In this document: positions 1 to 64,000 of the stretch, one piece after another | How the letters are laid out: each line of letters opens with the position of its first letter | Numbering within the stretch: the first letter of the stretch is position 1 | Assembly (NCBI GenBank): GCA_032718475.1 | Contig: JAUCBJ010000550.1 | Location: forward strand, 10,511 to 74,510 | Reading direction: 5' to 3' | Length of the DNA: 64,000 nt | From: Nemertoderma westbladi | Lineage: Eukaryota; Animalia; Xenacoelomorpha | Position numbers and translations under genes: made by a program | The notes under the pieces: model-generated | The model's input: the letters and a program-made list of their open reading frames with translations, nothing else | What the model was told of the DNA's origin: nothing | Databases searched by the model: none

Positions 1-3000
1 TGAAAAAAAAAGTTTTGAAAATATTTTTATTGATTTTAAACACGTCCAGACGTCAGTACGTTTTAGAACGATTCCATGCGTTTTAAATAGAATCCATATT
101 TTTTTCTAAAAAAGGTTCTAGAACAAAAAATATTTGTTCTACCGGTAAAACATAATTAAAAAAAAATTAATAGCTAACATATTCTGGAACATTTTCTATA
201 GGCCTACAAACAAATAGTAATAAAAAGTACTGTAGCTAGTTAGCTACTAGGCCTACAAAATATTTATTGAAGGAAGTAGGATGTCGGAACTCGGAACCAG
301 TGTCGAAATTACTAGCTAAACCTACCTAAAACACTAGCAACTAGCTACCATAAAATTGTGTATCTTACCAAGGACAGAGGACTTACCGGTAACTTGACTT
401 AACGAGGATGCTTAAATTACGTCCATTGACCAAATTGCAGCAAATGAAAATTTATAGAACTCTCCCCATATCAAACTGTCAAAATCAAATTGTTGTAAAA
501 AAATCTTGCCCCCAGTCACCGCCCCCAGTTAACTCGATGGCATGCAGGCATGGCCTTGTCTATAGTAAGTAGGCCTACCGCTACCGGTAGGCCTTGCCTT
601 GATATAGACACACGGATGGGACCTCGATCGATCACCACGTGAATTACGTAATACAGTAATAAATAGGCTGATAGGTAGAGACTTAGTACAACCCATCGAG
701 CAGCATGCGAGTAATATCCACAAATGCTGTAATGACTAATATGCAGTAAATATAGATAGATTATATATCAGTATATTATTGACTAAAATGGAATACTACA
801 GTCAGACAGTACTAGGCCTATATAATAATAAACAAAATATACATAGCGGTTCGCTGGCATTTAGTCCTAAATCAAAAATTAAGTCACTCACTGCTGCACT
901 GTCAGACTGGTGGACCCTTCACGCGCAGGCAGGCAGGTGCAGCATGTGCAGTGCAGATGTCTGGATGTGTGTTACATGAAATAACGGGCAGAAGGCAGGA
1001 AGGGTGCAGGAGTCTGGGAGTGAGCCGGACACTTTACCACACTGCCATTTCAGCATTTCAACACAGGCCATTTCGACACAGACTGACAGAAATTCTGTAA
1101 CGAAGTGTCTTGTGTCGGTAGTTCCTGATTTCTGCTACTGTCTGACTGTGTTATACTGTCAGACTGTTACAGTGTTAGGCCTATACTACTGTACTAAGGT
1201 GTCCTGTCAGCCTGTGCTGCCAGGCTGCTGTGTCAGTGTGTTCGGCAGTTTGGCTAGGCTAGACTCAACAGGTCAATTGTCAACTATCACGCTGTCGTTT
1301 GCAATTTGACTGTAGGCAGCGAGAGAGACAGAAACCGGTCCAGTCTGCCAGTCCAGTCCGCCAGTGCAGTGACAGTACTGCAGTACCGGAACTGCAGTAC
1401 GACTGTACGAGTACAGCTGCTGAGCTGCAGTCAGTCCAGTCGTGTGTGTGTAGTCTAGCAGGCTGCGAGTTGAGTGCCTGGTTCTCCTCCAGTCTACCAG
1501 TACTGCAGTAGCAAAAAACTATTAGTTTCTCTCTTTCCGGTTCGATAACCTTATATATCCTTTGTGTAGCAGCGCAGCTACTATATATTATAATGTAGCT
1601 GTACTGCTGTAGTTATAGGGGTGGGGTGGGCGCTTTAGGTCAATGGGTACAAACAAAGGTCAATGGGTACAACGAGTCAAAGGGAACAAAACGTGTCAAA
1701 GGTTACAACATGAAAAGGTACGACGAGACAAAGGGTACAAACCAGGCGGTCAAAGGGTAGTTAGTTTAGTTTATTTATAGACCAGACCAGCACATAATAT
1801 AATTTAAACACACAAATTAAATGTACAATGTTGAACGTTCTAGTCTACGAGTTACTAATATTTCAAATAATATAAATTATACTATTAGAATTTAAACACT
1901 CAAATTAAATGTACAACGTAGTCTACGAGTTACTAATATTTACCGTAATAGTCCCAAGTATTATCAATAATTTGATCAAAATAAATAATACCAATTACAA
2001 CTTACAGGTAATGTCCGAAAAACCTAAAACCTATATTATCGAAAGTGAATATATCATGGTCGAGTATTTTCCATACGGCATTCAAAACAATAAATATAAT
2101 ACTAGTGGTGTCCTAAAAAGAAATAGATAGATAATTAAATAAATATATACAATAATTATTGTTGCTAATAACCGAAAACAATTGTTTGCATGTATTTCAG
2201 TCACACTAAAATAGAGTAAGAATTATATTAAATCTCTCAAGGAAAAGCCTCAGAAAGTTTGTATGCCATTTCTGCACCGTCAACCCACGACAATTTTCCA
2301 AATTCACATATGTCGTCCAAGGGACATTCGCGACGAATAGTGTCTGTCAGCTTACAGGCTGTACAAAAACGTGGTACAACATGTGGTACAAAACAGGACG
2401 TCAAAGGGTACAAACAAAACGAGTCAAAGTGTATAACATCAAAGGGTCCAACGAGTCAAAGTGTATAACATCAAAGGGTTCAACGAGTCAAAGAGTACAA
2501 ACCAGGCGGTTATTTAGTTCGTATATTATTTTGGTTAGGGTTAGTTGGTCAGGCCTCAACCATAACTGATTAAAACTGTCATGTAACCCGAACCCTAAAT
2601 CATAATCTAAGAAATTTAGCGGAATTTCTGACATTATTGACATCTAGGCCCGAAGGGCCGTTAACTTAGGATGATGACTTAGACTTAGGGTTACATGACA
2701 GACAGTTTTAATTAGGGTTGAGGCCGCCACTACAATAACCAGCGAGGTTCATACAGTATAAAAATCCCTGTTGTTCACTTTGTCCTGTTGTAGGCCTACC
2801 CTTTCTATAACATTTGTACCCTTTGACGTGGTTTTTGTACCCTTTGACATGCCTGTTGTTCACTTTGACCTGTTGTATCCCTTTTTCCATTTTTGTACTC
2901 TTTGACTCAATGTACCCGCATGTACCTACAATTGACTCGGAATCGTGGGGTGGGTAGTTTGAGTTAATAATGGCGTTATTTGGGTGGGATGGTGGTCATA

Positions 3001-3748
3001 CAGTACTGTACGTACAGTAGGGCTCCCAAACCACTGCGTTATTTAACGTGTTGCGCTATTTCCAAAAGTTTGCCTTGCGTTATTCGACTATTATTGAGCA
3101 AAACCCATGAAAATTGCGTTAACAAAAAATTATCAGTTTTTGCGTTATATATATGTGAATGAGCCCCTATTGCATTCCCAATACAGTAGGCCTACAGTAA
3201 AGGAATACTGTAGGGTCAATATAATTTATGAAAACAATTACGTTGAAATTACACATGCATACATCTCTAGCAATTCATATTATATTGAACCTTTTAGACC
3301 TTAAATATAGATGCATTAGCAGCTAATTATTCTCCAGTCAGTATAATATTGTGTGATCAATATTTGAGTTATACTGTACAGAAAATTCTAATTGTTCTCC
3401 TCCTGCGAACCTATCTCTGAACTGAACTGAATTCCAGTTCGTTTATTCCAAAAAGCCTGAAAAAGATTATTTTTTTATTACTATTATTAATCAATTAATA
3501 AGTGTACAAAAAAATTACAGCTATGAAATTAATTGTTATTTTTTTCAATTAATTTTTTTAGATTCTATGAAGTGTTTTCGTTGCAATAGCTAGTGTTTCA
3601 TTCCAAAACTTACATATATATAGCTAATTTTACTCGCGATATTTTTACCCGCGATATTTTAATTCTCTATTTTTTATTCTCGATATTTTTACTCTCGAAA
3701 TTTTAAGCCCCCCCCCCCCCCCCCCCCCCCCTTAATATTAATAATATA

Positions 3749-4331
3749 GTAGCACATTTTCTGACCAAAAAGTCGAATTTTTGAAACATATCCTACCTGA
3801 TGCAGAATTTCATGCTGAATCCAAATATGGAAACCGTTTTCCCATATGCTTATCTCTAAGAAAAGAGCTTTAGAATGAGCCTAAAACGGCCTAAAACGGC
3901 CACTAGAACTGGAGATTATACATTTTGAAGATCTCCGATGACCGATAAGTCTATTCCGTGTAATCCCGCAAAGACCGCAGAGTCGCTTATTCGAATCCCG
4001 TCTTCATTCCGGAGACTTGAAGTTGTCTTATAAACTGACAAGTAGGTCCAATAATCATAAAAAAATACCTTCTCAATTAAAATTTTGTGCTCTTTCTCGT
4101 GGAGACAACCAATTGGCACCACTGGGCACAGAAATTTGCAGAAATTGAATGCAAACCCCAAACTTCATCGCCTTTGCCGATATCGCGATATATCGGAGCC
4201 AGTATCTTCTATCCCAGATATCTCGAAAACTAATCTTTCCATATTTGGATTCAGCATGAAATTCTGCATCAGATAGGATATGTTTCAAAAATTCGTCTTT
4301 TTGGTCAGAAAATGCGCTACCCTCCCCTTAA
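3749..4331. mobile_element. MITE with ~85-bp terminal inverted repeats
   Basis: GTAGCACATTTTCTGACCAAAAAG...CCAAATATGGAAA (3749-3833) is the reverse complement of 4236-4320; right end CCCCTTAA. Confidence 0.8.
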
Positions 4332-5037
4332 CTCTCTATAATTTAACTCGCGATATTTTTACTCTCGATATTTTTACTCTCGATATTTTTACTCTCGATA
4401 TTTTTACTCGCGATATTTTTATTCTCGAGATTTATAAACTCGCGATAAAAAATGTAAAAAATTATTTTAAAGAATTAATTTAGTCATATGTTCATTGACT
4501 GGACTGCACAAAATAGTTAAATTAACCGATTAGAAGGTATAACAAACATTTTAAAAATTATTATTATTATTAATAACTATAGACTTCGCGGACAAGTGAG
4601 ATGAGGGCTACAGTAATACCGTACAGATACTCTTGGTAGATATTTTCCCACGAAATAAATATGGTTAATTTTATATTGTATCAATTCATTTTATTATTAT
4701 TATTATTTAACATAATTAATTATATAATTATACATTAATTTATAATAAATTACAAACATATAATACTGATATATAGATATATAAATAAAACTGTATACTA
4801 TTGATATACAGTAACAGTACCGGTAATATATAAAACACACAAAGGTACCGGTATCTGCAACATGAAATAATTATTATTCCCTCATAATTATAGTATTGCT
4901 ACATATTGGAAAGTAGAAATGGACGAATATAATTTAACTATAAAAATTCTATAACGAAATCAAATTTCTGCTATCCAAAAGAGCCATGCATGTCAGTAAT
5001 CAGCTGACGACATTTACTGTACATTTACTGTTTACTA

Positions 5038-5255
5038 TAGCTGGGCGCGGGTGTTCCGACCAGAAGGCCGTGAGTTCGAACCCCAGAGCAATCCAGTATT
5101 ATTTAAGCTGAGTCAGTACCCCAGTGGAGTACAAGGACAGTCTAATCTGATATAACACCGGTAGTGTAGCGGCCGTCTGACTGTCAAAGTGAAAGTATCT
5201 TGCCAGTATACATACCGCGCTCATAGGTTGAGCTACTTCCCTGTGCTATGGATAT
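5038..5255 (+). mobile_element. Probable degenerate tRNA-derived SINE
   Basis: B-box-like GAGTTCGAACCCC followed by a SINE-like body; no full cloverleaf. Confidence 0.4.
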
Positions 5256-5904
5256 GTACCAAGGACTACCGGTACTCTACTTAGAGTACCGATAGTCCTT
5301 GGTAGGCGCAGTAGGCCTATATTATAACTAGAAAGGATTGAATAGCAATAGAGAGGGAATGAGAGTTTTCGAACTTGGAATTAATAGTGTCGAGTGTCGA
5401 CTCAACCTTCAATAACAGATAGAGATCAAGAGAGTTGTATCCGGGTTTACTTTACAAGTTGTACACAAAACAAATACCAATTTTTCTTGAATTTAATAAA
5501 TTTGTTATCCTCACCTGACGTGGTTCCTGAGAAATCCCCATTCTGAGGGAAGCAAATACAGCATAGCAGTACGTCAGCTGATCACTGATTGAATACAAAC
5601 TTATCGTACCAAAGCGCTTCTACACTACTACTAATTTCCAGATACATTATACAACAAACTACTAACTACATACACTATGGACCATGTATATTATATATAC
5701 AGTAACCCAATTAGACTGAACTACTAATTCTAGAGCTATTAATAGCTACTGTACCTATGTAGGCCTATATTATATTAGCGATAGGCCTACCTCTTCGAGT
5801 GTAAATAAAACGCACGATTAATCGCCATCTCAGGCTAAAATTAGCAAAAATATTGCATCTGGAATATTATGGTGACGATTATCATTTATTGTTAAAATTT
5901 AAAA

Positions 5905-6638
5905 GTTTTAAAGTACTGTAGGCCTATTATTGGCACAATTCCGACATAAAATTGTTTTAAAGTATTATTGGCACAATTCCGAAAATTCAACATTTTAAAG
6001 TTAAAATCATTTTAAAGCATCATTGGCACAATTCCTAAATATAACATTTTAAAGTTAAAATCGTTTTAAAGTATTATTGGCACAATTCCGAAATTTAACA
6101 TTTTAAAGTTAAAATCGTTTAAAGTATTATTGGCACAATTACTACAAAATCGTTTTAAAGTATTATTGTCAAAATTCCGACATTTAACATTTTAAAGTTA
6201 AAATCGTTTAAGGTATTATTTGCACAATTCCGACAAAATCGTTTTAAAGTGTTATTGGCACAATTCCGAAATTTAACATTTTAAAGTTAAATCGTTTAAA
6301 GTATTATTGGCACAATTACTACAAAATCGTTTTAAAGTATCATTGGCACAATTCCTAAATTTAACATTTTAAAGTTAAAATCGTTTTAAAGTACCATTAG
6401 CACAATTCGTAAATTTAACATTTTAATGTTAAAATCGTTTTAAAGTATCATTGGCACAATTCCTAAATTTAACATTTTAATGTTAAAATCGTTTTAAAGT
6501 ACCATTAGCACAATTCCTAAATTTAACATTTTAATGTTAAAATCGTTTTAAAGTATCATTGGCACAATTCCTAAATTTAACATTTTAAAGTTAAAATCGT
6601 TTTCAAGTATTATTGGTACAATTCCGAAATTTAACATT
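5905..6638. repeat. AT-rich ~54-bp minisatellite downstream of ITPR
   Basis: AAATCGTTTTAAAGTATCATTGGCACAATTCCTAAATTTAACATTTTAAAGTTA, with some shorter deletion units. Confidence 0.9.
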
Positions 6639-6846
6639 TCTAGCTTATCAGTTAAATCATATGCTCAGCTGTCTGTTTTGAACTGGCTTGTGTAATAATG
6701 GGGTCCCAAACTGTAGTACAGTAGGCCTACAGATAACACCGAAAAACATTTAACTGATTTTTTTATGATAATGCTGAAAAAAGTAAATCCTCTCACTGAA
6801 CTCAGATACATATTTCGATTCGACAATCGTTTTAATGTGAAATATT

Positions 6847-6852
6847 TTTATT
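6847..6852 (-). terminator. Candidate ITPR polyadenylation signal AATAAA
   Basis: AATAAA on the minus strand ~270 nt past the stop codon; the AT-rich context makes this weak evidence. Confidence 0.35.
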
Positions 6853-7123
6853 TCAAATTCACTGTTTACAATATCTGGTCATTTTCCATTCTGATAACTG
6901 TAATGGTACGTCACTGACAATTTGCTAAATTACAACATTTTCTGATAAATGAAATTGTTCATAATATACATTACACTGACTAACAATATCTAAACCACAA
7001 AGTACCTCCATTCGCATTCGTAACTGAACCAAAACATTTAGACCAAATCATTTGGAATTCCTCAGGATGGACACCTGTGTATTAACCAATTATTCATTCA
7101 ATCCAATATATTTTCAAGCAAAT

Positions 7124-10100
7124 TTAATTATCTTGCTGCAGTGATAATAAATTGACCCTCTGTTTGACCTTTTTCTGATCGGCGATCTGATCTCTGAGTT
7201 CCAACAACTGGCCACTGAGTGCAGCTACGCGTTCTGTTGTGGCCGCCAGCTGAACTTGCAAAGACCTTAACTCTGATTCCTGACTGTCGCCATCGTCTGC
7301 AGCCAATGACAGGGCGCGCATTCTCGGGAACCAATCATGATTACGACTCTCCACCAATCCGTGGACATACCATTCGGGCCCTGTAAACTCAGTAGGATCT
7401 TTCACTCTAACGAGCACTATAAAATAAAGGTAACTCCACATGTTGTGTTCTAAATTAATATGTTCTTCAAACGACACTGTTCTATTATCAAAAGCGCTTC
7501 TATCAAGCGAGCAGATGAAACATGTATTTTTCAGGATTTCGTCGCGTTGCTGTTTATCACCTCGGAGATCGGCAAAAGTGTCGATGATGACTCCGAAAAT
7601 AAGGTTAAGAGTGATGATGATGACGATGAAAAAGAACAGCAAATCGTATATGACACGAACGATAAAGAGGGGTTCAGAAGAAGATGGGTGTCTAAGAACA
7701 TCACCAATGCCTCCGCCATTGCGTAAGCCTTGATTTAAAGTGGTAATGATACACATTATTAGAGTGTCGCAAGCGAGTTCTTTAAGATCATCATCATCTT
7801 GGATGACGTTTGTACCATTAATGATTTCAGTGACAAAACTGTATCCATCGTGATGTACACCATCATCATCGGGATCGCACTTGTCATCTAGACAAGCGCC
7901 GGCCTCCTGAGGAACTGGATCAACTTCAACCATAAAGTCTTCTCTAAAAAGGAGGTAGCCTACAATAGAAAATAGATAGACAAGAATGACAGCCAGAACA
8001 GCGGTGAGGACAATAGAGCGACCATTGCGAGTAACAGAACGAATTACGTTGAAAAGAGTTTCTTCTCTGTATACAACGTCAAATAGTAGGATACTGTAAA
8101 CAAAAGGATGTACATAGATTCCCAGAACAATGATCACAGTATAGCCAATATGGTAAAGGAATTCACCATCTGAAATGACTTTGGATATACCTTTGCTAAT
8201 TGTACCTCTGTTTCCCAAATAACTAATAATGAAAATTATTTTATTCATGACATTAATTACACCAAGTGTGAACAAAACTGGTACAATTCCTAAGGAATAA
8301 ATTAAAGTGAATATCAGTGACAACACAAAAGATCTAAGACCAGTTATTCGAGGTATAAAGATCAATGTTAGAGTAGATAGAAATAGAGCAGTCCAAATAA
8401 GTATCAAAATTCGCTTGTCTAAATCGTAATCGGTGGCCTCAAATGGATAGAATAGGGCCACAATAAGGTTACTGATAACAGCCAAATTAAATGCAATGCT
8501 CCCCCATAAACTCATCCTTTGGCTTAAGAAGAACAAGACGGAATGCTCTCTGAGTCGACATTGCCATTTCATTTCCCAAAACATATCATCACAGTGCTGA
8601 TAGAAAGCCGGCACCTTGCTGCCCTGATCGTCACGCTCTGTCGTTAAGTAGGCCTGGTTTTTGGTCTCATCTGTGAGGAACTGACAGACCCGGGGAATGG
8701 GAAACACGATCTGTTCCAAAGAGTGGCCAGCTCGCACTACTTCAATCTGGGCTGTTCTTTTCGCATAGTAGCTAAGAGCTTCGTCTGATGTGTTTTCAAG
8801 TTTGCCATCAGTTTTCAATTCAGTCATCAACTCCTTGTTGTGTTGAGCTAATTGGTGGGCTAATATATATACATTGTGGCCGACAGATTGGGACGATGAT
8901 TCTTTGCCACTGATTATATCGTCTGATGATATTTCTGACTCCATTGAACTGCATCTTTCTAAACTATATGCAGTTTTTATAACATCTATAAGGTCTTTTG
9001 TACTCATATTGTAGAGAATACGTTCGGCAGTCTCGGAGTCATTTCTGCTTTCCATAATAGCTAGTAAGAGTTTTGAAGCATTGTCTTTGACATCCAACAC
9101 CAAATCCATGTGCTTAAATCCCAGTGGGTTAATGTCATTTATAACCAAAGCAATAATTATATCGATGCCATTACTTTCATGTGTTGTTATGGCAGTTTGA
9201 TTGTCATGGCAAGGTCCTTGGCAATATTCTGTTAGGGTCTGCAATGTTTGATTGACTAAATGGACATTGTATTCGTTGATGTAAAGGCCCAGTAATCCGA
9301 GACCCCCAGTCGTGCTGCCACAAATGCAATCCAAAAACTGAAGGCATCCGCAAACCATGTTAAAGTTGGTGCGACTTTCTTGGGATCGCAGGTAATTCTG
9401 CAATTTAATGTTATGGTTTTCGCATAAAAGTTGAAGGAATCTCAGAATTGGTTGCATCACTTGTACAGGAGAACTCAAGGTTTTTCTTGGTTCCGATTTG
9501 TTGGTTTCCACATCTAGAATCGATTGAGATTGAGCTGATATACCCAATATAGCTTTTGTTGAACTATAATTATCACCTGCGGACTTATTAAGATTAGATG
9601 TAAATGTACCTGGCCTTTTTAAAGATTGTTTTCTTGGCTGCTCATCCTCTGTCACCGTATGAATGGACACTCCAGCCTTGATTTCAGCCATAGCCTCATT
9701 AATTTTGTCATAAAATACCGCAAAGAACTTCTCAGCTTTGTTTTCACTACAAAGTAATTCGAAGAAAGACTGCTGAATTATTCCATTTCCTCCTTCGAGT
9801 AAAGCGATGCCTAACTCTACTGTACCTATAAAGATAGCAATATCTGTGGTGTGGATCACTAAGTTTACTATAAGACGACTAGCTCCTTGACTATCAAGGT
9901 TACGCTGAATTTGACTCAGTGATAGATCAGATCGCCCTTTAGCCGGTAATACCTTAAATTCACCATTTACTTCGTGTACATTCAATGTTCCAAAATACCA
10001 CTTAAGTAATGAGAACCGAAGCTGTTTGCTTTTCAAGTTGAACTCAACATCCTCAATTGAAACACCTGGAATTAACATTTCTTTTAGTATTTTAAGAACC

Positions 10101-11791
10101 TTTATACAAAGTTTATCCTCATTTTGCTCTTCGAGATGATCTGTGTGTTTGATGAATGTAGCTATGAACCCACCAGATTCACAGTGTAGGTATGGCTCTG
10201 TGTCTTTAGGGAAAAGAAAGGATGGATTGTGCAGGACATCAACCAGCACTGAGAGTTCGGCTTGAATGAACATCTTGAGGCGATTATCAAGACTTTTTAC
10301 AACATTGAGCAGGCCTCCAACAATATTGCGATAATCTCTCGACATTCCGACCAAAGAGTCTCGATCAAGAGTACGGCTGCGGAAAGGTTTCAAGAACCCC
10401 CACTTACTGGAATACATATTGGAATGGAATTCGACATCTTTGGGGATTGGTAATTCCTGTACGTGGCAAATATTGATGAGAACTTTAACGCAAGACTCAA
10501 CAGCAAACCGTTGATTCCCTGTTAACCAGGAATAAGAAGCAATAGTGCTCATTGATTCAACTAGTTTTTGTATTGCCGTTTTTCTTAATTGAACGGCAGA
10601 AGTTTGATCGAAATAGGGACTCTTGAAAAAGGCGTTTACAACATTAGCTATTGTATCCGTAACATAATGTTCTAGTTTGACGTCAATATGACAGCGATCG
10701 GAACCGGGCGAGCTAATTCGTCTGATATCCAGGAGGAAGTTGTCAAAAAGTTGCCACATATGGTTGGAGATATATATTTCCTTCATTTCAACTTCTGTAT
10801 CGATGTAGCAGTGGTTGAGAAAATTTATGTATGAATCCTTCACCTCTGGAAGGCAGTCTGGATGAACAACAACAGCTGTTATTGTGTCAAGTGGTAGGAG
10901 AGAGTGGCATTTAATTTCTGTGAAGACATTCTTACCTTCCGTGCATACTGCCAACAAACGCACAAGGTGGATATGGAAGAGTAGAGGCGATGTTGGATTG
11001 GTTGTATCTCGGAACGACCGCATCATAGCAACCAAAGTATCCAATGCCTGCACATCGTTATAGAAGAGAAGCACTTCATCACCCGAGTTGCTAAGTTCAG
11101 CCATCAACATATCTTGCGTCTTTCTAATGAATCGACCGTCACATTTCACTATTGTTTGCAAAAACTTAATGTACGTAATATTTCTGCCATAAACTTCAAT
11201 GCAACGTACAATATGCTGCACAATTCGCTCACCAACACTGTTACACAACTCAAAATTGTTAAAAAATATTAGTCGACACGTTTCTGTTTCCAAGAGAGAA
11301 AGAAAACTTCGGTCACCATGCTGGCAAAACATAATCCTATCTAGATAGCGAAATAGTAACGACTGGTTGTTGGAGTTGTTCAGACAAAGATTTTGCAGGA
11401 AACTGTGGCATAAACGTTTGATCTCGTTCATCCGTAGATCGAAAGGATCGCAACTCATGTCGAGCAGCTCGAGAACAACCGAATGAGCGCCCATATTCTT
11501 GAGTAGCTGTTGTTCGTGTCTCCTGCTGCGTCTACCGGTAGGCCCATAATCGACACACAGTTTTATCAACCTGATTAAAATGTTCTGCAGTCGAACGTAG
11601 TTCTGTAAGGAACTCGATTCTATTCGAGGTCCGTGTTGTAAGTCTAGAGGAGCTCCTTCTTTGCCGAGTTTCTGGATTACATTCTGGCCTGTCTCGTTGT
11701 CCTTCCGTTTACTAATTTTCTCCCCTTTCGCTGGTCTATAGATCCACAACTCCGATTTCTCCTCTAGTAGACGAATTTCATCCAGATCTCT
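7124..11791 (-). CDS. ITPR: ITPR exon 20: giant terminal coding exon (ARM2/ARM3, 6-TM channel, pore, C-tail)
   Basis: cag|RDLDEIRLLEEKSELW continues into the supplied 1541-aa ORF; RFLQLLCENHN, LTEYCQGPCHDNQ, GLRNGGGIGDVLR, LNLIFGVIIDTFADLR, TCFICSL, EHNMW, coiled-coil tail. Confidence 0.97.
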   Translation of the reverse strand, partial: RDLDEIRLLEEKSELWIYRPAKGEKISKRKDNETGQNVIQKLGKEGAPLDLQHGPRIESSSLQNYVRLQNILIRLIKLCVDYGPTGRRSRRHEQQLLKNMGAHSVVLELLDMSCDPFDLRMNEIKRLCHSFLQNLCLNNSNNQSLLFRYLDRIMFCQHGDRSFLSLLETETCRLIFFNNFELCNSVGERIVQHIVRCIEVYGRNITYIKFLQTIVKCDGRFIRKTQDMLMAELSNSGDEVLLFYNDVQALDTLVAMMRSFRDTTNPTSPLLFHIHLVRLLAVCTEGKNVFTEIKCHSLLPLDTITAVVVHPDCLPEVKDSYINFLNHCYIDTEVEMKEIYISNHMWQLFDNFLLDIRRISSPGSDRCHIDVKLEHYVTDTIANVVNAFFKSPYFDQTSAVQLRKTAIQKLVESMSTIASYSWLTGNQRFAVESCVKVLINICHVQELPIPKDVEFHSNMYSSKWGFLKPFRSRTLDRDSLVGMSRDYRNIVGGLLNVVKSLDNRLKMFIQAELSVLVDVLHNPSFLFPKDTEPYLHCESGGFIATFIKHTDHLEEQNEDKLCIKVLKILKEMLIPGVSIEDVEFNLKSKQLRFSLLKWYFGTLNVHEVNGEFKVLPAKGRSDLSLSQIQRNLDSQGASRLIVNLVIHTTDIAIFIGTVELGIALLEGGNGIIQQSFFELLCSENKAEKFFAVFYDKINEAMAEIKAGVSIHTVTEDEQPRKQSLKRPGTFTSNLNKSAGDNYSSTKAILGISAQSQSILDVETNKSEPRKTLSSPVQVMQPILRFLQLLCENHNIKLQNYLRSQESRTNFNMVCGCLQFLDCICGSTTGGLGLLGLYINEYNVHLVNQTLQTLTEYCQGPCHDNQTAITTHESNGIDIIIALVINDINPLGFKHMDLVLDVKDNASKLLLAIMESRNDSETAERILYNMSTKDLIDVIKTAYSLERCSSMESEISSDDIISGKESSSQSVGHNVYILAHQLAQHNKELMTELKTDGKLENTSDEALSYYAKRTAQIEVVRAGHSLEQIVFPIPRVCQFLTDETKNQAYLTTERDDQGSKVPAFYQHCDDMFWEMKWQCRLREHSVLFFLSQRMSLWGSIAFNLAVISNLIVALFYPFEATDYDLDKRILILIWTALFLSTLTLIFIPRITGLRSFVLSLIFTLIYSLGIVPVLFTLGVINVMNKIIFIISYLGNRGTISKGISKVISDGEFLYHIGYTVIIVLGIYVHPFVYSILLFDVVYREETLFNVIRSVTRNGRSIVLTAVLAVILVYLFSIVGYLLFREDFMVEVDPVPQEAGACLDDKCDPDDDGVHHDGYSFVTEIINGTNVIQDDDDLKELACDTLIMCIITTLNQGLRNGGGIGDVLRHPSSSEPLFIVRVIYDLLFFFIVIIITLNLIFGVIIDTFADLRGDKQQRDEILKNTCFICSLDRSAFDNRTVSFEEHINLEHNMWSYLYFIVLVRVKDPTEFTGPEWYVHGLVESRNHDWFPRMRALSLAADDGDSQESELRSLQVQLAATTERVAALSGQLLELRDQIADQKKVKQRVNLLSLQQDN

Positions 11792-12334
11792 CTGTGGTAT
11801 AATAACAAAGAAATTTAATTACTATTATCAAAAAAAGCAAAAGCTATATATTAATAATAATAATATAACTATATGATAATGTTATATTATATTAATAATG
11901 AATTTAATTACACGACATTACTAAAGAACAACGGATATATGAAACTGGCACAAGCGGATTTAACTATTTGAAAAACTACAACAATTATTTCTTGCCATTT
12001 ATAATAATCACAAAAAAATAACTTAAATAAAGAGCGTTTGTTTAAAAATGTTTCCATTTTTTTATTAACACTAGTACCTTACTGTATTTCATGTACAAGA
12101 AGCTACTTATTCAAGATGATACAAATTAAATGTTATTATATCTTGCCTGAACTGAACATAAATATCAACAAAATTATTTAGAAGTGAAAATCTCCCAAAT
12201 CTACTAATTATTATGATCCAAAGTAGAATGATAGTATAATAATTCAGGTACTGTAATTTTATATCTATTTAGATGGATATTAACAATTATTATAATTATA
12301 CGACTAACGGTCAATATATTTCAAAATAACTCAC

Positions 12335-12517
12335 CTTAATTTGTCTATAATTTTCCACATCCTCATTGGATATCAGCAATTGTATTTGTTTGAACGACAT
12401 CATCATCTCTTTACGTTGAGAGAAATGGCGGAAAAGAAGATGCAGAGCGCTGCTTGTTAGGGGGGCGTAGTCGTGCATGGTTAGAGACAGTAGAACGCGT
12501 AGAACGCGGCACCCACC
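12335..12517 (-). CDS. ITPR: ITPR exon 19
   Basis: [37 protein letters not shown]...VENYRQIK|gtgagt. Confidence 0.93.
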
Positions 12518-13081
12518 CTAGAATTATAATAATAATAATTCCATAATATATAGGTAATAATCAATTTGTAATAAATCTATTAATTTTAATTAATTAAATT
12601 AATAAATTTTCGCGATAATACAAAAAAGTGCAGGAGAACTTTTCAACATCTTCAAAAACCTTTCAAACGGGGATTTCGGGGTCGGAGATTTCAGTTCCGA
12701 TGTCAGTTTTTATATTTGATTGAAATATAACATAACTATAACATAGCTTACTGTTATACTAATATCCATAGAACCCTTACTGCACATACACCAAAGTGTT
12801 ACGCAGGGTTCATGACGTAAGACAATGGTCACTTAACATATGAGGCGTTGTACGATTGTTATTATCAATACCCAGCAACGCCCTGCAGGAACTACAAAAA
12901 GGACTTGCAGTGTACCTGCTACTACCGCCTGTGCGTGTGCATAAACTTGTTCTATGGCAGGCAACTGGCGATTGGAAATATGGTTGATAATGTAGATTAA
13001 TTGGGTGGGTTACATGGTTGATTACAAACTATATTGTGCGAAGTGGCAGTGACGGCTGGCGTGTCAATGTAAATGGATTAC

Positions 13082-13229
13082 CTGGCCATCTAAATCAAGT
13101 TCATTATCTATCGGCATATCACCGAACATCTCTTCCGCTTGAACCGCTATGCCTTCTAAGTCAACGCTGCCATCATCTCTCGATTCCGCGTTAAATTCCC
13201 GTTTATATATAGATAATAATGTTGACATT
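13082..13229 (-). CDS. ITPR: ITPR exon 18
   Basis: MSTLLSIYKREFN...AEEMFG...LDLDGQ|gtaatc. Confidence 0.9.
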
Positions 13230-13502
13230 CTAAAATAATAACAAACAAGTAAATTTATCTCACGTACCTAAACATAAATTGATAATTATTTGAGGAGCAC
13301 ATAGAGGGCCATCTGAAATTCGTTAGTGTAAAATAAGTAAATTTTCTTCTCGTAAAAGTAAAATTTCGCCAGGGTTTACGCACAAAGTCTAACAACATAT
13401 TTCCAGCACGTTTATGGACATATGTATTTAATTGTATATGTATTTATAGACAGTATTAGTACAATTTAGAAGAGGAAAAGCGTTCATCTTCATATAGCTA
13501 AC

Positions 13503-13722
13503 CTGTAGTCCAGTCTCACATTGATAATAAAATCTATTATTTCAGTGATGCGAAGTTTAGTCAACAGTACAAACTCATCAGGTTTATCGGTGTTATCATG
13601 TTGCGATGCAACGGCAGCCCCTCCTAGAATGATGTTGGTTGGTAACACCGACATCGCCCTAATTGATGACGCTATGGATTTACTTTGAGTCGAATCAGAT
13701 AAGAAACCGGACCGGTCGAATC
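13503..13722 (-). CDS. ITPR: ITPR exon 17
   Basis: ...TKLRITEIIDFIINVRLDYR; cag acceptor, gttagc donor; phase consistent. Confidence 0.88.
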
Positions 13723-14220
13723 CTGATAAAAAATATATAATATTTCAGAAAGATATTTTTAAAGAAATTACAATTTGTAATAACGTCTGTTACCTGAACT
13801 ATGAAGTTAATATATTTTTTATATTGTTTTTGTATATTATTTTTTTACAATTTTTTCTTACTTTTCTTACAAAATTGTGTTTAGTTCTGCTTAACCCAAT
13901 CCAACTACCACAAGGAAAACAACTGCACCAATGACCAAACCCAACTAACTACAAGTTCTACAAACAATAGGCATAGCCTATATTATTCGATTCAGATAAA
14001 AAAGTGAGTTCGTTGTGCTCGTTTCCATGGTAAGGAATACTAGTTTAAAAAAAATAAAAAATAATAGCAATTTGCTCAAAATGCGCCAATAATTAATTAA
14101 ATAACATTTTTTCGTCCAACTTTCCGCCAATTTATTAAAGAAACACGTGATTTTGTGCGTAAAAATAGAACGCTGTGGGGACCAAGGGAGAACATTTAGA
14201 TTTAAAATATGAACATTCAC

Positions 14221-14382
14221 CTTTATTAGAACTGTTGTTTGTGTGATCCAATAGCTTTAACAATGTCTTCGTAAGTCGAAGGAGGTCATTTAAAGAATAG
14301 AAACCGAAATGTATGAGATGACGAGCAAGATTGACTACATGGTATGTAAACCTGTTCTCCTCCTTGTTTCTGAAAAGTAGAC
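14221..14382 (-). CDS. ITPR: ITPR exon 16
   Basis: [43 protein letters not shown]; donor gtgaat. Confidence 0.92.
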
Positions 14383-14620
14383 CTGAAAAGTAATTATATC
14401 GGAAATATTACAAAAGATTGATCTCCATCAAGTTATCTTTTCAAACAGCAAACCAACTCAAACTAATTGAAAACACTAACTAATGATTTAATAAGAACTC
14501 TGGAGTTCGACCCCACGTCATATCCTTTTTAACGGATGACACATCTTACATGGCATAACTCGCCCATACTAATAGTATAATTCTTTAGTTGTTGACAAAC
14601 TATTTATTAGCTGAACCTAC

Positions 14621-14772
14621 TTGACCGACTCCCCAAGTTATAAAGATATTTCTCCACAAAGGTAATGGTGTCAACAAACTTAGGAGGGTCAGTTTCCTGT
14701 GGTCTACCCTGCATTCCTTTGTTGCTATCGTAGTCTTCTATAGAAACCTTAAGTGGCACTTCCGACCATAAC
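14621..14772 (-). CDS. ITPR: ITPR exon 15
   Basis: cag|G LWSEVPLKVSIEDYDS...TITFVEKYL; donor gtaggt. Confidence 0.88.
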
Positions 14773-15702
14773 CTGCAATTTAAATATTGAATATTTCATT
14801 ATTCATTGAAACAGCTTCTTTTTCTGCCTCTTTATAGACTTAAGAATTTTGAAAAATGATAAAGTTTATAAAAATGACGTTTTTAATTACGGTATTAAAT
14901 TAAGTTTATATTTATACATGTGAAGTCTAATTGGTTTCTTCGATTTATGCTACAAACTACGTAAGTGTATTCTCGAATTTCTTACAACCAAATAGTTACA
15001 TCTTGGTCTCCTTGTTTTGAAATTTAACTAAAAGTTTCGTTTAGTATTATTGATGTAGAAACGTTAGAACATACAAACAATGTATTTGGGCGCGAACGAA
15101 AAAGTAAGTGAGCTTGGTATAAGGGAATCACAATGTTTAAACCGTTGTCTGTCGGGTTGTCTGTCTGTCGCCTAATGTTAGAAGACTAATAAGTCAATAT
15201 AAAATAGTCAATGTTTTCAAGCCAAACTTAATAGTTTAATAAATAGTTAAATGTATAAAACGGAAAGTGTACCCTTTTAGCAACCAATAATACTGAGAGA
15301 CATCATAACGTTGGAATATAACTAGGCATAATAACGTAAATAACGAACCGGAATGTTGTTTTACACAGATTAAAGTTAAAAAGCAAGAAATATAACAATT
15401 TGGTGCTCATGTAGTCGCAATCTGTCAAAACACTTATACATAATTAGCGTGGGGGACATCCGCTTGGCGGCGATTAGGTAACTGTTGAAATATAGAGGTA
15501 GGCCTACCCGGTACCCGGTGCCCGGTTACCCGGTGTCCGGTGCCTGGTACCCGTATGCTAAACCTGCTTACTTCGTTCTGCGCAAAAGGCCCAAAGAACG
15601 TGTTTACTATTCATACAGACTGAAAAATTGTTGCGATTATTTTTGATATGCCCCGTCCTAGCGGTAGTCGTACAGTGCAGTGTATTATAATGTTTTACTA
15701 GC

Positions 15703-15915
15703 CTTGCATAGCGTACGGGAGTTATTGTCTCCTGGGGGTCCCTGTCTACATGCATATGCAGCAAAAGACGACTTAACGCGGCTCTTAGATCGAAAGGTAG
15801 ACTGTTATCTGCCATGCAGCGGAGTATCAGACTTATACCTAGTTGATCGCAAAGTGCGTTAATCCCAATGTATTGTCTATCCAAACACATCTGACTGAAC
15901 AAGCCGAGTTGGTGT
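15703..15915 (-). CDS. ITPR: ITPR exon 14 (GC donor)
   Basis: [18 protein letters not shown]...[33 protein letters not shown]; an in-frame join to exon 15 needs AG|gctagt. Confidence 0.88.
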
Positions 15916-16732
15916 CTGAAAATTAAAAGACAGGTTTTTAAGACTACAAATTTTGGGTGGTTTTTTGGACAAAAAATAATGGCTCCAATTAATCAAATAT
16001 ATCTGTTACACTTAGATATGTTTAGTCAGAGAGCTCTTATTAGCCTCGCATGCTAAAGGATGAGTGGGACCGAGGTCATAAGAAAATAAAGTAGAAACTT
16101 CGTCGAATTTATTAGATTTGATCCATACTAACTTTTCGTTTCAAGGCAACTAGGGCCTCCACAGACTTTTAATTACGATTTAGGCCTAAGAGAAAGCCAG
16201 TGGGAATCTACCCAGCAATAATTATTTTATATTAATTAAATTATCTTGATGTTTGTGTCCCCACTATTGATTTTGCCCCATATTTTATTTCATATTAATT
16301 CTAATAGTACAGATATACAGAAATTATACGGAAATTAAACAACCGATACCGATATACATTATAAAAAACAACATTAAACCAACAATCAACCACTCTCCAC
16401 TAAACTATTCAACAAACAACTGCACTGCATTCACCCTTGTGAAAACGACATACTAACTAAATAAATTAGATAACGGTATCTAAAAAAATATATATAGTAG
16501 GTCATGACCCACCTATAACAATACATAATGTTCGAATGTTCGATTCCAGTTACAAATAACAGTTTAAGTACTAATTAATTATTAGAGTTTTAATAATGAT
16601 CACTTATGCATCTTTATTTACTTATGTATGTATTTCCTATTGATTCATATAATTTTGTTAGGTTTTCCCCGGGTTATAGTCCAACGTCTATACTAGTATT
16701 ATCTTGGGGTAAAATAGATATCGAATATAAAC

Positions 16733-18066
16733 AACATGACCCGTAATATAATGTCATTTGTCATTTTCTGATGAATAGGACCCAAGGACGCCTTGTACGG
16801 ACCCCCAAATTTTTCTACAAATCTTTATTCTTTATCTTTAAAAAAAGTGTCTCCGTCGTGTCTCGTGTTGGTACTAGTGGAAAGCTGACCGTGCAAGGAT
16901 TCCAAATATGAAAAAATATTTCCATTTGGTTGGGAAATAGCTGAGATATTGGCATTCGAATTTCGCATGTATTTGCTTCCACTGCAGGCCATTTATTCTA
17001 TTAAATAAATACACAATTTTCTAGAACATTTTGATTATATATGAATAATATATCCATACTAGCATGGCCTACTATATATATTATATATTATTATATATAC
17101 ATTCTATATAGTAGGCCATGATACTAGTATTATCATGTAGGCATTGCATTGTTGCCAATCTACTTATGAGATAAACAAAATGTTCTAGAATATTGTGTAT
17201 TTATTTAATAGAATAAATGGCCTGCAGCGGAAGCAAATACATGCAAAATTAAAATGCCCATATCTCAGCTATTTCCCAACCAAATTCAAATATTTTTACA
17301 TATTTGGAATACTTGCACTGTCAGCTTTCCACTAGTGCCAAAATTACTAAATGTTTGAAGAATAACTGCGGTGTAACTCGGTGCAATATCGACAATGACA
17401 CTTTTTTTAAACGCTTGTAGCTAAAGATTGAAAGCAAAAATACAAATTTTGGCTCACCCAGTCAGTGGTCGGGAGGTGAAACTAACTATGTTTCAAATTT
17501 CATGCAATCTCATTAACTTGTAGAAAAATTTGGGGGGGGGGGGGGGGCGGGGTGCTCACCTGAATTACGACACTATATTCTGGGACATGGTGTACAGTTG
17601 TTGCACACTCATGAGATAAATAATAATATACGTTCTAGAATGTTATGTATTCATTAAATGGAATAATTATTAATAATTATTCTCCAGTGAAAGGTAATTC
17701 TTGCAATCTTTGAACGCCTATATCTCAGCTGTTTCTCAACGAAGCTCAGACATGTTACCTATTTGGAATCCTTGTCATGCAAGCTTTCCAATGATGTGTA
17801 CGTACGTACAGGGGCCTAATGTGAAGAATGGCCACGATAGGATGGGTGCAATATCACAAAATACACTTTTTCTAAAACGCTTAGAAAAAAATTAAAGGCG
17901 AAACCGGAAATTCCGGCTTCATGGTAACAACCCCGGTGAGTTGAACTAGTTGTGTTTCAAATTTCAAGCAATATGATAAAGATTTGTAGAAAAATTGGGG
18001 GGGGGGGGGGGGGGGGGGGGGGCCGAGTCATCAAGAAAAGACACTATAAATACGGGTCATGGTGTA
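16733..18066. mobile_element. Foldback/MITE with long inverted arms and a duplicated right arm
   Basis: 16870-17031 inverted against 17177-17339; left end CATGACCCGTA versus right ends GGGACATGGTGTA (~17594) and TACGGGTCATGGTGTA (~18066). Confidence 0.78.
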
Positions 18067-18254
18067 TATTTAGTGGGGCGTGGGGGTGGGGGGGGGGGGG
18101 GGAATAAAATACTATGGGGGAAGCTCCTTCTACTGAGGGTGTGGAAAATTTAGTAGAATTAAAAACAAGTAGAAAATAGATTATTAACATTTAAAAAGCA
18201 TTGATTTTGCGTCAATCAATTAATTAATACTGCAATAGTTGAATAAGACTCGTA

Positions 18255-19904
18255 ATGAAGAATGTTAATTATGTAGAATCAGAAGACGTTGAAAATGTCG
18301 ATGTTGTAAACATCAACAATGTTAAAGATACAGGAATAGCTAAGTCAATTTCCATCCGATCTCTCGAGTCAACAGGCCAAAATGGAGAAAACATTTCAAC
18401 CACCTTATTGGGAATATATGTGTTATTTATGTTGGTATTCGGAATCTCTCTCGTGATATCTTCACATTTGCAGTTGGAAGTGACTAACACTCACGTTGAA
18501 TGCTTCTCTATATACGTGTACGTTCTGGGTATATTGTCACTTATTACTGTCATTGCGTTTTCCATGAAAGAGTTGAATGCCCCGGTAGACCATAGCAATG
18601 GCAACATGTTCTTAAAGGCTGGGGCTCTGTTGTTCTTCATGGCAAGTTTGACGGAAGACGGTATTGATGTCACTATTTGGTATAAATATGAGCAGCACCA
18701 CGTCTTAAACGCTACATTCCCGGCCACTATTGTGATCCGAGCAGTTTTTATGGGTACTCAACTTATGGCACTAATTCTCTATTCCGGAAAATGTCTACAA
18801 GTCCACCAAACAATATCCAAATGTTGCCTAGCCCAATGCGTCATGGGTAATGTATTTTTGTGGTTTCAAACAGGAATTATGGAAGCTGTCGAATCTCTAC
18901 ATCGTGAAAACCCAAGAAACATGACATCGGACTACTTACATCCTGTTACCATTGGAAGCAGTCTGGAAAATATTCAAAATCTTTCAAGAACTTTCTTCAT
19001 ACCATGTCGCATTGAATACTGCCTAATGGGTGCGACAATGATGTATTTCATGTTGAGAAATGTTGGTACTTCCCCATCAGAAAGTGGACAAGCCTCTTGT
19101 ACTTTGACCGACATTGATGTCAAAACCACCTCGTCTCAAACCGTAGATGATAAATCAGTCTCTTTGGCTATTGGATTAATAGCAGGATCTATATGTTTAG
19201 TATCCAGTTTTGTTGTGATCATAATATCATCAGTGTTACTTACAGAAGCCGCAGAAAAGAAATTAGAGACAATCTTCGTTAAAAATAGTTATGTTGGATA
19301 TTATATCACAATACAAGTAATTATGAGTGTTTGTGTAGCGATTTTAGGGTGGTCCATGCGTGTTAAACATACCTTCGAAAAGAATGAAAAAATTTACTTG
19401 GATAGAGCATTGCTGTTAATATCCCTTGGAGGTGCATTCGTAATGATATCTTTCAGTTTTATTGCCGGAATTTACAGTGACAATTCAAAAATAAACCAAC
19501 GTATACTACTGTTTGTTACTTACGGCACTTATATGTTTCAAGCGAGTTTACAAGTAATTGTTATACTTGATGGATTGCATCGGCGCGCCCATGCGGCTGG
19601 TGAGAAGTGGAGCAAAGGCCTTGTATTATTTATTATATTTGGAAATATATCATTGTGGATAGACAGCATTTTTGAGACAAAATTCAACACAGCCGTGATT
19701 CAGATTGAGTTCTTTGATTCTTGGCAGATGATACTGCACACGATGAGTCCTTTAATGATTTACTTCAGGTTCCATTCAACTGAATGCTTTTGCGAAATTC
19801 TGCATCATGCCTATTCAACTAAAGTTGGAGAGAAAAAGGAATCAAAGATGTCATGGGAAAGAACCCTGAGTAGAAAAATTAGAAGACAATTATCATTGAA
19901 ATAG
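18255..19904 (+). CDS. OTOP: Otopetrin-family proton channel, paralogue A (intronless, antisense in ITPR intron 13)
   Basis: 549-aa multi-pass membrane ORF with otopetrin motifs: HSNGNMFLKAGALLF, GNVFLWF, PCRIEYCL, LDRALLLISLGG, QASLQ, GNISLWI, PLMIYFRFHS. Confidence 0.9.
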   Translation: MKNVNYVESEDVENVDVVNINNVKDTGIAKSISIRSLESTGQNGENISTTLLGIYVLFMLVFGISLVISSHLQLEVTNTHVECFSIYVYVLGILSLITVIAFSMKELNAPVDHSNGNMFLKAGALLFFMASLTEDGIDVTIWYKYEQHHVLNATFPATIVIRAVFMGTQLMALILYSGKCLQVHQTISKCCLAQCVMGNVFLWFQTGIMEAVESLHRENPRNMTSDYLHPVTIGSSLENIQNLSRTFFIPCRIEYCLMGATMMYFMLRNVGTSPSESGQASCTLTDIDVKTTSSQTVDDKSVSLAIGLIAGSICLVSSFVVIIISSVLLTEAAEKKLETIFVKNSYVGYYITIQVIMSVCVAILGWSMRVKHTFEKNEKIYLDRALLLISLGGAFVMISFSFIAGIYSDNSKINQRILLFVTYGTYMFQASLQVIVILDGLHRRAHAAGEKWSKGLVLFIIFGNISLWIDSIFETKFNTAVIQIEFFDSWQMILHTMSPLMIYFRFHSTECFCEILHHAYSTKVGEKKESKMSWERTLSRKIRRQLSLK

Positions 19905-20169
19905 ATAAAAATCAGATATGAAGAAAAAAATATTGGTGATGGTTGATTTTTATTTATTTATTTTTTTATTTATTGGTGATGGCCGATAAAAAAAAATACG
20001 TAAACACGCAACCGTATAATTAACTGGAGATGAACATGTTGTTTAAGGGATGTTGTTTACTAGTACAACTTAGTAATTGAATTTCACCATTATTAATGAG
20101 CTAAAAAACAACTTTGAAAAAAAACATTGGGGAGAGAAGACGCAGAAGAAAACATTAAATTCGAAATAT

Positions 20170-23100
20170 AGGTGCCATAATCAATGGGGTTGGAGGTGTC
20201 ATTCTCAATGGTGTTGGAGGTGTCATACTCAATGGGGTTGGAGGTGTCATTCTCAATGGGATAGGATGTGTCATTCTCAATGGGATTGGAAGTGTCATTC
20301 TCAATGGGGTGAAGTGTCATTCTCAATGGGGTTGGAGGTGCCATAATCAATGGGATAGGAGGTGTCATTCTCAATGGGGTGGAGGTGTCATTCTCAATGG
20401 GATTGGAAGTGTCATTCTCAATGGGGTGAAGTGTCATTCTCAATGGGGTTGGAGGTGCCATAATCAATGGGATAGGAGGTGTCATTCTCAATGGGGTGAA
20501 GTGTCATTCTCAATGGGATAGGAGGTGTTATTTTCAATGGGGAGGAGGTGTCATTCTCAATGGGGTTGGAGGTGTCATTCTCAATGTGGTGGAGGTGTCA
20601 TACTCAATGGGATAGGAGGTGTTATTTTCAATGGGGAGGAAGTGTCATTCTCAATGGGATAGGAGGTGTCATTCTCAATGTGGTGGAGGTGTCATACTCA
20701 ATGGGGTGGAGGTGTCATTCTCAATGGGGTGAAGTGTCATTCTCAATGGGATAGGAGGTGTCATTCTCAATGCGGTTGAGGTGTCATACTCAATGGGGTG
20801 GAGGTGTCATTCTCAATGGGATAGGAGGAGCCATTCTCAATGGTGTTGGAGGTGTCATACTCAATGGGGTGGAGGTGCCATTCTCAATGGTGTTGGAGGT
20901 GTCATACTCAATGGGGTTGGAGGTGTCATTCTCAATGGGATAGGATGTGTCATTCTCAATGGGATTGGAAGTGTCATTCTCAATGGGGTGAAGTGTCATT
21001 CTCAATGGGGTTGGAGGTGCCATAATCAATGGGATAGGAGGTGTCATTCTCAATGGGGTGGAGGTGTCATTCTCAATGGGATAGGAGGTGTCATTCTCAA
21101 TGTGGTGGAGGTGCCATAATCAATGGGGTGGAGTGTCATTCTCAATGGGATAGGAGGTGTCATTCTCAATGTGGTGGAGGTGCCATAATCAATGGGGTGG
21201 AGTGTCATTCTCAATGGGATAGGAGGTGTCATTCTCAATGGGGTTGGAGGTGTCATTCTCAATGGGGTGGAGGTGTCATTCTCAATGGGATAGGAGGTGT
21301 TATTTTCAATGGGGAGGAGGTGTCATTCTCAATGGGATAAGAGGTGTCATTCTCAATGGGATTGGAAGTGTCATTCTCAATGGGGTGAAGTGTCATTCTC
21401 AATGGGATAGGAGGTGTCATTCTCAATGTGGTGGAGGTGTCATACTCAATGGGGTGGAGGTGTCATTCTCAATGGGATAGGAGGTGTCATTCTCAATGGG
21501 ATTGGAAGTGTCATTCTCAATGGGGTGAAGTGTCATTCTCAATGGGATAGGAGGTGTTATTTTCAATGGGGAGGAGGTGTCATTCTCAATGGGGTTGGAG
21601 GTGTCATTCTCAATGTGGTGGAGGTGTCATACTCAATGGGGTGGAGGTGTCATTCTCAATGGGGTAGAGGTGTCATTCTCAATGGGATAGGAGGTGTCAT
21701 TCTCAATGGGATTGGAAGTGTCATTCTCAATGGGGTGAAGTGTCATTCTCAATGGGATAGGAGGTGTTATTTTCAATGGGGAGGAGGTGTCATTCTCAAT
21801 GGGATAAGAGGTGTCATTCTCAATGGGATTGGAAGTGTCATTCTCAATGGGGTGAAGTGTCATTCTCAATGGGATAGGAGGTGTTATTTTCAATGGGGAG
21901 GAGGTGTCATTCTCAATGGGATAGGAGGTGTCATTCTCAATGGGGTGGAGATGTCATTCTCAATGCGGTGGAGTTGTCATTCTCAATGGGATATGAGGTG
22001 TCATTCTCAATGGGGTGGAGGTGTCATTCTCAATGGGGTGGAGTTGTCATTCTCAATGGGATATGAGGTGTCATTCTCAATGGGGTGGAGGTGTCACTCT
22101 CAATGGGGTGGAGATGTCATTCTCAATGGGGTAGAGGTGTCATTCTCAATGGGGTAGAGGTGTCATACTCAATGGGGTGGATGTGTCATTCTCAATGGGG
22201 TGGAGGTGTCATTCTCAATGGGGTGGAGATGTCATTCTCAATGGGGTAGAGGTGTCATACTCAATGAGATAGGAGGTGACATTCTTAATGGTGTAGAGGT
22301 GTCATACTCAATGGGATAGGAGGTGTCATACTCAATGGGGTGGATGTGTCATTCTCAATGGGGTGGAGGTGTCATTCTCAATGGGGTGGAGGTGTCATTC
22401 TCAATGTGGTGGAGGTGTTATTCTCAATGGGGTGGAGTTGTCATTCCCAATGCGGTTGAGGTGTCATTCTCAATGGGGTAGAGGTGTCATACTCAATGAG
22501 ATAGGAGGTGTCATACTCAATGGGGTGGATGTGTCATTCTCAATGGGGTGGAGGTGTCATTCTCAATGGGGTGGAGATGTCATTCTCAATGGGGTAGAGG
22601 TGTCATACTCAATGAGATAGGAGGTGACATTCTTAATGGTGTAGAGGTGTCATACTCAATGAGATAGGAGGTGTCATACTCAATGGGGTGGATGTGTCAT
22701 TCTCAATGGGGTGGAGGTGTCATTCTCAATGGGGTGGAGATGTCATTCTCAATGGGGTAGAGGTGTCATACTCAATGAGATAGGAGGTGACATTCTTAAT
22801 GGTGTAGAGGTGTCATACTCAATGGGATAGGAGGTGTCATACTCAATGGGGTGGATGTGTCATTCTCAATGGGGTGGAGGTGTCATTCTCAATGGGGTGG
22901 AGGTGTCATTCTCAATGTGGTGGAGGTGTTATTCTCAATGGGGTGGAGTTGTCATTCCCAATGCGGTTGAGGTGTCATTCTCAATGGGGTAGAGGTGTCA
23001 TTCTCAATGGGATAGGAGGTGTCATTCTCAATGGGGTGGAGGTGTCATACTCAATGGGATAGGAGGTGTCATTCTCAATGGGGTGGAGGTGTCATTCTCA

Positions 23101-25940
23101 ATGTGGTGGAGGTGTTATTCTCAATGGGGTGGAGTTGTCATTCCCAATGCGGTTGAGGTGTCATTCTCAATGGGGTAGAGGTGTCATTCTCAATGGGATA
23201 GGAGGTGTCATTCTCAATGGGGTGGAGGTGTCATACTCAATGGGATAGGAGGTGCCATACTCAATGGGGTGGAGGTGTCATTCTCAATGGGGTGGAGTTG
23301 TCATTCTCAATGGGATAGGAGGTGTTATTCTCAATGGGGTGGAGTTGTCATTCCCAATGCGGTTGAGGTGTCATTCTCAATGGGGTAGAGGTGTCATTCT
23401 CAATGGGGTATAGGTGTCATTCTCAATGGGATAGGAGGTGTCATTCTCAATGTGGTGGAGGTGTCATTCTCAATGGGGTGGAGGTGTCATTCTCAATGGG
23501 GTGGAGTTGTCATTCCCAATGCGGTTGAGGTGTCATTCTCAATGGGGTAGAGGTGTCATTCTCAATGGGGTATAGGTGTCATTCTCAATGGGATAGGAGG
23601 TGTCATTCTCAATGGGGTGGAGGTGTCATTCTCAATGGGATAGGAGGTGTCATTCTCAATGGGATTGGAAGTGTCATTCTCAATGGGGTGAAGTGTCATT
23701 CTCAATGGGATAGGAGGTGTTATTTTCAATGGGGAGGAGGTGTCATTCTCAATGGGGTTGGAGGTGTCATTCTCAATGTGGTGGAGGTGTCATACTCAAT
23801 GGGGTGGAGGTGTCATTCTCAATGGGATAGGAGGTGTCATTCTCAATGGGATTGGAAGTGTCATTCTCAATGGGGTGAAGTGTCATTCTCAATGGGATAG
23901 GAGGTGTCATTCTCAATGGGATAGGAGGTGTCATTCTCAATGGGATTGGAAGTGTCATTCTCAATGGGGTGAAGTGTCATTCTCAATGGGATAGGAGGTG
24001 TTATTTTCAATGGGGAGGAGGTGTCATTCTCAATGGGATAAGAGGTGTCTTTCTCAATGGGATTGGAAGTGTCATTCTCAATGGGGTGAAGTGTCATTCT
24101 CAATGGGATAGGAGGTGTTATTTTCAATGGGGAGGAGGTGTCATTCTCAATGGGATAGGAGGTGTCATTCTCAATGGGGTGGAGATGTCATTCTCAATGC
24201 GGTGGAGTTGTCATTCTCAATGGGATATGAGGTGTCATTCTCAATGGGATTGGAAGTGTCATTCTCAATGGGGTGAAGTGTCATTCTCAATGGGATAGGA
24301 GGTGTTATTTTCAATGGGGAGGAGGTGTCATTCTCAATGGGATAAGAGGTGTCATTCTCAATGGGATTGGAAGTGTCATTCTCAATGGGGTGAAGTGTCA
24401 TTCTCAATGGGATAGGAGGTGTTATTTTCAATGGGGAGGAGGTGTCATTCTCAATGGGATATGAGGTGTCATTCTCAATGGGATTGGAAGTGTCATTCTC
24501 AATGGGGTGAAGTGTCATTCTCAATGGGATAGGAGGTGTTATTTTCAATGGGGAGGAGGTGTCATTCTCAATGGGATAAGAGGTGTCATTCTCAATGGGA
24601 TTGGAAGTGTCATTCTCAATGGGGTAGAGGTGTCATTCTCAATGGGATAGGAGGTGTTATTTTCAATGGGGAGGAGGTGTCATTCTCAATGGGATAAGAG
24701 GTGTCATTCTCAATGGGATTGGAAGTGTCATTCTCAATGGGGTGAAGTGTCATTCTCAATGGGATAGGAGGTGTTATTTTCAATGGGGAGGAGGTGTCAT
24801 TCTCAATGGGATAGGAGGTGTCATTCTCAATGGGGTGGAGATGTCATTCTCAATGCGGTGGAGTTGTCATTCTCAATGGGATATGAGGTGTCATTCTCAA
24901 TGGGGTGGAGGTGTCACTCTCAATGGGGTGGAGATGTCATTCTCAATGGGGTAGAGGTGTCATTCTCAATGGGGTAGAGGTGTCATACTCAATGAGATAG
25001 GAGGTGACATTCTTAATGGTGTAGAGGTGTCATACTCAATGGGATAGGAGGTGTCATACTCAATGGGGTGGAGATGTCATTCTCAATGGGGTAGAGGTGT
25101 CATACTCAATGAGATAGGAGGTGACATTCTTAATGGTGTAGAGGTGTCATACTCAATGAGATAGGAGGTGACATTCTTAATGGTGTAGAGGTGTCATACT
25201 CAATGGGATAGGAGGTGTCATACTCAATGGGGTGGATGTGTCATTCTCAATGGGGTGGAGGTGTCATTCTCAATGGGGTGGAGGTGTCATTCTCAATGTG
25301 GTGGAGGTGTTATTCTCAATGGGGTGGAGTTGTCATTCCCAATGCGGTTGAGGTGTCATTCTCAATGGGGTAGAGGTGTCATTCTCAATGGGATAGGAGG
25401 TGTCATTCTCAATGGGGTGGAGGTGTCATTCTCAATGGGGTGGAGTTGTCATTCTCAATGGGATAGGAGGTGTCATTCTCAATGGGGTGGAGTTGTCATT
25501 CCCAATGCGGTTGAGGTGTCATTCTCAATGGGGTAGAGGTGTCATTCTCAATGGGGTATAGGTGTCATTCTCAATGGGATAGGAGGTGTCATTCTCAATG
25601 TGGTGGAGGTGTCATTCTCAATGGGGTGGAGGTGTCATTCTCAATGGGGTGGAGTTGTCATTCCCAATGCGGTTGAGGTGTCATTCTCAATGGGGTAGAG
25701 GTGTCATTCTCAATGGGGTATAGGTGTCATTCTCAATGGGATAGGAGGTGTCATTCTCAATGGGGTGGAGGTGTCATTCTCAATGTGGTGGAGGTGTCAT
25801 ACTCAATGAGATAGGAGGTGACATTCTCAATGGGGTGGAGGTGTCATACTCAATGAGATAGGTGTCATTCTCAATGGGATAGGTGTCATTCTCAATGGGA
25901 TAGGTGTCATTCTCAATGGGATAGGAGGTGTCATTCTCGG
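20170..25940. repeat. G-rich 21-23-bp satellite (~250 copies) between the two otopetrins
   Basis: Unit GGAGGTGTCATTCTCAATGGGGT and variants (GGGATAGG, GGGATTGGAA), with recurring higher-order blocks. Confidence 0.97.
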
Positions 25941-26628
25941 GCCTTGAGGTCATTCTCTTCTGATGATAACTGAGTGTGTTTTGGTTGTTATTGCAGATTA
26001 TATACATAATATATATTTAATTCCATTTAATAAAAAACGAATAAATTGATTATATATATAGACATAGCCTTCTAAACTTTTAAATATGAGCACATTCCGA
26101 CTATATGTAATGTTGAATTTGAAAACTATGAGAACTATGACGGACAATAGTACTGTTCCTACGGAGGCAACGTAAGGGAGAGGCATGGGCAGCAACGGCA
26201 TCCAGCACGCCGATCGTACTGTCACTTTCTAACCAAAACGCGAACTTGGATAGTGTTTCTATGGAACAACACATCAGCAAAAATAGTGATGCACAGGTCA
26301 GGCTGATTGATAATACAGGTGCTTCTGCAATATATATTACAAGAATGAGTGGAAGTCATAGATAAGTGATTATTAAATTCAGTCAAGTAATTAATTACAT
26401 CATCAAATTGGACTAATGTTGTTTAGTTTTAATTCCAATACTAACTATTATGACAGTAATCCCTTACAGAATGGTATTTGATAAACAAACAACACTTTGA
26501 CCTTCCAAGTCAAGTTGAGAATAAAATAACATGTTATTCAATTTAAACATTGATAGTAAGTCAGAATTGAGAAATGTATTCAACTATTAATTAAATCAGA
26601 ATATTTAAAAACCCATTGAAAATACAAT

Positions 26629-28326
26629 ATGGATAATGCTTGCTATTACTTACATGAGAATCAAAATATTGAAAGTATTGAAAATCCTAATGGTAATGAT
26701 TGTATAGTTACCGAACCACCAAACCTGGTATCGGACACCCCAAACACAACAGAAACACATGAGACAACCAATAATGACAAGGAGGGAAGAGACGTGATAT
26801 ATTTTAACCCATTAATCTGGATATACGCACTGTTGATGTTAACAATTGGAATATCTCTGACTGTGTCATCGGAAATACAAACGGAATTTCAATACCGCGT
26901 TGAAATTTACTCAATATGTGTTTATGGTGTTGGAATTGTAGCAGTACTTCTCCTCCTCAAAGTCTTATTTGACGAGAAGTCTGCACCGATAGACTACCAT
27001 AATGGGAGTATGTTTGTAAAGGGTGGAATATTTATTTTCTTTTTTGCCAGTTTTACTCAGGAATGTATTGACAGCGCAGTCTTCATGAAAATGCTACAGA
27101 AATGTGGAAAAGATGCCGCTTTTCCCTTTTATATAGCCGTTCGAGAGTTATTTATGGCTGTTCAGGTGATTTTCATAATCCTACATTCTCAAAAATGTCT
27201 CCAAAATAATAAAATGATTTCAAAACTTTGCTTGGCACATTGCATCATGACAAATCTGTTTCTATGGTTTCAAACTGGAATTGAGCAAACACAAACACCC
27301 ATAGATCTGAAGTGTAATTCAAACTCTAGCGCACCTGTAGAGGGTCTGCTGCATATTCTACAAGAGTTCACTAAACCTATAATTTCTCCTTGTCGTATTC
27401 AATATTGTCTCATGGCATCATCAATGTTGTTTTTCATGTTTAGGAATATTGGGATAAATCAGATGAGCTTCCATGGACACACACATTTAAGGAATTCCCT
27501 ATCATCAAGCTCTATCTATTCAAATGGAACTACCGTGACACCTAATGAACAATTGAACGGAGGCGCATTGTGGATAATCGCTGGAGTTCTTTCAGGGACT
27601 TTATGCACACTAACTACAATAAGTGTAATTATTATATCACAAGTATTGCAGGAAGGAGAAACCCCAGAGCTATTAGCAGCGTTAATTACTCACGGCTCAT
27701 TTCTAATTATCACCATGTTGATTATGAGTGTAAGCGCTGCAATAATTGGTTGGTCAATGCGATTTCGGCATAGTCTTCAGAATGAAACAGGAAAAATACA
27801 TGTGAATGCAGTCATACTCCAAGTATCCTTAGCTGGGATATATGTAGTTTATGGGTATGGCTTTTTTGTGGTTCTATACGACACGAAATTATACGAAATT
27901 CGTATAATTATGTTGATAAATTATATATTTTCCGTATTTCAAGCGACCGTTCAAACAATTGTTGTTTTGGACGCATTGCGTCGAAGTAGGAATGTTTCGA
28001 AAGAGGGTAAATGGAGCAAAGGATTGGTGATATTCTTATTGCTCGCGAATATTTCCGTTTGGATTGACAGACTATTCGAACTGGAGTTTAAATTCGATAC
28101 AAGTAGGGTTGAAGGGTTCCATAATGGGAGGCTTTGGTTGGTTATTCTTCACACGATGGGGCCTCTGGTTATACACTACCGGTTCCATTCCGCCGAATGT
28201 TTGTGGGACATTATCAACCACGCCTATTCATCGAACTCGGAAGAAAAGAGAGAAAGAGCGGTCACCTGGTTGACAAACCTCAACAGAAAATCGTCAAATC
28301 TTATCGGCACAGTCGTCAACCAGTAA
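26629..28326 (+). CDS. OTOP: Otopetrin-family proton channel, paralogue B (intronless, antisense in ITPR intron 13)
   Basis: 565-aa ORF colinear with paralogue A: HNGSMFVKGG, TNLFLWFQTGI, PCRIQYCL, QATVQ, KWSKGLV, ANISVWI, PLVIHYRFHS; AATAAA at 28406-28411. Confidence 0.9.
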   Translation: MDNACYYLHENQNIESIENPNGNDCIVTEPPNLVSDTPNTTETHETTNNDKEGRDVIYFNPLIWIYALLMLTIGISLTVSSEIQTEFQYRVEIYSICVYGVGIVAVLLLLKVLFDEKSAPIDYHNGSMFVKGGIFIFFFASFTQECIDSAVFMKMLQKCGKDAAFPFYIAVRELFMAVQVIFIILHSQKCLQNNKMISKLCLAHCIMTNLFLWFQTGIEQTQTPIDLKCNSNSSAPVEGLLHILQEFTKPIISPCRIQYCLMASSMLFFMFRNIGINQMSFHGHTHLRNSLSSSSIYSNGTTVTPNEQLNGGALWIIAGVLSGTLCTLTTISVIIISQVLQEGETPELLAALITHGSFLIITMLIMSVSAAIIGWSMRFRHSLQNETGKIHVNAVILQVSLAGIYVVYGYGFFVVLYDTKLYEIRIIMLINYIFSVFQATVQTIVVLDALRRSRNVSKEGKWSKGLVIFLLLANISVWIDRLFELEFKFDTSRVEGFHNGRLWLVILHTMGPLVIHYRFHSAECLWDIINHAYSSNSEEKRERAVTWLTNLNRKSSNLIGTVVNQ

Positions 28327-28837
28327 ACATCGGTGAAGGATTTAGTAATTTTATGAATCATTTCGAAGTATATAATTACTCTTGCCAGCACATCTCAATT
28401 GTTTAAATAAAATATTGCACTGTTTTTTTTCCATGAAATTTACATAGTGTCATTGATGCCATAAAAGTGAACGTTGAAAATTTCCATTATCATTGAACCT
28501 CTGCGCTCTGCTACCAGTTCCTATGTATCTCTAACTCTAAGTATGTCCACCACCTTAGTGATGTTTAGTACAGAATCAGTGCAAATTATTTTAGTAATCT
28601 TATGGATTTATCAGAATTGAATTTGGTACGTGTTATTCAAAATTACACGCTAATAGTGCCTACCACAAGTAAAATATCAGTAGGAATAAATAAAACAGTG
28701 ATAGAGCTACAGTTCTGCGCGCCAGCTCTTTAATTTATAACGAGATAACGAGAATACGGTAGTAGAAAATATTTGTGCACAAAAAGTGAGCATCAGAAAC
28801 TGAATGCTGAAAAAGCTAGATCACCAATAGACCAAGC

Positions 28838-29086
28838 AGCAATTTGGTCTAGTGGTGATATTCCTGGGCTTCCAATCAAGAGACCCTGGTTCGATCCCTA
28901 GATGGGGCAGCACTGTTTGGGCACAGCGATTTAAATTGATGCAGACAGGCCCCCAGCCCTAGCTTTCATCCTTCACTGGTCATCGATAAATAGGAAGCAA
29001 GGCAACTTGGGAAACAGAGTGGGAGGGTTTACTGGTGGTGAACAGGCATTCCTTGGCTTAAATGAGCCTAAAAGATTCTTCTATTC
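28838..29086 (+). mobile_element. tRNA-derived SINE (family 1)
   Basis: A box TGGTCTAGTGG, B box GGTTCGATCCC; diverged copies at 60688-60965 and 42085-42230 (both minus strand). Confidence 0.75.
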
Positions 29087-29281
29087 ATACTGAAAAGCAG
29101 TAGTAAAAGTAGAACTGGGTTATTACCATATCATGCAAGGCTATATTGATAGGATAACTCAGTTGAGTCGTCTTACATTTACTGGCTGGCTGCTAGTACT
29201 TCCTTGCAGTAGCCGCAATAGCATAATTATCAATGCGATGTTACCCACTCATGCGATAATCACGCAAGTAGATTTATTTAC

Positions 29282-29421
29282 CTGTAATATTGCATAAGTT
29301 TAACATCCTGGGTTTCTTTACTTTGCGCTACGTCGCGTAAAGCTTTTATCTGGGTACCGTTGTCCCACATCAGAACAACACAATCTTCGTCGTGCTCACC
29401 TGTAAATGTATCCAGTATCAT
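29282..29421 (-). CDS. ITPR: ITPR exon 13
   Basis: MILDTFTGEHDEDCVVLMWDNG...VKLMQYYR; cag acceptor, gtaaat donor. Confidence 0.85.
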
Positions 29422-29496
29422 CTGCAAACAGAAAATAAAAAAATTAGAGCAAAATTTATAGATCTAAATTGTATTATGATGGAAAATATATTTATA

Positions 29497-29765
29497 ACAT
29501 TGGAGGTGTCTCATTGGTTCCCCCAAGCTTGACACTAGAACAAAGAAGCCTCCGCTTTGCAGGACATTGTTTTCGCCGTGAGGACCAGCCAGTGCATAAT
29601 CTTGTACTTTGGCGGCCTCATGGAGTGAATAAGCGTGGTGGACAGCCCATGACTTTCGTGAGACGCATCTTAAAGGACACTGGCCTTGAAGATGCGGATG
29701 ATCTAGCAAATGTCATGGGTGATAGGGAGTTGTGGCGGTGCAACTTTGTTGATAAGCCGGCATAG
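29497..29765 (+). mobile_element. 5'-truncated LINE 3' end (same RTE-like family)
   Basis: LRFAGHCFRR...LVLWRP...RGG...LKDTGL...DRELWR; related copy at ~45480-45655 (minus strand). Confidence 0.75.
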
Positions 29766-30019
29766 CATTGTTAATGCACGCTGCATTGGGCTTGGCAATT
29801 GTGGATTGCATGGTGGTGAAAAAATGTTTTTGTTAAGCCGGCATAGCATCTCAATGTGAGATTCAATGCAGCAGGTTGATTACAGTAGTAGTGTGATGGT
29901 AATACTGGACGTAAAGACGCGGTAATGACGCTAGACCTAACAATTTTGGACCTAATAAACACGTAATTGTATCAAATTGATAACATTGTAATCGGATCGC
30001 ATACCTCATCGTTCTGTAC

Positions 30020-30140
30020 CTTCATCTCAATGAGAATATCCGAGTTGGCGGGGTTGAGAATCGCCTTGCATATGAGTTCCTGGGTAACTGGAATCGCTCG
30101 GTTGTTACTAACACAAAGATCACTAAGATATTCCAAGAAC
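30020..30140 (-). CDS. ITPR: ITPR exon 12 (alternative in-frame donor gives end 30005)
   Basis: [41 protein letters not shown]; two phase-0 donors 15 nt apart. Confidence 0.88.
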
Positions 30141-30441
30141 CTAAAACCGATTCAATCAAATCATTTAATTACTTAGAAGTGAACGACTATTAAATAAACG
30201 CGATAAAGACGATACTAATATTAGTTCTAGTGGGAAAAATATAGGGTTTGATGAAAGAGAAACAGGCAATTTTTTTAATCAATAAGTTATGTGAAGCAAC
30301 ACCTCAAACTTACACTAAATTTATAAATTCTGTAAATTTTTGGGCATATTAGTCTGCATAAAATATTCCCAGTTATGAAGGACATGCCACAAAGAGTTTA
30401 ACACTATTTTACAAAAAAATTAAAAATTTAATTCTACTCAC

Positions 30442-30574
30442 CTGTAATCTTTGCTATTTTTCCTGACTAAACTAACGAATGTGTCGATCTCTGCGCTGCT
30501 GATGTGTTTCTCTAACAACTTCCTGTTGTTTTGAAGCAACGCTGTAATTGTATCTTCGGCCAGAATGTCATAAC
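30442..30574 (-). CDS. ITPR: ITPR exon 11
   Basis: [39 protein letters not shown]; donor gtgagt. Confidence 0.93.
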
Positions 30575-31311
30575 CTAAATATTCGAGATCGAAAATGTAG
30601 GAGAATTTGATCGGCATTTACAAAACATAAATGTGGTTTCCCGATACTAGGCCAGTTTATATATCAAATTTTCGGATTTGAAACGGTGGTTCTGAGCAAT
30701 CAATAATTAATTAAAGGTGTATTTTCTAAAAATATTACAAATAAAAAAATTTGAATGAATGATATGACTTTTGGTCAACTGTAAAAATTATTTGAAACTC
30801 GTAATGGTTTCCCACTGGAAAAACATATGTTTGTTGTTTTACAATTCATAAACAACAAGGTTTACCACTTTGAACACTACCAATCATCGAGAGAGGTAGG
30901 TTGTAAGGTACATTGTCGGGACGAGCGCAACGAGGAGGCGGAAATAATTCTTTGTGAGTAATTTACATATAACTGAAGTATAAACTCATTCCCAATTCAA
31001 ATCCGAAATTTAATATAAATTGGCATTCTGTAAGTGGTCACCAAGAATACAATAGGCCTAACCATTACATACATAACAAGCTGATATAATAATAATTATT
31101 ACTATTATATTAATAAATATGTTAGATATATCTATTAATATATATTTATCATGATAATGAATTGATTAATCTTTTATCAAACTTTGTGCGTAACCCCTGG
31201 CTTAACGGTCGAAGAAAACTTTACTTTAATACTTTATTCATAACAAAGTGAAATATATTACACTTTATTTTTGGTACCGGTCTGATAAATTTTTGAGAAA
31301 CTGACACTTAC

Positions 31312-31435
31312 CAATTTGATTTTGCATAAATCCAAAATATTTTCCAATGTATTCTTGATTCTTTCTATAATCTTGTTGAGATAATCGAAGAATGCGGTAA
31401 CACAACTGGCACATATGTTTAATAGCTGAATGTCT
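31312..31435 (-). CDS. ITPR: ITPR exon 10
   Basis: [42 protein letters not shown]; donor gtaagt. Confidence 0.93.
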
Positions 31436-31717
31436 CTAATAATAAAAACGAAGAACGATAATTAATTAAATAAATCTTCATTTCATTTATTAATTAAGAA
31501 ATGTTATATCACTTTTAGTCACAGAATAATATTAAATTAATTTATATTAAAGCTTACGGGATATGTTCTTACATTTGGGGAATTTTCTGAGCTGCAGGTT
31601 GCGGCGCCGTGATTCATGATTCTTAGAATGTAATAATAATTAGAATACTACTACTGCTATTGGCGTGCTGCATTGCTGCTGCATTATATATATATATTAC
31701 ATATATATGAAGAATGC

Positions 31718-32720
31718 TCTGCCGGATTGTCGACAAAATTGCGCAGCCACAACTCCCTATCACCCATGACATTTGCTTGGTCATCCGCATCTTCAAGGTC
31801 AGTGTCCTTTAAGATGGGTCTCCATCACTGGAGCTTATGCCATTACGATCACAGATTTCTTGAGGGCTGTCAAGGTTCACTGTCATAATTTTGGTCTTCT
31901 TGGAATTTACAAAAAAACCAACACTAGAAGCAACCTGCCCCAATGAGTAGATAAGACGTTGGGCTAGTGATTCTGACAATACCCCTAACTAAGTCATCAG
32001 CAATCAGCATCACCCCATCTTTAAAGATGGTCTAAGGACATGCGTAGAACAAAATCAACCAGAATTATGAATAATAATGGTGCAAGTGTGTCACCCAGAA
32101 GGCTCCCCATAAGACTTCGAATAAAACTGCATCACCATCAGCAGTAGACACAAATGTTGTCGAACCATCGTGCAGTGATCTGATAGCTGCAATAATTTCA
32201 TCAGGAATCCCATATGCTACCAGAATGCTGAACATACGTGGTCGGAAGACTGAGTCGAAGGCTTTATAGACGTCAACAAAGATAATAACCAGTTGTCAGT
32301 CTTTCTTTGTTGAGAACTGTTCGATTATTATTATAAGCGCCAGAATAGGCTCCATGGTCCCACGACCTTTACGGAACCCATTTTGGTTCACACGTAACAG
32401 TCTCTCAACAGGATCCCTGATGCGATTTAATATAATTCTATTGGATAGCTTTGCAGCATTCGAGAGTAACGAGATTCTACGAAATGATCCACGGGTTGTT
32501 AGGTTGCCCTTCTTTGGGGCTGGGACAAAATTATTTGTTTTCAGTTCTTTACGGACGCTCTTTGTTCTATACATGTCCACAATAATGGGGTGAATGCGCG
32601 TTTAAAGACCTCAGGGGGCACGCCATCTACTCCACTGGCACGATTGACGATTGCACTGGCACTTGAAATTCCTTGCTGCATTCTTGATTTCAGCAAAGGA
32701 GAAGTTACCAATAAATGGGG
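31718..32720 (-). mobile_element. Decayed non-LTR retrotransposon (RTE-like LINE) reverse-transcriptase fragment
   Basis: PKKGNL..FRRISLLSNAAKLSNRIILNRIR..QNGFRKGRGT; frameshifts, stops and deletions; its 3' end matches 29680-29761. Confidence 0.85.
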
Positions 32721-33375
32721 ATATCGGTGAGCCTGAGCACATAATAAGGATAGATTCGTTTCAGGTTCAAAATTCAGTAATTATTGTTTATGTAACTGAT
32801 ATATTTACTGCAAAGATCTGATCTTTTGGTGCTGCTTGTTATCCGAACAGTAAGTCCTGACATACCCGGCGTACACATAAATTATATCTTTGTTACACTA
32901 CGTAGCACATAATTGTGAATATAAGTTTGATATCCTGGGGGGCCACCTTTACTTCTATATCATAGGGGTTAAATAAACAGACAATGTGCTGGATCCCAAA
33001 ACTGTATTATTCAAGACGAATGTGCCCCTAAGTATTTAAAAAAATAAATGTATAATATAAGAATTACTCTCATGTTTTATAGTTTCGATTAGATGAAATA
33101 TATGAGCACTGTTATATAAGAACGCATTATATTATTAGATATAAATACAATCTAAAGTAAAGTCTTATTCAGAGTTCATAGAGTCGAAAAACAAATGCAA
33201 TTTAAGTTTAAAAATTAAACCCATGGATTGCCAGCCAATAAAATAATGGGATTTTTTAGTCGCAAAGCCACATCTACATATTATAATGGAAACGAAATTG
33301 CAAGATTTAATAAATTAGCACAAACAATCCCTTAATGTAAGGGATTGTTAATCCCTGTTCGAGTCCCTCTACGTA

Positions 33376-34050
33376 TTTGACAATCATTGTCATATGGGTG
33401 ATAATCATTGACACATATGAGATAATCATTGTAACAGAAGTAACAACCATTGACACATATGTGATAATCATTGTCACAGAAGTAACAACCATTGACACAT
33501 ATGTGATAATCATTGTCACAGAAGTAACAACCATTGACACATATGTGATAATCATTGTCACAGAAGTAACAACCATTGACACATATGTGATAATCATTGT
33601 CACAGAAGTAACAACCATTGACACATATGTGATAATCATTGTCACAGAAGTAACAACCATTGACACATATGTGATAATCATTATCACATGTTTGACAATC
33701 ATTGTCACATGGGTGATAATAATTGTCACAGAAGTAACAATCATTGTCATATGGGTGGTAACCATTAACACATATGTGATAATCATTGTCACATTTTTGA
33801 CAATCATTGTCACATGGGTGATAATAATTGTCACATGTTTGACAATCATTGTCACAAGGGTGATAATAATTGTCACAGAAGTAACAATCATTGTCATATG
33901 GGTGATAACCATTGACACATATGTGATAATCATTGTCACATTTTTGACAATCATTGTCACAAGGGTGATATATACAGTTGTCATTTCATTGGGGTAACTC
34001 ATTGTCATATGCTGATAACCATTGACACATCTGATCAATCATTGTCACAT
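33376..34050. repeat. 21/42-bp minisatellite
   Basis: GTGATAATCATTGTCACAGAAGTAACAACCATTGACACATAT, built from 21-bp quasi-palindromic subunits. Confidence 0.93.
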
Positions 34051-34489
34051 AATATTTCACAAACTATTACTCAACATGTACGGTGATAATAATTGTCACA
34101 GAAGTAACTGACTCAATCACTTGATCAATCATCTGATCCAATAACTTAGTCCAAATAATCTGACTCCAAAGTACATCTATCAATTATCTATCCAGAATAA
34201 CCTAGTGCAAATACTTGATCCAAACTATCACATCAATCTGTCTACTGGGAAATAACTCTTCACAACATATCTGATCAATCATTGTCACATTATTATCAAT
34301 CTGTCACATGCATAACTACATCTGTCACAGAACTAATCTGATCCAAACTACTGTACGGGTGATAATAATTGTCACAGAAGTAACTCCAATCATTGTCTAC
34401 TGGGCGATAACTACTCTACTCCAAACTACTCTGACTCCAAATACTCTGTCACAGAACTACTCTACTCCATTGCTCTACTGCGAGATCAC

Positions 34490-37400
34490 TCTTGCAATCT
34501 CTCTACTCCAATCTACTCTACTCCAATCTACTCTACTCCAATCTACTCTACTCCAATTACTCTACTCGAATTACTCTACTCCACTACTCTACTCCAATCT
34601 ACTCTACTCCAAACTACTCTACTCCAATCTACTCTACTCCAATCTACTCTACTCCAATCTACTCTACTCCAATCTACTCTACTCCAATCTACTCTACTCC
34701 AATCTACTCTACTCCAATCTACTCTACTCCAATCTACTCTACTCCAATCTACTCTACTCCAATCTACTCTACTCCAATCTACTCTACTCCAAACTACTCT
34801 ACTCCAAACTACTCTACTCCAAACTACTCTACTCCAAACTACTCTACTCCAAACTACTCTACTCCAAACTACTCTACTCCAAACTACTCTACTCCAAACT
34901 ACTCTACTCCAATCTACTCTACTCCAATCTACTCTACTCCAATCTACTCTACTCCAAACTACTCTACTCCAATCTACTCTACTCCAATCTACTCTACTCC
35001 AAACTACTCTACTCCAAACTACTCTACTCCAAACTACTCTACTCCAATCTACTCTACTCCAATCTACTCTACTCCAATATACTCTACTCCAATATACTCT
35101 ACTCCAAACTACTCTACTCCAATCTACTCTACTCCAATCTACTCTACTCCAATCTACTCTACTCCAATATACTCTACTCCAATATACTCTACTCCAAACT
35201 ACTCTACTCCAATCTACTCTACTCCAATCTACTCTACTCCAATCTACTCTACTCCAATATACTCTACTCCAATATACTCTACTCCAATATACTCTACTCC
35301 AAACTACTCTACTCCAATCTACTCTACTCCAATCTACTCTACTCCAATCTACTCTACTCCAATATACTCTACTCCAATATACTCTACTCCAAACTACTCT
35401 ACTCCAATCTACTCTACTCCAATCTACTCTACTCCAATCTACTCTACTCCAATATACTCTACTCCAATATACTCTACTCCAAACTACTCTACTCCAATCT
35501 ACTCTACTGCAATCTACTCTACTCCAATCTACTCTACTCCAATATACTCTACTCCAATATACTCTACTCCAAACTACTCTACTCCAATCTACTCTACTCC
35601 AATCTACTCTACTCCAATATACTCTACTCCAATATACTCTACTCCAAACTACTCTACTCCAATCTACTCTACTCCAATCTACTCTACTCCAATATACTCT
35701 ACTCCAATATACTCTACTCCAAACTACTCTACTCCAATCTACTCTACTCCAATCTACTCTACTCCAATCTACTCTACTCCAATATACTCTACTCCAATAT
35801 ACTCTACTCCAAACTACTCTACTCCAATCTACTCTACTCCAATCTACTCTACTCCAATATACTCTACTCCAATATACTCTACTCCAAACTACTCTACTCC
35901 AATCTACTCTACTCCAATCTACTCTACTCCAATCTACTCTACTCCAATCTACTCTACTCCAATCTACTCTACTCCAAACTACTCTACTCCAATCTACTCT
36001 ACTCCAATCTACTCTACTCCAATCTACTCTACTCCAATATACTCTACTCCAATATACTCTACTCCAAACTACTCTACTCCAATCTACTCTACTCCAATCT
36101 ACTCTACTCCAATCTACTCTACTCCAATATACTCTACTCCAATATACTCTACTCCAAACTACTCTACTCCAAACTACTCTACTCCAAACTACTCTACTCC
36201 AAACTACTCTACTCCAAACTACTCTACTCCAATCTACTCTACTCCAATCTACTCTACTCCAATCTACTCTACTCCAATCTACTCTACTCCAATCTACTCT
36301 ACTCCAATCTACTCTACTCCAATCTACTCTACTCCAAACTACTCTACTCCAATCTACTCTACTCCAATCTACTCTACTCCAATCTACTCTACTCCAATCT
36401 ACTCTACTCCAATCTACTCTACTCCAAACTACTCTACTCCAAACTACTCTACTCCAAACTACTCTACTCCAATCTACTCTACTCCAATCTACTCTACTCC
36501 AATCTACTCTACTCCAAACTACTCTACTCCAATCTACTCTACTCCAAACTACTCTACTCCAATCTACTCTACTCCAAACTACTCTACTCCAATCTACTCT
36601 ACTCCAATCTACTCTACTCCAATATACTCTACTCCAATATACTCTACTCCAAACTACTCTACTCCAAACTACTCTACTCCAAACTACTCTACTCCAAACT
36701 ACTCTACTCCAATCTACTCTACTCCAAACTACTCTACTCCAAACTACTCTACTCCAAACTACTCTACTCCAAACTACTCTACTCCAAACTACTCTACTCC
36801 AAACTACTCTACTCCAAACTACTCTACTCCAAACTACTCTACTCCAAACTACTCTACTCCAAACTACTCTACTCCAATCTACTCTACTCCAATCTACTCT
36901 ACTCCAATCTACTCTACTCCAAACTACTCTACTCCAATCTACTCTACTCCAATCTACTCTACTCCAATATACTCTACTCCAATATACTCTACTCCAAACT
37001 ACTCTACTCCAAACTACTCTACTCCAAACTACTCTACTCCAAACTACTCTACTCCAATCTACTCTACTCCAAACTACTCTACTCCAAACTACTCTACTCC
37101 AATCTACTCTACTCCAATCTACTCTACTCCAATCTACTCTACTCCAATATACTCTACTCCAAACTACTCTACTCCAAACTACTCTACTCCAAACTACTCT
37201 ACTCCAATCTACTCTACTCCAATCTACTCTACTCCAATCTACTCTACTCCAAACTACTCTACTCCAAACTACTCTACTCCAATCTACTCTACTCCAATCT
37301 ACTCTACTCCAATCTACTCTACTCCAAACTACTCTACTCCAAACTACTCTACTCCAATCTACTCTACTCCAATCTACTCTACTCCAATCTACTCTACTCC

Positions 37401-38945
37401 AAACTACTCTACTCCAAACTACTCTACTCCAATCTACTCTACTCCAATCTACTCTACTCCAATATACTCTACTCCAATATACTCTACTCCAAACTACTCT
37501 ACTCCAAACTACTCTACTCCAAACTACTCTACTCCAATCTACTCTACTCCAATCTACTCTACTCCAAACTACTCTACTCCAAACTACTCTACTCCAATCT
37601 ACTCTACTCCAAACTACTCTACTCCAAACTACTCTACTCCAAACTACTCTACTCCAATATACTCTACTCCAATCTACTCTACTCCAATATACTCTACTCC
37701 AAACTACTCTACTCCAAACTACTCTACTCCAAACTACTCTACTCCAAACTACTCTACTCCAAACTACTCTACTCCAAACTACTCTACTCCAAACTACTCT
37801 ACTCCAAACTACTCTACTCCAATCTACTCTACTCCAATCTACTCTACTCCAATCTACTCTACTCCAAACTACTCTACTCCAAACTACTCTACTCCAAACT
37901 ACTCTACTCCAAACTACTCTACTCCAAACTACTCTACTCCAAACTACTCTACTCCAAACTACTCTACTCCAATCTACTCTACTCCAAACTACTCTACTCC
38001 AAACTACTCTACTCCAATCTACTCTACTCCAATCTACTCTACTCCAATCTACTCTACTCCAAACTACTCTACTCCAATCTACTCTACTCCAATCTACTCT
38101 ACTCCAATCTACTCTACTCCAAACTACTCTACTCCAAACTACTCTACTCCAAACTACTCTACTCCAAACTACTCTACTCCAAACTACTCTACTCCTAACT
38201 ACTCTACTCCAAACTACTCTACTCCAAACTACTCTACTCCAAACTACTCTACTCCAAACTACTCTACTCCAAACTACTCTACTCCAATCTACTCTACTCC
38301 AAACTACTCTACTCCAAACTACTCTACTCCAATCTACTCTACTCCAATCTACTCTACTCCAAACTACTCTACTCCAAACTACTCTACTCCAATCTACTCT
38401 ACTCCAATCTACTCTACTCCAATCTACTCTACTCCAAACTACTCTACTCCAATCTACTCTACTCCAAACTACTCTACTCCAAACTACTCTACTCCAAACT
38501 ACTCTACTCCAATCTACTCTACTCCAATCTACTCTACTCCAAACTACTCTACTCCAAACTACTCTACTCCAATCTACTCTACTCCAATCTACTCTACTCC
38601 AAACTACTCTACTCCAAACTACTCTACTCCAATCTACTCTACTCCAATCTACTCTACTCCAATCTACTCTACTCCAAACTACTCTACTCCAAACTACTCT
38701 ACTCCAAACTACTCTACTCCAAACTACTCTACTCCAAACTACTCTACTCCAAACTACTCTACTCCAAACTACTCTACTCCAAACTACTCTACTCCAATCT
38801 ACTCTACTCCAATCTACTCTACTCCAATATACTCTACTCCAAACTACTCTACTCCAAACTACTCTACTCCAAACTACTCTACTCCAAACTACTCTACTCC
38901 AAACTACTCTACTCCAAACTACTCTACTCCAATCTACTATTCTCC
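34490..38945. repeat. 15-bp satellite (~295 copies), ACTCTACTCCAA(T/A)CT
   Basis: Near-perfect array with three unit variants (AATCT, AAACT, AATAT); almost no G on the + strand. Confidence 0.98.
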
Positions 38946-39289
38946 AATCTTAATTGTTTCTATTTTGAACAACTTTTATTATAGGATAGGATCTAGAGAT
39001 CTACTGATTTTAGATATTATTCATGTTTAAGCACTTCCGATTCCCACCATGGTGACAACGCTTGCCATCAGGGTGACAATGATTGTAGAAAAAGGTGGTA
39101 ATATTGGCGGCAATCAGACAAATCAGTTGAATATATTAGTTTATTTAAATCCGCATTAAATAGGGAAACTTCTTAAATAATTCCATTTTCACTTCTATTT
39201 TTCAGAAGTGAAATTATAAAAACGTCATATTATAGCAAGAGCATAATAAATATATAAGAAAGAAATGCTAATATCTACGTATCAAAGTA

Positions 39290-39764
39290 TTAAACCATAG
39301 TATTGAATTCAACGAAGCTATCATCTGAGTTTATCGAAATCCCTCTGTCGAGACGTCCGTAGGCCTCGGCCAGCACGAGGTTGTCGTCATTGTCGTCGAG
39401 AGCCTCGTCGTCTGTTAGCCTGATGTCGTTGGCGCTATCGGCGAGGTCATCCCGACTTCCGAACCGACATGGGATGGTCGTGGCGTTGGTTCCGGCCCGG
39501 TCCGGGAGCACTGGGTACAGGATCGGGGAGTCCGAGGAGAACGGGAAGGCGGAGGTGTACTGGAACCCGTACGGACGGCGAACGAACACCTTGGGGTAGA
39601 GAGAGGCCAGCGTCGGGTTCGGGATATAAGGATCCGTGGTTAATTCATCAACAGTATACTCCTGGATCTCTTCGATAAGGGATATAATGTCTCTAACTAA
39701 GTCGTTAGCGATAAGATAGAGGCAAGGGGAACCTCCATTCATAACGTGTGCACAAGCGACGAAA
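39290..39764 (-). CDS. MTMR10: MTMR10/11/12-type gene, coding exon 2
   Basis: tttcag|T completes WSECYLR-FVACAHVMNGG (3-PAP-domain-like WxxCYLR..GG) in frame with the supplied 150-aa ORF; AATAAA on the minus strand at 38975-38980. Confidence 0.85.
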
Positions 39765-40791
39765 CTGAAAGTAAACGAATATATAATTCTAAATATAATA
39801 CTAAATTTATTTAAGTGAAATTAAATACTCTAATACTAAACACAAATCTATACTGCATTGTTTAATTAAACAACAATGTTCAATTGTGGGTTAACTTTTC
39901 GCTTTTTTTTTTATCGACGCCGTACACTTACACCTACACATTCCCCGGGCTGGTTATTGCTGGATACACATTACAACTTACATGTTGTATTATTTAACAT
40001 TAACAATTAAATCAATTGGATTTGAGCTGATTATTCAACGGCAATAAATAACATTTTAATATGAAAAATAAACATGTTGTTGTACATTGCATTAATTAAC
40101 TCTAATAATTCCAATCCCGGAAATAATAACACATTCGCAATGAAATATTTAAAAATAGGGTTATGTTATTCCTAGAAAAAAATAGTACATTTATTTTTCA
40201 ACACTCCTGTATCTGCCTGATATTTTAATAAGACTTTGTTTAATCCGGTTACGGATATTTAATAGGACAAAATTAAAGGCAACGTTGAAGAAATTGTGAA
40301 GGATTGTATTTCTTTTTGTCAACTCGAGCTGTATATTATTTTAGGGATGATGAGTTTGTGGTGGTTCGTTCATCGACGTCCTTTAATTTGCCTATTTCTA
40401 AATTTTGCACAACGTTAAACACCAAAAATCCTCATTGAAGGGGTTGGTTGCAGGTGTGGTAGGCCTAGGGTAACTGATTCAGGTGATAATACTATATTGA
40501 AAGTTTCTAGCTTAAATAATGCCGTGCCTGTACGTAGATTGATACAAAATTTGGCAACCCTATATTGTATATTCTCTGGAGCAAGACACATTTTTTGCCT
40601 AATTTGAATTAAACTATTGGTTAAAAGTCCAGTTAAAAGTACAGTCCAGTCAGTAGGCAGAACTAAAGTAAGTAGAGAAAATTACAAACCCCATATCAAG
40701 AAAATAAGGTTGACAGTTATTACAGTAGCCCATGTAAAGTATACCAGAGTTTCTGCTGTTATATTTCAGTTTGCCCCCATGTGAAGAATAC

Positions 40792-42009
40792 CAGGGCCGA
40801 GTAACTCAAAAAATCTTGAGATTGACCTTGAAACTAACCTTGAATCTATTTTACTCGTATTCCTATCGGAAATATTTCAAGTTAGACTTGAGAATTTCCT
40901 CAAGGTAAACTTGAAATTTCAAGCCGGTAACAAAGTAAATCTTGACATTCGTTGAAGTCAAGGTTCGAGATAAATGTCAAGGTAGCCATGGAGGTACTGT
41001 ACGTTCAAATTTCAAGGTATCTACAAATCATCGATTCAGATGTTAGCTGTTAGCTTACTGTACCGGTTCCATAAGAGGCATTTTTGCAGAATACACGAAA
41101 TTTTTAAATAACACTCACTTTAACATGAATATAACATGAATGATGGGTACAGTAGAGTTATACTCCGAAGTATGTATACTAGTATAGCTATTATTATTGA
41201 TATAATAGCTACCGGTATTATAATGTGTTAAAAGTAAATTTTCTTCGGCCGCTAGGCCAGGGATTACGCACAAATTTTGACGACTTATTTCCAGTGCGGT
41301 CCCCCCAGAACTTTACTCCCCAGAGGAAACTCCAGTACTCATTTAGCTACCACTTAAGGATGCAAGGCAGAGATGCGCCCTGGCTGGTCCCTTTAAAGCA
41401 TTCGTGCCGAAACGAAAACTGCCCTGACCAATGCGGGGATCGAACCCACGACCTACGGGAGATGTGAATTCAATGCAACCACTACACTACACTAAGGTTG
41501 GACCTGGTAGTTAGCTTATGGTTTTTATATCGCAAATCCTAATGCTTTGCTATGGTTTTTTATATGGCAGCAGAGGTAGTACAGAATTTTTGAAAAAGTG
41601 TTCAGTAATAAACGTGTGGTATCGTGACCTACTACAACAGTATAACACGACCCGGAATTCTGCGACCGGCCATAACATATATACAGTAGATCAACTTGAA
41701 AGGGATACTAAACTTGGGAGAAACGAAATTGCGACAACCATGGAGAATCGGAAAGCCTAGGAAAGGGATTATATAGCGGGTTTCTCTGCATAACCAAGGC
41801 AACTGCTCAAATAAAATAATATGTCGTCCATCTTTAATTCTCAAGGTGAGCCTTGAAATTTCAAGTTCCACCTTGACTGAATATTGCTTTGAGTAACCGG
41901 CTTGATTTAAACTCAAGAAAATCATACTCAAGGTAAAACTTGAGTTTCAAGGTGTCCTTGAGGTGGATTTAAAGGTCAATCTCAAGATTTTTTGAGTTAC
42001 TCGACCCTG
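40792..42009. mobile_element. TIR element inserted in MTMR intron
   Basis: CAGGGCCGAGTAACTCAAAAAATCTTGAGATTGACCTT ... AAGGTCAATCTCAAGATTTTTTGAGTTACTCGACCCTG. Confidence 0.82.
41230..41497 (-). mobile_element. tRNA-derived SINE (family 2)
   Basis: Minus-strand TAGTGTAGTGG...GGTTCGATCCCCG head and TAAATGAGTAC core; its 3' tail TTTGTGCGTAATCCCTGGCCTA..CGAAGAAAATTTACTTT recurs at ~31181-31227, ~51660-51707 and ~13356-13390. Confidence 0.72.
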
Positions 42010-42443
42010 GTTTTCACTAAAACAAAGGTTTCAGAAGGGCTGATTCTAACCAAAACAATAAACGAATAAGTATCTATAAATGGGAGAATCTTTTAGGCAC
42101 GTTAAGCCAAGGAATGCCTATTCATCACCATGGGTGATCTTCTACAGTAAACCCTTCCACTCTGATACACAAGTTGCCTTGGTTCCCATTTATCGACCAC
42201 TGAAGGGTGAAAGCCAAGGTTGGGCTAGGCTTGTAATAAGTATCTATACAGGTTATAAGACGGAAATAAACGCTATAAAACACTTAATTCGGAGAAATTT
42301 GGAAAAACAAATTCTTCATAATAAAATTCCAGTAGAATTTCGACCGAAAAGTGAAAACCTGGTATTCTTCACATGGGCGTAGTTATTTAACCTTAAAATT
42401 AATTGACACACAATTAATAACAAATATCGTAAACTCGACTTAC

Positions 42444-44425
42444 CGTAAGTAGCATTCCGACCAGAGATTAAGGTTATTAATTTCATGTTTTGGAATCAGC
42501 CTTTTTGATTGACATCCATTTGTTAGAGTTGCTGATATGCCGAATAAATCGTTCGGTATGTTGGAGCTGAAACAGTAAGGATTGTAAAACAGCGACTCTC
42601 TAGACGAATTGATATGAATAGGCCAATCCCAAACCGAAGGGTAGTTTATTGGAGCGACGGAGACCCGCTGGTTTGAGCGGGAGGGGCCATTGTAACCCGA
42701 TTGGATGTGGTCCAATGGGGACAGGCCAGGGGGCAGAGTTTGTGATTGGCTGTGGTGCCAGACGCGGTCGCCCGGTGAGTCCCACATAAACTGGTCGAAA
42801 GTTCCCATAGTAGTTGAATCCCATAGAGTAACGAGATAGTAAGAGGAGAACTCGAAACGATGGGGGAACTGGTTAATGAGTTGGTAGACGCAGTCGAGGA
42901 ACAGAAGGAACACTGGGGAACGCTGGTTCTTCGGGTTTGCAGACGTGTCTGGGTTGCTTAGCAACCCCAATCGGGAGAGGAAGGGGTGACCCACTGCGAC
43001 AAACTCGCGTTGTACCAACGACTCAAATCCCAGACGAGTACGGCAGTGCGGGTCGAGTAGGAGTTGGACAAGACAACAGATGACGCAACTGAAATCTCTC
43101 CCGAAACCCTCCCCGTAACCCTCGACAACTATGACATTGACCGCGTCGACGTCCACTATATCTGCGATCCGATTGGATACTTTCAAGCACTTCGAGACGT
43201 GGTGCAGCCACTGCGAGGCCTCGAGAGAGGAACAAAATCGGCGGTCGTTCGACCAGTACTTAGTCGAGGTGCAGATCTCGAGTAGCTGACTGTAGCTAAT
43301 CTGTAGGTCTGCCAGAGAGGGGCACACCTCATCGCCTGCCTCAGTGTCTACAGACCAACGGGAATCCGTTGGGGACTGTCTCTGATCTAATTTGTAGACG
43401 TAAGGATCGGTGTTTCTCTTCTCGTATTGACTCTGAAGTTTGACTCCCACTCTCATAGCAATAAGAAATCTCTCCCAGTCCATTTGAGGCGCTAAACCTA
43501 GTTGAACTAAAACGCTTCGAATAATACTGACATCGTTGGAATGGGTGTAAGACCAAAAAGGAGGACGTTTTGTAATAAAGGCACCAATAAATCTCGAAAA
43601 TTCCGGCCCCTTGAATCCATTCGGAGGATAGCTGGGAACAGCAAAATATTCCGGCATAGTTACGAACTTTCTGCAGCCCAAGTTGTAATGGGTTACTTGA
43701 TATTTTTTGACGTTTAGGCGAGATAATTCCATCTTCCAATCTTCCTCTTTACTGTAAGTCGGACGCAACACATCGAAATATCGCGCTGTTGTACCAACCT
43801 CGAAGCAATACAAATCCTCACGCCTACTCGGATGTATCTGGCTGAGTAGAGCCAAAGTAAAACACTTCGCTAAATTACTATCCGTGTTTTGGAAACCAAA
43901 CAGCAACACACGAAAATCCTTGCAAATTATTTTTAATTTCTGGATTCCGTGTTTTATTCGACTGTTTCTTGTCAACAGTTTTATCTTTTTCGTGGAAACT
44001 TTGTAAATAGAGTCAAAGCACGTTAAAGCAATGTCATTTTTTCCAAGGAATTTATTATGGCTATGAACTGTTTCAGTGAGCTCAATTGACACAAAAGAGA
44101 GTCTGTAATTTGTAAGTATTAATTTCCCCATGACTCCTGCTGAGTCATTCCTACCAATTATGTATTTAACGCATTTCTTTAAGGAACTAATTATCACTTC
44201 TCCAGGAAATAGTTCCATCGATGTATCAACGTCTAGAGTAGACACTGGCGATGTAGAGTTAGAACGTTTCATGAAACGGGAACCAATTACATTATCAGAC
44301 CGAGTACTGCGGTCTACCAACGAGCTGGAACTAATGAAGAACCTTGGGGCGTGAGGACCATCGATAGAGGATGTGTGGCTCCGCAAACGATTAAACATCT
44401 TCTCAACATTTTTAACTTTATCCAT
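42444..44425 (-). CDS. MTMR10: Myotubularin-related pseudophosphatase (MTMR10/11/12 type), coding exon 1; nested in ITPR intron 9 on the same strand
   Basis: PH-GRAM-like N-terminus (LFPGEVII, GKLILTNYRLSF, ICKDFRVLLFGF); myotubularin motifs SQWLHHV, LVQLLLDPHCRTRLGFESLVQREFVAVGHPF, SPVFLLFLDCVYQLINQFPHRFEFS; catalytic CX5R replaced by VVEGYGEGFGRDFSC; donor CG|gtaagt. The specific orthologue (10, 11 or 12) cannot be resolved. Confidence 0.9.
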
Positions 44426-44856
44426 CTTCGCGGAAATAATACATATATTCAAAAAATATCCCGAAGACAATAAATAATAATCATGTTTTAAATAAAACTG
44501 ATACCAAACACTAATATCACAGTAATTACTGTACTATTTCCCTGTTGCTATGATACTACATAATATTAAACAACAAAGGAACACCGAAGATATATAATTA
44601 CATCCCATCATAATCATATGTCTAGCCTAGAAAAGATTAAAAACACAATGAGAATAATACGAATTGAGTTTGGCAGAGATTAACAATATACAGTAAGTTT
44701 TAAAATTTAATACATAAATTAATCACCAAACACAGAGGACGGGACGTTTTATATAATTTAGTTCGATATTAAAATTACTCTCTGTAACACTGAGTATTTT
44801 ATATTAATTGTGTTTCCAATACCAATAATGAATGAATTACACAAGCAAGACACAAC

Positions 44857-44982
44857 CCGGAAGTATTCAACGCTAACATTTTTTGTTTGATTAAATAATA
44901 TGAGTTGGCGAACATTGCATTACATTTCTACCACAAAGATCAACGGTCGCTTAGTAAGAGACAAAGTGGTATCTATGGCAAC
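44857..44982 (-). promoter_or_regulatory. Candidate internal promoter of the MTMR gene: ETS site and RFX X-box
   Basis: CCGGAAGT at 44857-44864 and GTTGCCATAGATAC (minus strand, 44969-44982), 430-560 bp upstream of the ATG; X-box-like GTTGCTATGATAC at 44544-44556. Confidence 0.45.
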
Positions 44983-45231
44983 CACGCCAACTAAAGGGTG
45001 ATAGGATACATATAATAATATAATTCAGTTATTTACAATTAAATGCAATATGATAAATCAACTAATATTAAGGTTCTTTCAATTACAATAATGTTGGTTT
45101 ATATTTGTTAAAGCGCATACCAGGCCTATTTAAGCGTGTACATAAATTAAAAGCCATATATCATATTGCACGGTATATAACAAATGAATTAACATATCTG
45201 ATGGGGTTGACTACTGTAAGGATAAACTCAC

Positions 45232-45389
45232 GGGGTCAGACAGTTCTTCAAGCGTAACAGCTGCTGTTCCACGACCGTTAAACGTCGCCTGTAGCAACCG
45301 AAATAATTGGCCCAGAATATTCTGTTCCCGCATTAGTTTTTGTCTCTCTCTATCCGGTTCCGTTACTTGGATTGTAAGAGCAGAATTAC
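45232..45389 (-). CDS. ITPR: ITPR exon 9
   Basis: PDRERQKLMREQNILGQLFRLLQA...LEELSDP|gtgagt; contains IP3-contacting basic residues. Confidence 0.93.
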
Positions 45390-45479
45390 CTAAAAAACAA
45401 ACCGCCACTCTCAGTTCTATACTACCATTATAAACAGTATGCTGCATTGTAGCGGCATATAAATTAAAAATGCTACACC

Positions 45480-45655
45480 GGCTGTCCAGTATCCACCACG
45501 CTTATTATCTGCATGAGGCTGTCAAAGCAGAAGATTGTGCACAGGTTGGTCATCACGGCGAAAGCAATGACCTGCAAAGCGGAGGCGGTTCTGTTCAAGT
45601 CTCAAGCTTTGGGGGGGGGGGGGGGGACCAACGTGACATCTCCAATATTGAGTTG
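45480..45655 (-). mobile_element. LINE 3' fragment
   Basis: Reverse complement resembles 29500-29645. Confidence 0.65.
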
Positions 45656-46658
45656 TTAACAAGTTAATATTAATATCGTTTTAAATGATAAATAAAATGA
45701 ATGATAATGAAGATGTATAGGGTATGGGTGGAGATGCGTGCATTGTACAATAAAACCGGCGTAGTATCGTTAAAGCTAGAGCCGATAGAAATTAGACCCC
45801 AGTATTTTTCACCACTCAGTTCTATATCCTATGTAATAATGGAGCTTAAAGTGTTTGATACGGATACATATTTAAGGCTCTTGGGTTACCCACAACTAAA
45901 TGGTAAGACTATACATTTATTTTTTCTTTTATTTATCCCGAAAAAGGCACATGTGGAGTATATCAGTGTTTCTGATGTTATATTTCACTTTTTAAACTAC
46001 AGTAGGTCGGCACTTAGTAATTTTGTAAATGTTTTGAATATATAATAAATTGGCCACAATGTCAAAAACAATTATTACATATTATAAAATATTATTACGA
46101 ATCCACTTCTCCATGATCTCCTTGTGAAGGTTGTTAACCTTGGATCGAATGCTACACAACTTCACACTCAGTATGACACCAGAATTATTAAAGGAGAGTA
46201 GCTCTGTATGGAGTTATAACGTATATTTTATATGATGTCGTTCAACTAACACATCTTACTTCACAGAAATCCTTGCTCTACAATCAATACCATTCAACAA
46301 CTACATAGGATTTTCTCACAAAGATAGAATACATACATACTGTAGGAATTCACGTACAATTCGTCACATCCAATTAAATTAGTTAATTTCTGACTTAGCG
46401 AATTTTAAGAATTGTTTACAGAAAGAATATAAAAGTAGCCTAATGCGTTTATTTTTGATGAATTAATTTGGTTTGAACATACGGTTTTATAATTTTTTGA
46501 TCATTATTAGTACGGTGCATTCTAAATCGCAATATATTTATTATATGTGCGGCGACTTATAAACGTACATTTCTGCAGTGTCATGCTTTTTTATCTTCAT
46601 GTGAGTGAAGTATACCAGACTTGCTGTTGCCAGTCTTGATTTACTTTGCATTTACCAC

Positions 46659-46880
46659 CATATGAAGAATACCAAGGGTTTTCACTATAAATACGGTTAC
46701 AAAAGGGCTGAATTTAACCAAAACAATAAACGAAAAGTATCTGTATAGGTTATAAGATACGAAAGAACCGCTATAAAACACGTAATAAGGATAAATTTCG
46801 AAAATTGCAAATCCTTCGTTTAAACAATTCCAATAGAATTTCAACCGAAAATTGGAAATCTGGTATCCTTCACATGGGCG
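46659..46880. mobile_element. Short MITE, same family as 40772-42379
   Basis: CATATGAAGAATACCAAGGGTTTTCACT ... CTGGTATCCTTCACATGGGCG; internal similarity to 42011-42379. Confidence 0.7.
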
Positions 46881-49231
46881 ATTTTCTTATTGGATATTAT
46901 TCCGTGTACATACTGCAGATACTTTAGATCGAGTGTCACCGGCATCCGCAGAAACAATGCCTCACCCTCCTGATAGAGATTAATTTATGTACAGTAATGT
47001 TATTGGCCTGATGAGATATGTATTAAGAAAATAAACCGCACGAAATATTAATTATGTTGCAAAGACGTCCAAAACAAAGACCAAAGACCCCCTAACGCTC
47101 TTTTGGACTCTCGCGTTAGGTAAAACGCGACTTGACCTCTTTGTTTTGTACTCACCCTCCAAAATGTTATGTTGTACAATAATAATAGTCAGAATTTGTT
47201 AAGTTTCTATTTCATTGACTGTTTGTTTATCTTATTGAACTCCCTGATTTTCTAATTCCCTTCTTAAATCGACTTCGTACCGCGTAGAAACAGTCATGTT
47301 AATTGAGCAACTGGCCTAGAAGTAATATTCCAACTAGTATTGTCGCAATAAAGTATAGTGCATTACCAGATTTGCTAACGGCAGCAGGACCAACACAGGA
47401 CTACTGTAGAACAAATCTGTCACTGTTGCGGTGGCAGTGTCCTTCTAATCTGAAAGGTAGTGTCTGCAGAGTGATAGTCGGCACAGGTTCCATATAGAGA
47501 ATTCCCTCGCGTTTCTCAAAATGACCATCGAATTTTGTAACAAATGTCTCGTAGAATCGGCATCGCAGCAGTAAACTTATTATGGATACCTGAGGTGAAG
47601 CAGAGGCAGCAACACTGAATCGTAAACTTTACAAAAAATTGTTACGATTGTTAGTTTACTTTATATGGATATTATCTTTACGAGTCTCCCTTTATGTGTC
47701 GGTCCACATATCGAGACAGGAGTGATGGTAGTCGCAGTGGACGTAACATTTATGGGACGCCGGCAAAATACTGTAGAATAGAATTTGAGCTCCAATACCA
47801 CATACTACTAGGATCGGCATGCTGCATATTGCAGCTGCATTTTTAAGAATGCTGTGCCGGCTTGTCAACAAAATTGCACCGCCAATACCACATGGTGAGA
47901 TTCAGCATTCATGATAAAAAAAAAGATGCGATGTTGGTAGACCAGTCTTGTTCTAGAATTAACCCGAATGCCGGTACACCTGGAATCCCTCCAAACCACG
48001 CACGCGTTTGGACTTTACTTGGTCATATCAGAGTATATATATACCCTGTAAAGTTATGAGATATGTGAGACCCATCAAGGGACCTCGTGTCTTCTGCCGT
48101 AAAAGCCTAGCAGATGTTGCCAAATAGCAGCACAGGCTCTACATTAAGTGAATTAACGGCACCAGGAATACATTTCGTTCAGAGAAGGTTTCATTCCATG
48201 TGATTCCCATTTCCTTGATAGTTTATGGTTTGTTGTCCTTTCGTTCGTACTCGGAGGTCTTCAACGGATCTCCGAATCCTTGATCTAGATATCAGTAGCC
48301 AGCAGGTCGGTAACCTGCTAGGGGGAATCAAAGTTAGAGTTCGATTTTGGTCTTTGTGGCATTTACAAATTGGACGCTGCCTGTTCCAGAATGTGGAGTA
48401 AGCTTTCGGCACAAGATTTAACTGAAATTTAGAATTAAAGGCCTCTCACATGTAAAGTAAGATTTCCTCTACTTCTACTAACAGAGGCTGGTTGTAATTA
48501 CACACCATCTATATTATGTTGTTCAAGAGATATTGGCAGCAAATAGTTCACCAGAGTAATGGAGCTTGGAGCATGGACCTTGTTTTGGCAAATTGTTGTT
48601 GTCAATGTGAATTCCTTCAAGAATTATGCTGGGGAAGAATAAGTATCAATAAAGTTATTGCTATAAGATACTTTCTGTTTCATAACAAGAATACGATAAT
48701 TTAATGTTTCCTATATTTAGTTGAACAATAGCTATAATTAACGAACCAATCATCATATTCATCTGAAATTTGGTAGGGGTTACCTACTGTATGTACATCG
48801 CTTAATTTGAAATTATACATACAGTCGGACATTCTATAGTGATTCGGTTCAGACGGTTCTATAATTGTACCCCTTTACTAAAGTTAATCTATACTTCTTG
48901 CTGCGCGAAGGCCCCATGGACGTGTTTCCCTGTATCATATTTTGTCACATGTATCATATTTTGTCACTTGAATTATATTTTGTCACTTGTATCTGATTAT
49001 GTGATGTAAATTATAGAGATGATAATATCTGTTTTTTAATATTTTAGATTCTTACTTCTTCAATAGGCTGTTATTTACAAACAAACATTCCACACAAATA
49101 ATCAATTTCAAGACGTTTATTTCTCTGTGAACTAACTCGCATGAGAGACTATTTTAGCGAAATCTCGTTTCGAGACATAGGTAAATTCAAGTATCAGATG
49201 AGAATTAACCATCGAGCATCACACCTCTGTA

Positions 49232-49975
49232 ATGAGCCGTGTCTTGTCATTCGGCATTGGCATTACTACTCTCTTCGTTGGCTTGGTACATGGCGTTAAT
49301 GTTACCTGCCGCCATGGACGCCTGCAGACCATGTTATCCTCCAACCATGACAATGTGGCAGATTTGAACTGGGATTGGCGCGACACTGGGGGATCGTTAG
49401 TAGCAGGTTTAGGATCTGTCTCGGATGAGCAATGCCCAGTTTGTCATATGTGGGAGTCAATGTCAGCAACCTTCTTGAAGCAATACCCTGAGTTAAAGGT
49501 TATGGCCGGCGCGAGATACGAAACCTGCGCATACGGTGGTGGTTGCGAAGCCCAATCCGAACACCCGTGCACCAACTTCACAGAGTTTATGCAGGAGTTT
49601 TTAGACGCGGAATACGGCACAGGAGTAACAGTGTCGATTATAGAGAGCTTTTGCATGGAAATATGCTGCGAAGGGGCGGAAGTCTGCAACTCAATTGACC
49701 ATCCCGAATTCCATTTACCCGCTTATATAAACAGCGACGGGACCTACAACTGGGAACATCCAGTCTGGCAACTTGATCTGGATGGAAACCCGATACCTTA
49801 CAATAGAGCGGGACCTGAAGATTCAACAACAACAACAACAACAACTACTACTACTGATCCTCCTACGACCGCAACACCGGGCAGTTCTACATTGGTTGAA
49901 AGCTTCGCTAACAAAATATTTGGAAGTTTCAATGTTTTTCTTGTTGCTTTTATGGGTTTATTGTTTTTCCATTGA
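49232..49975 (+). CDS. Secreted/GPI-anchored Cys-rich protein, Ly6/uPAR (three-finger)-like; antisense in ITPR intron 8
   Basis: Signal peptide, 10 Cys ending in CCEGAEVCN (LU-type CCx(n)CN), Thr-rich stalk, hydrophobic C-terminus with no cytoplasmic tail. Confidence 0.78.
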   Translation: MSRVLSFGIGITTLFVGLVHGVNVTCRHGRLQTMLSSNHDNVADLNWDWRDTGGSLVAGLGSVSDEQCPVCHMWESMSATFLKQYPELKVMAGARYETCAYGGGCEAQSEHPCTNFTEFMQEFLDAEYGTGVTVSIIESFCMEICCEGAEVCNSIDHPEFHLPAYINSDGTYNWEHPVWQLDLDGNPIPYNRAGPEDSTTTTTTTTTTDPPTTATPGSSTLVESFANKIFGSFNVFLVAFMGLLFFH

Positions 49976-50172
49976 TTTTTGACTAATTGACAATCATTAG
50001 TGAGGCTGATTTTGCCTTTGCACTTTTCATGGAAATATATTTATCAATATTATATGGTGTTTTGGTATAGGTAAACTTGTTTACATCATTCGTGCTGCCC
50101 TGAAAGGGTATCGGTATATTGGGAGATTTTCCTAAAAGAGAACGAATTCTATACAGCTTATTGTCTCTACAT

Positions 50173-51514
50173 GGGCATTTCCACAGAAAATGGGACACGA
50201 TATGAAAATAAAACTTTAAAAAATAAGCAACATGTCATGATTTAATGGGTAAAATCTCATAAATTTTTCGAATTTGACAAAATTTACATTGATTTGAGGG
50301 TATAAAGTAGGAAATTTTACGATTATATCGACCATCATCAAGACTAATGTAAAAACAAAAAAAAAATACCAAAGGCAAAATATTTTTGTTACTGTTTATC
50401 CATATAGGCTATCCTTGGTATCATTGTAAACAGCCGTAAATGCACATTCCAATGAGGTAGTTCTACGCCATAAACATAGAACGCTTCTAATACAATAAGC
50501 ATTAAAAGCTACCTGTATCCAATTGTAACGTCCGACACATTTTTTACATTTTTTCTCAAATACTTATCTATTGTATGGCAAACCATATCAAAATTAAAAT
50601 GACTCAATGCCGACGTAAGATGGCGTCTTTTGTGTCATTTATAACAATCCAGGCTACTATAAAGTCTGTGATTTCAGTGATTGAAGTTCAGTAACGTCCG
50701 ACACCTGTAACGCCCGACACTATTATTATTATGTATTTAATGTCTGAATTGCAGTGTATAATGTAAAGGCATATTCCAGAACTGTATTGTTTATATGCAT
50801 GTAGGCCTACTACTAAATACTAGGACCTAAAACATAAAATCTTTTTGTCCATATGATTTTCAACAATAAAATAAATATATAAATAAAAATAGTTTTCAAT
50901 AATTGCGATTTACAATTCAAAATTCACACCTTAGTATTTTGATAATATATTTGGTAATTCTTGGTGAAATTTAAAATGGTTTTCAGATTCGGAATCTACA
51001 GATGAAGGCGGTTCTAATGATATCTAGAGTACATTCCATAGACAAAAAATATAGCCGACATAAAGCCAAATAAAGCCATGGTGGCTAAATATTGCTAATT
51101 TTTAAGTAACGTCCAACACGAAACGTCCGACACCATTCCGCACAACTTTGAATTGCAAATGTCGGTTTCAAAAGATCTGCAGTGCAATTGCGAAAACCTT
51201 TTCAAAATATAATAGTTTAGCTATAATTTGAGCTCAACAATAATAACATACCAGTCTTCGGCATTAATTGCAATCAAAAATAAAATTTGTGGAATAAAAA
51301 GTGTCCTATTTTTGTAACGTCCAACACCTTTTTAAAAGTCAACTTTGTAAGAAGAATCACGTTTCCCAATGCAAAGTATTTGCGCTATTCTGAAAAATTA
51401 ATAAATTGTTTCATTTATTCAATGCAATCTGATGTCAAAAGTATTTTCGGAAATTTAAAGAAAAACATTCAAAATTCGAGAATGTCCGTAACGTCCGACA
51501 CCGTGGAATTGCCC
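50173..51514. mobile_element. Non-autonomous DNA transposon with short TIRs and repeated internal motif
   Basis: GGGCATTTCCAC ... GTGGAATTGCCC; GTAACGTCCGACAC-type motif recurs about 7 times inside. Confidence 0.65.
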
Positions 51515-52846
51515 ATACGAAACCCATACGAATTTAATTATTTCGTTTTGGGTATTTTATGTAGAATCTTAAAATTAAAGTCAGTATTAATTATATACTG
51601 TAATTAACACAGAGCTAATAACAGTCTGAACATTGACCGCACTGGATATAGATCGTCAGACTTTGTGCGTAATCCCTGGCCTAACGGTCGAAGAAAATTT
51701 ACTTTTTTACTTTTACTTGTTGTCTGTAACAAAATCTCAATTTCATTAAAAAATAGCGTTTGAACAATATACCGGGAAAAACAGCAGTACTACGGTTATC
51801 GCTTTGTCAGGAAATTATGATAACCAGTTTTGTACTATACCGAACTAGACTGCTGGATATTTAATGAGGTAATTTATTTATCATCATAAGTATAAAATTA
51901 AGACATCACCTGCTTAAAATACGGCTAACATTCTTTGGTGACATTTATTTAAATTTTAATTTTGTATATCTCCTATAAGTGAATTAATATCTATAATGTT
52001 TAATTATTATATTAAGTTTCAATCAGTATAATATTTTTCTTATAAATAGACCTCAAGTGTCGGTTTTACTAAACATACCATTCCAATGGTGTAGACTGTG
52101 AGGCTGGCTGTTCTTACGTCATGTTACTTACCGCACCAAGACTCATTAAAGTGTCAACCGGGAGCAACTTAGTAAAACCTGAGAAGCAATTACAACAATG
52201 GCTCATAATTATGAAAAAGATTTTTGTTTTTCATAAAATACGAATTTATTATTCCAGGATTAGCATCACCTCATTAGCATCATTCCAGGATTTCACATCC
52301 CCTTGCTCAGGTTAACCACAGTACTGGTCTACTGTTTGAGGATTCATACATACATATACATACCAGATAGTGCAGGTAAACGTTCAGACACCCTCGCCGT
52401 CGCCATACGCCTCCCTAAAACTTACACTGCATAAAAGCAACGAATTACGGTTAAGTTGATTGATGACGGATATGAAGTCTACCGTGAAGTAGGCCTACAC
52501 TGTACAGGAATACAAGTGACATTCCTCAAATTTAGCAATAAAGCTAGTGTAGTTGAAGGTAAAAGACGTCATATTTTGGCAAATACCTTGTTTCCCTTGT
52601 ATCCATGCGTTTGTAAGGAAAAAGTCAAATCTTATATACGTTAAGACGTCGGTAATAAATCGCTCGGAAGGCAATATTTTAGAATAAAAGATTACAAAAT
52701 ACATGACATTTAAACTTGACAAGCACCAACTATTGGTTGTATTTGAAAGATCCTGAAATAGAACCGCCCAAAACTGCATGATTATTTTTAATGTTTTCGT
52801 ACCACCATACTACAGTATAAATATATTTATAGACCCCCCAACTTAC

Positions 52847-53039
52847 ATCCGGTGTTAGGGACCCCGGCAACAAACGCAACGAGGTCACTGAGTAGATTAT
52901 TGGTAGACTTTCGATCGCTCTGGTTCATCTGGCCGGTTTCCAACTTTATTGCGAGAACGGATAGAAGACTAGAGGCATCATTGGCGAAATCTAGATCGCG
53001 TACCTCCACTGGGTCCACCGGGACAATAGCAAAGGCTTC
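52847..53039 (-). CDS. ITPR: ITPR exon 8
   Basis: [23 protein letters not shown]...[11 protein letters not shown]; donor gtaagt. Confidence 0.93.
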
Positions 53040-53379
53040 CTACAGAACAAAATCATAGAAACAAAAACAGTTCCAGGGCCTTCGAGCTATAGAAATGTAA
53101 GACACCAACAGATCAAATCTACAATAATGCCGTACCAGTAATAGTGGGGCTCTCGAAGTGTGTGTAGTGTGAATCAAAATACTATTTTAATTGTTTCCGA
53201 CAGGTATGCTTTCAGACCCACCACACACTGACACACATCCATTTGCACATCGACCCAAGTATAATTAAAAACATACCCAATTACGTAAGCTGCTTAATAT
53301 AAAATCATCTACGACATTCTACAGTTATGAAATAAATTTGAATTGCAATGTATGTAGTCAGTTTAAATTGAGATCAAAC

Positions 53380-53532
53380 CTTGTCTTCCTTCAGAGGCGC
53401 ACCTCCAACTTTCAGGCGTTCGGGTTTATCTTCTGCAGAATCGAGAGCTAACTGAGTGGAATGTATCCAAGTGTTGGAACACAAATGGCGAAGTCGCACA
53501 AAACTAGACCGAGGGACTGTCGCAGACAGAAT
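53380..53532 (-). CDS. ITPR: ITPR exon 7
   Basis: [26 protein letters not shown]...[12 protein letters not shown]|gtttga. Confidence 0.9.
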
Positions 53533-53614
53533 CTGGAAATTCATTACTATTTATAATTATTATTTTTCAAGCTAAAAACACGGGAAAACATGGGATAATA
53601 TATCGCGAAGGCCC

Positions 53615-54482
53615 TTCTCTATAGGAGGCAATCCGAGGGCTCCTCTCTGCCCGAGGAAACCCGAAGATTCCTCTCTACCGGAAGCATCCCGAGGGATCCT
53701 CTCTACCGGAGGCAACACGGTGGCTCCTCTCTACCGGAGGCAACCCGAGGGATCATCTCTAACGCAGGCAACACGGAGGCTCCTCTCTACCGGAGGCAAA
53801 CAAAAGGCTCCTCTCTACCGGAGGCAACCCGAAGGCTCATCTCTACCGGACCGGAGGCAACCCGAAGGCTCCTCTCTACCGGAGGAAACCCGAGGGATCC
53901 TCTCTACCGGAGGCAACACGGAGGCTCCTCTCTACCGGAGGCAAACAAAAGGCTCCTCTCTACCGGAGGCAACCCGAAGGCTCCTCTCTACCGGACCGGA
54001 GGCAACCCGAAGGCTCCTCTCTACCGGAGGTAACCCGAGGGATCCTCTCTACCGGAGGCAACACGGAGGCTCCTCTCTACCGGAGGCAACTCTAAGGCTC
54101 CTCTCTATAGGAGGTAATCCGAGGGCACCTCTCTGCCCGGGGCAACCCGAAGATTCCTCTCTATCGGAGGCACCCGAAGGCTCCTCTCTACCGGAGGTAA
54201 CCCAAGGGATCCTCTCTACCGCAGGCAACCCGAATGCTCCTCTCTACCGGACCGAAGGCAACCCGAAGGCTCCTCTCTACCGGACCGGAGGCAACCCGAA
54301 GGCTCCTCTCTACCGGAGGCAACCCGAGGGATCCTCTCTACCGCAGGTAACCCGAAGGCTCCTCTCTACCGGACCGGAGGCAACCCGAAGGCTCCTCTCT
54401 ACCGGAGGCAACCCGAGGGATCCTCTCTACCGCAGGCAACCCAAAGGCTCCTCTCTACCGGACCGGAGGCAACCCGAAGGCT
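53615..54482. repeat. GC-rich ~28-bp minisatellite (~30 copies) in ITPR intron 6
   Basis: GAAGGCTCCTCTCTACCGGAGGCAACCC, with occasional ACCGG duplication. Confidence 0.94.
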
Positions 54483-54509
54483 CAAAGCTCCCTCTCCAAT
54501 ATTACATAC

Positions 54510-54687
54510 CTGCAACGTAGTTGGCTCCAGTTCAAATATCGTTGCCAGATCATTGCCATGGGGAACAGGTATGAGGTAATAGAGTTTGGTATCGACTGAG
54601 CCTCTGAGAGCGGTTCTCATACTGTCCTCTGATGCATCAGTGTCCACCCCAGCTGCTAGATACTGCCCGCTTGCAAGGTGTTTAAAC
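54510..54687 (-). CDS. ITPR: ITPR exon 6
   Basis: tag|G FKHLASGQYLAA...LIPVPHGNDLATIFELEPTTLQ|gtatgt. Confidence 0.92.
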
Positions 54688-54771
54688 CTATAAAATGCAA
54701 GAATATCGAAAACATTACAGAGACCATTACAGAAACCATTGCAAAAACCATTACAGACTGTCTGTGTTTAA

Positions 54772-55520
54772 GGGGGGGTACACCATTTTCGGACAACTCT
54801 TCGATTTATCACTCTCAGCGTTTCAAAATTGTTTGGTTTTGGCTAAAATTTGGCATATAGGTGCCTAAGATGCTATTCTACATGACGGGTAAGAAATTTT
54901 TTTTTTTTCGCTATTTAATATTAGTTAATACTAGTTAACAATAAAAAACTTGGTTGCGCTTAAAACCCTAAGGCTCTTACAGTTTTGAATCTAATCACAT
55001 GAAAGTTTTTTTATATGATAGATCAAAGATGGGGCAACATAACTATCAGGCGAAATTTTGTTAAAATAATTCTGCACCGCTAGGTGGCGCTGCAAATTTA
55101 TGCTAATTATTAGGTTTGTTATAAATAGTATTAAATTTTATTAACAAAAAATTTCGAAAAGTTGTCTGATACTTTTATGCAGGGTGGCTATCTAGACACC
55201 CACAGAAAGCTTCAGACTAATTACTCAAAAATTGTAGAAATTGTAGGGTTTTGATGTTGACAATTTCATAAAAAAATATTTGGAGATAATCGACCTTTCA
55301 TTATACATAGTAATAGTAATTTCAATAGGATTCCCTAAATGGAAATTTATATAACTTGAAAACTAAAAGAGCAATTAAATAGCGGTTTTCAGATTTGGAA
55401 ACACCATGCACCAAACACATTATAATAGACCAATAAAGAAATTTCGACATATTCTGAACCAAAATGGTGTACCCCCCCCCCCCTTCGACATATTCTGAAA
55501 CAAAATGGTGTACCCCCCCC
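54772..55520. mobile_element. Non-autonomous DNA transposon (MITE) with TTAA target-site duplication
   Basis: ttaa|GGGGGGGTACACCATTTT ... AAAATGGTGTACCCCCCCC|ttaa; right end partly duplicated at ~55445-55483. Purine termini plus TTAA suggest Kolobok-like (inference). Confidence 0.82.
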
Positions 55521-55583
55521 TTAAGGAAATCTTCCACCTCGCACAATCTTTACACGTTAAACTACCCCACCCCAAACGACTAG

Positions 55584-58500
55584 ACCTGTACAAGTTATTG
55601 TCCCAATGCGACACAACTGTACCTGTACAAACTGTACCAATGTCCACAACTGTACCTGTACAAACTGTCCCAATGTCCCACAACTGTACCTGTACAAACT
55701 GTCCCAATGTCCCACAACTGTACCTGTACAAACTGTCCCAATGTTCCACAACTTTACCTCTACAAACTGTCCCAATGTTCCACAACTGTACATGTACAAA
55801 CTGTCCCAATGTCCTACAACTGTACCTGTACAAACTATCCCAATGTCCAACAACTGTACTTGTAGAAACTGTCCCAATGTCCCACAAATGTACCTGTACA
55901 AACTGTCGTCCCAATGTCCCACAACTGTACCTGTACAAACTGTCCCAATGTCCCACAACTGTACTTGTAGAAACTGTCCCAATGTCCCACAAATGTACCT
56001 GATGTCCCACAAATGTACCTGTACAAACTGTCCCAATGTCCCACAACTGTACCTGTACAAACTGTCCCAATGTCCCACAACTGTACTTGTAGAAACTGTC
56101 CCAATGTCCCACAAATGTACCTGTAGAAACTGTCCCAATGTCCCACAACTGTACCTGTACAAACTATCCCAATGTCCAACAACTGTACTTGTAGAAACTG
56201 TCCCAATGTCCCACAAATGTACCTGTACAAACTGTCCCAATGTCCCACAACTGTACCTGTACAAACTGTCCCAATGTCCCACAACTGTACTTGTAGAAAC
56301 TGTCCCAATGTCCCACAAATGTACCTGTACAAACTGTCCCAATGTCCCACAACTGTACTTGTAGAAACTGTCCCAATGTCCCACAAATGTACCTGTACAA
56401 GCTGTCCCAATGTCCCACAACTGTATCTGTACAAACTGTCCCGATGTCCTACAACTGTACCTGTAAAAACTGTTCCAATGTCCCACAACTGCACTTGTAC
56501 AAACTGTCCCAATGTCCCACAACTGTACCTGTACAAGCTGTCTCACTGTCCCGCAACTGTACCTGTACAAACTGTCCCAATGTCCCAAAACTGTACTTGT
56601 ACAAACTGTCCCAATGTCCCAAAACTGTACTTGTACAAACTGTCCCAATGTCCCACAACTGTAATTGTACAAACTGTCCCAATACCACACAACTGTAGAT
56701 GTACAAACTGTCCCAATGTCCCACAACTGTACCTATACAAACTGTCCCAATGTCCCACAACTGTACTTGTACAAACTGTGCCAATGTCCACAACTGTACT
56801 TGTACAAACTGTCCCAATGTCCCACAACTGAACCTGTACAAACTTTGCAAATGTCCACAACTGTACTTGTACAAACTGTCCCAATGTCCCACAACTGTAC
56901 CTGTACAAACTGTCCCAATGTCCCACAACTGTACCTGTACAAACTGTCCCAATGTCCCACAACTGTACCTGTACAAACTGTCCCAATGTCCCACAACTGC
57001 ACCTGTACAAACTGTCCTAATGTCCCACAACTGTACCTGTACAAACTGTCCCAATGTCCCACAACTGTACCTGTACAAACTGTACCAATGTCCCACAACT
57101 GTACCTGTACAAACTGTCCCAATGTCCCACAACTGTACCTGTACAAACTGTCCCAATGTCCCACAACTGTACTTGTACATATTGCCCCAATGTCCCACAA
57201 CTGTACCTGTACAAACTGTCCTAATGTCCCACAACTGTACCTGTACAAACTGTCCCAATGTCCCACAACTGTACTTGTACATATTGCCCCAATGTCCCAC
57301 AACTGTACCTGTACAAACTGTCCTAATGTCCCACAACTCTACCACCACAAACTGTCCCAATGTCCCACAACTGTACCTGTACAAACTGTCCCAATGTCAC
57401 ACAACTGTACTTGTACAAACTGTCAGAATGTCCCACAACTGTACCTGCACAAACTGTCCCAATGTCCCCCCACAACTGTACCTGTACAAACTGTCCTAAT
57501 GTCCCAGAACTCTACCACCACAAACTGTCCCAATGTCCCACAACTGTACCTGTACAAACTATCCCAATGTCCGAAAACTGTACTTGTACAAACTGTCCCA
57601 ATGTCCCATAAATGTACCTGTACAAACTGTCCCAATGTCCCACAACTGTACCTGTACAAACTGTCCCAATGTTCCACAACTGTACCTCTACAAACTGTCC
57701 CAATGTCCCACAACTGTACCTCTACAAACTGTCCCAATGTCCCACAACTGTACTTGTACAAATTGTCCCAATGTCCCACAACTGTACCTGTACAAACTGT
57801 CCCAATGTCCCACAACTGTACTTGTAGAAACTGTCCCAATGTTCCACAACTGTACCTCTACAAACTGTCCCAATGTTTCACAACTGTACCTCTACAAACT
57901 GTCCCAATGTCCCACAACTGTACTTGTACAAATTGTCCCAATGTCCCACAACTGTACCTGTAAAAACTGTCCCAATGTCCCACAACTGTACTTGTAGAAA
58001 CTGTCCCAATGTCCCACAAATGTACCTGTAGAAACTGTCCCAATGTCTCACAACTGTATCTGTACAAACTGCCCCGATGTCCTACAACTGTACCTGTACA
58101 AACTGTTCCAATGTCCCACAACTGTACCTGTACAAACTGTCCCAATGTCCCAGAACTGTACTTGTAGAAACTGTCCCAATGTCCCACAAATGTACCTGTA
58201 CAAGCTGTCCCAATGTCCCACAACAGTATCTGTACAAACTGTCCCGATGTCCTACAACTGTACCTGTAAAAACTGTTCCAATGTCCCACAACTGCACCTG
58301 AATAAAGTGTCCCAATGTCCCACAACTGTACCTGTACAAACAATCCTAATGTCCCACAACTGTACCTGTACAAACTGTCCCAATGTCCTACAACTGTACC
58401 TGTACAAACTGTCCCAATGTCCCACAACTGTACCTGTACAAACTGTCCCAATGTTCCACAACTGTACCTCTACAAACTGTCCCAATGTCCCACAACTGTA

Positions 58501-59355
58501 CTTGTACAAACTGACCCAATGTCCCACAACTGTACCTGTACAAACTGTCCCAATGTCCCACAACTGTACTTGTAGAAACTGTCCCAATGTCCCACAGCTG
58601 TACCTGTACATACTGTCCCAATGTCCCACAACTGTACCTGTACAAACTGTCCCAATGTCCTACAACTGTACCTGTACAAACTGTCCCAATGTCCCACAAC
58701 TGTACCTGTACAAACTGTCCCAATGTGCCACAACTGTACTTGTACAAACTGTCCCAATGCCACACAACTGTTCCTGTACAAACTGTCCCAATACCACACA
58801 ACTGTACCTGCACAAACTGCCCCAATGTCCCACAACTGTACCTGCACAAACTAAACTGTCCTAATGTCCCACAACTGTACCTGCACAAACTGTCCCAATG
58901 CCACACAATTGTACCTGCACAAACTGCCCCAATGTCCCACAACTGTACCTGCACAAACTAAACTGTCCTAATATCCCACAACTGTACTTGTACAAACTGT
59001 CCCAATGCCACACAACTGTTCCTGTACAAACTGTCCCAATACCACACAACTGTACCTGCACAAACTGCCCCAAAGTCCCACAACTGTACCTGTACAAACT
59101 AAACTGTCCTAATATCCCACAACTGTACTTGCACAAACTGTCCCAATACCACACAACTGTACCTGCACAAACTGCCCCAATGTCCCACAACTGTACCTGC
59201 ACAAACTGCCCCAATGTCCCACAACTGTACCTGCACAAACTGCCCCAATGTCCCACAACTGTACCTGCACAAACTAAACTGTCCTAATGTCCCACAACTG
59301 TACCTGCACAAACTGTCCCAATGTCCCACAACTGTACCTGTACAAACTGTCCCAG
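55584..59355. repeat. 34-bp satellite (~110 copies) derived from the ITPR exon 5/donor junction
   Basis: Minus-strand unit GGGACATTGGGACAGTTTGTACAG|GTACAGTTGT; the exon 5 end GGGCACTGGGACAGTTTGTACAG|gtacagttgt is the first unit. Confidence 0.96.
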
Positions 59356-59542
59356 TGCCCAGCTCCGCTCCGCAAAGGATCGTGTTTAACAACTTCCACC
59401 TCCCACAATGCTTTGCTACTGGTTGCTGATGTTGCAGAGGCTCTGGCCGTAACTCTTAGGAAGACGTAATTCTGCTTCTTGTAGGAGTCTGCTGTTAGAA
59501 ACTTTTCCTGCTCAGCGTGGAACAATCTAACAACATCGCCAC
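59338..59542 (-). CDS. ITPR: ITPR exon 5 (IP3-binding core, MIR)
   Basis: [17 protein letters not shown]...[43 protein letters not shown]; donor AG|gtacag. Confidence 0.93.
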
Positions 59543-59851
59543 CTAATATTTAGAATTAAGGGACTCCATTAAGTATATAACCAACATTATTGCTACAAAG
59601 ACTAAAAATACCGCTCAATGAACATTAAGTACATCTATATGAAATAAATTCGATCTAAATAAACATCATAATATGATTATATGATCAGCTTAACCCAAAT
59701 TCAAATAAACTCTATTTAATCTGATCAGCTGGAGAGAAAAAAGGGAAATCAAACAATATTAATAAAACATAATCAAACAATAGTGATGCTAATCTATTAA
59801 CTTTATAAATATATTTATATTCTATATAAAATTATAGGAGAAACGCAGATA

Positions 59852-60080
59852 AGTGGGGAAACTGGACGCAATAAAAATCCATCCATCTCCAGGGGAAACT
59901 GGACGCAAATAACAGTTGATTGCTCTAAAAAATAAAACTGTAACCTGTTCTATTGTGTTTAGTTTATTGTTTTGGTTAAAATAACGTGCCATTGTAACCT
60001 GCTCCTTTCCCTAAATTGAGAATTTAACATTGAGGCGGGATATTAATTCGCCGTGATGGGATTTGCGTCCAGTCCCCCCC
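59852..60080. mobile_element. Small MITE-like element
   Basis: GGGGAAACTGGACGCAA (twice) versus TTGCGTCCAGTCCCC; related sequence at ~62330-62500. Confidence 0.55.
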
Positions 60081-60179
60081 CCCCCCCCCCGTCTCGAAAA
60101 ACGCTATTAAAAAAAGAGTCCACCCCCATTTAATTTTCCAATATAGGGATAATCTGTGTATAAAAAGCACAATAATTAC

Positions 60180-60413
60180 CTTTAACAACGCTATCGATAT
60201 TCTCTGTTACATCGATAAACAAGTTGATCTTCCACGAGGTGTTACACTTCACCGAGTTAACCTCATGGCACCCCGGAGCATCTGGAAGAACCAGAGATGA
60301 TGCGTGCAGGGGTTGACCGGCTCTCATTGGTTGAAGGGTCACCTTGTCCCCGCAGACTACGCTGTCACCTGGACCTCGGAGTTTATAGAATGGAAGAACC
60401 TGAAACCAGGATC
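60180..60413 (-). CDS. ITPR: ITPR exon 4
   Basis: [26 protein letters not shown]...[16 protein letters not shown]...VVK; tag acceptor, gtaatt donor. Confidence 0.93.
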
Positions 60414-60687
60414 CTAAAAGTAAAAGGATACCGGAATCGAAAATCAATTAAAAGGATAACAAGACCTAAAAACTAAACCATACAATTACAGTTCCTTCAC
60501 TGAACTGAAGTTTTTTCTTACGTATTCTGGTTAGCCATTTCTTGCTGAAAATAAATGTGTTCAAACTCAAACTAAATATAAAAATAAAGCTTCTTCAAAG
60601 GGAAAAATATTCCCAAAAATGATAAATTTGTCATCAATAATGTAAATACTGTACAAATAAAAATAATAATAAATTGAATGGAATGGA

Positions 60688-60965
60688 AGAAATTTTAGGC
60701 CCAATTAGCCACTAGCCAGGGAATTCCTGTTCACCTCCACTGCGGACGGGTGAGATATTCTGCAGTAAACCCTTCCACTCTGATTCCCAAGTTGTCTTGG
60801 TGCCCAACCATTAATATACATGATAGCTTGGGTTGGGCAAACCTGCAGCACTTAAAGCACTGCGCCCAGTATTGCATAGTCTAGGGATGAAACGAGGGCC
60901 TAGGAATCGAAAGAAGTGACTCCTGATCAGAAGCCCAAGAATGTTACCACTAGACTAAGCAACTA
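60688..60965 (-). mobile_element. tRNA-derived SINE (family 1 copy)
   Basis: Reverse-complement similarity to 28838-29086 (CAGTAAACCCTTCCACTCTG, CCCAAGTTG, ACCACTAGAC). Confidence 0.68.
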
Positions 60966-61172
60966 CATGTTCTTGTGGTAATATACATTAATAAACAAAA
61001 AACAAACATAAACAAACAATTAGTATAATTAATTATACAAGTCCACGGATGTAACACTATTATTTACACTACACACACATCCTTTGGATAAATCACACAG
61101 GAAAATATAAACATAACTGTATCCATAACACTATACATATTATTTTATAGACCTGGCCTATAGATACCGTAC

Positions 61173-61332
61173 CTTCGTTGCCATCTGGGTCTAAGTTAAC
61201 ACGCATGGCGTTCTTCTCTAAATGAGCTGGGAGTCGTTTATTCACAGTCAGGTATTTGTTACTCTTTACGTGGAGAAGTTGAACACACGACCCGTAAACA
61301 ACATTGGAACCGAGTTGTTTACGTATTTCCGT
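61173..61332 (-). CDS. ITPR: ITPR exon 3
   Basis: [54 protein letters not shown]; cag acceptor, gtacgg donor. Confidence 0.93.
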
Positions 61333-62094
61333 CTGCAAAACAAGCGGTTATAGCTTCCCTTCCACCAAATACCATATCATTGAAAAAATTTAATAGTTTT
61401 AAAAACAGAAGTTCTAATTTACGTTATTACGTTAAATCCAAATCGTAACACCACATGAAACGTTATATTAAACAATTATTATGGTTTGAATAGATTTGTA
61501 TGTTTCAAGATAATCCAACAAGCTCAATTATCGATATTGAACTTCATTTCTTAATGCAATTAAAATTCATTTTTAATTTCATTAAAGAATATCTAAGAAT
61601 ACTTTATAAATTGGGAAAACCAGCTTTTAATTGTTACTGAAACTATTATCGAAAAAAAGTGCGAATAGCTGAATGGTGAATAGGCTTATTACATAATTAA
61701 TTCCTTAGTGACTGCGTTTAGTGGACAAAAGCCGGTCAGACACGTTCGTGGGGCCTTCGTGCAGCACGAAGTGAGCAAAGCCTTTAGCATATATGGGCAC
61801 CCTGTTGTTTGCCGTTAGTCAGAAGTCAACACAATACTTGTCCTCATCTTGTGCCTCGTTGCGTTCGTTCGTTTTGACCAAACTTCAGATTCTTTCTAAA
61901 CTTTTGACGGACTACATACGTGCCAAGTTTCGTTTAATTTCATCGAGGAATAACCGAGTTATTAGCGATCAAAAATTTACGACGACAGACGACGACGACA
62001 ACAGACAACTCGCCAATGGCACCCATATGATAAGGCTTAGTTCACTTCGTGTCTCGCCCCACAGTAAGTAAATTAATGTTCATTGTTCAAATAC

Positions 62095-62209
62095 CTCGTT
62101 TTGGTTTTTCTCCAGCTCTGCTGCGTGGTGGAGTTTCTTCAACAACACGATATCTGGGGCGCCAGTGTAGGACCGAGATGCTTTCCAGAACTGCTTATGG
62201 GCCGTATAT
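62095..62209 (-). CDS. ITPR: ITPR exon 2
   Basis: cag|[11 protein letters not shown]...[17 protein letters not shown]|gtattt. Confidence 0.92.
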
Positions 62210-62791
62210 CTGTGGCGAACGACAATTATTTCAATTACATAGTGTGAATAGCTGTATTAATTCACTTAGTTGAGGTGGGGGAAGGGGGATAAATAGCTGT
62301 AGTTAATTCACTTAGTTGTGGTGGGGGAAGGGGGGTAATCAGCTGATTGATTACGAGTAAAATGGGACTGTAACTTGTGTTGTTATTGACCTTCGTTTAT
62401 TGTTTTGGATAGAATAACATGTCACTGTAACCTGCTTCTCTCCCTTAATTGATAATTAACGTTGTATTCGCCTTGATGGGATTTGCATCATACTCCCCCC
62501 CCCCCCCCCCCTGTATCTGTTAGGACTGCAAGTAAATGATTGCACCTTGTGTACAGGCTTCTTACGGAAGTTCCAGGCGTATGTTTCAATGGGACGAAAG
62601 TGTGAATAGGAAAAGGGACAGGTAACACGTTTTTCTAACCAAAACAATAAACGGGAGTCAATACCACACAGGTTACAATTAAATTCTTGGTAGGACGAAG
62701 CATCACCCCAATGGCCACTTTCAGACTTTAGTTCCATCCGTACCTAGCGCTACCGTACAATGTGCTGTATAACATGTATGCAGTTACGAAC

Positions 62792-62988
62792 CTGTTCAGA
62801 GGACAAATCTTGTAGAGACAATCGCGAAACTTGCTAGGTGGGTTTATTAGGTCACCGTGTTCTGGGTCAACCACGCAACGTTCATCAACCAATCCGAGCG
62901 TAGATAGGAACCCAGATACGGGACCCTCGGCGTATATGGAAACTATATCGCCGATCCTAAGAATTCTAGAATCTGATAGAACATCCAT
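62792..62988 (-). CDS. ITPR: ITPR coding exon 1 (suppressor domain start)
   Basis: [40 protein letters not shown]...[13 protein letters not shown]; donor AG|gttcgt. Confidence 0.93.
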
Positions 62989-64000
62989 AGTTGCAGAATC
63001 AATCAACGGATTTAAACAGCCAATAAACACAACTCACAGCAACAAAATATAATCACAACCAATCATGTTATTATTGACGGAAATATTAGTTTTCAAAGCA
63101 TTATTGTAAATACAAATTAATTAGACTCCAGAATTTATGAGTTTTGTAACTTTGTACTTATGAATAATCACTACGTATAACACCAAAGTCACAAACGAGT
63201 TTCTAACTTTCAACTAAATGATAAAACACATAGACGTTCACATATAAACATTCAACTTTCAAAATGCACTAGTCCTATATTGTATTTTTACATGAAAAAT
63301 GAAAGCTGTCATTTCTAGCATTGACTACCAATTTAGAAATAACAATTATTTCTCAACTGAATATAGAACAACCCTTATATAGGTGGTCTATTGTTTATGA
63401 GCCGAAAATCAAATGTTTGTGAGTGAACTGGGACGTAATTATTTGAAAGTTGATAGTTAGTTGTTGAAAGTTGTTTGACTGTTGAAAGTTGAATGATAAG
63501 ACCCTGGTCATGTGTGACCCGGCCTTATCAGAAGTATGGGGGGGGGGGGGGGGGGGGGTGTGTTCTCGTTCTTTATGCGGAACAAGTAAAGGCCTACCTG
63601 TAAAACAATATAGTAGGTTACATATACCGGTATTAGTATTACTTTGATTAATACATAAAAATAATTTTATATTAAATTTTTATGACAACAGAAAGATTAA
63701 GATTACTAATAGCAACGTAATATAAACTATACGATTAAAATACGACGAGATTAAAAATTACAGAACACGGTTTATTAGTCTTAACAGAATTAAAGTCATG
63801 TGGGTAATTGATATTATAGACTACATAGACACCCCAATTCAACAATGAATGGGTATAGTGAAGTGCAGAGAGAGCATTAACTAACATGCGTGGAGGTTGA
63901 CAATGGATTTACAACCTGTACCACACTTTACACATTTCATACAAAAACAATCATTTGTTTAATATCTATTTAATATTTAGATTGAGTAGAGCATCTTGGG

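What the first reader, a model, noticed from the sequence alone, without database searches (positions are those of the whole stretch)
7124..62988. IP3 receptor as host of four intact nested genes: two proton channels, a phosphoinositide pseudophosphatase and a three-finger-like GPI protein
Seen: introns 8, 9 and 13 each contain complete, stop-free genes, all intronless or nearly so. Established: ITPR releases ER Ca2+ downstream of PLC; otopetrins are H+ channels used in acid sensing and biomineralisation (otoconia, larval calcification); inactive MTMRs are adaptors of PI3P/PI(3,5)P2 phosphatases; some Ly6 proteins (Lynx1, quiver/sleepless) modulate ion channels. Inference: this may be a co-regulated Ca2+/H+/phosphoinositide module for sensory or calcifying cells. 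It may instead be neutral gene insertion into large introns. I know of no such arrangement in vertebrate ITPR loci.
Basis: partly seen in the sequence, partly recalled or inferred. Interest (0 to 1): 0.8.

Follow-up and report, generated by a model that had tools for sequence, protein, structure and literature searches.

The report
Four nested genes, one odd otopetrin
An invertebrate's intact IP3-receptor gene holds four open genes in its three longest introns, which is likely ordinary gene nesting and not a shared calcium/acid module; one of the two nested otopetrins lacks the glutamate that studied family members need to pass protons, so it is predicted to work differently or not to conduct.

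Summary
The architecture is real. A 20-exon, 2,623-aa IP3-receptor gene (minus strand, 62988-7124) splices into one open frame. Intron 8 holds a 247-aa cysteine-rich orphan (+). Intron 9 holds a two-exon, 818-aa MTMR10-like pseudophosphatase on the host's own strand. Intron 13 holds two intronless otopetrins (+, 37% identical). These are the three longest of 19 introns.

Nothing here supports a co-regulated Ca2+/H+/phosphoinositide module. Expression and synteny could not be tested. Published fly data show nested pairs are no more co-expressed or co-annotated than random pairs, and hosts with several nested genes are common. The scan noted a similar four-gene nesting in another animal (e1-9713496).

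Two corrections. The three-finger and GPI labels are plausible but unconfirmed. 'Two proton channels' is doubtful: otopetrin B has Gln at the TM6 glutamate (Glu-to-Gln abolishes Xenopus OTOP3 current), Asn at the TM9 aspartate and His at the TM12 phenylalanine beside them, while otopetrin A keeps the Glu/Asp/His set. Otopetrin B may be a rewired or non-conducting channel, which is the one testable novelty; the scan noted mussel otopetrins lacking the relay histidine (e1-9859615).

The parts
7124..62988 (-). IP3 receptor (ITPR) host gene, 20 coding exons, 2,623 aa. Exons: 62988-62792, 62209-62095, 61332-61173, 60413-60180, 59542-59338, 54687-54510, 53532-53380, 53039-52847, 45389-45232, 31435-31312, 30574-30442, 30140-30005, 29421-29282, 15915-15703, 14772-14621, 14382-14221, 13722-13503, 13229-13082, 12517-12335, 11791-7124
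7124..11791 (-). ITPR exon 20, a single 4,668-nt exon holding 59% of the coding sequence, including the whole channel domain
45390..52846 (-). ITPR intron 8 (7,457 nt), host of the cysteine-rich orphan gene
31436..45231 (-). ITPR intron 9 (13,796 nt), host of the MTMR gene; also two tandem-repeat arrays and LINE fragments
15916..29281 (-). ITPR intron 13 (13,366 nt), host of both otopetrins, separated by a 5.8-kb satellite
49232..49975 (+). Cysteine-rich orphan ORF, 247 aa: hydrophobic N-terminus (4-22), ten Cys ending in CC-x5-CN, Thr-rich stalk, hydrophobic C-terminus (229-247); Ly6/three-finger-like and GPI-anchored by pattern only. A strong acceptor at 49048 suggests a 5' UTR intron
   Evidence: no homologue
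42444..44425 (-). MTMR10/11/12-like pseudophosphatase, coding exon 1 (same strand as host); the catalytic loop lacks the His-Cys pair and carries a 4-residue insertion
39290..39764 (-). MTMR coding exon 2, followed by AATAAA 144 nt after the stop
18255..19904 (+). Otopetrin A, intronless CDS, 549 aa; keeps Glu254 (TM6), Asp383 (TM9), His507 (TM12); Phe504 replaces the C-pore triad Tyr
26629..28326 (+). Otopetrin B, intronless CDS, 565 aa; Gln258, Asn393 and His516 at the positions of CeOTOP8 Glu325, Asp439 and Phe563; keeps His520 and both QNY triads
27400..27402 (+). Codon CAA (Gln258) of otopetrin B at the TM6 glutamate position
27805..27807 (+). Codon AAT (Asn393) of otopetrin B at the TM9 aspartate position
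28174..28176 (+). Codon CAC (His516) of otopetrin B at the TM12 phenylalanine position, four residues before the relay His520
20170..25938 (.). 23-bp-unit satellite between the two otopetrins
34411..38950 (.). 15-bp-unit satellite in intron 9, starting 340 nt downstream of the MTMR stop

Best explanation
An intact 20-exon IP3-receptor gene carries four open genes in its three longest introns, and these guests likely arrived by three unrelated insertions or local moves and are likely regulated apart from the host, not as one signalling module. Shown: the gene structures, strands and family assignments. Inferred: the two otopetrins are one arrival followed by an old tandem duplication (adjacent, same strand, 37% identical); three of the four guests lie antisense, where their signals cannot disturb host splicing; the same-strand MTMR gene is likely tolerated because joining its splice sites to host exons gives only out-of-frame products, so the host must skip them and read through its poly(A) signal. 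Predicted protein roles: ITPR is a normal IP3-gated ER calcium channel; the MTMR is a catalytically dead adaptor; otopetrin A is likely a proton channel; otopetrin B has likely lost the standard Glu-to-His proton relay (my odds: non-conducting, regulatory or other-ion role 0.45; rewired His-based conduction 0.30; early decay or a sequence error 0.25); the orphan is likely a surface-anchored three-finger protein.
For: Host introns 9, 13 and 8 are the three longest of 19 (13,796, 13,366, 7,457 nt; median 637) and keep 3.4, 4.2 and 6.7 kb after removing guests and satellites. Three of four guests are antisense and all have 0 or 1 coding introns, matching the general pattern: 71% opposite-strand in flies, hosts with as many as 13 guests (PMC5174743); nested pairs not more correlated than random pairs (median rho 0.019 vs 0.032) and not more often in shared GO categories (PMC3814207); most mammalian pairs show no positive or negative relationship (PMC11694760). 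Joins ITPR exon 9 to MTMR exon 2 and MTMR exon 1 to ITPR exon 10 are both out of frame, and the six in-frame acceptors ahead of the MTMR frame score 0.5 or lower against 1.8-10.5 for 18 of 19 host acceptors. LINE reverse-transcriptase remains lie in intron 9. Otopetrin B: alignments to CeOTOP8 and otopetrin A; Glu321Gln abolishes XtOTOP3 current (PMC6483595).
Against: No expression or synteny data were obtained, so independence of regulation is a prior from other animals, not a result for this locus. Four guests is at or above the 95th percentile for mammalian hosts (three in mouse, four in human). An intron-containing same-strand guest in a probably essential host is the class that is depleted in flies. 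[quoted passage not shown] The orphan and the MTMR gene lie head to head around host exon 9, only 4.8 kb apart. 'Intronless' does not show retroposition here, because the host itself has a 4.7-kb exon; no parent copies could be looked for.
Confidence: 0.68

Rival explanations
1. Local coupling without a functional module: the orphan gene and the MTMR gene share a bidirectional promoter region around ITPR exon 9, and MTMR transcription would shift the host towards intronic polyadenylation or a shortened isoform, so guests and host influence each other mechanically.
For: Head-to-head layout (49232 + and 44425 -) with exon 9 between them; only 806 nt from the exon 9 donor to the MTMR ATG; candidate 5' UTR acceptors at 44626 (minus) and 49048 (plus); AATAAA after the MTMR stop inside host intron 9; precedents of guest-driven premature host polyadenylation (PMC11694760) and guest-driven short host transcripts (PMC12274878).
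Against: No start-site or RNA data; equally strong cryptic acceptors and donors occur elsewhere in introns 8, 9 and 13, so the site scores alone say little; 800 nt is enough for a separate promoter.
Confidence: 0.2
2. The first reader's module: selection keeps ITPR, the otopetrins, the MTMR adaptor and the surface protein together because they are co-expressed in acid-sensing or calcifying cells and act in one Ca2+/H+/phosphoinositide pathway.
For: All four guests are membrane or signalling proteins and all are open; a minority of mammalian nested pairs are highly correlated; human ITPR1 is regulated by its nested antisense lncRNA EGOT (PMC6471868).
Against: The functional link is drawn after the fact and at most three guests are independent; myotubularins act on PI3P/PI(3,5)P2, not on the PLC substrate PI(4,5)P2 (established knowledge, recalled); fly nested pairs share GO terms less than neighbours do; one of the two 'proton channels' lacks the essential glutamate; the animal's phylum is unresolved, so a calcifying or sensory cell type cannot even be named.
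Confidence: 0.07
3. On otopetrin B only (a separate question from the nesting): it is a young pseudogene, a rare allele or carries assembly errors, and the residue changes mean nothing.
For: Gln258 (CAA) and Asn393 (AAT) are each one base from Glu and Asp codons, and His516 (CAC) is one base from the Tyr codon that otopetrin A has there; one sequence only, no RNA, no orthologue.
Against: The 565-codon frame is open, keeps both QNY triads, His520 and the TM12 proline, and is recognised as an otopetrin at 0.94 by the Atlas after diverging to 37% identity from its neighbour; the three changes fall at one structural site, the inter-barrel interface.
Confidence: 0.25

Closest known systems
Host/nested protein-coding gene pairs of animals (Drosophila: PMC3814207, PMC5174743; mouse and human: PMC11694760; C. 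elegans: PMC12274878)
   Same: Large conserved host, guests wholly inside the longest introns, mostly antisense, guests short and intron-poor, several guests in one host including a tandem pair.
   Different: Four protein-coding guests is at the upper end for mammals; one guest is same-strand and has its own intron, the rarer class; I found no paper on protein-coding guests in an ITPR gene (one search of an open-access library).
Human ITPR1 with nested antisense lncRNA EGOT (PMC6471868)
   Same: A gene nested antisense in an ITPR intron.
   Different: EGOT is non-coding and reported to regulate ITPR1 by RNA pairing; the guests here are protein-coding and no regulatory link is shown.
Otopetrin proton channels with solved structures: CeOTOP8 (8UG4), mouse OTOP2 (8UG6), zebrafish OTOP1 (6NF4), chicken OTOP3 (6NF6), Xenopus OTOP3 (6O84)
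   Same: Pfam PF03189 match, similar length, N-pore QNY triad and TM12 His in both genes; otopetrin A keeps the TM6 Glu and TM9 Asp.
   Different: Otopetrin B has Gln for the TM6 Glu, Asn for the TM9 Asp and His for the Phe of the FYR motif; otopetrin A reads Tyr-Phe-Arg instead of Phe-Tyr-Arg. Both are intronless in the coding region.
Inactive myotubularins MTMR10/11/12 (closest fetched: Priapulus MTMR10-like P0121)
   Same: Best match (30% over residues 71-777, E 2e-95), N-terminal GRAM-like region aligned to MTMR2, acidic residues in place of the catalytic His-Cys.
   Different: Four extra residues in the dead catalytic loop; the Pfam 3-PAP domain listed for P0121 was not detected in exon 2; only one coding intron.
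Ly6/uPAR three-finger surface proteins (Lynx1, quiver/sleepless, CD59; names and pattern recalled)
   Same: Signal-like N-terminus, ten cysteines ending CC-x5-CN, Thr-rich stalk, hydrophobic tail; Atlas leads are TGF-beta/activin receptor ectodomains and DUF753 (0.75-0.84).
   Different: No sequence or profile match in any library searched; lacks the usual N-terminal C-x2-C; long inserts between cysteines; fold not confirmed.

Membership tests
Nested (host/guest) gene structure | Guest coding sequence lies wholly inside one intron of an intact host gene | tested here: met
   Host model with 20 exons in one frame; four guest CDSs inside introns 8, 9 and 13
Nested (host/guest) gene structure | Guest UTRs and promoters also lie inside the intron, and guests are transcribed | not testable with these tools
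   No RNA holder listed; the MTMR 5' end could reach beyond host exon 9
Co-regulated gene module | Correlated expression of host and guests | not testable with these tools
   No RNA holder listed
Co-regulated gene module | Arrangement conserved across species | not testable with these tools
   No genome held; no related loci in metagenome contigs
IP3 receptor (ITPR) | Ins145_P3_rec, MIR, RIH, RIH_assoc and Ion_trans domains in order | tested here: met
   full-length alignment
IP3 receptor (ITPR) | IP3-binding basic residues, pore filter and C-terminal zinc-finger motif | tested here: met
   Binding-core motifs at 263, 494 and 553 align with dugong ITPR1; filter and zinc-finger motifs located at 2427, 2492 and 2517; their roles are recalled
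Otopetrin family | PF03189 match above the curated cut-off | tested here: met
   144 and 112.5 bits against 27.8; PDB matches; Atlas 0.94 for B
Otopetrin family | Twelve transmembrane helices in two barrels | tested here: inconclusive
   Simple hydropathy found 7 and 8 segments; AlphaFold model of B unusable, pLDDT 33; sequence alignment covers both halves
Proton-conducting otopetrin (gene A) | TM6 Glu, TM9 Asp and TM12 His | tested here: met
   Glu254, Asp383, His507 align to CeOTOP8 Glu325, Asp439, His567
Proton-conducting otopetrin (gene A) | C-pore Gln-Asn-Tyr triad and FYR motif | tested here: inconclusive
   Gln433 and Asn464 kept, Tyr replaced by Phe504 with Tyr503 before it; the passages read do not give the effect of Tyr-to-Phe
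Proton-conducting otopetrin (gene B) | TM6 glutamate of the Glu/His relay | tested here: not met
   Gln258 aligns to CeOTOP8 Glu325 and mouse OTOP2 Glu250; Glu321Gln abolishes XtOTOP3 activity
Proton-conducting otopetrin (gene B) | TM9 aspartate | tested here: not met
   Asn393 aligns to CeOTOP8 Asp439 and otopetrin A Asp383; the mouse OTOP2 alignment is offset by a gap here; Asp509Asn slows desensitisation and does not stop current
Proton-conducting otopetrin (gene B) | TM12 histidine and both QNY triads | tested here: met
   His520; Gln179/Asn209/Tyr259 and Gln442/Asn474/Tyr517
Proton-conducting otopetrin (genes A and B) | Measured proton current | not testable with these tools
   Needs electrophysiology
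Inactive myotubularin MTMR10/11/12 | Myotubularin domain with the catalytic Cys loop replaced | tested here: met
   PF06602; loop lacks His-Cys/Ser against MTMR2 and matches the acidic loop of MTMR10-like proteins
Inactive myotubularin MTMR10/11/12 | Closer to MTMR10-like than to MTMR9-like or active myotubularins | tested here: met
   302 bits to P0121 against 116 and 109 to two MTMR9-like proteins; 7 hits only, no tree built
Inactive myotubularin MTMR10/11/12 | C-terminal 3-PAP domain (PF12578) | tested here: not met
   No Pfam family for exon 2 at E up to 10, although it aligns with P0121 across the junction
Ly6/uPAR three-finger proteins | 8-10 cysteines ending in CC-xn-CN | tested here: met
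   Cys 26, 68, 71, 99, 105, 113, 141, 145, 146, 152 followed by Asn; the pattern itself is recalled
Ly6/uPAR three-finger proteins | Profile match to a Ly6/uPAR/activin-receptor family | tested here: not met
   No Pfam family; 0 hits among 1.84 billion representatives; Atlas leads all under 0.9
Ly6/uPAR three-finger proteins | Three-finger beta fold | tested here: inconclusive
   Single-sequence AlphaFold model, pLDDT 34
Ly6/uPAR three-finger proteins | Signal peptide and GPI anchor | tested here: inconclusive
   Hydrophobic ends at 4-22 and 229-247 by hydropathy; no dedicated predictor available

The most novel reading that the evidence does not exclude
Otopetrin B is a natural otopetrin with a rebuilt core: the TM6 glutamate that papers call absolutely conserved is Gln, the TM9 desensitisation aspartate is Asn, and the gating phenylalanine one turn above the relay histidine is a second His. 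It would either pass protons by a His-His relay with slow desensitisation, or act as a non-conducting subunit that tunes its neighbour otopetrin A in a heterodimer. Either would be a new kind of otopetrin and a natural test of the Glu/His relay model.
Probability: 0.35. Interest if true: 0.62.

Novelty: new member of a known kind. Interest (0 to 1): 0.36.

Why it matters
The nesting is one more example of a common animal genome layout and matters mainly as an annotation trap: a gene finder could split ITPR or fuse it with the same-strand MTMR gene. If the module idea were true it would be a rare case of functionally selected nesting, but nothing here points that way. The part worth a bench test is otopetrin B. 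The route protons take through otopetrins is still debated, and a long-diverged, open gene lacking the key glutamate while gaining a histidine beside it offers a natural variant to test that route, with otopetrin A as an adjacent control.

Tried and rejected
Expression: one search of sequencing runs with 42400-50000 listed no RNA holder; this is no evidence either way, and no reads could be laid. Own genome: none held, so parent copies and other otopetrin paralogues could not be sought. Synteny: metagenome scans with otopetrin B (271 pattern matches, 0 confirmed) and MTMR exon 1 (62 matches, 0 confirmed) gave no loci. Homologues: otopetrin A search found 0 of 7,996 candidates at E up to 0.001; none of 3 guest proteins looked up is in the collection exactly; so I could not count how often other otopetrins lack the glutamate. 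Folds: both AlphaFold jobs failed (orphan pLDDT 34; otopetrin B pLDDT 33); no fold search was run on them. No complex prediction was sent for an A/B heterodimer, for lack of alignments. Rejected: an ITPR-MTMR fusion protein (annotated sites out of frame, in-frame acceptors weak); guests as alternative ITPR exons (three are antisense, all have own start and stop); structured RNA genes (0 Rfam matches). Phylum: a tree of the model with 26 of the 120 fetched ITPRs put it on a long branch beside an annelid sequence, with no outgroup and no echinoderm, xenacoelomorph or cnidarian rows; I draw no taxon from it. Literature: 0 papers held all of 'Itpr', 'nested', 'intron of', 'IP3 receptor gene'; listings showed no title on a natural otopetrin without the glutamate or on a non-conducting otopetrin; the library lacks most subscription papers, and I read no supplements, where family alignments could show such variants.
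Full report
Host gene. Six-frame translation and tblastn with fetched ITPR proteins located the exons. Twenty exons from 62988 to 7124 on the minus strand join into 7,872 nt, 2,623 aa and one terminal stop; 18 of 19 introns are GT-AG, intron 14 is GC-AG; the product is 53-54% identical along nearly its whole length to 4 of 4 ITPRs compared. Pfam finds the expected domains in order. The last exon is 4,668 nt, 59% of the coding sequence. A tree of the model with 26 of the 120 fetched ITPRs places it on a long branch, 54-58% identical to all rows and outside the sampled vertebrates, arthropods and molluscs; it lacks an outgroup and several phyla, so the animal's phylum is not determined.

Guests. 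Intron 8 (52846-45390) holds a 247-aa ORF on the plus strand (49232-49975). Intron 9 (45231-31436) holds an 818-aa myotubularin on the minus strand, the host's own strand, in two coding exons (44425-42444, 39764-39290); a Priapulus MTMR10-like protein aligns over residues 71-777 and straight across the junction. Intron 13 (29281-15916) holds two intronless otopetrins on the plus strand (18255-19904 and 26629-28326), 37% identical and separated by a 5.8-kb satellite. Each guest stop is followed by an AATAAA or ATTAAA within 250 nt, which is weak evidence in AT-rich DNA. The shortest ORF exceeds chance: 0 of 300 base shuffles of intron 8 reached 247 codons. The host introns are the three longest of 19 (median 637 nt).

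MTMR. The catalytic loop lacks the His-Cys pair of MTMR2 (the solved chain is a Cys-to-Ser form) and has acidic residues like MTMR10-like proteins, with four extra residues. It scores 302 bits against the MTMR10-like protein and 116 and 109 against two MTMR9-like ones (the search returned only 7 proteins). The 3-PAP domain was not detected in exon 2. 'Pseudophosphatase' is supported.

Orphan. It has hydrophobic ends, ten cysteines closing with CC-x5-CN and a Thr-rich stalk, and a strong plus-strand acceptor at 49048 suggests a 5' UTR intron. It has no Pfam match, no hit among 1.84 billion representatives and no meaningful PDB match (best E 0.71). Atlas leads of 0.75-0.84 are TGF-beta/activin receptor ectodomains, DUF5354, DUF753 and an unnamed cluster, all below the level the tool counts as more than a lead. 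The fold prediction failed. A GPI-anchored three-finger protein is the likeliest reading, from a cysteine pattern I recall, but membership is not shown.

Otopetrins. Both match PF03189 and solved otopetrins. Gan et al. (PMC11343839, passages) describe a proton relay between a TM6 glutamate and a TM12 histidine, call both absolutely conserved, and show that the TM12 phenylalanine (Phe563) must move for the two to meet. Otopetrin A keeps Glu254, Asp383 and His507, though its FYR motif reads Tyr-Phe-Arg. Otopetrin B has Gln258 at Glu325, Asn393 at Asp439 and His516 at Phe563, and keeps His520 and both QNY triads. In Xenopus OTOP3, Glu321Gln abolishes current and Asp509Asn slows desensitisation (PMC6483595, passages). 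In zebrafish OTOP1 the equivalent Glu267, Phe570 and His574 line one site (PMC12549899, passages; 10.1101/542308, passages). So three changes fall at one interface. Against over-reading: each change is one base from the residue in otopetrin A; there is one sequence and no RNA; tolerance differs between subtypes, since human OTOP1 stays partly functional with Gln, Asn, Glu and other residues at the relay histidine although the Ala form is dead (PMC9585144, passages); human OTOP3 can also pass anions (PMC13579931, passages); and I could not count such variants in other invertebrates. Tandem otopetrin genes and lineage-specific expansions are known (PMC3038909, passages).

Is it a module? I obtained no expression or synteny data, so the verdict rests on anatomy and priors. 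In Drosophila 9.5% of genes are in nested structures, guests sit in long introns, 71% are antisense, and nested pairs are no more alike in expression or GO terms than random pairs (PMC3814207, parts 1-2 of 4 read); hosts carry up to 13 guests (PMC5174743, passages). In mammals most pairs show no relationship, a minority are highly correlated, and the 95th percentile is three or four guests per host (PMC11694760, passages). In C. elegans co-expression is relatively common (PMC12274878, abstract and outline). PMC8467205 I saw only as a listing. This locus fits the ordinary pattern: longest introns, three of four antisense, few introns, one tandem pair. Human ITPR1 hosts the antisense lncRNA EGOT (PMC6471868, passages); one search found no paper on protein-coding guests in ITPR.

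What is less ordinary. The MTMR guest is same-strand and has an intron, the class depleted in essential fly hosts. Joining its splice sites to host exons 9 or 10 gives out-of-frame products, and the six in-frame acceptors ahead of its frame score 0.5 or lower in a matrix built from the host's 19 acceptors, so a fusion protein is unlikely. The host must still read through the guest's poly(A) signal. The orphan and MTMR genes point away from each other across exon 9, so a shared promoter region and mechanical interference with the host are a real rival (0.2), distinct from a functional module (0.07).

Mechanism committed to. Three unrelated arrivals into introns of a repeat-rich genome (26% of the window is tandem repeat; LINE remains in intron 9), one later duplicated; independent promoters; host splicing skips the guests. 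Shown: structure, strands, families, residue changes. Inferred: origin, independence, all protein activities. Whether the guests are retrocopies is open, as the host's own giant exon points to general intron loss in this lineage.

Verdict. Observation confirmed; module not supported; a new member of a known kind. Interest 0.36, carried mostly by otopetrin B. Earlier scan notes (unchecked AI notes) report a comparable four-gene nesting in another animal and mussel otopetrins lacking the relay histidine; none covers this locus.

Noticed in passing
window 55599-59361 (ITPR intron 5): A 34-bp satellite of about 110 units begins inside the end of exon 5 and repeats the exon end with its splice donor; 59 copies of the AG|GTACAG donor word. 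The scan has noted several larger arrays of this type in the same genome.
   Followed up: partly
window 15702-14773 (ITPR intron 14): The only donor that keeps the frame is GC (GC-AG intron).
   Followed up: partly
window 11791-7124: A 4,668-nt terminal coding exon after 19 short exons, a 3'-biased lack of introns; from recall, several intron positions also differ from vertebrate ITPR1, which I could not test.
   Followed up: no
window 47380-47298, minus strand (intron 8): A short frame after a stop reads like a GPI or membrane tail, preceded by a 75-codon open frame with no Pfam match; possibly the remnant or last exon of a fifth small gene.
   Followed up: partly
window 16868-17341 (intron 13): A 474-nt element that is 84% identical to its own reverse complement, MITE-like.
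   Followed up: no
window 32068-32601, 29520-29775, 31707-31822, 45492-45615: Broken LINE-like pieces: reverse-transcriptase fragments in intron 9 and related short copies in introns 8, 9 and 12.
   Followed up: partly
window 34411-38950 and 20170-25938: Long strand-skewed satellites: a 15-bp unit with almost no G on the plus strand (303 copies) and a G-rich 23-bp unit (248 copies); the first gives stop-free frames of over 1,500 codons that are repeat artefacts.
   Followed up: no
window 19761-19775 (otopetrin A): The FYR motif reads Tyr-Phe-Arg, swapping the two aromatic residues and removing the C-pore triad hydroxyl.
   Followed up: partly

What the first reader, a model, noticed from the sequence alone, without database searches (positions are those of the whole stretch)
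55584..59360. A 3.8-kb satellite built from ITPR's own exon-5/5'-splice-site junction
Seen: the last ~23 nt of exon 5 (GGGCACTGGGACAGTTTGTACAG, encoding the conserved GHWDSLYR) plus the donor (gtacagttgt) form the first unit of a 34-bp array of ~110 copies running into intron 5. Most units keep TTTGTACAG|GTACAG, an exact copy of the authentic donor preceded by an acceptor-like YAG. The next decoy donor (+34 nt) frameshifts, and read-through meets an in-frame stop at 59274-59276, so only the first donor yields intact ITPR. Inference: either the spliceosome picks the first of dozens of identical donors by position, or decoy use tunes ITPR dosage through NMD, or the CAG|GT units act as tandem recursive-splicing ratchet points. 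It also resembles the tandem-duplication-at-AGGT model of intron growth; the spliced junction itself reads AG|GT.
Basis: partly seen in the sequence, partly recalled or inferred. Interest (0 to 1): 0.85.

Follow-up and report, generated by a model that had tools for sequence, protein, structure and literature searches.

The report
Splice-donor minisatellite in IP3-receptor intron
In an animal's IP3-receptor gene, the last 23 bases of one exon plus its splice signal stand in 110 tandem copies running into the next intron; this is a real but likely harmless, larger-than-published example of a repeat type already known from lancelets and several human genes, with the first signal likely the one used.

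Summary
The array is real: 110 copies of a 34-bp unit (59360-55576, minus strand) starting in ITPR exon 5 and spanning its donor at 59337. The unit matches the exon end at 21 of 23 bases and encodes the conserved GHW-SL-R motif, so it came from the junction. DNA contigs of a second sample carry it, and their depth needs no other locus. One claim is overstated: only 37 of 110 sites carry the exact TTTGTACAG|GTACAG, and 53 carry CAG|GTACAG. All 109 decoy donors would give a premature stop. The arrangement is published: human F7, CBS, IFI6, LMNB2 and PDGF minisatellites, and amphioxus 'mirages'. In F7 minigenes only the most upstream donor was used. The AGGT intron-birth model fails here, because the unit holds no exon-6 sequence and the acceptor lies ~890 nt past the array. 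Recursive splicing is unlikely because the array's acceptors are weak. Regulated decay is not excluded; donor use in RNA was not tested. Unchecked scan notes report the same arrangement in many other genes of this genome, some far larger, and in other genomes. Verdict: new member of a known kind, low interest.

The parts
59338..59542 (-). ITPR exon 5 (205 nt, MIR domain); its last 23 nt form the exonic part of the first repeat unit
   Evidence: tblastn; junction search; Pfam PF02815 E=1.7e-21
59329..59340 (-). Authentic 5' splice site CAG|GTACAG, first intron base 59337; 6 of 9 matches to the donor consensus, strong on the exon side and weak at +4 to +6
55576..59360 (-). 34-bp minisatellite, 110 donor-register copies (1 real, 109 decoys); unit = 24 nt exon-side + 10 nt intron-side; variant 33, 37, 39 and 54-nt units; 5' block of about 15 units shares a -4 A>G variant
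59274..59276 (-). First in-frame stop (TAG) on read-through, made by the 5-nt insertion of the 39-nt unit variant (units 2, 7, 11, 14)
55525..55575 (-). Short unique intron remnant after the array
   Evidence: sequence
54768..55524 (.). About 750-bp element with 23-nt terminal inverted repeats, each ending in TTAA; likely a non-autonomous DNA transposon inserted in intron 5
   Evidence: inverted arms 54767-54789 / 55502-55524, 91% complementary; transposon label is inference
54688..54767 (-). 3' end of intron 5 with an ordinary T-rich acceptor, last intron base 54688
54510..54687 (-). ITPR exon 6, begins GT (FKHLASG...)

Best explanation
This is a minisatellite of 110 copies of the ITPR exon-5 end plus splice donor, which likely grew in place by slippage and unequal exchange and is likely tolerated because the spliceosome would use the first donor. 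Shown: the unit is the junction, the array starts in the exon and grows only into the intron, the real acceptor is untouched, and every later donor would give a premature stop. Inferred: the seed duplication used short internal repeats (GTACAG and GGGACA each occur twice in the unit); growth into the intron left the reading frame intact, so selection did not remove it; the first donor wins by its upstream position, as shown for human F7; any leak to donors 2-3, as reported for CBS and IFI6, would make stop-containing messages that are likely degraded. The array is then a passenger with at most a small cost in output.
For: Exon-to-array polarity: the motif is ancient in ITPRs (119 of 120 homologues) and the unit matches it 21 of 23 nt; both differences are synonymous in exon frame (chance about 0.02-0.09). 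Tandem turnover: units 31-35 recur as 84-88, and variants cluster in blocks. Present in a second sample: the unique contig stops at 59325 in 3 of 3 runs that cover the gene, exactly where the window's array predicts the first branching 31-mer. Summed depth over the junction is 23-33% of what this one array could give (112,181 and 220,150 against about 483,000 and 665,000), while a dispersed element in intron 4 reaches about 30,000 times single copy. No contig holding the unit ran on into unlike DNA (17 laid in X1, 69 in X2). No copy elsewhere in the window. Six large arrays cover 25.5% of the window, so the genome makes arrays readily. No sign of selection at donors: +1/+2 are as conserved as other columns, and the most variable column, -1 (71 of 98 G), may stem from few events. 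Precedent: F7 minigenes with 1-12 units used only the most upstream donor (PMC1557585); amphioxus mirages did not disturb splicing (PMC3087553). The ITPR frame is intact across the exons found, including a 1564-codon open last frame.
Against: Donor use in RNA is untested, so first-donor use rests on analogy with mammalian cells and amphioxus. The real donor is of modest strength (5.9 against 2.0-11.4 for 15 other donors of this gene) and donors 2-6 have the same 9-mer; nine CAG|GTACAT copies score higher (8.2). Published arrays have at most about 25 pseudo-sites, so 109 is outside the tested range. CBS and IFI6 do use two pseudo-sites (PMC1557585 introduction). An unchecked scan note on a GALNS array in this genome reports substantial splicing from a variant copy. 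The loose-end test is weak: the array's known 3' flank did not appear as a loose end either, so a few copies elsewhere are not excluded.
Confidence: 0.76

Rival explanations
1. The array acts as a dosage dial: a sizeable share of transcripts use decoy donors, gain a premature stop and are degraded, so copy number or variant order sets ITPR output.
For: All 109 decoys give a premature stop. Donors 2-6 are identical to the real one over -3..+6. The real donor is of modest strength. CBS and IFI6 leak to two pseudo-sites (PMC1557585). Unchecked note e1-10614089 reports decoy use in another gene of this genome.
Against: A stop this early is common in the array (21 of 110 start points), so it needs no selection. 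No excess conservation of decoy GT or CAG; 27 units end in A instead of G at -1, which lowers the donor score to about 0.8. In F7, unit number from 1 to 12 did not change donor choice. Leak alone would not show regulation.
Confidence: 0.12
2. The YAG|GT units are recursive-splicing ratchet points that remove intron 5 in steps.
For: 68 of 110 sites read YAG|GT. Array AG sites score above 76% of 761 background intronic AGs, and the best reaches 2.4, inside the true range.
Against: Median acceptor score -0.4 is at or below the weakest of 18 true acceptors; pyrimidine share 0.47 against 0.65, G share 0.29 against 0.12 (small model from this one gene). Fly recursive sites have unusually strong 3' motifs and sit in very long introns (PMC6110457 passages); this intron is 4,650 nt. 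The consensus unit has another AG 10 nt upstream of the site. One-unit steps of 34 nt are below usual minimum intron size (recalled).
Confidence: 0.04
3. Intron 5 was created by this duplication, by the tandem-duplication-at-AGGT route.
For: The spliced junction reads AG|GT, and the route is an accepted way to gain introns (PMC3443670 passages).
Against: The model needs the duplicated piece to be exonic on both sides of AGGT and the last copy to supply the acceptor. Here intron start and exon-6 start share 3 of 10 and 13 of 34 bases, intron end and exon-5 end 6 of 10 and 10 of 34, within the range of 15 other ITPR introns (1-6 of 10). The acceptor is a separate T-rich site ~890 nt downstream. 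AG|GT also occurs at 2 of those 15 junctions.
Confidence: 0.03
4. The array is an assembly artefact, or a dispersed satellite that landed at or converted the exon end.
For: Only short-read contigs were seen; none spans the array, so the number 110 rests on the window's assembly. No whole genome could be searched.
Against: 65 distinct unit types with block structure; same break point and about 100-fold depth in a second sample; the unit encodes the ancient ITPR motif in frame.
Confidence: 0.03

Closest known systems
Human F7 intron 7 37-bp VNTR, with IFI6 (6-16; 25 pseudo-sites), CBS intron 13 (15-20 units), LMNB2 (10-15 x 100 bp) and PDGF intron 4 (16-18 x 81 bp) minisatellites (Borensztajn et al. 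2006, PMC1557585; read parts 1-3 of 6: abstract, introduction, most results)
   Same: First monomer spans the exon/intron boundary; the real donor is followed by look-alike donors at a fixed ~35-nt spacing; G triplets in the unit.
   Different: 110 copies rather than 5-25; 23 exonic nt rather than 4 (F7); about half the decoys have drifted from the real 9-mer; non-mammalian host; donor use and length polymorphism not shown here.
Amphioxus 'mirage' minisatellites (Adh3, globins BflGb6 and BflGb9, troponin C, PGBD5; PMC3087553 and PMC3902484, passages only)
   Same: Invertebrate tandem duplications of an exon/intron boundary that keep splice signals; turnover in blocks; edge units diverge from the interior.
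   Different: Reported globin mirages have 3-6 units of 150-160 bp (Adh3 units 10-72 bp); this one has 110 of 34 bp. Splicing there was checked by RT-PCR, here it was not. The host here is unidentified (61% or less identity to the 120 best ITPR hits).
Intron gain by tandem genomic duplication at AGGT (PMC3443670, passages)
   Same: Tandem duplication around an AG|GT.
   Different: There the duplicated piece is exonic and yields both splice sites; here it is exon end plus an existing intron start, and the acceptor is separate.
Recursive splice sites in long fly introns (PMC6110457, passages)
   Same: Juxtaposed AG|GT inside an intron.
   Different: Those have very strong 3' motifs in very long introns; these have weak, G-rich 3' context in a 4.65-kb intron.

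Membership tests
Junction-spanning minisatellite (F7/CBS type; 'mirage') | First monomer spans an authentic exon/intron boundary | tested here: met
   21 of 23 exonic nt plus 10 intronic nt; donor 59337 best by homology
Junction-spanning minisatellite (F7/CBS type; 'mirage') | Head-to-tail copies repeat the splice signal inside the intron | tested here: met
   110 sites; GT in 103, CAG|GTACAG in 53
Junction-spanning minisatellite (F7/CBS type; 'mirage') | Locus-specific, not a dispersed repeat | tested here: inconclusive
   No copy elsewhere in the window; depth and loose ends fit one locus but the test is insensitive and no whole genome is held
Junction-spanning minisatellite (F7/CBS type; 'mirage') | Normal mRNA made mainly from the first donor | not testable with these tools
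   No RNA evidence obtained; inferred from intact ITPR frame and precedent
Junction-spanning minisatellite (F7/CBS type; 'mirage') | Copy number varies between alleles | tested here: inconclusive
   Array present in a second sample, but short-read contigs give no length
Intron born by tandem duplication at AGGT | Intron starts with a copy of the downstream exon start and ends with a copy of the upstream exon end | tested here: not met
   3 of 10 and 6 of 10 identities, within baseline of 15 other introns; 13 and 10 of 34
Recursive splice sites | Juxtaposed YAG|GT | tested here: met
   68 of 110 sites
Recursive splice sites | Strong 3' splice-site motif upstream of the AG | tested here: not met
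   Median -0.4 (78 sites) against -0.3 to 9.0 for 18 true acceptors; small single-gene model
Recursive splice sites | Splicing intermediates or lariats at the site | not testable with these tools
   Needs nascent RNA
Regulated unproductive splicing (AS-NMD) | Alternative donor gives a premature stop | tested here: met
   109 of 109 decoys
Regulated unproductive splicing (AS-NMD) | Measurable, regulated use and conservation across species | not testable with these tools
   No RNA and no related species' locus obtained

The most novel reading that the evidence does not exclude
This animal has a genome-wide process that seeds and amplifies tandem arrays at splice junctions, and the ITPR array is one working example in which 109 stop-generating decoy donors divert part of the transcripts to decay, so that array length becomes a heritable dial on calcium-channel dosage. 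The set of such arrays would be a natural test bed for how the spliceosome picks one donor among hundreds.
Probability: 0.1. Interest if true: 0.6.

Novelty: new member of a known kind. Interest (0 to 1): 0.2.

Why it matters
On its own, little: the arrangement and its usual outcome are published. It extends the known kind to an ITPR gene and to four or more times the copy number given in the papers read, which makes it a usable natural test of whether first-donor choice holds with about 100 competitors outside mammals. The more interesting question lies at genome level: unchecked scan notes suggest many genes of this animal carry such arrays, and whether junctions are favoured seeds can only be settled with the whole genome.

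Tried and rejected
No whole genome is held for this window, so the unit could not be searched genome-wide. Sequencing-run search with the large last exon: 6 runs listed, 3 hold the stretch (2 samples, one possibly the window's source); no RNA holder listed. Runs X6, X4 and X5 laid 0 contigs; this is no proof of absence. The two laid stretches (59280-61400, 59280-59640) held only the first 2.3 units, so the array's length and 3' end in other samples stay open; a high-copy element swamped the loose-end table. A 30-nt unit pattern found 0 matches in metagenome contigs, which says little for an animal. Rfam on 53000-63500: 0 matches. Scan notes near this place and by unit sequence: nothing. Selection on the early stop: rejected (21 of 110). 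Selection against decoys: not shown; -1 is the most variable of 34 columns, but copies are not independent. The 28-bp array after exon 6 as a second junction-derived repeat: rejected (score 16, like background). Whether the intron position is ancestral was not tested. Junction models: rows 14-16 of 19 were uncertain; 15 donors and 18 acceptors went into the scoring. Paper searches with no hit: (the last for an IP3-receptor intron minisatellite); two searches gave one paper each, seen in the listing only and not used. The library lacks most subscription papers, so the original CBS, IFI6 and Adh3 papers were seen only as cited; no supplements were opened.

Full report
Observation. On the minus strand the window holds an ITPR (IP3-receptor) gene: tblastn with named homologues finds about 20 exons from 62985 down to 7124, and Pfam gives MIR, RIH and Ion_trans domains. 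Exon 5 is 59542-59338 and exon 6 starts at 54687; among GT/GC-AG pairs that keep the frame, donor 59337 with acceptor 54688 scores best against homologues and gives [20 protein letters not shown] finds a 34-bp array at 55599-59361 with 110 copies. Splitting it by register gives 110 donor-position sites, the first being the real donor. Of the 109 units between donors, 98 are 34 nt, four 39, three 37, three 33 and one 54; the 34-nt units are 94.7% identical to the consensus on average. The exon's last 23 nt match the consensus at 21.

The exact TTTGTACAG|GTACAG stands at 37 of 110 sites, not most. CAG|GTACAG stands at 53, YAG|GT at 68, AG|GT at 74 and GT at 103. The nearest decoys (2-6) keep the 9-mer but carry a change at -4. 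The conserved motif is GHWNSL(F/Y)R: 119 of 120 homologues match it within four changes, D occurs in 6 and the exact form of this gene in 1. The frame claims hold: donor 2 gives a stop 3 nt into exon 6, read-through stops at 59274-59276, and all 109 decoys give a stop before the end of exon 6.

Direction of origin. The unit encodes, in frame, a motif shared by ITPRs across animals, so the array came from the exon and not the reverse. The two differences between exon and consensus are both synonymous in the exon frame (chance 0.02 for any change, 0.09 for transitions). This weakly suggests that the array keeps an older exon allele; internal copying of the twice-present GGGACA could also explain it. 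The unit holds short internal repeats (GTACAG and GGGACA twice each), which would favour a first slippage (inference). Variants sit in blocks: a -4 change in 12 of the first 15 units, the 39-nt form only in units 2-14, and units 31-35 recur as 84-88. That is ordinary tandem turnover.

Is it real and local? No genome is held. Public DNA contigs from two samples hold the gene (X1 may be the window's source, X2 and X3 are one other sample with its own SNPs). In all three runs the unique contig over exon 5 stops at 59325, the place where the window's array predicts the first branching 31-mer. Depth over the first units peaks at about 141 and 222 times the unique depth in X1 and X2. The tool warns that summed contig depth is no copy number, so I simulated it: the window's array alone could give about 483,000 and 665,000 depth-bases, and 112,181 and 220,150 were seen. 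No extra locus is needed. A dispersed element in intron 4 gives about 30,000-fold depth in the same runs, which shows what abundance elsewhere looks like. None of the laid contigs (17 in X1, 69 in X2) ran on into unlike DNA, and all three loose ends continue in unit sequence, including the stop-bearing 39-nt variant in X2. Against this, the array's own 3' flank did not show up as a loose end, so a few other copies could be missed, and no contig spans the array, so its length rests on the window's assembly.

Anatomy of intron 5. It is 4,650 nt: the array (to 55576), about 50 nt unique, a ~750-bp TTAA-flanked element with inverted ends, then 80 nt with a normal T-rich acceptor. Without array and element about 145 nt remain; 12 of 15 other ITPR introns measured are 273-977 nt. 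So a short intron existed first and was expanded twice (inference). Six large arrays cover 25.5% of the window; only this one matches a junction among 36 exon edges tested.

How it most likely works. The array grows on the intron side only, so the first donor still gives intact ITPR. Human F7 has the same layout, and in minigenes only the most upstream functional donor was used, whatever the number of units (1-12) or the G triplets; competition appeared only with perfect-consensus pseudo-sites (PMC1557585, parts 1-3 of 6 read). That paper lists IFI6 and CBS as also using the two nearest pseudo-sites and LMNB2 and PDGF as using only the real one. Amphioxus 'mirages' in Adh3, globins, troponin C and PGBD5 are invertebrate cases reported not to disturb splicing (passages of PMC3087553 and PMC3902484). 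I put 0.76 on a tolerated passenger with at most slight leak that is likely degraded. This step is inferred, not shown: I obtained no RNA evidence.

Rivals. Dosage control through decay (0.12): every decoy makes a stop and the real donor is of modest strength (5.9 against 2.0-11.4 for 15 other donors), but nothing marks selection. A stop within 20 codons follows 21 of 110 start points, the GT is about as conserved as other columns, and 27 units carry -1 A, which nearly abolishes the donor score. Recursive splicing (0.04): 78 array AG sites score a median of -0.4, at the floor of 18 true acceptors (-0.3 to 9.0) though above 76% of background AGs; fly recursive sites have unusually strong 3' motifs and lie in very long introns (PMC6110457 passages). 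Intron birth at AGGT (0.03): the model needs exonic sequence on both sides of the duplicated AGGT (PMC3443670 passages); here intron start and exon-6 start share 3 of 10 bases, intron end and exon-5 end 6 of 10, both within the 1-6 seen at 15 other introns. Artefact or dispersed satellite (0.03): see above.

Novelty. This is a new member of a known kind. A search for an IP3-receptor intron minisatellite found no paper (open-access library only). The copy number exceeds the 5-25 of the human cases as cited. Earlier notes of this scan (unchecked) describe the same arrangement in other genes of this genome (GALNS, tensin, a nuclear receptor, a glutamate receptor, CstF-77, MEMO1, WDR24, DNAJC13, an acceptor form in TFG), some with up to about 2,100 copies, and in other genomes; most report the first donor in the RNA they saw, and one reports use of a variant copy. 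They led me to the mirage papers, which I then read in passage. If those notes hold, the open question is whether this lineage seeds arrays at junctions more often than chance, which needs a whole-genome census. The ITPR array alone scores 0.2.

Noticed in passing
window 53606-54483 (-): A 28-bp array (about 30 copies) begins 27 nt after the exon-6 donor and fills most of intron 6; it does not resemble the exon end. Two consecutive introns thus start with an array.
   Followed up: partly
window 59855-60100: A ~200-250-bp element with 17-19-nt inverted ends in intron 4 draws summed contig depth of 0.5-1.2 million against 10-25 for unique DNA, so a very high-copy dispersed repeat, likely a miniature transposon. 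A second high-depth spot lies at 60700-60841.
   Followed up: partly
window 54768-55524: TTAA-flanked element with terminal inverted repeats in intron 5; one end carries a 41-bp tandem duplication. Without it and the array, intron 5 would be about 145 nt.
   Followed up: partly
window 42440-44533 (-): Intronless myotubularin-related gene (PF06602, E=6e-50) nested in ITPR intron 9 on the same strand.
   Followed up: partly
window 18243-19904 (+): Intronless otopetrin-family gene (PF03189, E=8e-42) nested antisense in ITPR intron 13, followed by a 5.8-kb 23-bp array at 20170-25938.
   Followed up: partly
window 49202-49975 (+) and 39290-39820 (-): Two open frames in ITPR introns 8 and 9 (257 and 176 codons) with no Pfam match at E 0.01; the first looks like a secreted, membrane-anchored protein with a Thr-rich stalk (by eye).
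   Followed up: partly
window 34411-38950: A 4.5-kb, 15-bp array with almost no G on the plus strand, open as a 1531-codon YSTP(I/N) repeat frame; likely non-coding.
   Followed up: no
window 7124-11791 (-): The last ~1550 codons of ITPR lie in one open frame, while the first ~1100 codons are split by about 19 introns: a strong 3' bias of intron absence, as reverse-transcript-mediated loss would give (inference).
   Followed up: no
window 15702 (-): The best-scoring donor of intron 14 is a GC donor (AAG|GCTAGT); unverified.
   Followed up: no
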